A stretch of DNA of 64,000 bases, from positions 18,972,001 to 19,036,000 of the forward strand of contig OZ024752.1 in assembly GCA_964016885.1 (NCBI GenBank). The letters are read 5' to 3'. This DNA is from Eledone cirrhosa (lineage: Eukaryota). The position numbers and the translations under genes are program-made. The notes below the pieces were generated by a model. It saw nothing but the letters and a program-made list of their open reading frames with translations. It did not search any database and was not told the origin of the DNA. The stretch's first letter is position 1. Each line of letters starts with the position of its first letter. Below are positions 1 to 64,000 of the stretch, in pieces.

Positions 1-2750
1 CTGTTAGTGAAAAACGCTGATACCTGAAGAAGGTAGACGAGAGAAAAATGCTTAATAAAAGATTCAGACGAAACCAAACATCAGTCTATAGAGATATGAA
101 GGGCAAAATAATAAGTGTCACTGAGGCCCCATCCCAGAAAGACATAGATTCCTTTTGGAGCAAAATTTGGGGTGAAAAGAAGAATTTCAACCAAGATGCA
201 GTGTGGCTAAGAGAAATCCGAAAGAACTATTGCTCCTACACTACAACAAAAACAAGTGAGGGTACCCTTGAGACTGTGATAGGAAAACTCCAAGATAAGA
301 AAACACCAGGAAGAGACATGATTGTCGGCTACTGGTACAAAAAACTAATATTCTATCGGAGGTATCTTACCGACCTCTACCAACAAGTTCTTAAGGGAGA
401 TACACTTATACCAGAATGGTTGACATTAGCACAAACGTTACTGGTCCCCAAGAACAAAGACACTCACTTGGCAAAAAACTACCGACCCATTGCATGCCAG
501 AACCTGATGTATAAGATGTATACAGCCTGCCTGAACCTATTCCTCCAAGATCACTGTGAAAATAATAACATCATCACAGATGAACAAGCAGCTGGAAAGA
601 AAAGGGTTTGGGGATGTGCTGAACAACTCCTAATCAACAAAACTGCGATGTCGGAGGTGCGACAACTTAGGAGGAATATGACTACAGTCTGGCTGGACTA
701 CAAGAAAGCTTTCAATTCTGTTCCTCACTCTTGGATGATATAGAGGCCGCCCTCCAACTTGCTAAAGTCCCAGACATTATTGTCAGAGCCATAATATTGC
801 AGGGGTATATTTTAGGGGGACAGTCTCTCTGTGATATTGTTCATCTTGTCATTAAACCCCTTGTCCTTTCTGCTCAAGAAATGTGAGGGATACATCATTG
901 CCTCACAGGAGGACAGAAATATGAACCTAACCCATAACTTCTTTGTGGACGATCTGAAACTCTATGCCAAGAACATGGATGGGATGAAGAAAAATCTTGA
1001 CCTGGTTACAACGTTCTCAAAGGATATAGGAATGGAGTTTGGCCAAGATAAATGCTCATACATGACTGTAAAGCGGGGAAAAACAACAACCCAATCTAGC
1101 AACATTGTTATCAATGGTCTAACTGTTTCACCGATATCTGATGAGGACTGCTACAGATACCTGGGGATAGATGAGAACATATCCTCTAATGGGATCTGTA
1201 ATAAAGAACGCGTAACCAGGGAATACTACACCCGATTAAGAAAGATCTGGTCATCGGAACTCTCTGCGCAAAACAAAACAGTGGCTCACAATGTGTTTGC
1301 TGTGCCTGTCCTAACACCAACGTTTGGAATACTCAATTGGACAATAGACGAAATCCGAGCAGTTGATGTTCGAACTCGAAAAATACTGAACAACACCCGA
1401 AACTTCCACATCAACAGTGACATAGACCGCCTTTACTTGAAACATAAGCAGGGAGGCAGAGGCCTAACATCAGTCCAGACAACATTTGAATGTCGCATTA
1501 TATGTCTCCGACAACATCTACGAACCTCGAAGCGTAGGAGCCCGCTTCTCGAGCAAGTCTATCTGCATGAAACAGAGAAGATCATGAGAGTTGGGAAGGA
1601 ACTCCTCGAGATATATTCCCTGTGTGATAATCAAAAACTCACACCCAGGGATGTTGCTCAGCAGTATCGCAGTGAATCCATGGATGAAAAACTGCATGCC
1701 TATCAGCAAAAAATCATGCATGGATATGTTGCCAGGAAGCTCCAAAGTGAGAGTAATATAGATAAGGAAAGTAGTCTATCTTGGACCAACAACCGCTATA
1801 TTGGCTTCCACTTTGAAGGATACGCTTTTGCAATCCAAGAACAGGAGATTAGCATGAAATACCTGATTCACAAAAGAGATAGGGATGCAGGCAAAACACC
1901 TAGATGTAATAACAAGTGCAGACTCTGCAGAACTAACATCGAGGATATCACCCATGTCATCAGCAGCTGTCCAAAGATGTCATCGCGGTACTATCTACCT
2001 ATGAGGCATGATGTAGTGGCCAAAACACTGTACAATGCAGTTCGTAAAAAAGATAGCCCCGATAATAAACACATTAAAAGCTACAACAATGTGGAAGACA
2101 TCCATGTACATAATATGAAAGAGTACTGGTGGTGGAATGTTCCAGTAAAAACCCCAATAAAATGCAGGCATAACAGACCAGATATTATGATATGGGACAG
2201 GGAGAAGAAAACATGCACAGTAGTGGAAATTAGCTGCCCAGCAGATGCCAATATAATATCAAGGATTAGTGAAAAGGAGAATATCTATGCAGAACTGATG
2301 AGAAATCTGCAGATACTCCACCCTGATTACACCTTCAGATTTATGCCTGTGATTATTGGGGCACTGGGATATGTTAGTAACTGCCTCAATACAAATCTTG
2401 AGAAGCTGGGCTTCACAGGAAAGAACACAAGAAAGAAAGAACACAACTAGTTAGGAAACTACAAGTACAATCCATTAATGGAACAGTAAAAATTTGTAAA
2501 ACATTCCAAAAATTTTGCATCTAATAACTGCATATACACATGTACAGATACAAAGCATATATACATGCACACATACAACTCAAAACATACACATCCACAC
2601 ATACAATAACATCCATATCTACACATGCATGCATACATACATATCTACCTAGTTGATGTTGTGTAAATTCCAATGAGAGAGTCTTGTATCTGTTAGAAAC
2701 CAACTCTCTCTCTATTGGTAAAACTTTGTGAAATTATAAAACCAGAACAT
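1..2750 (+). mobile_element. R4/Dong-like non-LTR retrotransposon (RT + CCHC zinc knuckle + restriction-like endonuclease), disrupted; 5' part lies outside the window
   Basis: ORFs 48-743 and 831-2450 carry RT motifs NYRPIAC, WLDYKKAFNSVPH and FFVDDLKLY, then CRLC..EDITHVISSC, RHD and NRPDI...VEISCP. A stop, frameshift and internal deletion lie near 744-830; another frameshift lies near 2450 with the C-terminus ending about 2524. The 3' UTR ends in (ACAT)n. Confidence 0.9.
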
Positions 2751-2767
2751 ACATACATACATACATA

Positions 2768-2806
<39 letters not shown>

Positions 2807-2847
2807 TATATACATACATTATTATTATTATATATATATATATACAT

Positions 2848-3120
2848 TGGATTGGCAGTATCGGTAGAGGGTCGGACGCCATGCTTTCCAGCATAGTTAC
2901 GTCCCTTTACGATCTGAGTTCAAATCCCTCCGAGGATTGGCAGTATCGGTAGAGGCTCGGACGCCATGCTTTGACGTTTAGAGTTACAGCCCTTGCCATC
3001 CTGAGTTCAAATCCCGCCGGGGGTTAACTTTGCCTTTCATCCTTACGGGGTCGATAATATAAAGTACCAGTAATGCACTGGGTTATTGCTGGCCTTGTGC
3101 CAATAGTAGAAACAATTATT
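2848..3120 (+). mobile_element. tRNA-derived SINE (family 1) with partially duplicated 5' head
   Basis: A-box-like tggcagtatcgg, B-box gagttcaaatccc, body tttgcctttcatccttacggggtcgataa (resembles the Meta/MESC-type SINE domain) and a tail running into (TTA)n. More than 15 copies occur in the window. Confidence 0.85.
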
Positions 3121-3177
3121 ATTATAATATATATATATATATATATATACATATATTATTATAATATATATATATAT

Positions 3178-5785
3178 CATCATCATCATCATCATCAACG
3201 TTTAACGTCCGTGTTCCACGCTTGCATGGGTTTGGACGGGGGTAGTCCCACTTGAGGCAAGAGTGATTGTCTTGCTCGCATAGGACTGTCTGGCAGGTTT
3301 TCTACAGTTGGATGCCCTTCCTAACACCAACCACATTTACAGTGTGGGTCTGGGAGGTTTTTACCGTGTTGCCTACACGGCCACATTACAGCGTGGACTG
3401 TGTGTTTTTTTGTCGTGACACCTACACGATCTCATTTGTTTCGGCCTGGATGGCGCGGCACCAACATAACTTTACATAGAACGGGGTGGTGTGGATGGGG
3501 TGGGGGTGGTGGCGGGACGGGGTGTATTTTGTTAGAGATGCCTACTGGCAAGGCGGGTCTTCTCTGTTACTGAGTACCGCCAAAGGTCTCGGTCCAGTGA
3601 CATTGTCTTGGAGAGGTGTAAGTGTGTGAGGTCGGAGTTTATCAGCTCGTCCCAGGTTTTTCTAGGTCTGCCTATTCCGTGGCTACCATCTATCTTTATT
3701 GCCCTGCACTTTGTTATACAGCTATCGACTTTCATGCGCATCACGTGTCCATACCAACGTAGCCTTCTCTCGAGTAAACAACATCTGATCCCTCTTATCT
3801 CTAATTTTTTCCTTAGTTCGTTTATGTTTTGCCGTTCACGTATATTACTGTTACACATCCAGCGGAGCATGCAAGCTTCGTTCCTCTCTAGTCTGCGTAT
3901 ATCCTCTGCACACAATGCCCAGGTCTCACTGCCATGCAACATTGCTGTTCGTATGCAGGCATCGTACAACCTGCCTTTCATTTTTAGGGAGAACCCTTTA
4001 GCAGCTTATAGTGGTATAAGCTCTCTGAACTTTTTCCAACCAGTTCTGACTCTAGCTACAGTACTTTCAGAGCACCCTCCCCCACTGCTGATTTTATCGC
4101 CCAGGTAACGGAAGCTGTCCACTATTTCTATAGAACCCTCTGCGCAATTGAAAGAGCTAGTATTTTGTGGGCACTTGCTGCTACTTATTGCACCAGAACA
4201 CCAGCCACATGTAAAATCTATGTTCTTAGTTAGCTTACCTGTGATCCCACTACATCTTTTATGCACCCATACTTTGCATTTAGGACATAAAATGGAGTTT
4301 CTACCTACGCCTTTCCTACACACCGAGCACGACCATTTCCCAGAAGGGACTGCCGCCTTGTTTTCTTTCCTACAAACTAGAACTTTGGTCTTAGCCAGGT
4401 TAATTTTAAGTCCTTTTGACTCTAGGCCGTGCTTCCATGTTTGGAATTTCTTCTCTAGCTCAGCCATTGATTCCGCTATGAGTGTCAGGTCGTCTGTGTA
4501 TAGGAGTTCCCATGGGCAGCCTGTCTTGAACTCCTCTGTTATAGCCTGAAGGGCAATAATAAATAGTAGGGGGCTGAGAACAGAGCCCTGATGGACGCCA
4601 ACTTTTACGCTAAACTCTTCACTATATTCGTTGTTAATTCTAACCTTGCTGACTGTTTCTTTATACATGGCTTGTATAGCCCTCACAAGCCATTCGTCAA
4701 CGCCTAGTTTTCTAAGAGCCCACCAGATAATGGAGCGGGGGACTCTGTCGAAGGCTTTCTCCAGGTCGACAAAAGCTAAGTAGAGGGGTTTACCTTTAGC
4801 TAGGTACTTCTCCTGTAGTTGTCGTACTATGAAAAGAGCGTCTGTGGTGCTTTTGCCTGACACAAACCCGAACTGCATTTCATCTAGGTCAATTCTCTCT
4901 CTGATTAGTTGCGCTATTACTTTTTCCGTGACCTTCATGACCTGGTCGATTAATTTAATGCCTCTATAGTTACTCCTATCTAGGGCGTCTCCTTTACCCT
5001 TATAACAGTTAACGATGATGCTGCTATGCCAGTCCTTCGGAACAACCCCATTCTGTATGACTTGGTTAACTATGCGGGTGACCATGGTGTGTCCCACCGT
5101 GCCAGATGCCTTCAGCATCTCAGCAACTATTTCCGAAGGCCCAGCCGCCTTACCCGTCTTCATATCCTTGATTGCCTTACTTATTATACTCCCCTCGACT
5201 AACACTGCTGGTCCCTCTATTGGGTCGATATGGGGGAGACTGTCTTTCTCCCATTTATTCTCCTCATTTAGTAGCCTTTCATAGTGACACTTCCAAGCTA
5301 CCTTCTTATCAGTGTCGGTGATGGCAAATATGCCATCATCGTTAAGTACACACTTCTCCCCGACAATATCACGGTTTTCCTTGACGCATTGCCTAGCAAT
5401 CCTGAACACCTCACGTTTTTGGTCATCGCGTTGTAGAACATGCTTGAACTTTCTTTCCTCAGCTTCCCTTCTTGCTAAGTACACTTGTCTCCTAGCTTCC
5501 CTCCTGGCCACTTGATAGTCTACTCTACTTCCCTCATCCCGCCATACTTTCCAAGCCTGCTTTTTGGCCTTAATTGACCCCTCCACCTTACTGTTCCACC
5601 ACCATGTTACTCTCCTCCTGCCTACAGGCCTGCTCCAGCCACAGACTTCGTCTGTCGCCAACAGCAGGTTTGCTTTCAGAAATTCCCACTGTCCCTCTAT
5701 ATTGTCCGACTCTAGATGCTCTTCCTTACTGTCGAAAGCATCAAGTAATATGCTTTGAAATTTATTTCTGGCTGTGGGGTCCTTT
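3178..5785 (-). mobile_element. RTE-clade LINE, subfamily A, 5'-truncated (no APE domain), with about 350 nt 3' UTR and (GAT)n tail
   Basis: ORFs 4006-5799 and 3532-3981 form one frame split by a single TAA (TTA in the copy at 16840-18143). Motifs: [55 protein letters not shown]. Both ends are embedded in (TA)n arrays. Confidence 0.93.
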
Positions 5786-5973
5786 ATATATATATACATA
5801 TATTATTATAATATATATATATATATATACATACATATATTATTATAATATATATATATATATATATATACATACATATATTATTTACGAGGTCGATAAA
5901 ATAAAGTACCAGTAATACACTGGGGTATTTGCTGGCCTTGTGCCAAAAATAGAAACAATTATTATATATATAT

Positions 5974-6318
5974 GGAGGCACATGGCTTAGTGGTTAGAGC
6001 ATTGGCCTTGCAATCGAAAGGTTGTGAGTTCAATTTTCAGACCGGGTGATGTGTTGTTTCCTTGAGCAAGACACTTTATTTCCCATTGCTCCAGTTTACT
6101 CAGCTGTAGAAATGAGATGATAGAGACTGGGGTCCATATCATTCCACTGCAAAGTGGTCGTGGTGGTGCCACGGTAAAAAAGCACCCAGCACTCACTGTA
6201 AATGAGGTTGGTGTTAGGAAGGGCATCCAGCTGTAGAAATCAAGCCAGAATCAGTTCCCGTCCCACCCTTGCAAGCATGGAAAAGCGGACGTAAAATGAT
6301 GATGATGATGATGATGAT
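5974..6318 (+). mobile_element. tRNA-derived CORE-type SINE (family 2) with RTE-derived tail
   Basis: Head ggcttagtggttagagc...gagttcaatt, CORE-like tccttgagcaagacacttt...ctgtagaaatgag, and a tail matching RTE 3' ends followed by (GAT)n. Confidence 0.85.
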
Positions 6319-6420
6319 ATACATACATATATTATTATTATATATATATATATATACATACATATATTATTATATATTGCTGGCCTTGTGCCAAAAGTAG
6401 AAACAATTATTATTATATAT

Positions 6421-6758
6421 CATCATCATCATTATCATTTTACGTACGCCTTTCCCTGCTTGCAAGGGTGGGACGGGAACTGGTTCTGGCTAGATTTCTA
6501 CAGTTGGATGCCCTTCCTAACACCAACCTCATTTACAGTGAGTGCTGGGTGCTTTTTTGTCGTGGCACGTCCACGACCACTTTGCAGTGGAATGATAAGG
6601 ACCTCAGTCCCTAGCATCTCATTTCTACAGCTGAGTAAACTGGAGCAATGTGAAATAAAGTGTCTTGCTCAAGGAAACAACACATCACCCGGTCTGAGAA
6701 TTGAACTCACAACCTTTCGATTGCAAGGCCAATGCTCTAACCACTAAGCCATGTGCCT
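6421..6758 (-). mobile_element. CORE-type SINE (family 2), inverted relative to 5974-6318
   Basis: The reverse complement is highly similar to 5974-6318 and 36580-36927. Confidence 0.85.
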
Positions 6759-6928
6759 ATATATATATGTATATATATATATATAGATATATATATATAT
6801 ATATAGATATATAGATATATAGAGATATATAGATATATAGATATATATATATATATAGATATATAGATATATATAGATATATATATATATATATATATAT
6901 ATATGGAGGCACTGATCAGGTAAGAAAA

Positions 6929-8296
6929 ATGGTCGCACATGCAATAGGGGCTAGTATCAAAACTACCCTAAAGGGCCACATATTTAAGTTCAATGAGAAA
7001 ATCTACACCCAAAATGAGGGAGCAGCCATCGGCGTCAGCATAGCTGGTGATGTTGCCAACCTTTTCATGGTATGGTGGGAAAGGAGACTTAAAGATCTCC
7101 TTAATGAAAGCTCCATAGACCTCATCATGTACTCTCGTTATGTAGACGATATCAATATAGTTATAAGAACACCCCCACTAGAGAGCACTAACAAGTTTGA
7201 TTTAGAACGTAGCACGATGGAAAGCATCCAGCAGATAGCTAATTCCATACACCAGAGTATAACTGTAACTATAGACTTCCCTTCCAAACACCCTAACAAT
7301 AGACTACCTGTATTAGACACAGAACTCTGGATTAACACTATAGACGAGAGAGCCCAAATTCTCCACTCACACTATGCTAAACCCATGGCCTCCAAATACC
7401 TGATACTCAAAAACTCAGCAATGTCCAGTAGTGCTAAGTTTAATATTCTGATCGCAGATTTGGTACGAGTGATGAAGAATGTGTCCAGCATGTGCGACCC
7501 AACAGAAATGGAAGGACACATCCAACACTTCATCAACCGCATGCAGTTCTCTGGCTACAACCAAAGAGACAGAGTCAGAGTATACGAAGGAGCCATGGAA
7601 AAGTATAAGACCCTCATAGAACTGGACATGAAAGGAATTTTCCCACTATACAGGAGCAAATCATGGAATAGCTTAGATAGGGCTAGACATAAGATAGGGA
7701 AGGCCACATCATGGTACGACAACCAGAGATATCAGAGTGTCATGTTTGTGGACGCCACCCCTGGAGGGAAATTAGCTAACCAGTGTAGAAAGGCCCTGAG
7801 AAAGACCCACTTAAAAATAAAGGTGGTAGAAAAGCCAGGAACCACCATAAAATCCCTGATCAGCAAAACCTACCCTTTTAAGAAAACCCACTGTACCAAT
7901 AGGAAATGCATCATATGTAAGGTGAACCCCCGGATAAACTGTAAAACTAGAAACGTAGTCTATAGCATAAGATGTACAGAGGGTACTTGCAGAAACACGA
8001 CAACAACATACATAGGTGAGACAGCTCGTAGCATAGGTGAAAGGATAGACCAACACTGGGGGGAACTAAAAGGACGAAAAAACGGGTCAGTACTATACGA
8101 ACATGCTAGACAACAACATGACGGTAACATAGACAACATAGAAATTAGAATAATATCTAAACATAGGAATGACCCAGCAGATAGGCAAATCAGAGAGGCC
8201 AGTGAAATAGAAATTAGAAGACCAAAGCTAAACAGAAAGAATGAGTGGAACAACAACAACACCCAAACAAACAACACTGACCTAAGAGAAGTATAA
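6929..8296 (+). CDS. Partial PLE polyprotein (RT C-terminal half, thumb, GIY-YIG endonuclease)
   Basis: 455 aa open frame with the motifs above; lacks the N-terminal RT motifs because of 5' truncation. Confidence 0.8.
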
Positions 8297-8512
8297 ATAA
8301 ATAAGTAAATTAAATTAAATAAAATAAGATAAATAAATACATACACAAGCACATAAACACACACTAGTCACCCAGCAGACACAACACTATACACACTAGT
8401 CACACATCACACATAACACTATACACACACGCAAACGCATGCGCAAAGAAGACAAAATAAAATAAGATAAACAAACAAGCAAATAAATAAATAAATATAT
8501 AGACAGACTGAA

Positions 8513-8547
<35 letters not shown>

Positions 8548-8585
8548 GTAGACATACAACACAACAGGAGGAACAATGAATATAA

Positions 8586-8626
8586 CACCACTGACGATGT
8601 TGCAGATGTGCAACGAAAGATTTATG
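8586..8626 (+). ncRNA. Minimal type I hammerhead ribozyme motif in the PLE 3' repeat (stem I weak)
   Basis: CTGACGA (8591), stem II gttgca/tgcaac, GAAA (8615), short stem III and a UA cleavage site. A decayed homologue lies on the minus strand near 57690-57725. Confidence 0.55.
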
Positions 8627-8840
8627 TAAATTATGTAAACTATATATATATGTGTTTGTCTATATTGTATCTGTATTATTTTTGACCGCCGGTCAGTCAA
8701 TGGCAACATTGAGGACCGAGTAAGTTAGATCACAGATATATATATATAAAAGACAGCGAGAAGCGAAAACCAACGAAACAGTGAGTGTGTTCTGTTATTA
8801 ATTCTGGCAATATTACGCAAATATGACCCTCCCCAAATAT

Positions 8841-8914
<74 letters not shown>

Positions 8915-9672
8915 TTATTATTATTATATATATATTATTATTATTATATATATATTATTATTATTATTATTATATATATATTATTATTATTATATATGAC
9001 TTTTTCAAATTTCATTTGAAAAGGAAAATCAGAGTAGAGAGGGAAGTGCTCTCTTCCCAGCATTTTGTTGAAAGATGGGTGAGAGAAGCAAGAATGGCCC
9101 GAGTGAATGGGCCTACTCTGAGTATATATCTGTAAATTAAAGGTGGAAAACTGGGAGAGGGCACTTGCCTTGGTGGTCAGGGTCATTGTGGCTTTTTACT
9201 GGGCTTTCTCCACAAATGTCCCTCCGAAGTCTCCCCCCCTATTGGGGAATTTTTCATTGTTATTTTCATTGTTATTTTTGTTACATCCTCTGTTTTTGTT
9301 TTTTACACGCAGAAATGCCCATTTGTACCGTCCTGCATTGTCCTGCACTGTCCTTAATGTCTACTTTATGTAAACCCTTGTGGTTAATAAAGAAATCATT
9401 ATTATATATATATATATATTATTATTATTATATATATATATATATTATTATTATTATATATATATATATATTATTATTATTATATATATTATTATTATTA
9501 TATATATATATTATTATTATTATATATATATATTATTATTATTATATATATATATTATTATTATTATTATATATATATATTATTATTATTATTATATATA
9601 TATATATTATTATTATTATATATATATATATTATTATTATTATATATATATATTATTATTATTATATATATA

Positions 9673-9862
9673 GGCGGTGGATTGGCAGTATCGGTAGAGG
9701 GTCAGACACCATGCTTTCCAGCATAGTTACGTCCCTTTACGATCTGAGTTCAAATCCCGCCGAGGTTGACTTTGCCTTTCATCCTTACGAGGTCGATAAA
9801 ATAAAGTACCAGTAATGCACTGGGATAATTGATGGCCTTGTGCCAAAAGTAGAAACAATTAT
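9673..9862 (+). mobile_element. tRNA-derived SINE (family 1), full length
   Basis: ggcggtggattggcagtatcgg...gagttcaaatccc...gtagaaacaatt. Confidence 0.88.
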
Positions 9863-10351
9863 TATTATATATATATATATTATTATTATATATATATATA
9901 TTATTATTATATATATATATATTATTATTATTATATATATATATATTATTATTATATATATATATATATATTATTATTATTATATATATATATATATATA
10001 TTATTATTATATATATATATATATATTATTATTATATATATATATATATTATTATTATATATATATATATATATTATTATTATATATATATATATATTAT
10101 TATTATATATATATATATATTATTATTATATATATATATATATATATATTATTATTATATATATATATATATATATATATTATTATATATATATATATAT
10201 ATATATTATTATTATATATATATATATATATATATTATTATTATATATATATATATATATATTATTATTATATATATATATATATATATTATTATATATA
10301 TATATATATATATATTATTATTATATATATATATATATATATTATTATTAT

Positions 10352-10758
10352 AGATAAAAGCCGACCTTACCCAACTACACCTCTCAAAGTCAATGACACA
10401 CGACCGTGACTTCTGGCGTCACGCAGTAATACAGGGTACCCGACCTCCCATGGGTACATGCTGAAGCATATAAACAATATGCCCCCCCCCCTCCACCGCA
10501 AGGTGGCCGTGGAGGTGCCACGGCAAAAAAGCACCCAGCCCACACTGTAAAGTGGACGTGTAGGCGCCACGAAAAAGCACCCAGCACTCACTGTAAATGA
10601 GGTTGGTGTTAGGAAGGGCATCCAGCTGTAGAAATCAAGCCAGATCAGTTCCTGTATGAGCAAGGCATGGTCAGCCAACCAGACACTGCCCACAACAGGA
10701 CAACCCGTCTAACCCATGCTAGCGTGGAAGAACGGACGTAAAACGGTGATGATGATGA
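10352..10758 (+). mobile_element. RTE LINE subfamily B, 5'-truncated (last ~36 codons + 3' UTR)
   Basis: An unlisted frame reads IKADLTQLHLSKSMTHDRDFWRHAVIQGTRPPMGTC*, homologous to the RTE-A C-terminus [30 protein letters not shown]. Ends in (GAT)n. Confidence 0.85.
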
Positions 10759-10883
10759 TATATATATATATTATTATTATATATATATATATATATATTA
10801 TTATTATATATATATATATATATATTATTATATATATATATATATATTATTATTATATATATATATATATATATTATTATTAT

Positions 10884-11297
10884 AGATAAAAGCCGACCTT
10901 ACCCAACTACACCTCTCAAAGTCAATGACACACGACCGTGACTTCTGGCGTCACGCAGTAATACAGGGTACCCGACCTCCCATGGGTACATGCTGAAGCA
11001 TATAAACAATATGCCCCCCCCCCTCCACCGCAAGGTGGCCGTGGAGGTGCCACGGCAAAAAAGCACCCAGCCCACACTGTAAAGTGGACGTGTAGGCGCC
11101 ACGAAAAAGCACCCAGCACTCACTGTAAATGAGGTTGGTGTTAGGAAGGGCATCCAGCTGTAGAAATCAAGCCAGATCAGTTCCTGTATGAGCAAGGCAT
11201 GGTCAGCCAACCAGACACTGCCCACAACAGGACAACCCGTCTAACCCATGCTAGCGTGGAAGAACGGACGTAAAACGGTGATGATGATGATGATGAT
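10884..11297 (+). mobile_element. RTE LINE subfamily B fragment, apparently identical duplicate of 10352-10758
   Basis: Same 5' truncation point and sequence; identical ORF translations 532 bp apart. Confidence 0.85.
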
Positions 11298-11924
11298 ATA
11301 TATATATATTATTATTATATATATATATATATATTATTATTATATATATATATATATATATATATTATTATTATATATATATATATATATATATTATTAT
11401 TATATATATATATATATATATTATTATTATATATATATATATATATATATTATTATTATATATATATATATATATATATTATTATTATATATATATATAT
11501 ATATATTATTATTATATATATATATATATATATTATTATTATATATATATATATATATATTATTATTATATATATATATATATTATTATTATATATATAT
11601 ATATATTATTATTATATATATATATATATTATTATTATATATATATATATATATTATTATTATATATATATATATATATTATTATTATATATATATATAT
11701 ATATTATTATTATATATATATATATATATTATTATTATATATATATATATATATTATTATTATATATATATATATATATTATTATTATATATATATATAT
11801 ATATTATTATTATATATATATATATTATTATTATATATATATATATATATTATTATTATATATATATATATATATTATTATTATTATATATATATATATA
11901 ATAATAATATATATATATATATAT

Positions 11925-12259
11925 CACCCCCACCCCATCCACACCACCCCGTTCTATGTAAAGTTATGTTGGTGCCGCGCCATCGAGGCCGAAACAAATG
12001 AGATCGTGTAGGTGTCACGACAAAAAAACACACAGTCCACGCTGTAATGTGGCCGTGTTAGCAACACGGTAAAAACCTCCCAGACCCACACTGTAAATGT
12101 GGTTGGTGTTAGGAAGGGCATCCAACTGTAGAAAACCTGCCAGACAGTCCTATGCGAGCAAGACAATCACTCTTGCCTCAAGTGGGACTACCCCCGTCCA
12201 AACCCATGCAAGCGTGGAACACGGACGTTAAACGTTGATGATGATGATGATGATGATGA
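11925..12259 (+). mobile_element. RTE subfamily A, 3' UTR-only copy
   Basis: Reverse complement of about 3178-3508. Confidence 0.88.
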
Positions 12260-12376
12260 TATATTATTATTATATATATATATATATATATTATTATTAT
12301 TATATATATATATATATATATATATTATTATTATATATATATATATATATATTATTATTATATATATATATATATA

Positions 12377-15300
12377 TTTCGTTTCTGAATTTGTTTAGCA
12401 AGATTCTTTACCTGAAATCGTGTGTTGAAACCGATATTGTTATACTTTGGGAGGGTCATGTTGCCAATAAGAAACACATGCACCAGTTGCTTTCACTTCA
12501 ATTTATTATATATTTATAAATTCATAAATTTACAAATCTACAAACTTATAAATTATAAATTTCTGGTTGGTTGGTTGGTTCCACAACCAGATAGTTGTTT
12601 ATATATATTGTCACAGTCCTTTCGTCACACACTCTGTGACCTCTTCGGTGACTGGGGATTCCTTTCTTCGTTTCTGTGCCTTTTCTTTCTTCTATCCTAC
12701 GCCATTTTGTTTCTGTGTGTGTGTTGTGTGCTCAGTTTGCGCATGTGCCACATCCGGGTGTCTGTGTGTGTTTGTGTTCATTTTTCTATTTGTTTATTTA
12801 TTTATTGTTGGTTGGTTGTTTGTTCTATGTGTGTGTGTGTTTTCATTCTGTCCTGTGTGTGTTTTCATTTTGTGTGTGTTTTCAATTGTAAGTTGTTTGT
12901 TCTATGTGTGTGTGTGTTTTCATTTTGTCCTTAATTGTAAGTTGTGATGTTGCTGTTCCACTCATATTTTCTATTTAATTTTGGTTTTAATTCTTTTATG
13001 CTTACTGCCTCTGTAATTTGCCTAAACATTGCGTCTTTTCTGTGCGTAGATTCTATTTTTATTTCTATGCTCTCTAATCTACCCCTGTGTTCTATCTTAG
13101 CATGTTGGTAGAGCACAGATGATTCTTTATTATCTTGGAGGTCTCGCCAGTGTTCATTTATTCGTTCCCTTATACTACGAGCTGTCTCACCTATGTACAC
13201 TATATTTTTGTTTCTACATTGTCCTTCAGTACATCTTATGCTATACACTACATTTCTAGTTTTACAGTTAATATGGGGGCTTATTTTACAGGTTATACAT
13301 TTCTTATCTATACATGAGGGTCTTTGGAACGGGTATGTCTTGCTAATAAGTGTTTTTACGGAGGTACCAGGTCTTTCTACTATCTTAATATTGAGATTAT
13401 GTTTATTTAGGGCCCTTCTAAATTTGTAGGCTAGTTCGCCTCTAGGGGTTGTATTGATGAACATTACACTCTGGTATCTATTGCTATCATACCATGAGTT
13501 TATTCTATTGGCCTTGTTCCTAGTTCTTTCTATTCTATTCCAAAATTTGCTCCTATACAAGGGGCAGGTCCCATTTATGTCATTATTTACCATTTTTTCC
13601 CATTTGGTTCTGGCTCCTTTATACACTCTGATTCTATCTCTCTGATTGTAGCCAGAGAACTGCATACGGTGGATGAAGTGTTGTATGTGTCTCTCTAGTT
13701 CTTCGGGGTTGCACATGCGGGACACATTTCTCATCACCCGTACCAAATCCGCAATCAGTATGTTGATTTTGGTATGGTCCGAAATGGCCGAGTTTCGGTG
13801 GATCAGATGTTTGGAAGTCATGGGTTTGGCATAATGGGAATGGAGGATTTGTTTTTGGTTGTTAATGGTATCTAACCAGAGCTCTGTGTCTAGTACAGGT
13901 AATCGATGGTTGGGGTGTCTACTTGGGTAGTCTATAGTAACTCTAATGCTCTGGTGGATGGAGTTTGCTATTTGCTGGATGCTTTCCATTGTCTTTTTCT
14001 CTAGTTCGTAGAAATGATCAGCGTAGAAATGATCAGCGAGAGCAAGGTTGAGTTCCGTGGGATTGATACCAGTGAGCTGGGACTTCTACTTAAGCTTACC
14101 CATAGTAATAGTTACCTAGACACTTATGACCTTAGCAACCTGTGCCCTACAAGACCAGCAAGAGGCAGACCACCTACCATTACCTCAATGGCCAAGAAAA
14201 CCCACACAGATAGATGGAACGGGTGGACCAGAGCCATACGGACACCGAAAACCACGATGAACTGAAGAAAATGATTGCACATGCGGTAGGGGCCAGCATA
14301 AAATTAACCCTTAAGGAACATATGTTCAAATTTAATGGTAAAACATATGCCCAAGAGGAAGGAGCAGCCATTGGTGTTAGCATTGCAGGCGACATAGCTA
14401 ACTTATTCATGGTATGGTGGGACAGTAGACTTAAACAAAAACTTAATGAACAATTAGAAGACAGCTTAACCCTGATAATGTACTCCCGCTACGTAGATGA
14501 TATAAACATCGTAGTTAAGACACCCCCACTAAAGAACAGTCAGGAACTAGAGAAAAAGACAATGGAAAGCATCCAGCAAATAGCAAACTCCATCCACCAG
14601 AGCATTAGAGTTACTATAGACTACCCAAGTAGACACCCCAACCATCGATTACCTGTACTAGACACAGAGCTCTGGTTAGATACCATTAACAACCAAAAAC
14701 AAATCCTCCATTCCCATTATGCCAAACCCATGACTTCCAAACATCTGATCCACCGAAACTCGGCCATTTCGGACCATACCAAAATCAACATACTGATTGC
14801 GGATTTGGTACGGGTGATGAGAATGTGTCCCGCATGTGCAACCCCGAAGAACTAGAGAGACACATACAACACTTCATCCACCGTATGCAGTTCTCTGGCT
14901 ACAATCAGAGAGATAGAATCAGAGTGTATAAAGGAGCCAGAACCAAATGGGAAAAAATGGTAAATAATGACATAAATGGGACCTGCCCCTTGTATAGGAG
15001 CAAATTTTGAATAGAATAGAAAGAACTAGGAACAAGGCCAATAGAATAAACTCATGGTATGATAGCAATAAATACCAGAGTGTAATGTTCATCATACAAC
15101 CCCTAGAGGCGAACTAGCCTACAAATTTAGAAGGGCCCTAAATAAACATAATCTCAATATTAAGATAGTAGAAAGACCTGGTACCTCCGTAAAAACACTT
15201 ATTAGCAAGACATACCCGTTCCAAAGACCCTCATGTATAGATAAGAAATGTATAACCTGTAAAATAAGCCCCCATATTAACTGTAAAACTAGAAATGTAG

Positions 15301-16035
15301 TGTATAGCATAAGATGTACTGAAGGACAATGTAGAAACAAAAATATAGTGTACATAGGTGAGACAGCTCGTAGTATAGGGGAACGAATAAATGAACACTG
15401 GCGAGACCTCCAAGATAATAAAGAATCATCTGTGCTCTACCAACATGCTAAGATAGAACACAGGGGTAGGAGCATAGAAATAAAAATAGAATCTACGCAC
15501 AGAAAAGACGCAATGTTTAGGCAAATTACAGAGGCAGTAAGCATAAAAGAATTAAAACCAAAATTAAATAGAAAATATGAGTGGAACAGCAACATCACAA
15601 CTTACAATTAAGGACAAAATGAAGACACACACACACATAGAACAAACAACTTACAATTGAAAACACACACAAAATGAAAACACACACAGGACAAAATGAA
15701 AACACACACACACATAGAATGAACACAAACACACACAGACACCCGGATGTGGCACATGCGCAAATAACACACACACAGAAACAAAATGGCGTAGGATAGA
15801 AGAAAGAAAAGGCACAGAAACGAAGAAAGGAATCCCCAGTCACTGAAGAGGTCACAGAGTGTGTGACGAAAGGACTATGACTATATATATAAACAACTAT
15901 CTGGTTGTGGAACCAACCAACCAACCAGAAATTTATAATTTATAAGTTTGTAGATTTGTAAATTTATGAATTTATAAATATATAATAAATTGAAGTGAAA
16001 GCAACTGGTGCGTGTGTTTCTTATTGGCAACATGA
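12377..16035. mobile_element. Penelope-like element inserted as an inverted (tail-out) pair: minus arm ~14006 to 12377, plus arm ~14007 to 16035
   Basis: The minus ORF 12931-13989 (thumb + GIY-YIG) mirrors the frameshifted plus ORFs 14014-15611 ([14 protein letters not shown]). The terminal repeats are inverted and both ends sit in (TA)n. Confidence 0.92.
15838..15882 (+). ncRNA. Minimal type I hammerhead ribozyme motif in PLE terminal repeat
   Basis: agtca-CTGAAGA-g-gtcaca(gagtg)tgtgac-GAAA-ggac-TA^tgact; stem I is agtca/tgact. The mirror copy near 12610-12654 has core substitutions. Confidence 0.75.
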
Positions 16036-16123
16036 CCCTCCCAAAGTATAACAATATATATATATTATTATATATATATATATTATTATATATATATATA
16101 TATTATTATATATATATATATAT

Positions 16124-16165
<42 letters not shown>

Positions 16166-16324
16166 ATATATATATATATATATATATTATTATTATATAT
16201 ATATATATATATATATTATTATATATATATATATATATATATTATTATATATATATATATATATATTATTATTATATATATATATATATATATATTATTA
16301 TATATATATATATATATATATTAT

Positions 16325-16356
<32 letters not shown>

Positions 16357-16419
16357 ATATATATATATTATTATATATATATATATATATATATATTATT
16401 ATATATATATATATATTAT

Positions 16420-16450
<31 letters not shown>

Positions 16451-16473
16451 ATATATATATATATATATATTAT

Positions 16474-16504
<31 letters not shown>

Positions 16505-16525
16505 ATATATATATATATATATTAT

Positions 16526-16556
<31 letters not shown>

Positions 16557-16635
16557 ATATATATATATATATATATTATTATATATATATATTATTATAT
16601 ATATATATTATGATATATATATATTATTATATATA

Positions 16636-16673
<38 letters not shown>

Positions 16674-16840
16674 ATATATATATATATTATATATATATAT
16701 ATATACATATATACATATATTATTATATATATATTATATTATATATATATATATATATTATTATATATATATATATTATATATATATATATATACATATA
16801 TACATATATTATTATATATATATTATATATATATATATAT
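16035..16840. repeat. (TA)n/(TTA)n mosaic microsatellite
   Basis: Directly visible. Confidence 0.95.
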
Positions 16841-18143
16841 CATCATCATCATCATCATCAGCGTTTAACGTCCGTGTTCCACGCTTGCATGGGTTTGGAC
16901 GGGGGTAGTCCCACTTGAGGCAAGAGTGATTGTCTTGCTCGCATAGGACTGTCTGGCAGGTTTTCTACAGTTGGATGCCCTTCCTAACACCAACCACATT
17001 TACAGTGTGGGTCTGGGAGGTTTTTACCGTGTTGCCTACACGGCCACATTACAGCGTGGACTGTGTGTTTTTTTGTCGTGACACCTACACGATCTCATTT
17101 GTTTCGGCCTCGATGGCGCGGCACCAACATAACTTTACATAGAACGGGGTGGTGTGGATCGGGTGGGGGTGGTGGGACGGGGTGTATTTGTTAGAGATGC
17201 CTACTGGCTGGAGTAGGTTTTACTATATATTTAGGTAAGGCGGGGTCTTCTCTGTTACTGAGTACCGCCAAAGGTCTCGGTCCAGTGACATTGTCTTGGA
17301 GAGGTGTAAGTGTGTGATGTCGGAGTTTATCAGCTCGTCCCAGGTTTTTCTAGGTCTGCCTATTCCGTGACTACCGTCTATCTTTATTGCCCTGCACTTT
17401 GTTATACAGCTATCGACTTTCATGCGCATCACGTGTCCATACCAACGTAGCCTTCTCTCGAGTAAACAACATCTGATCCCTCTTATCTCTAATTTATTCC
17501 TTAGTTCGTTTATGCTTTGCCGTTCACGTATATTACTGTTACACATCCAGCGGAGCATGCAAGCTTCGTTCCTCTCTAGTCTGCGTATATCCTCTGCACA
17601 CAATGCCCAGGTCTCACTGCCATGCAGCATTGCTGTTCGTATGCAGGCATCGTACAACCTGCCTTTCATTTTTAGTGAGAACCCTTTAGCAGCTAATAGT
17701 GGTATAAGCTCTCTGAACTTTTTCCAACCAGTTCTGACTCTAGCTACAGTACTTTCAGAGCACCCTCCCCCACTGCTGATTTTATCGCCCAGGTAACGGA
17801 AGCTGTCCACTATTTCTATAGAACCCTCTGCGCAATTGAAAGAGCTAGTAGTTTGTGGGCACTTGCTGCTACTTATTGCACCAGAGCACCGGCCACATGT
17901 AAAATCTATGTTCTTAGTTAGCCTACCTGTGATCCCACTACATCTTTTATGCACCCATACTTTGCATTTAGGACATAAAATGGAGTTTCTACCTACGCCT
18001 TTCCTACACACCGAGCACGACCATTTCCCAGAAGGGACCGCCGCCTTGTTTTCTTTCCTACAAACTAGTACTTTGGTCTTAGCCAGGTTAATTTTAAGTC
18101 CTTTTGACTCTAGGCCGTGCTTCCATGTTTGGAATTTCTTCTC
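16841..18143 (-). mobile_element. RTE LINE subfamily A, second 5'-truncated copy
   Basis: Near-identical to 3178-4455 and open from EKKFQTW through the PHD finger to VTEKT. A small insertion lies near 17208-17236; the copy is truncated into the TA array 18144-18620. Confidence 0.92.
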
Positions 18144-18204
18144 TATATATATATTATTATATATATATATATTATATATATACATATATACATATATTAT
18201 TATA

Positions 18205-18236
<32 letters not shown>

Positions 18237-18254
18237 TATTATATATATATATAT

Positions 18255-18287
<33 letters not shown>

Positions 18288-18339
18288 TATTATATATATT
18301 ATATATATATATATATACATATATACATATATTATTATA

Positions 18340-18382
<43 letters not shown>

Positions 18383-18445
18383 ATATATACATATATACAT
18401 ATATTATTATATATATATTATATATATATATATATATACATATAT

Positions 18446-18496
<51 letters not shown>

Positions 18497-18510
18497 ATAT
18501 ATACATATAT

Positions 18511-18547
<37 letters not shown>

Positions 18548-18585
18548 TTATTATATATATATATATACATATATACATATATTAT

Positions 18586-18624
<39 letters not shown>

Positions 18625-18958
18625 TTTTTGTTTAACATCCACTTTCCCTGCTAACAAGGGTTGGATGGGTCTACATAAACCAAATCAGTACTGAAGCGGG
18701 ACTATTGTTCTCGCAGACAGACCACAGATTTGTCATCTCACTTATGTATGGTCTCATGTTCTTCCGAGTGCACAGGAGAAGTTGTCATATCTTCAACACA
18801 ACTGAGGGTCGTCCCAAACATTTGGCAAGCTTTTTACGGCTGGATGCCCTTCTTATCACCAACCAGTTTACAGTGTGTATAGGGTATGTTTATTGTGTGG
18901 GTCATCAAACACTAGGGAGGCTGCCATGTTCTTGACACAACTGAAGGGTCCTATCAAC

Positions 18959-19030
<72 letters not shown>

Positions 19031-19255
19031 TCATCATCGTTTAATGTCTATCTTTCATGGTAGAATGGGTTAATATATACACACACACACATACTTTTGC
19101 CTGAGTGTCGATACAGGCAAACAATAGTCCACAAGATGTGTTTCAGCTGAATATCCAAGCAGTCATTCCAGTTATACCCCCCCCCCCCCCCAGGTCTATA
19201 TTAATAGCATGACATAGTTTGTTCATTATATCAGTCAATCCAGCTTGTTATTGTG

Positions 19256-19590
19256 TCATTCTCCCCTTTTTCTCTTGTTCTCCTGTTTCCTTTGGTTTTC
19301 AATATTGATGCTTACATGATGGATTAGCTTCCACCATATTGATCTGTCATCGACATAATGTCTCCAGCAGTGAAGAATGTTACTTTTTCTCAAAATATCC
19401 TTGATCAGGTCCTTATACCTGAAGAGAGGGCGTCCTACATGTCGAGCACCATCCTCAAGCTCACCAAAAAGAAGTTTCTTTATAGATCTACGACCATCCA
19501 CGTATATGACATGGCCAACTGATCTGAGTCTATTCCTTATGAGGATAGTTTCGATGTTTCAGTACCTCATTGTTTGTGACAAAGTGGTCC
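19256..19590 (-). mobile_element. Degenerate RTE/BovB-like LINE 3' fragment (distinct lineage)
   Basis: RLRSVGHV...IKKLLFGELEDGARHVGRPLFRYKDLIKD...DRSIW is typical of RTE ORF C-termini. Confidence 0.7.
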
Positions 19591-20637
19591 CATTCACTTA
19601 AATAGCAACAGCTGTCGTTATTTAGAGTGTGTAAGATTTCACTTAATAGTGAGTAGAATGACTTGGAAAATCTTTGTTCACATAAAAAAAGTAATAAAAA
19701 TACTGACAATAAAATATCTGTTGTAGTTTGCTGGTTAGTCAGAGTATTTCTTCATGACATGCATCCATTTTACATGTGTAGGAACAAGAAGAAAAGGAAG
19801 TAGTAAGAGTTATCCAACTTGGAATTAAAAAGTTTCAACTAAAATGTTTAATGAAGTGAAATAAAGGTGGATGATGATGAATTTGTAGAGAGAGATTGTA
19901 AGGCTGTACGTAAGTGAGATGCCGAGCCCCTAGCCTGTCTGGGAGGTCACTAATAAATATTGCCTGTACAGGTAATCAAAGTGTATATATTTTTGTGGGA
20001 CATGCTGTATATATCTATATATTTTATTACAACAATTCCTTTTCAAAAGTGACTTGGTCTATGTAGACCCATCCAACCCTTGCTAGCAAGGAAAGCAGAC
20101 ATCAAACGATGATGATGAAAGTGAAAGAGATATCTGGTTTAGAATAGATACACCACATCCCTGCATGGTGTAAGAAGCAACTAAAAGGGTTGGTGTCAGG
20201 AAAGGCATCCAGCTGTAAACCTTCCTCAAAATGCCCCTCCAACCCATGTCAGCATGGAAAAGTTGACTTAAAAAACAATAATGATGATGAATGAATCCAT
20301 TTATGGGAAAAGAACACCCAGAGAGAGAATGAGGTTTGTTGAAGAATGGGTGTGTTGTGGTATGGCAGAAAAAGAATTGTAATAAAATATATGGATATAT
20401 ATTTCTATAATTTAGTTTAGAATTTGCTGGGGTACTGCCTTGACAGGATGTAGTTGATCATATTGACCTCAATACTTATCAAGTCTGGTACATATTTTAT
20501 CAATCTCTTTTTGATGGTTTGATAGGTCACAGGACATAAACATGGACACACACACATTGCACATGCACACACAAACACACATACAGCAGTTTAGAAGATT
20601 ATAGAGTTACTGTTACACTAAACAATTATATATATTG

Positions 20638-20677
<40 letters not shown>

Positions 20678-20734
20678 GGTGTATATGTGCAAGAAAATTG
20701 CGTCCGTAAATCAGAGACGAGCTTACATACTGAG

Positions 20735-20826
20735 GCATATCTGAGGATCTTTCGATTCCAGAGTCAGGTTCGATCAATAATAGATCGTTCCTCGAGCTGA
20801 TCAACAGTGAAACATATGTAATATGT
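20735..20826 (+). ncRNA. Type I hammerhead ribozyme-like motif with long stem II, in a solo PLE-like terminal fragment (~20678-20880)
   Basis: gcatat-CTGAGGA...GAAA-catatg-TA^atatgt; stem I is gcatat/atatgt and stem III is the perfect palindrome acatatgt. Stem II is imperfect. Confidence 0.6.
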
Positions 20827-20894
20827 TATTAAATATGTTATGATGCAACACTAACTCTTTGTTCCTTTCTTCTTATACTATATATATATATATA

Positions 20895-21260
20895 AATAGG
20901 AAAAAGTATGACCCCGACGGCAGAGCTCAAGCCGTTTCGACGGCTATTTCTGGACTAAATTAGAATTTTTAGCTTTGTGAATAAATAGCCGAACTTGTCA
21001 AGGGGGTCCTTCCTTATATGGGAAGATTGTAGTTGTCAAGAGGATTGGTTAAAATTTGTTGTAAACACAAATAAGTCTATCATGGGTCGGCTATTTATTC
21101 ACCAGGCTAAAAATTCTAATTTAGTCCAGAAATAGCCGTCGAAACGGCTTGAGCTCTGCCGTCGGGGTCATACATTTTCCTATTTCCCACTCTACTACTC
21201 TAAGTATTGAGTACTCTGGTGCGTTATGGTCCATCTGGTTCCTTACCACATTTCCTTTGT
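20895..21260. mobile_element. Inverted-repeat element (~100 bp arms at 20895-20991 and 21087-21185) with one-sided 3' extension; probably a PLE terminus pair
   Basis: aaataggaaaaagtatgaccccgacggc... mirrors ...gccgtcggggtcatacattttcctattt. The extension contains actctaagtattgagt; both flanks are (TA)n. Confidence 0.65.
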
Positions 21261-21537
21261 TATATATATATATATATGCAAGTAGTTCTATAACGGTTAA
21301 CCATTGCCGAGGACAAATGTAAGGTGAAACAATTCTAAACTTATCCCATGGACTGAGTGATCTACATCTTTTGTTCAGACCCTTGCATGCTAAAGGTAGA
21401 ATTTTGTTGTTTCTTTCTGCTGATTCTATGCTAGACTTTCCTTTAAATGTCCCTTTTATTTCATATATTCACATGGCTATAATAATCATTACTGGCTGTG
21501 TATTTTGTAATTTATAATCCAGATGTAGGTACTTTTC

Positions 21538-21934
21538 ATCATCATCATCATCACCGTTTTACGTCCGTTCTTCCACGCTAGCATGGGTTAGATGGGTTGT
21601 CCTGTTGTGGGCAGTGTCTGGTCGGCTGACCATGCCTTGCTCATACAGGAACTGATCTGGCTTGATTTCTACAGCTGGATGCCCTTCCTAACACCAACCT
21701 CATTTACAGTGAGTGCTGGGTGCTTTTTCGTGGCGCCTACACGTCCACTTTACAGTGTGGGCTGGGTGCTTTTTTGCCGTGGCACCTCCACGACCACCTT
21801 GCAGTGGGGGGAGTGGGGGCATATTGTTTATATGCTTCAGCATGTATCCATGGGAGGTCGGGTACCCTGTATTACTGCGTGACGCCAGAGGTCACGGTCG
21901 TGTGTCATTGTCTTTGAGAGGTGTAGTTGGGTAA
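21538..21934 (-). mobile_element. RTE subfamily B 3' fragment
   Basis: Reverse complement of 10367-10758. Confidence 0.87.
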
Positions 21935-21947
21935 TATAATATAATAT

Positions 21948-22123
21948 AATTGTTTCTACTTTTGGCACAAGGCCAGCAATTACCCAATACATTACTGGTA
22001 CTTTATTTTATCGACCCCGTAAGGATGAAAGGCAAAGTTAACCTCGGCGGGATTTGAACTCAGACCGTAAAGGGACGTAACTATGCTGGAAAGCATGGCG
22101 TCCGACTCTCTACTGATACTGCC
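21948..22123 (-). mobile_element. tRNA-derived SINE (family 1)
   Basis: Reverse complement of the family 1 consensus seen at 9673. Confidence 0.85.
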
Positions 22124-22510
22124 ATATAATATAATATATATTTATATAAATATCTATTTATATATATCTATAATATATATATATATATATATAAAATATT
22201 TATTTTTTCACTTCATCTTAAAAGTTTTGCTAATACAACAACCTATCGCTTAGGGCTTTCTCTTTCGCTTTCTCTTTTCTCCTCTTTCTCTCTTTCTCTT
22301 TTCTTGTTTTCTTATTTTCCTCTTAAAGCTGCTTTTTTCTTTTTTCTCTTTCCCTCTCTCCATACCCCAACGGCTTATTTTAAATATCCGACACTAATTT
22401 GCATAATAGTATAAATAAATTTATAACCCCACTATCCGGGAGCTTCCAACAGAAATGGTCGCATTCTTTAAGGGTATGTCACTATTTATTTATAAAACTG
22501 ATCTATATTA

Positions 22511-22575
22511 TATTTTATCTGATGAAAGCACACCATAATTTAACTTGGTGTCCTTGAAATATGTACAATGAAATA
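22511..22575 (+). ncRNA. Type I hammerhead motif in the 5' pLTR (cleavage triplet mutated from ATA to ACA)
   Basis: tattttat-CTGATGA-aagcacacca...tggtgtcctt-GAAA-tatgtACA-atgaaata. Confidence 0.65.
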
Positions 22576-22755
22576 AATATGGTTTTATAAATATAGTTTC
22601 CATTTGTTAATATATCGTATTTTTACTCCAATAATTTGTTGAGTGCTTTATTTCAGTTATAAAAATATTTGCTTGTTGTATCCCAACAATTTAAATAGAA
22701 CTTCTACATATATTCTGCTCCTTTATTGTCGAGCGCTTTATATTATAACTGAAAA

Positions 22756-24931
22756 ATGGAATTCTTTAAGATCTCTTCTTCTCTAAAGGACATACCTTTA
22801 CCTAGGAATAAAGACTTTATTAAACAATTAATAGAAAAATCAGACTCTTTTATAAGAAGAATCAGGTGGCGTGCTTTCCACTTCGATAAATCTGATGTAA
22901 ATGAGAATGTTTCCAATCTTGATAAAATCTTCAAATCTAAAAAAAATCCACCCCCCAACAAACTACTAATGAATGGATTTTGAAAGTGAAATCATATCTA
23001 TTATCCAAAGCATCAAATTCAAAAAGGCCAGGATTACCTAAGAAATATCAAAAATAATATTGAAAACTTGGAGAAAACAGAAAAAATTCTAGTCAAGTCA
23101 GACAAAACCAATAATCTTTACGGAATACAAAAGGACATCTATAACGATCTTATATTAAAGGAATTAAGGAAGAAATACAAAATAACAACTTATGACGACC
23201 TTGAAAAATTGAATACAGATGCCTCTTATATAATGCATGAATTAGGCATTGAAAATAGGACACAACCCTTCATGCCAAGGAAACCTAAAATGAATATGAA
23301 GGACCATAAAAGGAACTTTGAAACTGAATTACCAGTCAGATTAATTGCACCATCTAAATTTGACCTTGGCATACTTAGCAAGAATATTTTAGACAGAATA
23401 ATACCACAAATTAAAGAATTATCTTATTTAAAATTATGGAAAGGAACTAATGAAGTTATCGAATGGTTTAAGGAAATTAAATATAACTACAATAATAAGT
23501 TTATTCAATTGGATATTGCTAATTATTACTCATCCATCACTCCTAATCTACTTAACAAAGCACTAACATATGCATTTAAATATACAGACTTAACTAGTAA
23601 TGAAATGCACATTATCTTAACGGCACGGAAAACATTAATATAATTTAACAACCAACTCTGGACTAGAGCAGATAGAAAGAATAATTTCGATATCACTATG
23701 GGATCATCCGATTCCGCTCAGGTAACGGATCTTGTGGGCCTCTTTATAAATAATTCTCTACATAGAAAAATACCTGAGATGACCGGAAGTTTATATCGTG
23801 ACGACATGCTTTTACTTATCGAAAATAATAACTGTGAATTAAATAGGAAAAGAAAAGAAATTATACAATTTTTTAATTACCTTAATCTAAAAGTAGAAAT
23901 AGAGAATAACCATAAAATAGTTAATTTTCTAGATTAAACCTTAACACATGTCTTCATTATCCTTTTCACAAACTAAACGAGAACTTAAACTACGTTAATT
24001 TTAACTCTAATCACCCCAGATCCGTTAAAAATACTATAGTGAATTCTGTACAGCAATGCATTTCTAGAATTTCAGCTAATAGGAATATATTTGATGATAA
24101 AGCACATTATTACAACAAAGCGTTAGGTAGAGCTGGATATAGAAATAAAATTAAATACATTGATAATAATAATATAACAACTAACCATAATCCTAACAAT
24201 TTTAACAACTATAATAGAAAACCTTACAATAATTCGGAAAACAAAAAAAGAAATAGAACTAGGAATATATTATGGTTCGCTCCTCCTTTCTCATTAAATA
24301 TTAAAAATCCTATTGCTAAACTATTTTTTAAAGCTCTTGACAAATGCTTCCCTAGAACACAGATATTACTCAATTTTTAATAGACATACTATAAAATTAA
24401 CTTATTCATCCACCAAAAATTTACCGCAGAATATTAATAGAATTAATAATAGAAATTTAAAACCTAACCAAAATACCAATAATAACCCCAGCAATATCCA
24501 ATTTGATAAATGTAACTGTAGAAATAAATCTAATTGCCCGTTAAATAACAATTGCTTAGCTAAAAATATAGTATATAATTGTAATGTAATAACTAATTTA
24601 AATTCATTTAATTATGTAGGATCTACTTCCACAGATTTTAAATCTCGTTTTAATAACCATAAAAGCTCTTTTACGCATTTAAACAAAATAATCTTCAACT
24701 TCTCTATCTAGCTTATGGGACCTCAAATTAAAGAACGTTAAATATTCGTTACTTTGGAATATTATTTCAAAAGCTACTCCTTTTAATTCCTCTTCAGAAA
24801 ATTGTGATCTTTGTATAGAGGAAATATTCTTTATATTAAAAAGCAAAAATTCCCTAAATGTAAGAAGCAATCTATTCAGTTGCTGCAGACATAGATTGAA
24901 CTCAACGTTTAAATATAAATTTAAAACGTAA
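22756..24931 (+). pseudogene. PLE RT-GIY-YIG polyprotein with stops and frameshifts
   Basis: Collinear ORF fragments 22756-22983, 23068-23643, 23698-23937, 24039-24380 and 24313-24711, plus a final frame ending at TAA 24929-24931. Confidence 0.88.
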
Positions 24932-25947
24932 TATATAATTAATTCTATTAATATATTGAACCTATCGATAAATCATTAGATTCCTTCATTTGACTGCTTA
25001 AACTCTCAAATATAAAAATCTTTTCATAGAAAATTTTTCTAGATAAACATACCGAAAGCTCTTAAAAGGTGAACATATTTTTTTTGAAAATTTCTCTTTC
25101 TTTTTCTTTGAAAATTTGTTTGTATTATAACATAAGGTTTCTATAATCTTAAATTTCCTTTGTTATCTTGACATTTATAACATTTAATATAGGTAAATAA
25201 CTTAATTTCCTTCACGCTGTTTTGCTATTACATAGAAATGTTTTTCTCCGGGTTTTTTTCTCTGGTTTCTCAGAAAAATATATAAATTTAAGAAAATTCC
25301 TATATCTTATACATAAAAAGTCCTTTATCTATGTGTATGGTATGTGTAGGTATGTATATATATATATTTATATGTATGTGTGCGTACGTATATATATGAA
25401 TATATTCTTTTAATAATATATGGGTTTTAATAATATATAGATTTTTAATAATGTATATATCTCAACTTTTAATGTATAGATCTCAATAATTTGATGGATA
25501 ATTTAATTGATAAACTAAACATTTAATCATATTTAAACAGTGGTTAAAATTAATTTTCCATTCACGCTTATTTACTTATTTACTTGACTCATCCAAAAAT
25601 ATTTATTTTTTCACTTCATCTTAAAAGTTATGCTAATACAACAACCTATCGCTTAGGGCTTTCTCTTTCGCTTTCTCTTTTCTTTTTTTCTTCTCTTTCT
25701 CTCTTTCTCTTTTTCTTGTTTTCTTATTTTCCTCTTAAAGCTGCTTTTTTATTTTTTGTTTTTTCTCTTTCCCTCTCTCCATACCTCAACAGCTTATTTT
25801 AAATCTACTGTGATTTAAAAATATCCGACACTAATTTGCATTATAGTATAAATAAATTTATAACCCCACTATCCAGGAGCTTCCAACAGAAATGGTCGCA
25901 TTCTTTAAGGGTATGTCAATATTTATTTATAAAACTGATCTATATTA

Positions 25948-26012
25948 TATTTTATCTGATGAAAGCACACCATAATTTAACTTGGTGTCCTTGAAATATG
26001 TATAATGAAATA
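25948..26012 (+). ncRNA. Type I hammerhead ribozyme motif in the 3' pLTR
   Basis: Stem I tattttat/atgaaata, CTGATGA, stem II, GAAA, near-palindromic stem III atatgtat; predicted cleavage after A26004. Confidence 0.78.
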
Positions 26013-26138
26013 AATATGGTTTTATAAATATAGTTTCCATTTGTTAATATATCGTATTTTTACTCCAATAATTTGTTGAGTGCTTTATATCAGTTATAAA
26101 AATATTTGCTTGTTGTATCCCAACAATTTAAATAGAAC

Positions 26139-26177
<39 letters not shown>

Positions 26178-27998
26178 AATGAAAAATGGCGTGCTGTGTT
26201 GTTGCAAATGTGATATACAAATTAAAATGAAGAATTAGAAATAGAAGCTAGGACTATCCATCATCAGTGGTCTACTAGCGATCATAAGTATTTCTTCGCA
26301 TTAAAGACCAGATATCTCAGGCTAGCGCGAACAATAACTAAAATAAGTTATTGGGATAAAAAGAATTGGGTGATATCACCCAAATATATATATATATATA
26401 TATATATATCACCCAAATCGGTGAACCCATACGTACATATATATATGTGTGCATGTATGTATGTATATACATACTACTGTACGTCTGTATACATATATGT
26501 ATGTATGCATACATACTTATATTTAAACGCGTTATTACTCACATGTCGCATCCTTTCGACATTCAGAAAAAAGATTTACAACAGCTCTGGCTAGCAGAAT
26601 TTGGGATTTGAAAGACCAAGGCATCCAATATAAATTAGATTGGTCAATTTTGAACCAATCTAAAGAATATGCAAGAGGAACAAGAAAATGCACGCTCTGC
26701 ATAAATGAAAAATATTGGATATTGCAAAATCTAAAATCACCAAAGACCTGCCTGAACACAAAGACGGAAATTTTCACCAGTTGCCCACACATGAAATCAC
26801 ACCTGCTTTCCAACTCATATAAACTTAACACACTTTCAAATACTTATCCTCCATAAACTCTTATTATTCTCTTTATAATTACCCTTTCTGATTTACTTTC
26901 ATTTTTATCCTTATCATTAATTTCATTTATTTTAATTTTAATTTTTATTTTTATTTTTATTTTTATTTTTATTTATATTTTTATATATTTTTTTTATTTT
27001 TACTTCACCCCCTCCCCCTTTATTCTCCGATTCACTTACCTAATATCTTCACTTTCCATTTTTTACTTCCCTATTTCCTTCACTAACTGATTACAGACGT
27101 CATTTGCGTTTTCCACTCCAGATATATTTTTTATTTTTATTTTTATTTTTTATTTTTGTGCAGCCAATCTTACAATTTTATAATTTTATATTTGTACTTA
27201 TCCACAAGTTTTTTACACCCTGTATCAATGTGGCTGAACGCCTTAATGTGTGTATACTTTCTATATATGTACATGAGCGACTACGTATGTGCGCGTGCGT
27301 GCGTGTATATATATATATATGTATGTGTATGTGTATGTGTCTTTATATCCGTGTTTTTACATCTAGGTTTTATGTTTTGTTCCTTTTTTCTTCTCCCCCC
27401 CTTTTTTACATCATCATTTTTATGCGTGTGCATGCAAACAGGTCAATATGCGTGAGTGTAAGTATGTGTGTGTGTGTGTACGTATCGAACGTATGGATGT
27501 GTAAGTGTGCGTGTGTATATAAGAATGTATATTTTTGTGGTTTTTTTGTGAGATATACGTGTGTGTGTATGTATGTACCTTGTTTGTCTTCTTTTCTTTA
27601 ATTTTTTCTTTCTAAATTATTGTTCCATTTTTATAAATATATCGAGATTGATACTTTTCCTTTAATTATTACACTCCCTTACCTCTTTTACTTCCGCATC
27701 TAAGTGTACGTGTGTGTAGGTGTATTTATGCGCGTGCCTTCATATTCTTATGATGTATCTATTCTGTCTGTAGATTACAGATACACAGATACATTTGCCC
27801 TAAATTATATATTTACGCACACTTTTTCACTATACGTATACATATGTGCATACACATATATGCACATCTGTGAACGTATATACATACATATACACACACC
27901 TAACTATATTTCTTGAAAGATTATTATATATTTCATATTCTAATTCATTTGTCTATATCTTTTTTGTTTTTTTGCTTTTCTTGATGAGACTTTCCAAG

Positions 27999-28581
27999 TA
28001 TTGTTATACTTTGGGAGGGTCATGTTGCCAATAAGAAACACACGCACCAGTTGCTTTCACTTAAATTTATTATAATAAATTTATAATAAATTTATAAATT
28101 TCTGGTTGGTTGGTTGGTTCCACAACCAGATAGTTGTTTATATATAGTCATAGTTCTTTCGTCACACACTCTGTGACCTCTTCAGTGACTGGGGATTCCT
28201 TTCTTTGTTTCTGTGCCTCTCCTTTGTTCTGTCCTACGCCATTTTGTTTTGTTTCTGTGTGTGTGTTCACAGAAACAAAATGGCGTAGGACAGAACAAAG
28301 GAGAGGCACAGAAACAAAGAAAGGAATCCCCAGTCACTGAAGAGGTCACAGAGTGTGTGACGAAAGAACTATGACTATATATAAACAACTATCTGGTTGT
28401 GGAACCAACCAACCAACCAGAAATTTATAAATTTATTATAAATTTATTATAATAAATTGAAGTGAAAGCAACTGGTGCGTGTGTTTCTTATTGGCAACAT
28501 GACCCTCCCAAAGTATAACAATATCGGTTTCAACACACGATTTCAGATAAAGAATCTTGCTAAACAAATTCAGAAACGAAA
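27999..28581. mobile_element. Inverted pair of PLE terminal repeats (same family as 12377-16035) with target-site duplication
   Basis: Arms are 27999-~28268 and ~28268-28523, with an extension at 28524-28581. The direct repeat actttccaagtatt occurs at 27989-28002 and 28581-28594. Hammerhead motifs lie at 28146-28190 (-) and 28332-28376 (+). Confidence 0.88.
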
Positions 28582-28608
28582 CTTTCCAAGTATTTACCCA
28601 TGTTTTAT

Positions 28609-28686
28609 ATTGCCTCGTCTGACGAACGAATGAAGACGTTTCTTTCGTATTTGCCTCATTCGGGAAACCTCTGGTAATGAGGTAAT
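28609..28686 (+). ncRNA. Type I hammerhead ribozyme motif (best formed in the window)
   Basis: Stem I attgcctcgt/atgaggtaat (10 bp including G-U), CTGACGA, stem II cgaatga/tcattcg, GAAA, stem III acc(tct)ggt, GUA cleavage after A28676. Confidence 0.82.
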
Positions 28687-28786
28687 TATATTGTATTGAT
28701 TTTTATACATTAAATTTTGCTCTGATACTTACATAGCGCACTCTTCACTTCTATGACCTTTTCTGTTTTCAACGGAAATTTCAATA

Positions 28787-28825
<39 letters not shown>

Positions 28826-28827
<2 letters not shown>

Positions 28828-29169
28828 ACTTAGAGTTTACACTCAATGGGGTCATTTACAATCATTTCAGCTCTAAGAATCGTTTCTGAGCAGAATAAAT
28901 TAATATTTGATGAACATTTACATGTTTTAGTTGCAATTGACTAATAAAATCGTTAGAATGAAATATCTTAATTCAAATACATATAGTTTGTCTGTACGAT
29001 CTAAAAAATAATAAATCAATACTCACAAACTCATATGAGTTTGTGAGTATTGATTTATTATTTTTTAGATCGTACAGACAAACTATATGTATTTGAATTA
29101 AGATATTTCATTCTAACGATTTTATTAGTCAATTGCAACTAAAACATGTAAATGTTCATCAAATATTAA
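28826..29169. mobile_element. Spacer-less palindrome (~135 bp arms, centre 29034/29035) with one-sided extension 28826-28898; probably PLE termini
   Basis: ...actcacaaactcat|atgagtttgtgagt... The arms mirror from ttaatatttgatg to catcaaatattaa; flanks are (TA)n. Confidence 0.7.
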
Positions 29170-29239
29170 ATATATATATTTATATATATATATATATGTA
29201 ACAAAATATCTATTTGGAATAACTGTTTTTATAAACTGG

Positions 29240-29473
29240 ATGCAGGAACACAAACCAACTCATCTGTAAACTAGGAGTGGCATCTATTTTTCAACTAAGT
29301 CATAAGTACTAATATAATTGTTTCTACTTTTGGCAGAAAGCCAGCAATTACCCAGTGCATTACTGGTACATTATATTATCGACTCCGTAAGGATGAAAGT
29401 CAAAGTTAACCTCGACGGGATTTGAACTTAGAATGGCAAGGGCCGTAACTCTTTGCATCAAAGCATGGTGTTC
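29240..29473 (-). mobile_element. SINE family 1 variant with ~75 nt extra 3' sequence shared with 56720-56982
   Basis: Near-identical flank atgcaggaacacaaaccaactc...aagtactaatata adjoins the SINE tail in both copies. Confidence 0.8.
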
Positions 29474-29699
29474 GACCCTCTACCGATACTGCAATATAAT
29501 GGCCTTAGCTATGCTTTGTAGCATATAGTTACAGCCCTTTACATTCTGAGTTCAAATCCTGCCGATGTTAGGTTTGCCTTTCATCCTTACAGGGTTGATA
29601 AAATAAAGTACCATAACGTTCGGGGATCGATTTAATTGACTTTCCCTTCCCCGCAAAATTGTTGGCTTTAGGCCTAAATCAGAAACCATTAGCCATATT

Positions 29700-30305
29700 T
29701 TAACCCTTTAATTACCATATTTCCAATAAAAGACTCTAGTTATTCTTTTCAAATAATTTTGAAAGTAATTATGAATTTGGCGAGATTTAATAGTACAGGG
29801 CGTCCTTAAAGTTTGGAAATATCACTATTTATAACTAACTATAATTCTTTTACCCCCACAGTTTAAGAGTTTATCAAAAGTAGAAAACATTGAACTAGTA
29901 CTTCTCAGTGGATGTGAGGGATGGTCATATCTAAACATGGATTTTTTTAATGCACGTCATCCCACAAGGACCCCATATTTTAGGGACATCCTGTATAACC
30001 AGCTCTTTCACTATTAAGCCAGTGTTTGAAGCATAAAGTAACAAATGTTTTTTTTTACATAAGATTATGATAGGTTTTTAGATAACAATGAACTTTAGAT
30101 AACAATAAAGCAATTTTGAAAATAATAAAAAATTAGTACTATAACTAATTTTCTCATGATTAAGTTGGTGTTTGGAACACAACTTTCTCATGATTCTTAC
30201 ATAAATTATTATGGCAGATTTTTAGATAAATATAAATATTTTAATATAAAAGAGTATTGTATTATTGAAGCAGGGGTTTCATGTGGTTTGGTATCAAAAA
30301 GTTTA
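29700..30305 (+). mobile_element. TTAA-flanked MITE (piggyBac-like termini); related copies at 33658-34291 and 34537-34779
   Basis: Ends read ttaacccttt...aaaagtttaa/aaagggtcaa; the internal gattt.gtaatataac and agctggtgtttgg segments are shared between copies. Confidence 0.6.
29796..29993. mobile_element. Tc1/mariner-type MITE with TA TSD
   Basis: TA-cagggcgtccttaaa ... tttagggacatcctg-TA. Confidence 0.8.
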
Positions 30306-31797
30306 ACATCATAATAATTTGGTACAATGGAGAGCCAGGAAAACTATGTGAAAGTTTCATAATATACAAACAATAACTGTGAGTAAATATATAAACTTGT
30401 TTAGCAGAATGTAGTTAGAATGTCTCAGGAAAGAATCACTGGACAGATTCTACTGGCAGGAGACCCAAGGGGTAGACTCAGAGCATGGATAACATCCATG
30501 AGCTTGGCTGGTCTCACTTGAAAAAGAAGAAGAAGAATCTATTGTATAATCCAAATGTTATGAACAACAACACACATATGTATGAGTTGACAACTGTGTG
30601 GTTACATGGGTGACAACATCACAATTTAACTCTTTTCATACAAAACCACATGAAACCACCCCTGCTTCAATAATACAATACTCTTTTATGCTAAAATATG
30701 TAAACATCTACCCTTTCTATGACTGGATGCTCTTTTATCACCAACCACTTTACAGGGTGTACTGGGTGCATTTGTGTAGATCACCAAACACTAGGGAGGT
30801 TGACACCCAGGGGTAGACCCCAAGCAATGAGCTTGGCTGGTCTCACTTGAGGATCCAGTCAGATCAGTTGGAGATAGTGCTTCTGGCTGGACCCACTGGA
30901 AGGGGTAGTTTGAGGACTCTGCCCCCACAACCCTCAGGAATAAGTGGGTCAAAAAGAAGATGTTGTTTTATTATCAGTACTCCTCTCTATGTGTCATTAA
31001 CCATTGGCAGTATTGGTAGAGCAGCAGACAAACATGCTTTGCAGCATATAATTACGACCCTTTATGTTCTGAGTTCAAATGCCCTTGAGATTAGCTTTGC
31101 CTTTCATCCTAACGGGGGTCAATAAAAAATAATAAAGTACCAATAATGCACAGGGGTCAATTTAATCGACCCCCCCCCCCCCAAAAAAAAAATTGTTGGC
31201 CTTGTGCCTAAATCAGAAACCTTTGTTAACCATAATACTATTACAACCCAATAATTACTTTTAGGCTAAATGCTTTATCAACAGAACAGATTATGGCAGA
31301 CAAGTTGCTAGCTATGGTGTGCTATTTATATTCTAATAAAGGCTGGGAAAATTGCATATTTTGAAAATTGATATCACCTAATAAGAAAACATTGGTTGAA
31401 CACATTTGGTATTCTATTTATCTCCTCCATCCTACACTATTTTCTGCCCCACACCCCTTTGCTAGACTCCTCTTCTCCTCCTGAGATCTCTCGACCAAAT
31501 AGTTTCAGATTTCTTAATGTGTAATATCAGCTTAATGTCATTTCTTAGCCTTCTCTTAATTACAAATTCAACTGTTTACAGTTCACCCCCGCTTCAGCAT
31601 TTAGTTATTTATGTCTGTCTAGATTTCAGCACTGACATAGCTGTGTAGTTAAAGAAATTGCTTTGTAAACATGTGGCTTTGAGCTCACTCCTACTGCGTG
31701 GCACCTTTTGGCAAGTGCCTCCTCCTACTACAGCCCTGGCATGACCAATACCTTGTGAAGGAAATTTGGCCTATGGTACATACACATACATACACAG

Positions 31798-31830
<33 letters not shown>

Positions 31831-31893
31831 CAACACATACACAGATATATATACATATATATACTACACACATACAGACACACACACAGATAT

Positions 31894-31927
<34 letters not shown>

Positions 31928-33762
31928 AACACATACACAGATATATATACATATATATACTACACACATACAGACACTTACACACATCATCATCATCACC
32001 GTTTTACGCACACATATATATATATGAGAAATGGCATGCTGCGTGGTTGCACATGGATTACCTATGGATAAAATTAGTCCTTCATCAGTGATCTGTTTCT
32101 TTCTTACTGCTTCCCCTTTCTCTGTATCTCTCACCTTCTTTTTGCCCCCTCTGCCAGTCACTCTCTCTCAGCTGGCCTCTTCCTCACACACTCACTCACT
32201 CACTCTCTGCTTCTCCCCTCTCTCACTTCCTCCCGTTTGACCTGTGTGAAATCCTTTTCTCACTCATCTCACCCAGGTCGGATAGTCTTTACCTCTCGTC
32301 TATGATTTCACCGAGCTTAAGTTCACAGATATCACGGACTTGTCTCTTCTCTTCCTCTCTTTCCGTTGCATTACCATCTTTGTTTGTTTACATGTCTCGC
32401 TTGCTTCACCCTATTTTACGTGTCCCAATAACTTTCTTTAGTTATTGCTCGCACAAACCAGAGGTATATGATCTTTAAAGCGAAGAAATACCAATGAAGG
32501 TTGGAAGATCACTGATGAAGGACTAATTTTATTCATATGTAACCCATGTGCAACGACGCAGTAAAAAGAAAGAGATGTCAAAAATATCCAAAATAGATAC
32601 ATAAAAAAATAGTAAAATGTTACTTCACTGAGCAAGAAGTGGCTTGTGAGGCTGTCAAAAGAAGTAAAGGAGGAACTGAGTTGTATTTTGTTTGAGGTGA
32701 TAGTGAATATGTCACTTAATATACCATGAAAGATTATTATAACTGCCATGTACACTATCAACATTTCATCACATTCCTTGTATTATTTGCAACTTCTACC
32801 ATTCTATGACACTAAGGAAACATCTGTGGGTAGAGGCAGCTTTTATCTTCCAGTAGAAATAACTTTTAATTATTACCTTTTTATCAGTTAGGAGGGAGAA
32901 CAGTGCTCATGGCCTTTTTCAAGGGTCTTCAAGATGGTGGGAGGATGAAGAGAGAGAGAAGGTGTTAGTGGAGGAGGAAGAGCAGTGTTGATGTCTATTT
33001 TCAAGGGTTCTGAAGATGTTGGGAGGAGAAAGAGAGAGGAAGGTATTAGTGGAAGAGGAAGGGTGGTGCTCATGGCCCCTTTCAAGGGTCTTCAAGATGA
33101 TGGGGGTGGGAGAGAGGAAGGTATCCTAAAACTAGAGACTTGGTCCAAACGCTTACAACAGGGGGATATCTTAGGTTAACCAAGCGCCATGTGGTGAAAA
33201 TGTTATACTAAGCAACTGATTAAGTCTACTAACCAACTAAACCATGGCAGGATTTGAACTGAAAATGCTTCAAACCAGAAGAAATAGCACAAGTTATCTT
33301 CTCCAGACCACTGGCCTTCAGTGATACTTTAATTTTTTGACCCAGGAAGGATGAAAAGCAAAGTTGATCTTGGTGGGGTTTGAACTTAGAATGCAAGGAT
33401 CTAGAATAAATACTAAAAGTTGTTTTTGATTTTTAGCCCCAGGTCAGCTTTACTTGAGCAAACTTATAATAAAAAAAACATTCCAGTTGTGATCATTCTG
33501 TATTTAAATTTTTTTTTAGATATAACTGTACTAACTACATCTAATATGTTACTCTTAAATATTGTAGAATATAATTGAGGTGGAAGTAATCTGGCATCTA
33601 TTTCTAGCAAAGCAGGTAACTGCATAGCGCCTACCTCATTAACTAATTTTCTGTTGGTTAACCCTTTTTGTATTTTTTTTACAATATTTCTAATGATAGA
33701 CACTGCTTGTGATTTTCAGTTAATTTTGAGAATACTCAAGAAAATGAACAGATTTAGTAATA

Positions 33763-33937
33763 CAGTGAAATTCTGTTATAATGAAATTCATGGGGTATAA
33801 AAAAAAATTGTTGTATCGAAAAATTCTTTATAACAAGATTGACCGAAACACATTCAGTGTGTGGCGGGGATTGAAAATAATTTTGTTATACTAAAAAATT
33901 TGTTATAATGGTATTCGTTATAATGGAATTTTACCTG
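33763..33937. mobile_element. pogo/Tigger-type MITE with TA TSD
   Basis: TA-cagtgaaattctgttataatgaa ... ttcgttataatggaattttacctg-TA. Confidence 0.78.
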
Positions 33938-33989
33938 TATAACCTAACTTTCTCCTAATTAAGCTGGTGTTTGGGATATAATGAAAAGT

Positions 33990-34225
33990 CATACAATCAT
34001 ATGGGTTTGATTCCTGGATTGGGTTGTGGGTTGTGTTCTTGAGCAAAATACTTCATTTCATGTTGCCCCAGTATACTCAGCTGAAAGTGAGTACCAGCAA
34101 TAGCTGGAGGTTTCACCCTGTGATGGACTGGCATCCTGTTCAGAGGAGCATCCTGTACTCTCAGTTGTTTCATGCCACAGAAATCGGAATAAGCACTGGC
34201 TTGAATGAGCCTCCGGGCTCGAGAC
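33990..34225 (+). mobile_element. Degenerate CORE-type SINE with a different 3' body
   Basis: gtgttcttgagcaaaatacttcattt (CORE-like) followed by ccctgtgatggactggcatcctgttcag...catgccacagaaatcgg. Confidence 0.55.
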
Positions 34226-34927
34226 AAACTTTAGACTTTTGCATCATAGAAGAAAGTGTGGTTTCAGGCAGTTTGGTATAAAAAAAGTTAAGTTATAAAG
34301 AATATATACTTTTAAAGCTAGACCAATTATCAGGGTTTTCAATCTACTGGAACCATAGTCTTTATAAAACATTAATAAAATATTTACTTTATTTAGGACT
34401 TATCTATTGAGGACATTGCCAGTAGCTATTTAATAACTAAAAGATGTGATAGCCATGTTTCTACCATGGAACATGAGCCTGTGCGGGATCCTCTACATGG
34501 TCAATTGACCTACTTGAAATAGCAGTCACGTCTTCTTAACTCTTTCATTACCATATTTATAATGAAAGACACTGATTATGCTTTTCAAATAATTTTGAAA
34601 ATAATTATGAATTTCAGGAGATTTAGTAATATAACTTTCTCATTATTAGCTTAACAAATTTTGTTTTTATATAAATTTATGATGGAAGGTTTTTAGTTAA
34701 ATATAAAGACTTTAAAACAAACAGTTTTATATTACAGAACTAGGGAGTGATTCAGGCAGTTTTGTACGAAAAGGGTCAAGTCACATCCTTCTAACTTGAA
34801 AGAGGAAATGACACTTTGGATAATGTATTCCTAGATAGCTTTGAAAAAGCAGGATGGAATGCCTTTTTATCAGATCTGCTCACTAAGAGTTGACCTGGGG
34901 CTAAACTTCAACAACCAAAGACTAGAT

Positions 34928-35854
34928 CAGAGGTTCTCAAAGTGCCCCCCCCCCCCCCGGGCGGGCCTCCCCCTTCCCCACTGAGCGTTGAGAAGGTCCA
35001 GAGGCGTTAGGGATGATATAATAGTATATTAAATATCAAATGATACATATATATAAATATAGTAAAATAAAAAATATCTATTTATACATTACTAGCAGAT
35101 GTACTCGGCGTTGCTCGGGAAATGAATGACAGCCTGTTTGTCCGTATAAAGAGAGCCAAAGGTTGAGCAAAGAATTGAAATGTAATTATAAAAAAAAGTT
35201 TAACAAAATGGGTGTACAGTGACATGATTGAGTGATTTGGTTGAAATCGGCCTAGTACTTCAAAAGTTAAAAGAAGCCTAGTATTTGTACACAGACAGAC
35301 ACACACACACACACACACACAGACCGACTTGCTTTTATATATATAGACTAGCAGATGTACCCGGCGTTGCTCAGGAAATGAATGACAGCCTGAATTGTTC
35401 AAGGTCGTTTATGGCTTAGCTAGCAATTTCTGAGTGCATGTCAGCTTATGTCAGCTAATTGGCTAGCCAATGAGAGGTCGCCTCAATAGCACGTGCCAAA
35501 TCAGCCTAGTACTTCAAAAGTTAAAAGGAGCCTAGTATTTGTACACAGACAGATACACACACAAAATCGATTTTTCGGCCCCAATATCGATTTTTTTTTT
35601 CATATTTGTTTTTGTCCAAAACCTGCTCTGGCATATAAGCAAAACGTGTGCCAAATTTGGTTGAAATCGGCCTAGTACTTCAAAAGTTAAAAGGAGCTTA
35701 GTATTTGTACACAGACAGACAGACACACTCACACAGGCCGTTACAATTTGCATGTAGACAGGTCTCTCTGGAAATAGGGTTGAGGGGGTGCTGAGGGTAT
35801 TATGTGGCTGTGAGGGCCCCTCTCCCTTGTTCCGGAAACGTTTGAGAACCTTTG
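34928..35854. mobile_element. hAT (Charlie-like) MITE with 8-bp TSD, containing Helitron-like repeats
   Basis: TIRs cagaggttctcaaa / tttgagaacctttg; TSD gactagat at 34920-34927 and 35855-35862. Confidence 0.85.
35091..35740 (+). mobile_element. Two head-to-tail non-autonomous Helitron/Helentron-like repeats
   Basis: Both start actagcagatgtac.cggcgttgctc.ggaaatg (35091, 35347) and share gaaatcggcctagtacttcaaaag...acagacagac(ac)n; the first ends tttatatatatag. Confidence 0.6.
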
Positions 35855-36107
35855 GACTAGATAGACATTGTGTGAGAGATAGGGAAGAGCTGCAGTCTGT
35901 CTTCTCTGTCATTTGGGGCAAACAGAGAGGGGGTGTGTTTTATTAACTGTTCTGTTGACACAATAAATACTAGTAATAAACTTTGATAAGTAGTGATATA
36001 TGATGGGAAGGAAACAGAGGATCAACTTTATCTAATGATCAACTCTATCTCCAAGGAAGAGCTTATTATCTATAGAAACAAAAACTAAAATATACTTCAT
36101 ATAAATT

Positions 36108-36182
<75 letters not shown>

Positions 36183-36579
36183 CCTCTAAGCATTTATATT
36201 TGACAGAATCATCATGATAATGATGGTAATTTTCATGGCTGATCTTTCATTTTTGACATAGGTTAGGTGGGTCAACATGAGATATCTTTAGTATAGGGAT
36301 GGTTGTTAGTGAAAGTGGTGACTGTGAAACAAAGTAACTAGTAACTGCCAAGTATCAAACAAAAAGAAAGGCTGTGTGGAGAAATGCAAGACATTTTTCT
36401 CCTTAGAGAACAGTGAAAGTGTGTGGCCCAGTGTTTATAGTGTTAGACTCAGGATCATAAGGTCGTAGTTTCAAATTCCTGGACCTATACAGGTACTATA
36501 CATTGTATTCTTGAGCAAGACACACTTCATTTTTTCATTAAAACACCTGAGAAAGCTCCTATGAAATACAACCTCATAT

Positions 36580-36927
36580 GGAGCACATGGCTTAGTGGTT
36601 AGAACATTGGCCTTGCAATCAAAAGGTTGTGAGTTCAATTCTCAGACCGGGTGATGTGTTGTTTCCTTGAGCAAGACACTTTATTTCACATTGCTCCAGT
36701 TTACTCAGCTGTAGAAATGAGATGATAGGGACTGGGATCCCTATCATTCCACTGTAAAGTGGTCGTGGAGGTGCCACGGCAAAAAAAGCACCCAGCACTC
36801 ACTGTAAATGAGGTTGGTGTTAGGAAGGGCATCCAGCTGTAGAAATCAAGCCAGAATCAGTTCCCGTCCCACCCTTGCAAGCAGGGAAAAGTGGACGTAA
36901 AATGAAATGATGAAATGAAATGATGAT
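36580..36927 (+). mobile_element. CORE-type SINE (family 2)
   Basis: Highly similar to 5974-6318. Confidence 0.85.
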
Positions 36928-37185
36928 ATGAGGCCAGGTAAACCTACATAGGTTTGAACTGTAATTTAAATTGTATCAGAGCCCAGCAACAAACCATGGG
37001 TTTTATGAGTCGGCAATGGTTGCATCTGCTCACTTGACCTGCTAGAAAGATGTTTCTCAAATCACAATGTATCATCATGTCAAGTGTCACATTGGTAAAC
37101 TTAGTAGAGCTTAGTTTAAAACATAGTATTTCTTCTACTTCTCTATATCTTGTGTTCAAATCCTGCCCAGTTTATAATAATAATA

Positions 37186-37378
37186 TAATTGTTTCTACTT
37201 TAGGCACAAGGCCAGCAATTACCCCAGTACATTACTGGTACTTTATTTTATCGACCCCGTAAGGATGAAAGGCAAAGTTAACCTCGGCGGGATTTGAACT
37301 CAGACCATAAAGGGCCGTAACTCTTTGCTGCAAAGCATGGCATCCGACCCTCTACCGATACTACCAATCCACCGCCCT
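37186..37378 (-). mobile_element. tRNA-derived SINE (family 1)
   Basis: Full-length reverse-complement copy. Confidence 0.85.
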
Positions 37379-37999
37379 GAATGAAATTATTGTGTACAGT
37401 GCTCAGGTGCACTACAACTTGTCAAAGGTACATGTATAGTACATAGAATAATATACAAATGTCAAGGAAGTGAATAGTGTATGAGTCATGATATACATGT
37501 ATGCATGTGTATGGAGGGGGAATATTAGGTGTAGTGTTGGCGAATCTCAGGAAGCATGGAGGTTTTAAAGGATGCAGTGTCTCAACAGCTAATATGGATT
37601 TACATTTCAGCCTTTGTGGGCTGTCAATAGATAAAGTACCAGTGCAAGGCAGTGGACATCACTGTTAGTGCATCAGACATGAAATGTGAGGCCTTGACGT
37701 ATCTCTTTCAGCTCTTTGTATTCTGCACCTCTGAGAGAAACTTTCCATGTGTAAACCCAGGGTCAGTCATGTGTGTTCTATCCTCGGTGTCTCTTGATAT
37801 GATGTTACTTGTAAGATATTATTAAGCTCAAGTACTGTTATATCAAGACTTTCCTTATTCTAATTGATGATTACTTTTTAACCTTTTATCAGATAATGAG
37901 ATATGACAGGGACACTGAGAAGCAGGGTTCCAACCCTGTTTAGGTTTGTGTTATTAGCTTACTAACTTTATCAGTTGATGGAGAAAAAGGATATGGAGC

Positions 38000-38226
38000 T
38001 TAAATCTTTAGCATTTACATTACTCTATATTTATTATTGTATTTTCACGGTAAACTCTTTATTTCACAATTACCTCACATAATATCGAATCTACAAGATT
38101 TTGATGTTATTTAATTTGAGAACAATAATTTAACAAAAGTATGAGCAGCCAGTTATGGCCAGTATGAACAGAAGGAGGTTGAAAATTTCTGGCCGGAAAT
38201 GGCCAGTTTAAATGCTAAAGTGTTAA
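38000..38226. mobile_element. TTAA-flanked MITE (second family)
   Basis: ttaa-atctttagcattta ... taaatgctaaagtg-ttaa. Confidence 0.65.
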
Positions 38227-38554
38227 AGAACTTTCAAACAGCCAAAGGTTTGGAGATATATGAGAGGCATACTTAATAAGGAGGATGAGGAGTTAGAAAT
38301 GTATAGCATAGAGGACAACCGGGAACTCCTATGTGACTACTGAGGGTCACAGACAGTGGTTGAGGACAACTGGGAACTTGTATGAGACAACCTACTGATG
38401 GTCTCAGACCTAAGAGACTGACTTGGAAAGTCTGGTTATTGATAAAATAAAGTAGCAGTAATATACTAGGGCTGTTGTCATTGTTCTTTCCCTAAACATT
38501 TCTAGCCTTTTTGTCTGTTAGAAACAATTGTTATTGTTGTTCTTAGTTGTATTA

Positions 38555-39566
38555 TGTGACATAGTCATAGTATTAACTGTGACACAGTCATAGTATTAAC
38601 TGTGACATAGTCATAGTATTATCTGTAACAGTCATAGTATTAACTGTGACAGTCATAGTATTATCTGTGACACAGTCATAGTATTATCTGTGACACAGTC
38701 ATAGTATTAACTGTGACACAGTCATAGTATTAACTGTGACATAGTCATAGTATTATCTGTAACAGTCATAGTATTAACTGTGACAGTCATAGTATTTACT
38801 GTGACAGTCATAGTATTAACTGTGACACAGTCATAGTATTAACTGTGACACAGTCATAGTATTAACTGTGACAGTCATAGTATTTACTGTGACAGTCATA
38901 GTATTAACTGTGACAGTCATAGTATTAACTGCGACAGTCATAGTATTATCTGTGACACAGTCATAGTATTAACTGTGACACAGTCATAGTATTAACTGTG
39001 ACACAGTCATAGTATTAACTGTGACACAGTCATAGTATTAACTGTGACAGTCATAGTATTATCTGTGACACAGTCATAGTATTAACTGTGACACAGTCAT
39101 AGTATTAACTGTGACAGTCATAGTATTAACTGTGACACAGTCATAGTATTAACTGTGACAGTCATAGTATTAACTGTGACAGTCATAGTATTAACTGTGA
39201 CAGTCATAGTATTAACTGTGACAGTCATAGTATTAACTGTGACAGTCATAGTATTATCTGTGACACAGTCATAGTATTATCTGTGACACAGTCATAGTAT
39301 TAACTGTGACACAGTCATAGTATTAACTGTGACACAGTCATAGTATTAACTGTGACAGTCATAGTATTAACTGTGACAGTCATAGTATTATCTGTGACAC
39401 AGTCATAGTATTATCTGTGACACAGTCATAGTATTATCTGTGACACAGTCATAGTATTATCTGTGACACAGTCATAGTATTATCTGTGACACAGTCATAG
39501 TATTATCTGTGACACAGTCATAGTATTAACTGTGACAGTCATAGTATTAACTGTGACACAGTCATA
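38555..39566. repeat. 21/23-bp minisatellite tgtgac(ac)agtcatagtatta(a/t)c
   Basis: Roughly 45 tandem units are visible. Confidence 0.95.
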
Positions 39567-40504
39567 TTTCATTAAAGATCAGGTCTTTGGATTCACTTAT
39601 GCCACAACCATGAAAGTAATGTGATACATCCTTCCCACTTAGGTTGGTATCAAAAGAATAACAAATTTATCTGAAGCTGCCCCTGGTTCTGTGATACAAA
39701 GCTGTCTGTTTTACAATATTCATAATTATGTTAAAACCTTCTGTCGTTATTTTATGTATGAATAGTTTGTTATTATGTCCCAAACAACTTAATGACATGA
39801 AATATTAACCATTTTACCAAATTCCCCCAAATTTTGATTATTTCAAACAACTTAATGACATAAATTGTTAGTCATTTTACCAAATTCCTTCAAAATCTTG
39901 ATTATTAAAAGGAATTATCAAATCACACAAGCAGTAGATTTTCTTAGAAATATGATATGAAAAGGATTAACTACAGTAAAACTCCACATAGTAACAAATA
40001 CATTGTTTTCTCAGCTGGAATGTATGTATATATGGAGCAGTAACTCCTGGTGGAGCCATGGGGTGCTGTAGTGACATACAGCATGTTTGGGGTATTTTGA
40101 ACCTGGCAGAGCTCATCCCCTCTTTACAGATATGAACACAGTTAATTTCTTCTAAAGAAGGAGAGAAAGAGAAGAAGAATCTTGAAAGGATGAAATGCAA
40201 AGTTGACTCCAGGGACTTTAAAACTTTGAATACAGGAAGTAGGAATACTGCAAAGTAATTCTGTTTGATATTCTAACAACTTTGTCAATTTGTCACCTAG
40301 TATCTGCTGATTGCAGTTTTGTTTGCAGGATTCAGCCTTTCTGCCCCCGTGCCCTAAGCCTAAAGCCCAATCACCCCCCCCCCCCCCCTTCACCCCCCTC
40401 TCTTCTGCGACACTAGAGTTCTTGCCATCCCTCCTTCTTTTTCTTTCTTTTTCTTTCTTTTTCTCTTTTTTTTCTTTTGTTTCCTTTTCTGTTTTTTTTT
40501 TTTT

Positions 40505-40712
40505 TGGCAGTATCGGTAGAGAGTCAGACACCATGCTTTGCAGCATAGAGTTATGGCCCTTTACATTCTGAGTTCAAATCCCGCCGAGGTTAACTTTGCT
40601 TTTCTTCCTTACGGGGTCGATAAAATAAAGCACCAGTAACGTACTGGGGTCGATTTAATCGACTTTCCCTACCATATTACTGGCCTTGTGCCTATACTAG
40701 AAATCATTATTA
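40505..40712 (+). mobile_element. tRNA-derived SINE (family 1)
   Basis: tggcagtatcggtag...gagttcaaatcccgccgagg...ggccttgtgcc. Confidence 0.85.
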
Positions 40713-41584
40713 TTACTGTAAATAAAAATTAACATATTTAAAAAGAATAAATTATGAATGAGAATAACAGATTTAAGTATTTTCCTTCTTGCTAATAGTG
40801 AGAAACAGTTATTCAGCAGTAATACAATTGATTGACAAGATCCCAAACCTTGCTTACCAAGTGGGGTGGAACTAATCCACTCGGACCAAGGAAACAGTAT
40901 TTCTGTTGGTCTTTCCATTACTGATACTATCTACTAGTTGCAGCTCCTAGTAGAAAGAGCAGCATGAAATAAAGTGTCTTGCTCAGGACATAATGCAACA
41001 TGTAATCTGGAAATCCATCTCACAACCTCATGATTACGAATCCAATTTTCTAACCACTAAGTCACACGCCATCACTAGCAGTAACACAGTTTAGTATAAA
41101 TTTCTCCCCTTCCTGTAAAATTTAGCCTCAATCTTCCTTTTACCAGTTTACAAGATAGACTGTGTTGTTGATACAAAGTCTGGTATTTCTGATAAGAATT
41201 GTTGATAGAAGCTGATATTTGTCATGTATAAACAACATTGAACACTTGATGAGATTCAGTATATTCATCTGATTTATTATTATATACATAGGCACTATGA
41301 CAGTGAATTGGCAGTCTTTAGAACATCCGATAAAATGCTTTATTCATTCCAGCTCTCTGCTCGCTATGTTCAAATCCCACCGAGGTCAACTTTGCCTTTC
41401 ATTCTTTTGAGGTTGATATAAAAATGTACCAGTCTAATACTGGGGTGGATTCTTGCTCTTCTCACTTCCTTTCTCTCACTCTCTATCTTTCTCTAGAAAA
41501 GATTTGCTGCATTCAAACCTGGAGAGGAGATGGGCATTGCCAGGTTGTCAAATTGCCCAAGAAACACCATATGTCAATATAACG

Positions 41585-42730
41585 TACCATACCATACCAC
41601 ACCACACCATACCATACCATACCGTATCATACCATACCACACCACACCATACCGTATCATACCACACCACACCATACCATACCATACCACACCACACCAC
41701 ACCACACCATACCATACCATACCGTATCATACCATACCACACCACACCATACCGTATCATACCACACCACACCATACCATACCATACCACACCATACCAT
41801 ACCACACCACACCACACCACACCATACCATACCATACCGTATCATACCATACCACACCACACCATACCGTATCATACTACACCACACCATACCATACCGT
41901 ATCATACCGTATCACACCATACCACACCATACCATACCGTATCATACCACACCACACCACACCACACCATACCATACCATACCATACCGTATCATACCAT
42001 ACCACACCATACCATACCATACCACACCACACCATACCATACCGTATCATACCATACCACACCACACCATACCATATCATACCACACCACACCATACCAT
42101 ACCATACTGTATCATACCACACCACACCATACCATACCATACCGTATCATACCATACCACACCATACCATACCATACCGTATCATACCACACCACACCAC
42201 ACCATACCATACCATACCGTATCATACCACACCACACCACACCATACCATACCATACCGTATCATACCACACCACACCATACCATACCATACCGTATCAT
42301 ACCATACCATACCACACCGTATCACACCACACCATACCATACTATACCACACCATACCACACTGCACCATACCGTACCACACCATACCATACCATACCAC
42401 ACCGTATCACACCACACCATATCATACCATACCATACCGTACCATACCGTACCATACCATACAACACCATACCATACCACACCGTACCACACCACACCAT
42501 ACCATACTATACCACACCATACAACACCATACCATACCATACCGTACCGTACCATACCATACCACACCACACCACACCATACCACACCATACCACACTAT
42601 ACCATACTATACCATACCATACCACACCATACCACACCACACTATACCATACTATACCACACCATACCACACCATACCATACCATACTATACCACACCAT
42701 ACCATACCATACCACATCATACCACACCAC
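41585..42730. repeat. Pentanucleotide satellite (ACCAT/ACCAC/ACCGT/ATCAT variants)
   Basis: Directly visible; explains the HTIPY/VWYG pseudo-ORFs. Confidence 0.95.
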
Positions 42731-43359
42731 ATTGTCTTTCCATTGAACAACATCGGTGGCATGGAGAGGGGTGGCTGGTATGTATAGGTGATTGCAGGTC
42801 TTCCACAAACAACCTTGTCCAGACTTGTGCTCAGAGGGGAACTTTCTAGGTGCAAATCCCATGGTCATTGGTGACCAAAGGGGGTCTTTACATAGGCACT
42901 GGCAGGTCTGTGTTGTTAAGCAGTTTGCTTTGCAATCACATGGTTTCGAGCTCATTCCCACTGCATGACATCTTGAGCAAGTATCTTCTACTATAGCTTC
43001 AGGTTGACCAATGCTTTGTGAATGGAATTTGGTAAACAGAAATTGTGTAAGAGCCTATTGTTTGTCTGTGTGTATATATTATATTAGTAAGATCTCAACA
43101 CAAATGCATGCTACATAAGGTTTCATATTTCAACCAGTATAGGATGTAGGTCTTATATATATTTTGGCTCTCAACATTACATAGAACACTTTTTTCCCTT
43201 GATCTATTATTCAGAAACTCTTGCTGAAACAAGCATCACATGTGAATAAACGTAATGATATCCTGTTCCTACACGTTATTATTATTATTGTTTTCTCCTT
43301 TTCCTTCAGTATTGTTTCCGTTATATGCTGAGTGTCTTCCCAACACCTTGGGCAAAACA

Positions 43360-43406
<47 letters not shown>

Positions 43407-43917
43407 TATGCTACTGGAACTGCCCTTTATTCATCCAGTTTTCTTTTTGCTCCTGAAGAACGAAGGGCTGAAAAAAGTACATCGAGCTTATCTCATCTTA
43501 CCAATGAAAATAGTGAAGTACTACACTATAGCCTTATATATATATATATATTAATATATATGTGTGATGTACTGTTTACACTTACTGTTTGTATATATTT
43601 GGTAAGTTAGTGATTCAACAAAAAGAGATCAATATAACTCTATCTTATGAAAAAAAAAATACTTAGGTTGATTTGATCAACTAAATTCTTTCCAGGTGAT
43701 ACCTCAACATGGCTATTGTCTCATGACAGAAGCAAGTAAAAGAATAAACAAATATAGAATTAAAGATCTTATAACCTTTGTTATTTGTAAAAAATCTTGA
43801 GGACATATCAATGAAGATAATGATTAGAAGCTGTATGACAGTCTTTTATTGGGATTCATTTCATGTCATGTATTTGGAGTAATTCTCTTGCTTAAACCCA
43901 CAGAAGAAAATGCGCTC

Positions 43918-44335
43918 CATCATCATTGTTTTTACATCCATTTTTCCACACTTGCATGGGTTGGATGGGTCCTTCTCATCACACCATCTCTCCACTCACC
44001 GTGTTCCTTCATCTTCTCCCCTGTAAGTCTCAGCAATTTGAGGTCAGCTCTTACAATTTCTTCCCAGGTCTTACTTGATCTACCTTTACTGCAGTTTCCT
44101 TCCACTGCCATTTCCTGGCGTTTCATCACCCTTTGATCATCATCCTTGCGCATCACATATCTGTACCAATGCAGTCTTCTTTCCTGCACACTGCCTCAGA
44201 TCCCTCTTAAACCCAGCTTACATTGCACATCCAATGAAGCATGGTTGCTTCATTTCTCTCCAGTCTGCATGTCCTTTAGTCACTGCCCATGTTTCACTAC
44301 CATGTATCACACTTTGCATGCAAGCATCACACAGT
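43918..44335 (-). mobile_element. RTE LINE subfamily C 3' fragment (ORF runs into the terminal hairpin; no long UTR)
   Basis: QERRLHWYRYVMRKDD...KGRSSKTWEEIVRADL...RRTHPTHASVEKWM* followed by (GAT)n. Confidence 0.82.
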
Positions 44336-44776
44336 TGAGGAGATACCTTACAGTTTTTATATAAAATTATGTTTGTTTAAATTTAAATAAGAACCCATTA
44401 AAATGAGTAGTTTTGTTTTATAAAACCAGAACCTGTTTTGGCTGGGTTGGTAATAAAAGGGTTAAACCTTGTCAACCTACACAGCTATTAAAATAGTTAT
44501 GACATTTTAATTACCACGAGGGCAACAAAAAAAAAAAAAGGGCAGCTTTGGTTATAAAGGTTTTGCTTTTTATTGGGTACAAGAACAGCTTTGTAGAAAG
44601 GAGCTTCTAATCTATTAAGTTTATCAGCAGTATATTACAGTACATTTATCAACTTCACCCCAACTTAAAAGATGGATATTTAAATACAAGAAGATTAGGT
44701 AAAAACTATATACTATACAGTATCTATATTCTATCTAGCACTTATTGCTTTACACTAACTTAATGGCTTTTATCAT

Positions 44777-45700
44777 AATAATTGTTTCTACTTTTGGCAC
44801 AAGGCCAGCAATTACCCAGTACATTACTGGTACTTTATTTTATCGACCCCGTAAGGATGAAAGGCAAAGTGAACCTTAGAGGGATTTGAACTCAGATCAT
44901 AAAGGGACGTAACTATGCTGGAAAGCATGTCCGACCCTCTACCAATACTGCCAATTCACCTCCCTTTATAATAATAATAATTGTTTCTACTTTTGGCACA
45001 AGGCCAGCAATTACTCAGTGTATTACTGGTACTTTATTTTATCGACCCCATAAGGATGAAAGGCAAAGTTAACCTTGGAGGGATTTGAAATAATAATAAT
45101 AATAATAATAATTGTCTCTACTTTAGGCACAAGGCCAGCAATTACCCAGTGCATTACTGGTACTTTATTTTATCGACCCCGTAAGGATGAAAAGCAAAGT
45201 CAACCTCGGCGGGATTTGAACTCAGATCGTAAAGGGACGTAACTATGCTGGAAAGCATGGCGTCTGACCCTCTACTGATACTGCCAATCCACCGCCCTTT
45301 ATAATAATAATAATAATGATAATAATAATAATGGTTTCTTATATAGGCACAAGGCCAGCAATTTGGGGGAAGGAGAAAGTCAATGAAATCAGCCCTAGTA
45401 TGTTACTGGTGTTATATTTTATCGACCCTGTAAGAATGAAAGGCAAAGTTAACCTCGGCAGGATTTAAACTCACACCATAAAGGACCATAACTCTATGCC
45501 ACAAAGTATGTTTTCTGATGCTCTACTGATTCTGCCAATCCACCTGGTTTCTACTTTCAGCACAAAGACAGTAATTTGGGGGAGGGGAAAGTTGATTGTA
45601 TCAACTGCAGTATTCTACTGGTACTTTATTTTATTGACCCTGGACCTTGGCAGGATTTGAATTCAGAATGTAAAGGGCAGTAATTGAATGTTAAAAAGCA
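44777..45700 (-). mobile_element. Chain of five same-orientation family 1 SINEs separated by (TAA)n
   Basis: Copies at about 44777-44965, 44978-45088 (truncated), 45108-45297, 45330-45543 and 45545-45700. Confidence 0.85.
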
Positions 45701-46308
45701 TTTTGTTAAAGATTGCAAGAAACTAGAATTATTTTAATCCTTTCAATCCCAAACTTCCTGAAACAACTCCTGGTTTTACAATATAAAACTTAATATTTTA
45801 TAGTATTTGTTTATGTCTATAATAATAATGATAATGAAAATTATTGTGTACAGTGTTCAGGTGCACTACAACTCATCAAAGGTGCATGTATAGTACATAG
45901 AATAATGTAAAGATGTCAGGAAAGTGAACAGTGTATGAGTCATGATACATTCTAGCATAATTCTATGTAGGAACTTTTATCAAGTTCAATTATCGAATTT
46001 TTAAATAAACATCATGAAGACAAACTGGATATCCTTCATTAGCGAGTCTCTGGTCTTCTCTTTATAAATCTCACATTGTACACTAAACTAGCACTCTGTC
46101 CTGGCAGTTATTATTCAACTGATATCAGGTTGACTGATAAAATGAAAAGTCAGTCAATCATATTGATGGCCTCCCCACAGCCCCGGTGGACAGAATGGAG
46201 AAGGCGTTTCCCCGGAGGACGGCAAAGGAAGAGCCATTCCAACTTGCGAGGCTCACACCTATGGCTAGCCAGCATGCTTCAAACATCAGCTCAGTAATGA
46301 GAAAGTTA

Positions 46309-46685
46309 TTGTATATACTTGAATATAAGCTGATTTCAATATAAGTTGACCCTCTATTTTATTACCTGAGAAATAGGCAAAAATCCAAACCCTGTTTATA
46401 AGCCGAAGCAGGTAATCAACACATTGTTTAGAATTTAGTTTCACAACTCCACTACACAACGATATTTTACTGATTTCCAACCTTCTTTGAAGACCATATT
46501 CATTCAAAACATATAGAAAAACAATACAAAATATAAATTTCACATTGAAAATGAAACGGGTGTAATATTTACTTCCAAAACGAACATATTTAGATAGAAT
46601 TTTGAAGTTGGTGAAAATCAGCAAAATATTTTACCATTATTTATTTTTGTCACATATTTCTAGACTTATATACGTGTATATACGG
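46309..46685. mobile_element. Tc1/mariner (pogo-like) MITE with TA TSD
   Basis: TA-ttgtatatacttgaatataagc ... gacttatatacgtgtatatacgg-TA. Confidence 0.68.
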
Positions 46686-47095
46686 TAGTTATGTTACTAA
46701 ATCCTTCAAACTTTTTAATTATTTGGAAATCCTAGACAGTGCCTTTCGTTAAACATATGGTGACGAAAGAGTTAAGACGTTGGAATCTATGAGGAGAAAG
46801 AAGTGCAGATGTTCGGAATTTAATAAAAAGTATTTTTTTTTTTACTTTTAAATATTTTCTTTAAATCATTTTAGTGCCTGTATCAGCAGGTTAAACAGCT
46901 CCAGTCAATCATTTAATCACAAACTCCTCCTCTTTCATAGTTTTCTTTTACTGGTTTCACTCATGAAGTTGTAGCCATGCTGGGGTGCCACCTTGAGGAG
47001 ATTTTTGTCTTGTTTTTCCAGTCTTGTATTTATTTTATTGATCTCCTTTTCTCGAAGCACTAAGTTACAAGACATAAACAATAAATATATATAGA

Positions 47096-47126
<31 letters not shown>

Positions 47127-47287
47127 AATAGGTTACTACCTAGTTTTTGTCTACTAAATTCTACCTACAAGCAGGACTGAATTTATCAGGGGGTGGTGGG
47201 GGCAAATGCCTACACCCTCTGAACAGGGCCTCTTTATCCTTCTCTCTCTCTGTCTCTCTTCCAGCTTATGTATTTCTATGTATATAT

Positions 47288-48477
47288 CATCATCATCATT
47301 TTATGTCCGCTTTTCCCTGCTTGCAAGGGTGGGACGGGTCCAATTCAGCACAGCATCTCTCCACTTATCACGGTCCTTCGTCATCTCCGTGAGCTTCAGC
47401 AATCTGAGGTCTGCTCTTACCACCTCCGCCCATGTTTTTCGTGGTCTTTATCTACTGCATCTTCCTTCAACTGGCATTTCTTGGCATTTCTTTACCCAGC
47501 GGTCATCCTCCATGCGCATCACATGTCCATACCATCTCAGTCTTCTCTCCTGCACACTACAATTTATCCCTCTTATACTCAATTTCTCTCTCAACTCGTC
47601 TATGCTTAGTCATTCATGCATATTGACATTGCACATCCATCGGAGCAAGCTTGCTTCATTTCTCTTCAGCTGTCACATATCCTCTGCAGTTGCTGCCCAT
47701 GTCTCACTACCATGCAGCATCGTGCATCTCACACAGGCATCATATAACCGGCCTTTCGTATGCAGGGAGAAACCCTTCTTTGTTAACAGAGAGAGCAGCT
47801 CCTAAACTTCTTCCAACCCGTCCTTATTCTAGATACTATGGCCTCGGAACACCCCTCTCCCATGCTAATCTGATCATCTAGGTACCGGAACCGGAAGCTA
47901 TCAACCACTTCTATAACCCCCACCTGCATTTGAAAAATGTGTCTATCACTGCGACTTCTGTCAAATTTCCCTGTACATCTATTGCATAACTATTCTCCCT
48001 ACCTGTTAGTTTGCCTGCTATCTCACTACATCTCTTGTGTACCCAACATCTACATTGTGTACATTTTATAGAATTTATGCCAGTTCCTTTTCTGCATATC
48101 GAACATGGCCATTTCCCTGACGGAATCAGAGTTTTGTCCTCTTTTCTACTCATCAACATGTTTGTCTTAGCTACGTTCACTCTCAGTCCTCTTGATTCCA
48201 ACTGCTGTTTCCATAGCCAGAATTTATTCTCTAGCTCCTCTACTGATTCTGCTATAAGAACCAAATCGTCAGAAGTTCCCATGGACAGCCAGTCTTAAAC
48301 TCATCTGTTATGGTTTGGAGGACTATAATGAACAAGAGCGGGCTGAGGACCGAACCCTGATGTACTCCTACTTGTATCTGGAATTCCTCACTAAACTCCA
48401 TTCCTACTCTCACTTTACTGACAGCACCTCTGTACAAAGCTTGCACTGTCCTCACAAGCCATTCCTCTACACCTAGG
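47288..48477 (-). mobile_element. RTE LINE subfamily C, 5'-truncated and frameshifted
   Basis: GVHQGSVLSPLLF, GCPWELL, DDLVLIAES and the PHD segment WPCSICRKG..CTQCRCWVHKRCS; 3' end cgtcccacccttgcaagcagggaaaagcggac then (GAT)n. Confidence 0.87.
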
Positions 48478-48683
48478 TAAAATCTCGATCATTGCTGAAC
48501 ACAAGAGCCGAAACTGCTTGCTACCATGGTTGGGATTTTACCTATCTCTCTACCCACTCAACATCTCTCCATGTATTGAGTACTCCCATGATTAGTGGTC
48601 TCTTTGGTCTCAGTATCGCAGACTCCCCCCTCTCCCCCTCTCCCCACCCCACCCCTCTCTTTATATATATATATATATAATTA

Positions 48684-49217
48684 CATCATCACTGTTTAAT
48701 GTCCATGATTCCAAGCTAGCATGGGTTAGACGAGTTGTCCTGTTGGGAACAATGCCAGGTCAGGTGACCATATCTTGCTTATACAGAACTGATTTTGGCT
48801 TGGTTTCTACAGCTGGATGCCCCCTCCTAGCGCCAACTTCATCTACAGTGAGTACTGGGTGCTGTTTTGCTGTGACACCTACACTACCACTCTACAGTGA
48901 GTACTGGGTGCTGTTTTGCTGTGACACCTACATTACCACTCTACAATGAATACTGGGTGCTTTTTTGCTGTGACACCTACACTACCACTCTACAGTGAAT
49001 ACTGGGTGCTTTTTTGCTGTGACACCTACACTACCACTCTACAATGAATACTGGGTGCTGTTTTGCTGTGACACCTACACTACCACTCTACAGTGAGTAC
49101 TGGGTGCTTTTTTACTGTGACACCTACACTACCACTCTACAGTGTGAGCTGTTGCTTTTTTGCCATGACACCTACACGAGCACTTTACAGAGTGGGCTGG
49201 GTGCCTTTTTGCTGTGT

Positions 49218-49222
<5 letters not shown>
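48684..49222 (-). mobile_element. RTE-B-type 3' UTR element with internal 49-bp unit amplified about 7-8 times
   Basis: The tail is homologous to 10600-10758; unit ctacagtgagtactgggtgctgttttgctgtgacacctacactaccact. Confidence 0.8.
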
Positions 49223-49300
<78 letters not shown>

Positions 49301-49919
49301 ATATGAGGGGCCCACAAAAACTTAACTGAAACCCTCCCCACAGGTCTAAATTTGCTCCTGCCCACAAGGCATTAGTCAGCCTGAGGTTATAGTATAGAAC
49401 CTTTACCCAAGGTAACATGCAGTGGTATTGGGATAAAACAACATGTGGCAACAGAACAAACCTGTTAGTCACACAGCCATGCTATCCAGTATTTCAGAAC
49501 CACATAGTCTGGGTGTTAGTACCGAAAATGTAGAATCCCACAGAACGTTAAATGGTAAAATATGTGTTATTTTGTGTGTATATGATCTAGTGCGTCTGAA
49601 TTGCTGGACATACATATTTACTTTTACTTACTTAGATATGGAATGTTACGCGAGGTTTGGAGGCTGCACAAAAGCAGGCAAGGCGGTGCTGGTCGAGCTG
49701 GCACGTGAACCTGTCTGAGGCCAGGCTGCACTGGATGGCATCCCAAGTGCTTTGGGGGGAGGGGGACTTGACGACAACAGGGGGAGAAGGAGGAGGGACG
49801 TCTACTGGGCTAAGTCCCAGCCGGTCCCACATCTCTAAGTTGTAGTACCGTTATAAATTTCACACAATATTGTTTCACTTAAACAATTGCAAAGTAGGAA
49901 CATGGAAATTGTAGAAGAC

Positions 49920-49983
<64 letters not shown>

Positions 49984-50097
49984 TTCTGTTGTTAATGGTT
50001 TTCTTTTTAAATTGCGGAGTCAAATAACTAAATACCAGTCTCTAATGGAACAACAATGCAACGATGGTTTCTATTTCAATAAACAATGGTTCTTAAA

Positions 50098-51030
50098 TGG
50101 TGTGGTGATGGTGGTGGTAGTTGTGGTGGTGGTGGTAGTTGTGGTAGTGGTAGTTGTGGTAGTGGTAATGGTGGTAGTTGTGGTGGTGGTGATGGTGGTA
50201 ATTTGTGGTAGTGGTAGTGGTGGTAGTTGTGGTGGTGGTGGTGCTGATGGTGGTAGTTGTGGTAGTGGTAATGGTGGTAATTGTGGTGGTGGTAGTGGTA
50301 GTAGTTGTAGTTGTGGTGGTGCTGTGGTCGTAGTTATGATGGTGGTAGTTGTGGTAATGGTGGTTGTTGTGGTGGTGGTGATGGTGGTAGTTGTGGTAGT
50401 GGTGATGGTGGTAGTTGTGGTGATGGTGGTAGTTGTGGTGATGGTGGCAGTTGTGGTGATGGTAGTTGTGGTGGTGGTGGTAGTTGTGGTAGTAGTAATG
50501 GTGATGGTGGTAGTTGTGGTAGTGGTAGTTGTGGTAGTGGTAATGGTGGTAGTTGTGGTGGTGGTGGTGGTGATGGTGGTAGTTGTGGTAGTGGTAGTTG
50601 TGGTAGTGGTAATGGTGGTAGTTGTGGTGGTGGTGGTGGTGATAGTTGTGGTAGTGGTAATGGTGGTAGTTGTGGTGGTGGTGATGGTGGTAATTTGTGG
50701 TAGTGGTAGTTGTGGTAGTTGTGGTGGTGGTGGTGCTGATGGTGGTAGTTGTGGTAGTGGTAATGGTGGTAATTGTGGTAGTGGTAGTGGTTGTAGTTGT
50801 GGTGGTGCTGTGGTCGTAGTTATGATGGTGGTAGTTGTGGTAATGGTGGTTGTTGTGGTGGTGGTGATGGTGGTAGTTGTGGTAGTGGTGATGGTGGTAG
50901 TTGTGGTGATGGTGGTAGTTGTGGTGCTGATGGTGGTAGTTGTGGTAGTGGTAATGGTGATAATTGTGGTGGTGGTGGTGGTGATGGTGGTAGTTGTGGT
51001 AGTGGTAGTGGTTGTAGTTGTGGATGGTGT
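50098..51030. repeat. Degenerate (GGT/AGT/GAT) trinucleotide array with an internal ~486 bp duplication
   Basis: The rare motif gctgtggtcgtagttatgat recurs 486 bp apart (ORF starts 50311 and 50797). Confidence 0.9.
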
Positions 51031-51196
51031 TGGTATATATTATAGTTTCCAAAGCCCTTATCTTTAACACCAGCCATGGGCACCCTAGTCCTCAGGCTAC
51101 AACTGACCCCGTTTACTTTTCTGAATGGCACAACTAATTATTTCAGTAGAACGGCCTGCCTTATCTCGTCTGTGCTATAGCTTGGAAAACACTTGC

Positions 51197-51836
51197 TCAT
51201 ACCTGTTCTATGCCATACCTCTTCTATGCCATACCTCTTCTATGCCATACCTCTTCTATGCCATACCTGTTCTATACCATACCTGTTCTATGCCATACCT
51301 GTTCTATGCCATACCTGTTCTATGCCATACCTGTTCTATGCCATACCTCTTCTATGCCATACCTCTTCTATGCCATACCTCTTCTATGCCATACCTGTTC
51401 TATGCCATACCTGTTCTATGCCATACTTGTTCTGTCATACCTGTTCTATGCCATACCTGTTCTATGCCATACCTGTTCTATACCATACCTGTTCTATGCC
51501 ATACCTGTTCTATACCATACCTGTTCTATGCCATACCTGTTCTATGCCATACTTGTTCTGTCATACTTGTTCTATGCCATACCTGTTCTATACCGTACCT
51601 GTTCTATACCGTACCTGTTCTATGCCATACCTGTTCTATACCATACCTGTTCTATGTCATACTTGTTCTATGCCATACCTGTTCTATGTCATACCTGTTC
51701 TATGCCATACTTGTTCTATGTCATACTTGTTCTATGCCATACCTGTTCTATGCCATACCTGTTCTATACCATACCTGTTCTATGTCATACTTGTTCTATG
51801 CCATACCTGTTCTATGTCATACCTGTTCTATGCCAT
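51197..51836. repeat. 16-bp minisatellite ccatacctgttctatg
   Basis: About 40 tandem units. Confidence 0.95.
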
Positions 51837-52217
51837 AGTGGTGTCGGTGGTGGTGGTGTCGGTGTTGGTGGTGGTGTCGGTAATGGTGTTGGTGGTGGCG
51901 TTGGTATGGTGGTGGTGGTAGTGGTGTCAGCAGTGGTGGTGTAGGTAGTGATGGTTGTGTAGGTAGTGTGCTAGTGGTGGTGGTCGTCGTGTTGGTAGTG
52001 GTGGTGGTGGTGTTGGTGGTTGTTGTATTAGTAGTGGTGGTGGTGTCGGTTGTGTTGGTAGTGGTGGTGGTGGTGTCGATGGTGGTGGTGGTGGTGGTAG
52101 TGGTGGTGTCGGTGGTGGTAGTGGTGGTGTCGGTAGTGTCAGTGGTGGTGGTGGTGATGTCGGTGTTGGTGTTGGTGGTCGTGTTGGTGGTGGTGGTGAT
52201 TGTGTTGGTAGTGGTGG

Positions 52218-54220
52218 TGTTGGTGACATGACAAAACACACCCAGTCCACCCTGTAAAGTGGTTGTGTTGGTGACATGACAAAACACACCAGTCCACCCT
52301 GAAAGTGGTTGTGTTGGTGACATGACAAAACACACCAGTCCACCCTGAAAGTGGTTGTGTTGGTGACATGACAAAACACACCAGTCCACCCTGAAAGTGG
52401 TTGTGTTGGTGACATGACAAAACACACCAGTCCACCCTGAAAGTGGTTGTGTTGGTGACATGACAAAACACACCAGTCCACCCTGAAAGTGGTTGTGTTG
52501 GTGACATGACAAAACACACCAGTCCACCCTGAAAGTGGTTGTGTTGGTGACATGACAAAACACACCAGTCCACCCTGAAAGTGGTTGTGTTGGTGACATG
52601 ACAAAACACACCAGTCCACCCTGAAAGTGGTTGTGTTGGTGACATGACAAAACACACCAGTCCACCCTGAAAGTGGTTGTGTTGGTGACATGACAAAATG
52701 CACCCAGTCCTCTCTGTAAAGTGGTTATGTTGGTGACATGACAAAATGCACCCAGTCCTCCCTGTAAAGTGGTTGTGTTGGTGACATGACAAAACACACC
52801 CAGTCCACCCTGTAAAGTGGTCGTATTGGTGACATGACAAAACACACCCAGTCCACCCTGTAAAGTGGTTGTGTTGGTGACATGACAAAACACACCCAGT
52901 CCTCACTGTAAAGGGGTTGTGTTGGTGACATGATAAAACACACCCAGTCCACCCTGTAAAGTGGTTGTGTTGGTGACATGACAAAACACACCCAGTCCAC
53001 CCTGAAAGTGGTTGTGTTGGTGACATGACAAAACACACCCAGTCCACACTGTAAAGGGGTTGTGTTGGTGACATGACAAAACACACCCAGTCCACCCTGT
53101 AAAGTGGTTGTGTTGGTGACATGACAAAACACACCCAGTCCACCCTGTAAAGTGGTTGTGTTGGTGACATGACAAAACACACCCAGTCCACCCTGTAAAG
53201 TGGTTGTGTTGGTGACATGACAAAACACACCCAGTCCACCCTGTAAAGTGGTTGTGTTGGTGACATGACAAAACACACCCAGTCCACCCTGAAAGTGGTT
53301 GTGTTGGTGACATGACAAAACACACCCAGTCCACACTGTAAAGGGGTTGTGTTGGTGACATGACAAAACACACCCAGTCCACCCTGAAAGTGGTTGTGTT
53401 GGTGACATGACAAAACACACCCAGTCCTCACTGTAAAGGGGTTGTGTTGGTGACATGACAAAACACACCCAGTCCACCCTGTAAAGTGGTCGTATTGGTG
53501 ACATGACAAAACACACCCAGTCCACCCTGAAAGTGGTTGTGTTGGTGACATGACAAAACACACCAGTCCACCCTGAAAGTGGTTGTGTTGGTGACATGAC
53601 AAAACACACCCAGTCCACCCTGTAAAGTGGTTGTGTTGGTGACATGACAAAACACACCCAGTCCACCCTGAAAGTGGTTGTGTTGGTGACATGACAAAAC
53701 ACACCCAGTCCACACTGTAAAGGGGTTGTGTTGGTGACATGACAAAACACACCCAGTCCACCCTGAAAGTGGTTGTGTTGGTGACATGACAAAACACACC
53801 CAGTCCTCACTGTAAAGGGGTTGTGTTGGTGACATGACAAAACACACCCAGTCCACACTGTAAAGGGATTGTGTTGGTGACATGACAAAACACACCCAGT
53901 CCACCCTGTAAAGTGGTTGTGTTGGTGACATGACAAAACAGACCCTGTCTTCATTGTAAAGTGGTTGTTTTGTTGCCACAATAAAAAGTACCCACTCTAC
54001 CCTGTCAAATGGTCATGTTGGTGACATGTCAAAAAGCACCCAGTCCACCCTGTAAATGTGGTTGGCATTAGGAGGAGCATCCAGCTGTAGAAACCAAGCG
54101 AGAAACAGTTCTGTATGAGCAAGACATGGTCATCTGATCTGATTTGTCTCACAACAAGACAACTTGTCCAACCCATGCTAGCATGGAAAAATGGATGTTA
54201 AACTGTGATGTTGATGATGA
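52218..54220 (+). repeat. 46-48-bp minisatellite (roughly 38 units) continuing into an RTE-B-type 3' tail
   Basis: Unit gtgttggtgacatgacaaaacacacccagtccaccctgtaaagtggtt; from about 54050 it continues as ggttggcattaggaggagcatccagctgtagaaacc...acccatgctagcatggaaaaatggatg(GAT)n. Confidence 0.92.
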
Positions 54221-54356
54221 TCACTTTTTACAGTGTATTGAGTACAAATTATTATAATATGCTTACATACATATATATATATATACATATGTACATATAT
54301 ACATGTATATATATATACATACATATGTACATATATACATGTATATATATATATAT

Positions 54357-54710
54357 GTGACTTCTGGCGTCACGCAGTAATACAGAGTACCCGACCTCCC
54401 ATGGGTACAAGCTGAAGCATATAGACAATATGCCCCCACGCCCCCCACCGCAAGGTGGTCGTGGAGGTGCTACGGCAAAAAAGCACCCAGCCCACACTGT
54501 AAAGTGGACGTGTATGCGCCACGGAAAAAAGTACCCAGCACTCACTGTAAATGATGTTGGTGTTAGGAAGGGCATCCAGCTGTAGAAACCAAGCCAAATC
54601 AGTTCCTGTATGAGCAAGGCATGGTCAGCCGACCAGACACTGCCCACAACAGGACAACCCGTCTAACCCATGCTAGCGTGGAAGAACGGACGTAAAACGG
54701 TGATGATGAT
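54357..54710 (+). mobile_element. RTE subfamily B 3' fragment
   Basis: Homologous to 10405-10758. Confidence 0.87.
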
Positions 54711-54777
54711 GCAAATATACTTACATATGTACATTCATTCATATATACATACATATGTGCATATATATATATATATA

Positions 54778-55050
54778 TACAATATTAAATAAATGGAAAA
54801 CTATATTTATAAAACCATATTTATTTCATTATATATATTTCGGGGATATCATATTAACAATATGCTATGCCTTCATCATATTGTTAATATGATATCCCCG
54901 AAATATATATAATGAAATAAATATGGTTTTATAAATATAGTTTTCCATTTATTTAATATTGTAAATATACTCCAAGTATTTGTCGAGTGCTTTTATATCA
55001 GTTATAAATATTTACTAGTTGTAACCCAACAATTTTAAATATAACTTTAC
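54778..55050. mobile_element. Inverted pair of short PLE terminal fragments (related to the 22193-26140 pLTR) with one-sided extension
   Basis: Arms are 54778-54864 and 54877-54963; both are truncated inside the hammerhead. The extension reads aatatactccaagtatttgtcgagtgc...cccaacaatttt. Confidence 0.8.
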
Positions 55051-55629
55051 ATGTATATATATATATATATATATACACATACATAAATACATGCATGCAT
55101 ATATACATACATATATACATACACATATGTTTGTGTGTTTATCTAGTAAATGAGTGTATATGCCTGTGTGTTGATACACACACATACATATGTTTGAATT
55201 TATAAATATCTCCATTTCTAAATCTCTCTGTATAGGTTAACTTTGCCTTTCATCCTTACGGGGTCGATAAAATAAAGTACCAGTAATACACTGGGATAAT
55301 TGCTGGCCTTGTGCCAAAAGTAGAAACAATTATTATATTATCTATCTTTCATCCGTGCTTCTCCTCCTGCTCCTTTTATATTTCTGTCTTATAAATGTGT
55401 TGTACGCAGCACATTTTTGGATACTATTTATATACACCAGTCCTTCCCCGCCCATCCCATCCTAGCCCACCCCAGCCCATCCCATCCTAGCCCACCCCAG
55501 CCTAACCTAACCATGTGTGTATGCCTGGTAAAATATCCTGTTTGAGACCTGCATGTATGTCTCTGACCAAGAAACTCTCAGTAAAAAATTCCAGTGAATG
55601 TGATTGGCAGAAAGATAAGTTTTCATTAA

Positions 55630-56056
55630 ATAATTGTTTCCACTTTTGGCACAAGGCCAGCAATTTTTCCTCCAGTGTATTACTGGTACTTTATTTTATT
55701 GACCCTGTAAGGATGAAAGGCAAAGCTAATCTTTGTGGGATTTGAACTCAGAATGTAAAAGGCCATAACTCTATGCTGCAAAGCATGGTGTTCGATGCTC
55801 TGCTGATACTGCCAATCCACTGCTTTTTTCATTAAATAATGTTTCTTATATAGGCACAAGGCCAGCAATTTTTGGGGAGGGGAAAGTCGATTTAATCGAC
55901 CCCAGTGCGTGACTGGTACTTTATTTTATCGACCCCGTAAAGATGAAAGGTAAAGTTAACCTCGGCGGGATTTGAACTCAGATCATAAAGGGCTGTAACT
56001 CTATGCTGCAAAGCATGGTGTCCAACTCCCTACCGATACTGCCAATCCACCGCCCT
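55630..56056 (-). mobile_element. Two tandem family 1 SINEs
   Basis: Copies at about 55630-55820 and 55836-56056. Confidence 0.82.
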
Positions 56057-56719
56057 GTCTCAATTTTAGTCTCTTAGTAGAGCGTCTAGCAAGAAAAGAT
56101 TTTAAAAAAACATACAAAAATGTAGCCATTGGTTACTGCTCCATCCTCTCAGGTCTCGAATAATCTTCTCCCTCCTCGCCACTTATTGATTATTCAGGAC
56201 CCCCCCCCCCCCTCCCTCTCCTCTTATTCCAGCCTCCTGATTATTAAATTTTGCTAATCTATCTTTGGCGAAATTTTATTTTAATCGTAGCATTCCTGCA
56301 ACAATTGATTTTCTGTAGACATTAAAAAACATTATGCATGACAATATAAGTACATTACTAGAAATCCCATATGTTATAAAATAGGATGGGTTGGGGTCTC
56401 AATATGTAAACTAAATGACTAATCCTGGTTTTTAAAAAAATCAAAGGAGACAACCTAGAAAAATTACTGATTTTCCAACCCCATTGTTATTCCAACACCC
56501 CTATTATTTGGACCTGAGACTACATTTTGATGTTTAAATCCCACCAAGGTGAACTTTGCTTTTTATCCTTCTCGAGTCAATAAAATACTATAGCAGTCAA
56601 ATACTGGGGTTGATATAATCAACTTTTCCTCTCTGTCTAAAGCACTGCACTTAAAACCTATTATTATATAATCTTTCTCTCTCCTCTTTCTCCACTGCTC
56701 TCTCTCCTATGTCCCTCCT

Positions 56720-56982
56720 ATGCAGGAACACAAACCAACTCAACTGTAAACTAGGAGTGGCATCTATTTTTCAACTAAGTCATAAGTACTAATATAATTG
56801 TTTCTACTTTTGGCAGAAAGCCAGCAATTACCCCAGTGCATTACTGGTACTTTATTTTATCGACTCCGTAAGGATGAAAGGCAAAGTTAACCTCGGCGGG
56901 ATTTGAACTCAGAATGGCAAGGGCCGTAACTCTATGCATCAAAGCATGGCATCCGACCCTCTACCGATACTGCCAACCCACC
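56720..56982 (-). mobile_element. SINE family 1 variant with the same 3' extension as 29240-29473
   Basis: Shared flank and diagnostic variants ggcagaaag and gaatggcaagggcc. Confidence 0.8.
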
Positions 56983-57446
56983 AATAATAATGGTTTCTAA
57001 TTTAGGCATAAAGCCAACAATTTGAAGAGAGGGGAAAGTCAATTAACCCCAGTTCGTTACTGCCAATCCACAGCCCTTCTTCACTAACACTCTAATAAGT
57101 TATCTTCTGTCCAAATTATCTTACTCTCCAATCCATTATGATACTGACAGACACTTAATGTATTTGACATTTCACCTACTGTACAGCGCTGATTGTCTAT
57201 ATTTCCCCTGTGAAACAACTCATAAACCTTTCAACAATTATTTTGTAGCCTACAACAGGATAGATACTTGTATCATCATCATCATTATCATCATTTCTTG
57301 CATGATCGATGTATTTATTTTGTCATCTTTATCTATGGTATTCCCCCTCCCTCTCTCTCTCTAACTATCTATGATATCCCCCTCTATCTCTATATATATA
57401 TACACACACCTATCTATGGCTCTCTTTCTCTGTATATATATATATA

Positions 57447-57935
57447 AATTAGTTTTGCAAGGTTTTTATATGAAATCGTGTGTCGAAACAAATATTGTTA
57501 TACTTGGAGAGGACCATATTGTTACAATATTGCCAGAAATAATAACAGAACACACTCACTGTTTGGTTGGTTTTCGCTTCTGTATCTTTTATATCTCCAT
57601 AGTTAATTTATTTGGCAATCAACGTTTATCATTGACTGACCAGCCGTTAAAAATACAGATATAAATATATATATATATAATCTATGAAAGTTCTTTTGTT
57701 GCACATCTGCAACATCATCAGTGGTACTATTATGTTCCCTCCTATTGTATTGTAATGTCTACATCAGTTTTATTTTATTTATTTATTTATTTAATTATTT
57801 CTTCTTGTCTCCGTCTCTGCGCATGCGTTTGCGTGTGTGTATAGTGTTTGGTGTATGTGTTCGCGTTTGAGTGTATGTGTTTTTGTTTTTGTATTCTATC
57901 TTTGTTCACTAGTGTGTGTTTATATGTGTTTGTTG
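57447..57935 (-). mobile_element. PLE terminal repeat fragment related to the 6905-8847 family, carrying the 3' extension
   Basis: The reverse complement matches 8420-8847 (cgcaaacgcatgcgca, gcgaaaaccaac.aaacagtgagtgtgttctgtta) plus an extension similar to 12377-12434. Confidence 0.75.
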
Positions 57936-58111
57936 TTATTGTACTTCGAACTTGGATTGCCTAATAAAAGTAACCTTCTTATGTAAGGAGCTGTCTGGTG
58001 AGATCATGGCACTGTGTTTAACATGGAATACGTGGCTTCTATTGTCATTGAAATATATATACTGGCCTTTCAATAAAGCAGTTTTAACATCTAAACTACT
58101 TTATATTTCAT

Positions 58112-58160
<49 letters not shown>

Positions 58161-58163
<3 letters not shown>

Positions 58164-58998
58164 AATATATTAACAAATGGAAACTGTATTTATAAAACCA
58201 TATTTATTTCATTATACATATTTCAAGGCCCACCAAGGCAGATTATGGTGCACTTTCATCAGATAAAATATAATACAGATTAGTTTTATAAATAAATATT
58301 GACATACCCTAAAAAAATGCAACCTTACCGGTTGGAGCTTCCTGGATAGTGGAGATATTAGATTTATTGTTGATTTAGTATGAAAATTAGTGTCGGAAAG
58401 GTTTAAATAACAGTATATTTAAATTAAACCGTTGGAAGAGGGAAAAAAGAAAGAGAAAATGAATAGTTTATATATATTTTTTGCCAGTGGGAGAGAGTAA
58501 ACGTGACTATATTTAAGTGAGAGAGAATATTAGTTATAAGGACTATAATAGCGTAATTTTGTTTACGTGAGAGGAAAGAAGAAACGAAGAAACAAATATA
58601 GCATGGATAAATAATAGCAGGATTCATTATAATGATAGGTTGAAAAACTTTATCTAAGGTTTAATTAATAAATTTGATTAAATGTTTAATTAATAATTTA
58701 ATAGTTTAATCGTTTATATCTCCACTATCCAGGAAGCTCCAACCGGTAAGGTTGCATTTTTTCAGGGTATGTCAATATTTATTTATAAAACTAATCTGTA
58801 TTATATTTTATCTGATGAACACCATAATCTACCTTGTGGCCCTTGAAATATGTATAATGAAATAAATATGGTTTTATAAATATAGTTTCCATTTGTTAAT
58901 AAGTTGTATATTTACTCCAATAATTTGTTGAGTGCTTTATATCAGTTATAAAAATATTTTAGCTTGTTGTATCCCAACAAATTAAATATAACCTCTGC
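58161..58998. mobile_element. Inverted pair of PLE terminal repeats (22193-26140-related family); hammerhead motifs at 58205-58270 (-) and 58804-58864 (+)
   Basis: The minus arm runs ~58715 to 58161 and the plus arm ~58716 to 58998, with extension tatttactccaataatttgttgagtgc. Confidence 0.83.
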
Positions 58999-59021
58999 AT
59001 ATATATATATATATAATTGAA

Positions 59022-59202
59022 ATAATTGTTTCTACTTTTGGCAAAAGGCCAGAAATTACCCCAGTGTATTACTGGTACTTTATTTTATCGACCCCGTAAG
59101 GATGAAAGGCAAAGTTCACCTCAGCGGGATTTGAACTCAGATCATAAAGGGCCGTAACTCTATGCTGCGAAGCATGGCGTCTAACCCTCTACTGATACTG
59201 CC
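59022..59202 (-). mobile_element. tRNA-derived SINE (family 1)
   Basis: Reverse-complement copy. Confidence 0.83.
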
Positions 59203-59949
59203 ATAGGCCATATGATATATCTATACTAAGTCTCTTACTCATTATGTTCCTATGACTTCCTCTACTGTGCTTCTAGTACCTCTCTTATCTGCCACACACT
59301 TTTAACACTATATATTTCTGTGAAACAAGGAATGGCTTCAAGTCTTTTCATGTTTGGTATATTTTCTCCCTACCATTACCTGTCTTTTTACTGCAAGCAT
59401 CACTTTCCTCACCTCATACCACTCTTCGTTGATATCTCACACACCATCACCCATTTTTATTGCTATCCCATCACATTGGTCATGCTGGTTTTCTGTTTAA
59501 TTTCCTTACCAACAAGCAGTGTGTAGCTCTTACTCAGGGGCAGTGGAAGCATTTCTGAATTGGGGTGCCAAATTTGATCAATTTAATTGTAGTGATTAGT
59601 TTAGCTCTTTGCAATCTTAAGTGATCAGAAAACTTTGATATACGATAAGCATAACATGTACATAAATTGTAGCACATATACAAATAGAGGAGTTTTGGTA
59701 GTTTGGGGGAAAAAATATAATTCCTCCTGCCATTCTTCTGTGAGCCTAGAACCCTTACCTTTCCCTTCCTTTTCTGTTTTTTAATTATTAATAAAGAAAA
59801 ATATTACGTCATTAAATTCTGTATGTAGATTGAAAAGATAGGGATTTGATCACATAAGTAAATGTTTAATGAGAGCATGTTATACTTGGGAAAACATAGG
59901 GTAGAAAGTATTTCTTAGTCTTGCAGGAGACAAGACAATGCTGCTATTA

Positions 59950-61000
59950 TGATATGTACCTACAATTCTGGTATTAATAGTTTGGTCTTTATCAATAACT
60001 TAGCAACACTGGAAACATTTTTCTGTATTTGGGTCATATTTCACAAAAAAGTTTTAAAAACTGTTGAAGGTGGGAAAAAGCTCCATCCATTTTCTTCTGT
60101 CAAAACTTTGATGGCAGTGATTTCTTCTTCTTCTTCTGCTACTTTTTCTTTTTCTTTTTCTTTTTCTTTTTCTTTTTCTTTTTCTTCTTTTTCTTTTTCT
60201 TCTTTTTCTTTTTCTTTTTCTTTTTCTTTTTCTTCTTCTTCTAATGCTGATCTTTTTCCTTTTCTTTTTCTTTTTTCTTTTTTCTTTCTTCTCCTCCTTC
60301 TTCTTCTTCTCCTTCTTCTCATTCTTCTCCTTCTAATGCTGCTCTTTTTTTTTTTTTCTTTTTCTTTTTATTTTTTTTTTCTTTTTCTTTTTCTTCTTTT
60401 TCTTCTTTTTCTTCTTTTTCTTCTTTTTTTCTTTTTTCTTTCTTTCTTCTTCTTCTTCTTCTTCTTCTTCTATGTCAATCAAAGTATCATTGACTATAGG
60501 CTCAGAATGATATTTAGTTGTTTCAATCCCATCTTCAGTTGTGACTTGCAACTCAGATTAATCCATAAGCTGAACAACTTCCTAGCTTTAGGGTCATCTT
60601 AAAAACTTTAAAAAAAAATTAATATTAAATTTGAATATAGCCTATTGTAACAGCCTTTATAGTTGTTTTCTTTATCTTACCCCCCAAAAGACTCCAATGT
60701 TATTGATAGCATTCCAGATATTGTATATGTTTTAGAATTCTTTGAGTTTGAACCAATTTTGCCTATCAGTTGTTGCCTTGAAAACCTATGTATAACAGCT
60801 TTCCTTCAGTAATAAATACTCTTGAAGACTGATATTCCTCTTTGATCTATTAGCTGAATTTCACCGGTAGTATTTGGAGGCAAAAATACAACTTCATTTT
60901 CAGGATAAACATCCTGTAATACTTTAGTATGCTCAGGAGAATTATCTAAAACTAACAATACCTTAAATGGTGAATTATTTCTGGCATAAAACTCCAGCAC
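59950..61000 (-). pseudogene. pogo/Tigger (DDE_1-type) transposase fossil
   Basis: KVLLVLDNSPEH...VVFLPPNTTGEIQLIDQRGISVFKSIY matches LLxxDN..H and FLPPNTT..QPxDQG; downstream SEPIVNDTLIDIEEE...EEITAIKVLT is an acidic region. Confidence 0.78.
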
Positions 61001-61134
61001 TCTGCAAAGTGGTTGACATTTGGAAGAACATCCATCTGTAGAAATCATGTCAAAACAGAACGTATCTTAGATGGTGAATTATTCCTGGCCTAATACCCCT
61101 TAATTCTGCAAAGTGGTCGGCATTATTAGGAAGA

Positions 61135-61518
61135 TTGGCAGTGTCAGTAAAGAGTCGGATGCCATGCTTTGCTACATAGAGTTATGCCCCTTTATGGTCT
61201 GAGTTCAAATCCCGCCAAGGTTAACTTTGCCTTTCTTCCTTACAGGGTCGATAAAATTCAGTACCAGTAATGTAATGGGATAATTGCTGGCCTTGTGCCA
61301 AAAGTAGAAAGAATTATTAAGAAGAGCATCAATATGGGGAGAGGGGAAAGTTGATTAAATCAACCCCAATGCATTACTGGTACTTTATTTTATCGACCTC
61401 ATAAGGATGAAAGGCAAAGCTAACCTCAGCGAGATTTGAAGTCAGAACGTAAAGGGACATAACTCAATGTCGTGAAGCATGTTGTCCGACATTCCACTGA
61501 TACTGTCAATCCACCGCC
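61135..61518. mobile_element. Tail-to-tail pair of family 1 SINEs
   Basis: Plus copy at about 61135-61318 and minus copy at about 61335-61518. Confidence 0.8.
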
Positions 61519-61544
61519 ATAATAATAATAATAATAATAATCAT

Positions 61545-61877
61545 ACATACATACAGACAGAGAGATCAAAGCCAACCGACCAGATATTATAGTCAAAGTT
61601 CACAAAAAAAGAAATACCTTCTAATAGATGTATCAATCCCCACAGACAACAATATGTCTTCCAAGGAAATGGAAAAACTCTCCAAATATAAAGATCTAGA
61701 GATAGAATTAATTTGAATATGGAAAATGAAAACAGAAACAATACCTATAATAATAGGTGCTCTAGGAATGATAAAAAAACACACAGTCAAATACATAGCC
61801 AAACCCCAGGACTTACAAATATATACAGCATACAAAAGATAGCACTACTAGGTACTGTATATACATTATATAGAGTA
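61545..61877 (+). mobile_element. R4/Dong-like LINE 3' fragment (RLE domain), next to a (TAA)n tract
   Basis: IHTDREIKANRPDIIVK..LLIDVSIPTDNN...EKLSKYKDLEIE...IPIIIGALG...IQKIALLGT. Confidence 0.85.
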
Positions 61878-64000
61878 CCCCAGGACTTACAAATATATAC
61901 AGCATACAAAAGATAGCACTGCTAGGTACTGTATATACATTATATAGAGTACCACATGACTTACAAATATATACAGCATACAAAAGATAGCACTACTAGG
62001 TACTGTATATACATTATATAGAGTACCACATGACTTACAAATATATACAACATACAAAAGATAGCACTACTAGGTACTGTATATACATTATAGAGAGTAC
62101 CCCAGGACTTACAAATATATACAGCATACAAAAGATAGCACTACTAGGTACTGTATATACATTATATAGAGTACCCCAGGACTTACAAATATATACAGCA
62201 TACAAAAGATAGCACTACTAGGTACTGTATATACATTATATAGAGTACCCCAGGACTTACAAATATATACAGCATACAAAAGATAGCACTACTAGGTACT
62301 GTATATACATTATATAGAGTACCCCAGGACTTACAAATATATACAGCATACAAAAGATAGCACTACTAGGTACTGTATATACATTATATAGAGTACCCCA
62401 GGACTTACAAATATATACAGCATACATAAGATAGCACTACTAGGTACTGTATATACATTATATAGAGTACCCCATGACTTACAAATATATACAGCATACA
62501 AAAGATAGCACTACTAGGTACTGTATATACATTATATAGAGTACCCCAGGACTTACAAATATATACAGCATACAAAAGATAGCACTGCTAGGTACTGTAT
62601 ATACATTATATAGAGTACCACATGACTTACAAATATATACAGCATACAAAAGATAGCACTACTAGGTACTGTATATACATTATATAGAGTACCCCAGGAC
62701 TTACAAATATATACAGCATACAAAAGATAGCACTGCTAGGTACTGTATATACATTATATAGAGTACCATATGACTTACAAATATATACAGCATACAAAAG
62801 ATAGCACTACTAGGTACTGTATATACATTATATAGAGTACCACATGACTTACAAATATGTACAACATACAAAAGATAGCACTACTAGGTACTGTATATAC
62901 ATTATATAGAGTACTCCAGGACTTACAAATATATACAGCATACAAAAGATAGCACTACTAGGTACTGTATATACATTATATAGAGTACCCCAGGACTTAC
63001 AAATATATACAGCATACAAAAGATAGCACTACTAGGTACTGTATATACATTATATAGAGTACCACAGGACTTACAAATATATACAGCATACATAAGATAG
63101 CACTACTAGGTACTGTATATACATTATATAGAGTACCCCATGACTTACAAATATATACAGCATACAAAAGATAGCACTACTAGGTACTGTATATACATTA
63201 TATAGAGTACCCCAGGACTTACAAATATATACAGCATACAAAAGATAGCACTGCTAGGTACTGTATATACATTATATAGAGTACCACATGACTTACAAAT
63301 ATATACAGCATACAAAAGATAGCACTACTAGGTACTGTATATACATTATATAGAGTACCACATGACTTACAAATATATACAACATACAAAAGATAGCACT
63401 ACTAGGTACTGTATATACATTAGAGTACCCCATGACTTACAAATATATACAACATACAAAAGATAGCACTACTAGGTACTGTATATACATTATATAGAGT
63501 ACCCCAAGACTTACAAATATATACAGCATACATAAGATAGCACTACTAGGTACTGTATATACATTATATAGAGTACCACATGACTTACAAATATATACAG
63601 CATACAAAAGATAGCACTACTAGGTACCGTATATACATTATATAGAGTATCCCAGGACTTACAAATATATACAGCATACAAAAGATAGCACTACTAGGTA
63701 CTGTATATACATTATATAGAGTACCCCAGGACTTACAAATATATACAGCATACATAAGATAGCACTACTAGGTACTGTATATACATTATATAGAGTACCA
63801 CATGACTTACAAATATATACAGCATACAAAAGATAGCACTACTAGTTACTGTATATACATTATATAGAGTACCCCATGACTTACAAATATATACAGCATA
63901 CAAAAGATAACACTACTAGGTACTGTATATACATTATATAGAGTACCCCAGGACTTACAAATATATACAGCATAAATAAGATAGCACTACTAGGTACTGT
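61804..64000 (+). repeat. 74-bp satellite derived from the C-terminal coding end of the R4/Dong LINE; continues past the window end
   Basis: Unit ccccaggacttacaaatatatacagcatacaaaagatagcactactaggtactgtatatacattatatagagta, about 30 copies. Confidence 0.95.

What the first reader, a model, noticed from the sequence alone, without database searches (positions are those of the whole stretch)
12377..58998. Six inverted PLE-type insertions share a fixed asymmetric end, pointing to two defined priming sites
Seen: at 12377-16035, 20895-21260, 27999-28581, 28826-29169, 54778-55050 and 58161-58998, one arm carries a 55-90 nt 3' extension and the other stops at a family-specific point: ...tataacaata at 16035, 27999 and the solo copy ending 8847; ...ttgta at 54778 and 58161. 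In four cases the stop lies 5-12 nt before an RCTC-loop-GAGY hairpin (actctaagtattgagt 21197; gctcagaaacgattcttagagc 28869-28890 minus; actccaagtatttgtcgagt 54969; actccaataatttgttgagt 58914). A similar motif follows the hammerhead at 28719. The inner breakpoints vary. Known: inverted pLTRs with a one-sided tail are a PLE hallmark, and as I recall internal RT initiation has been shown for a vertebrate Poseidon element. Inference: one target strand primes at a precise internal site set by the hairpin and the other primes near the RNA 3' end. A hairpin signal shared across families is, to my knowledge, not described.
Basis: partly seen in the sequence, partly recalled or inferred. Interest (0 to 1): 0.78.

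Follow-up and report, generated by a model that had tools for sequence, protein, structure and literature searches.

The report
Twin RNA hairpins mark Penelope ends
A widespread group of animal jumping genes (Hydra-type Penelope-like elements) carries two copies of a small conserved hairpin sequence, one just past each of the two fixed points where inserted copies end, which likely tells the enzyme where to start copying and would explain the lopsided back-to-back insertions typical of this class.

Summary
Confirmed and extended. The six insertions are real head-to-head Penelope-like (PLE) copies, each with one short end (S) and one long end (L). In a position-ordered sample 39 of 39 intact pairs are S+L; in similarity-ranked loci 100 of 103. 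The two arms share private variants. Four of the six belong to families that carry the hairpin; two of those families have Hydra-clade ORFs. The hairpin occurs twice, 1-5 nt past S and again past L, so L is not simply an RNA 3' end. It is a GCUC/GAGC stem with a 2-nt bulge, a covarying upper stem and a 3' RCUYU. It occurs in 33 of 34 distinct metagenomic Hydra 5' regions, and it predicted both ends of a family found through it (84 of 98 ends). The other two insertions (Neptune/Nematis-type) lack it. Likely mechanism: two RT subunits dock on the hairpins of one RNA and prime from opposite target strands. The tail and two internal starts are published, and this scan saw the asymmetry before in other genomes; the twin motif was not found in print.

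The parts
12377..14006 (-). Family A (Neptune/Nematis-type PLE) long arm: ORF C-terminus, 3' UTR, 58-nt tail 12377-12434
14060..16056 (+). Family A short arm, ends at S (16056, not 16035)
6905..8847 (+). Solo 5'-truncated relative of family A (about 70% DNA identity), S-type end
20894..21086 (-). Family B (Hydra clade) short arm; inner boundary approximate
21087..21262 (+). Family B long arm with tail
21189..21217 (+). Family B hairpin 1 with 3' RCUYU, 5 nt after S
22196..26146 (+).
22519..22575 (+). Type I hammerhead motif in the 5' pLTR of D'
   Evidence: (pattern match) and sequence
22625..22649 (+). D' hairpin 1, just 3' of S
22717..22739 (+). D' hairpin 2, just 3' of L and 16 nt before the ATG
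27999..28267 (-). Family A short arm
28268..28581 (+). Family A long arm with tail
27989..28002 (+). 14-bp target-site duplication, left copy (right copy 28581-28594); overlaps both element ends by 2-4 nt
28582..28790 (+). Family E pLTR end (host of the A insertion): hammerhead at 28619, decayed hairpin 1 at 28719-28744, L end near 28790
28826..29034 (-). Family C (ORF-less, about 565-nt tandem unit) long arm; hairpin 1 at 28891-28870
29035..29169 (+). Family C short arm (perfect palindrome with 28900-29034); ends about 5 nt before the usual S
54778..54870 (-). Family D (Hydra clade) short arm; inner boundary approximate
54871..55050 (+). Family D long arm; hairpin 1 at 54969-54993
58161..58712 (-). 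Family D short arm, inserted in (CT)n; inner boundary approximate
58713..58998 (+). Family D long arm; hammerhead at 58812, hairpin 1 at 58914-58938

Best explanation
Hydra-clade Penelope-like elements carry two copies of a bulged hairpin sequence, one just 3' of each of their two fixed insertion ends, and these likely act in the RNA as docking sites that place two reverse transcriptase subunits, which would prime from the two nicked target strands on one template. Shown: the order hammerhead - S - hairpin 1 - L - hairpin 2 - ATG; ends 1-5 nt before each hairpin; tail length equal to hairpin spacing; a near-strict S+L rule; both arms from one source; a 14-bp target duplication in one Neptune/Nematis-type case. 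Inferred: the GIY-YIG domain nicks both strands of an AT-rich site with a stagger; each 3' end anneals to the 2-6 nt UA-rich stretch just before a hairpin; the RT at S copies upstream, the RT at L copies the tail and either stops on meeting the first hybrid or displaces it; the two cDNA 3' ends join at short homologies or palindromes. One finished cDNA gives a solo S- or L-ended copy; two give the inverted pLTR with a one-sided tail. L-ended arms that contain the ORF need hairpin 2 behind a whole unit, so the template would be a tandem read-through transcript or a circle. Family A likely does the same with a different, unidentified signal.
For: Hairpin after both ends in B, C, D, E and F and G. 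Family G was found through the motif alone; among its first 100 matches by position, 84 of 98 terminal ends lie 1-5 nt 5' of a hairpin and 2 copies run on. Tail length against motif spacing over six families, r = 0.99 (values read). Metagenome Hydra loci: 33 of 34 distinct 150-nt 5' regions have at least one motif and 21 have two, against 84 of 6,800 shuffles, 2 of 34 reverse strands and 6 of 378 in-ORF windows. Upper stem, not selected by the pattern: first pair Watson-Crick in 51 of 53 motifs (39 C-G, 12 U-A; permutation mean 31.6, 0 of 10,000), second 32 of 50 (13.3), third 22 of 35 (8.9), best in the 2-nt bulge register; covariation score 0.405 against 0.123, 0 of 500 shuffles, on 11 equal-length motifs. 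7 of 11 metagenomic ends lie 3-5 nt before a motif. Pair rule: 39 of 39 and 100 of 103, with S and L both common among ends (59 to 39 in G). Variants seen in only two arms belong to the two arms of one insertion in 15 of 18 (A), 20 of 21 (B) and 21 of 23 (D) cases, against 0.6-1.8 expected. In 10 of 23 G pairs whose S arm holds the probe, the L arm reaches at most 11 nt past S, so neither arm can be a copy of the other. Published support: two internal RT starts delimit the tail, both strands are cut and extended, RNA 3' of the starts is required, and a dimer is predicted (PMC11167929).
Against: No RNA run holding the stretch was laid and no biochemistry was done; the ends are read from DNA. 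Single hairpins are weak (z from -0.1 to -2.7 in 12 folds), and 2 of the 7 window copies fold in another register. The basal stem is nearly invariant (49 GCTC/GAGC, 4 TCTC/GAGA) and was demanded by the pattern; covariation on the 18 shortest motifs is weak; families are related, so counts are not independent. Family A obeys the S+L rule without the motif. Exceptions: 1 S+S (L250) and 2 L+L (L270, L306); 2 of 15 long A pairs differ at 11 and 15 subfamily-diagnostic sites. In family D short L arms are no commoner than short S arms (8 of 28 against 7 of 28 at 121 nt or less, counted), so a collision at S is only suggestive. 4 of 11 metagenomic ends lie 7-14 nt before the motif. Frangieh et al. 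saw no top/bottom difference in start site in vitro and did not test coupling. Shared private variants could also come from two RNAs of one source gene or from gene conversion.
Confidence: 0.65

Rival explanations
1. One reading: only S is set by a hairpin; L is inherited, because a source copy ending at L is transcribed into the flanking (UA)n and is primed there near the RNA 3' end. Hairpin 2 then has another role, such as binding or translation.
For: A pLTR-ORF-pLTR source ending at L has no hairpin 2 behind its 3' pLTR (window 26146). Most targets are (TA)n. Hairpin 2 always sits close to the ATG.
Against: Hairpin 2 lies 2-5 nt after L in six families with tails of 68-91 nt. L ends joined to (CT)n or (CA)n carry no templated TA run (L058, L052). 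Tandem arrays that would supply hairpin 2 exist for B, A and C.
Confidence: 0.12
2. The hairpins direct RNA cleavage or 3'-end formation at S and L; the RT then starts at ordinary RNA 3' ends, and the RNP holds one short and one long RNA from the same source.
For: DNA ends cannot tell an internal start from an RNA end. Two of 15 A pairs have arms of different subfamilies.
Against: It needs an extra rule to exclude S+S and L+L (39 of 39). In the Poseidon element starts are internal and do not move with the RNA 3' end (PMC11167929), although the same paper reports RNA-seq read ends at these sites.
Confidence: 0.1
3. One priming event followed by fold-back of the cDNA; the second end is made by the endonuclease cutting the DNA intermediate next to the motif, as in the published idea of EN-mediated resolution.
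For: Perfect or near-perfect palindromic centres are common (28900-29169; family G junctions cluster at -71 beside the hammerhead core). Arms share private variants. Craig et al. and the Adineta paper favour EN resolution and self-priming.
Against: Many pairs have arms that hardly overlap (10 of 23 G pairs; also D L052, L059, L269, L283 and C L093, L111, L292), so neither is a copy of the other. Copies with an S end and no inverted partner in the fetched stretch exist. A bulged, covarying stem is a single-strand signal.
Confidence: 0.1
4. The ends are set only by UA microhomology to the (TA)n target, or the palindromes are assembly artefacts; the hairpins are bystanders.
For: Every S and L end finishes in AT or TAT.
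Against: 7-31 TAT sites lie within about 370 nt around the ends of each family, yet two are used. The ends and the empty site appear in independent reads.
Confidence: 0.03

Closest known systems
Hydra clade of C-terminal EN+ PLEs (Craig et al. 2021, PMC8557442; section 11, passages and supplement parts 1, 2, 52, 53 read)
   Same: RWK-type and DKT motifs, CxCX5C linker, no CCHH, hammerhead, (TA)n targets. By eye, the published consensi carry the motif: two copies at the 5' end of Hydra-1_Ajap, one in the 3' ends of Hydra-2_Ajap and Hydra-2_Amil, and variants in Hydra-1_Crog; none was clear in Hydra-1_Obim or Hydra-1_Amil.
   Different: The parts read annotate only the hammerhead. No twin hairpin, no link to the ends. 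Units here are 3.3-3.5 kb and tails 68-91 nt, against 'generally <3 kb' and a 30-40 bp tail.
PAc, Poseidon element of Anolis carolinensis (Frangieh et al. 2024, PMC11167929; parts 1-2 of 4 and supplement files 1-2 read)
   Same: Two internal RT starts delimit the tail; both strands are cut and extended at AT-rich DNA; RNA 3' of the starts is needed; a dimer is predicted.
   Different: One start lies in an AC-rich stem-loop, and the sequence in Fig. S1B shows no RCUC/GAGY motif by eye. No repeated signal, no cross-family conservation and no S+L coupling are reported; priming there is described as non-homologous, whereas ends here show 2-6 nt of AT-rich match to the target.
Inverted pLTR with optional one-sided tail (PMC3846280 and PMC8557442, passages read)
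   Same: Same insertion anatomy, palindromic inner junctions, target duplications of about 10 bp.
   Different: Called optional or often one-sided and put down to self-priming or EN resolution. Here the asymmetry is counted, near-strict, and tied to two RNA motifs.
L1 twin priming
   Same: Both target strands prime on one RNA; the inverted arm is joined by microhomology.
   Different: L1 uses poly(A) plus a chance internal site and its arms do not overlap. Here both sites are fixed and the arms often overlap.

Membership tests
Hydra-clade PLE (families B, D/D', G) | N-terminal RWK-type motif | tested here: met
   RWR in B, D' and G; feature
Hydra-clade PLE (families B, D/D', G) | DKG changed to DKT | tested here: met
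   SDKT in B and D'; that region of G was not printed
Hydra-clade PLE (families B, D/D', G) | CxCX5C linker before a C-terminal GIY-YIG | tested here: met
   Present in B, D' and G
Hydra-clade PLE (families B, D/D', G) | CCHH absent; CxxC and CxH near the C-terminus | tested here: met
   One Cys between the VxY and YxG motifs; CxxC and CxH in B and G
Hydra-clade PLE (families B, D/D', G) | Canonical hammerhead in the pLTR | tested here: inconclusive
   Pattern found in D, D' and E and in most metagenome loci; not matched in the window copy of B; G core seen by eye
Hydra-clade PLE (families B, D/D', G) | Insertion into (TA)n | tested here: met
Hydra-clade PLE (families B, D/D', G) | Phylogenetic placement with the published Hydra RTs | not tested
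   No tree was built; the published sequences were only read by eye
Neptune/Nematis PLE (family A) | CX2-5CxxC linker plus CCHH in a C-terminal GIY-YIG | tested here: met
   1,318-aa ORF in L121; Neptune versus Nematis not resolved
Canonical EN+ PLE insertion unit | 5' truncation, partial tandems, inverted pLTR, one-sided tail | tested here: met
PAc-like internal initiation | cDNA starts inside the RNA at two sites that delimit the tail | not testable with these tools
   Two fixed DNA ends and run-on copies fit it; needs in vitro mapping
Twin priming on one RNA | Both arms from one template, opposite strands primed | tested here: inconclusive
   Shared private variants and S+L rule; one RNA cannot be told from two RNAs of one gene
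Non-LTR retrozyme (family C) | Type I hammerhead in each tandem unit | tested here: not met
   No hammerhead pattern in the window copy or by eye in the 565-nt unit; definition from bioRxiv 10.64898/2026.07.22.740005. C is filed as an ORF-less PLE-like unit with the Hydra motif; its partner element was not identified
Rfam RNA families | Match of the hairpin to a curated model | tested here: not met
   No hit on the motif in 6 metagenome loci or in the window

The most novel reading that the evidence does not exclude
The PLE tail and the inverted pLTR are the footprint of a programmed double start: a clade-wide, duplicated bulged hairpin loads two RT subunits on one RNA at a set distance from two alignment sites, so both target strands are primed in one RNP. 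This would be a sequence-defined start signal for a telomerase-related retrotransposon RT, conserved across many animal lineages and movable to set where copying begins.
Probability: 0.55. Interest if true: 0.85.

Novelty: new variant of a known kind. Interest (0 to 1): 0.74.

Why it matters
Craig et al. name the formation of tandem and inverted structures as an open question of PLE biology, and Frangieh et al. located two RT starts but no signal shared between elements. A short twin motif that predicts both ends turns this into a clean experiment (delete, repair or move a hairpin and map the starts). It also offers a marker for Hydra-clade boundaries and ORF-less derivatives in invertebrate genomes; one family alone has 27,770 exact matches to a 19-mer here. 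PLE RTs are the sister group of telomerase, so an RNA element that positions the RT at a fixed distance from a short alignment site bears on how templated starts evolved and on engineering insertion tools.

Tried and rejected
MAFFT alignment A2 of 71 motifs did not align the 5' strand across variable loops and was not used; equal-length subsets were used instead (11 and 18 motifs). A genome-wide end-to-motif table was contaminated by junction-derived contexts; only its per-family modes and unit scans are cited. The trimmed end histogram is blurred by subfamily differences near the ends. Collision of the L arm at S: no excess in D; in G 5 of 23 L arms stop 2-11 nt past S while 0 of 14 S arms are 91-100 nt long, a post hoc observation kept as suggestive. 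Inner-junction microhomology counts are distorted by a variant in the reference and are used only qualitatively. A conserved fold for the family A tail: weak folds (-0.5 to -5.7 kcal/mol), not kept in relatives. Hammerhead cleavage as the cause of inner hot spots: the G hot spot at -71 is at the start of the core, not at the expected cut near -30. Viral contigs held no relative. A DNA search for family G returned nothing; a pattern search worked. No RNA holder was listed. No dimer prediction was obtained. Not-in-print claim rests on searches, term look-ups in PMC8557442, PMC3846280, PMC6765202, PMC12910113, PMC4209133, PMC8969392, PMC13282606 and bioRxiv 10.64898/2026.07.22.740005 (passages, plus part 1 of 5 of the preprint), and Rfam. 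Pyatkov 2004 and Lunse 2017 were not held; Arkhipova 2006, Evgen'ev and Arkhipova 2005 and Repbase reports were not seen; Fig. S2 of Frangieh et al. is a picture, its GenBank file was unreadable, and bioRxiv supplements are closed. Any of these could mention the motif.

Full report
Setting. The window is C12:18,972,001-19,036,000 of a 3.0-Gb genome, dense in microsatellites and retroelements. The six flagged structures belong to four families: A (12377-16056 and 27999-28581), B (20894-21262), C (28826-29169) and D (54778-55050, 58161-58998). All are head-to-head with 3' ends outward.

Observation. Genome searches show two sharp 3' ends per family, S and L, separated by tails of 58, 80, 77 and 91 nt. 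The element at 27999-28581 sits in a copy of a further family E with a 14-bp duplication; another E copy has the empty site, and so do 46 raw reads of an independent run, where 2,087 reads also leave the element at S. The two best contig runs may be the source sample, and no listed record spans the palindromes themselves.

Pair rule. Of 116 head-to-head pairs in similarity-ranked loci, 13 had a truncated end and were dropped; of the other 103, 100 are S+L, 1 is S+S and 2 are L+L (exceptions viewed; one C pair, L116, is doubtful). Some of these loci were selected with tail-containing queries. A cleaner sample is the first 100 matches by position of a family G 19-mer: 46 pairs, 7 dropped for a truncated end, 39 of 39 S+L (27 G, 6 B, 5 A, 1 D). 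S and L are both common (59 and 39 ends), so independent choice would give about half.

Identity. A encodes a 1,318-aa RT with a CX4CxxC linker and CCHH GIY-YIG, that is Neptune or Nematis by the criteria of Craig et al.. B, D' and G encode proteins of about 710-720 aa where intact, with RWR, CxCX5C and no CCHH, and DKT in B and D', the Hydra clade. A full-length D' element lies in the window at about 22196-26146. C is an ORF-less 565-nt tandem unit.

The hairpin is doubled. Where a unit runs on past L, a second copy of the motif follows: D' at 22625 and 22717, B, C, E and F with a long inserted loop in copy 2. In the B and D references the motif occurs at exactly these two places on the sense strand, and in A nowhere. 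Modal distances from end to hairpin are 5 nt (36 of 40) for B-S and 3 nt (26 of 35) for B-L, and 2-3 nt for E and F. Family G was found by a motif pattern alone; 48 of 59 S-type ends lie 2-5 nt before hairpin 1 and 36 of 39 L-type ends 1-5 nt before hairpin 2. Tail length follows motif spacing (r = 0.99, six families). Every end finishes in AT or TAT shared with the target, but 7-31 TAT sites are available nearby.

Conservation and structure. 2,049 homologues of the B protein were found; an alignment of 45 retrieved 77 metagenome loci. Of 39 with 150 nt before the ORF, 34 are distinct; 33 carry the motif and 21 carry two within that span, against about 1-6% in controls. The usual order is hammerhead, motif 1, motif 2, ATG. 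The structure is a GCUC/GAGC stem, a 2-nt 3' bulge (UU 28, UC 15, UA 8, UG 2), a variable upper stem and a 3' RCUYU. The upper stem, not demanded by the pattern, covaries: 51 of 53, 32 of 50 and 22 of 35 Watson-Crick pairs against 31.6, 13.3 and 8.9 by permutation, confirmed on 11 equal-length motifs and weaker on the 18 shortest. Basal compensations are ACUC/GAGU in B and D and UCUC/GAGA in L342 and L343. Single hairpins are not unusually stable, which fits a protein-bound element better than a free fold. In these loci 7 of 11 mappable ends lie 3-5 nt before a motif, the others 7-14 nt. By eye the motif is also in four of six published Hydra consensi, from coral, sea cucumber and copepod. Rfam has no match.

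One source, two cDNAs. Paired arms share subfamily alleles and private variants (15 of 18, 20 of 21, 21 of 23 doubletons); 2 of 15 long A pairs do not. Yet in 10 of 23 G pairs the L arm reaches at most 11 nt past S while the S arm runs upstream, and D and C have like cases, so neither arm is a fold-back copy of the other. Inner breakpoints vary, with hot spots beside hammerhead or hairpin palindromes (about -71 in G, -60 in B, -190 in D).

Mechanism. Best reading (0.65): two RT subunits dock on the two hairpins of one uncleaved RNA; both target strands are nicked with a stagger; each 3' end pairs with the short UA stretch before a hairpin and is extended; the cDNA ends join. Shown are the anatomy, distances, pair rule and common source. 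Inferred are docking, the dimer, a single RNA molecule and the order of events. ORF-bearing L arms need hairpin 2 behind a whole unit, hence a tandem or circular template; tandem arrays exist for A, B and C, and circles were proposed by Cervera and de la Pena (passage). Rivals are an inherited L end (0.12), RNA processing at S and L (0.10), fold-back with EN resolution (0.10) and chance or artefact (0.03). Family A follows the rule without the motif, so the rule is more general than this signal.

Known and new. Inverted pLTRs with a one-sided tail are described, and two internal starts delimiting the tail, one in an AC-rich stem-loop, were shown for a Poseidon element. Earlier notes of this scan report the asymmetry in other genomes and judged it ordinary (unchecked AI notes). 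I found no description of the doubled bulged hairpin, its conservation across Hydra elements or its fixed distance to both ends (searches and gaps listed under Tried and rejected). Verdict: known elements and known tail, with an apparently undescribed cis-acting RNA motif that makes the origin of the tail directly testable; new variant of a known kind, interest 0.74.

Noticed in passing
L212-L213 (G000:C1:437,196,500-437,216,300) and one search list: A very young family B subfamily with dozens of equally scoring, long open-frame copies (717-aa ORF) and 3-4-copy tandem arrays of about 3.53 kb; a good source for biochemistry.
   Followed up: partly
L121-L123: Family A has tandem arrays of 4.42 kb and a 1,318-aa ORF with a long Asn/His/Thr-rich insert before the RT, like the N-rich inserts reported for Adineta PLEs; its ORF starts just upstream of S.
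   Followed up: partly
L397, L398, L402: In families E and F and a relative, hairpin 2 carries a long inserted loop of roughly 60-75 nt while keeping the basal stem, bulge and 3' RCUYU.
   Followed up: no
L392-L396: A 183-bp tandem array built from a family F-like pLTR end with both motifs, a candidate minimal non-autonomous unit.
   Followed up: no
L059, L099, L134, L274, L283, L311, L443, L466, L467, L483: Many family B mini-insertions of 191-221 bp fold at about -60 in a GC-rich palindrome; they could be mistaken for MITEs.
   Followed up: partly
window 28582-29169: Three PLE families (E, A inside E, and C) are stacked at one (TA)n tract; tail-to-tail piling in the same microsatellite is common in the fetched loci.
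   Followed up: partly
motif 3' side, for example window 22641-22649: GAGY plus the following RCUY is a near-palindrome, so the two motif copies could pair with each other or switch register; a C-A mismatch in the commonest version argues against it.
   Followed up: no
window 21-2450, 3532-5802, 17223-18150, 47158-47805: Fragments of other non-LTR retrotransposon ORFs, plus large simple-repeat and minisatellite arrays (51197-54064, 61803-64000).
   Followed up: no
whole window: The repeat landscape is recalled as octopus-like; no call identified the host.
   Followed up: no
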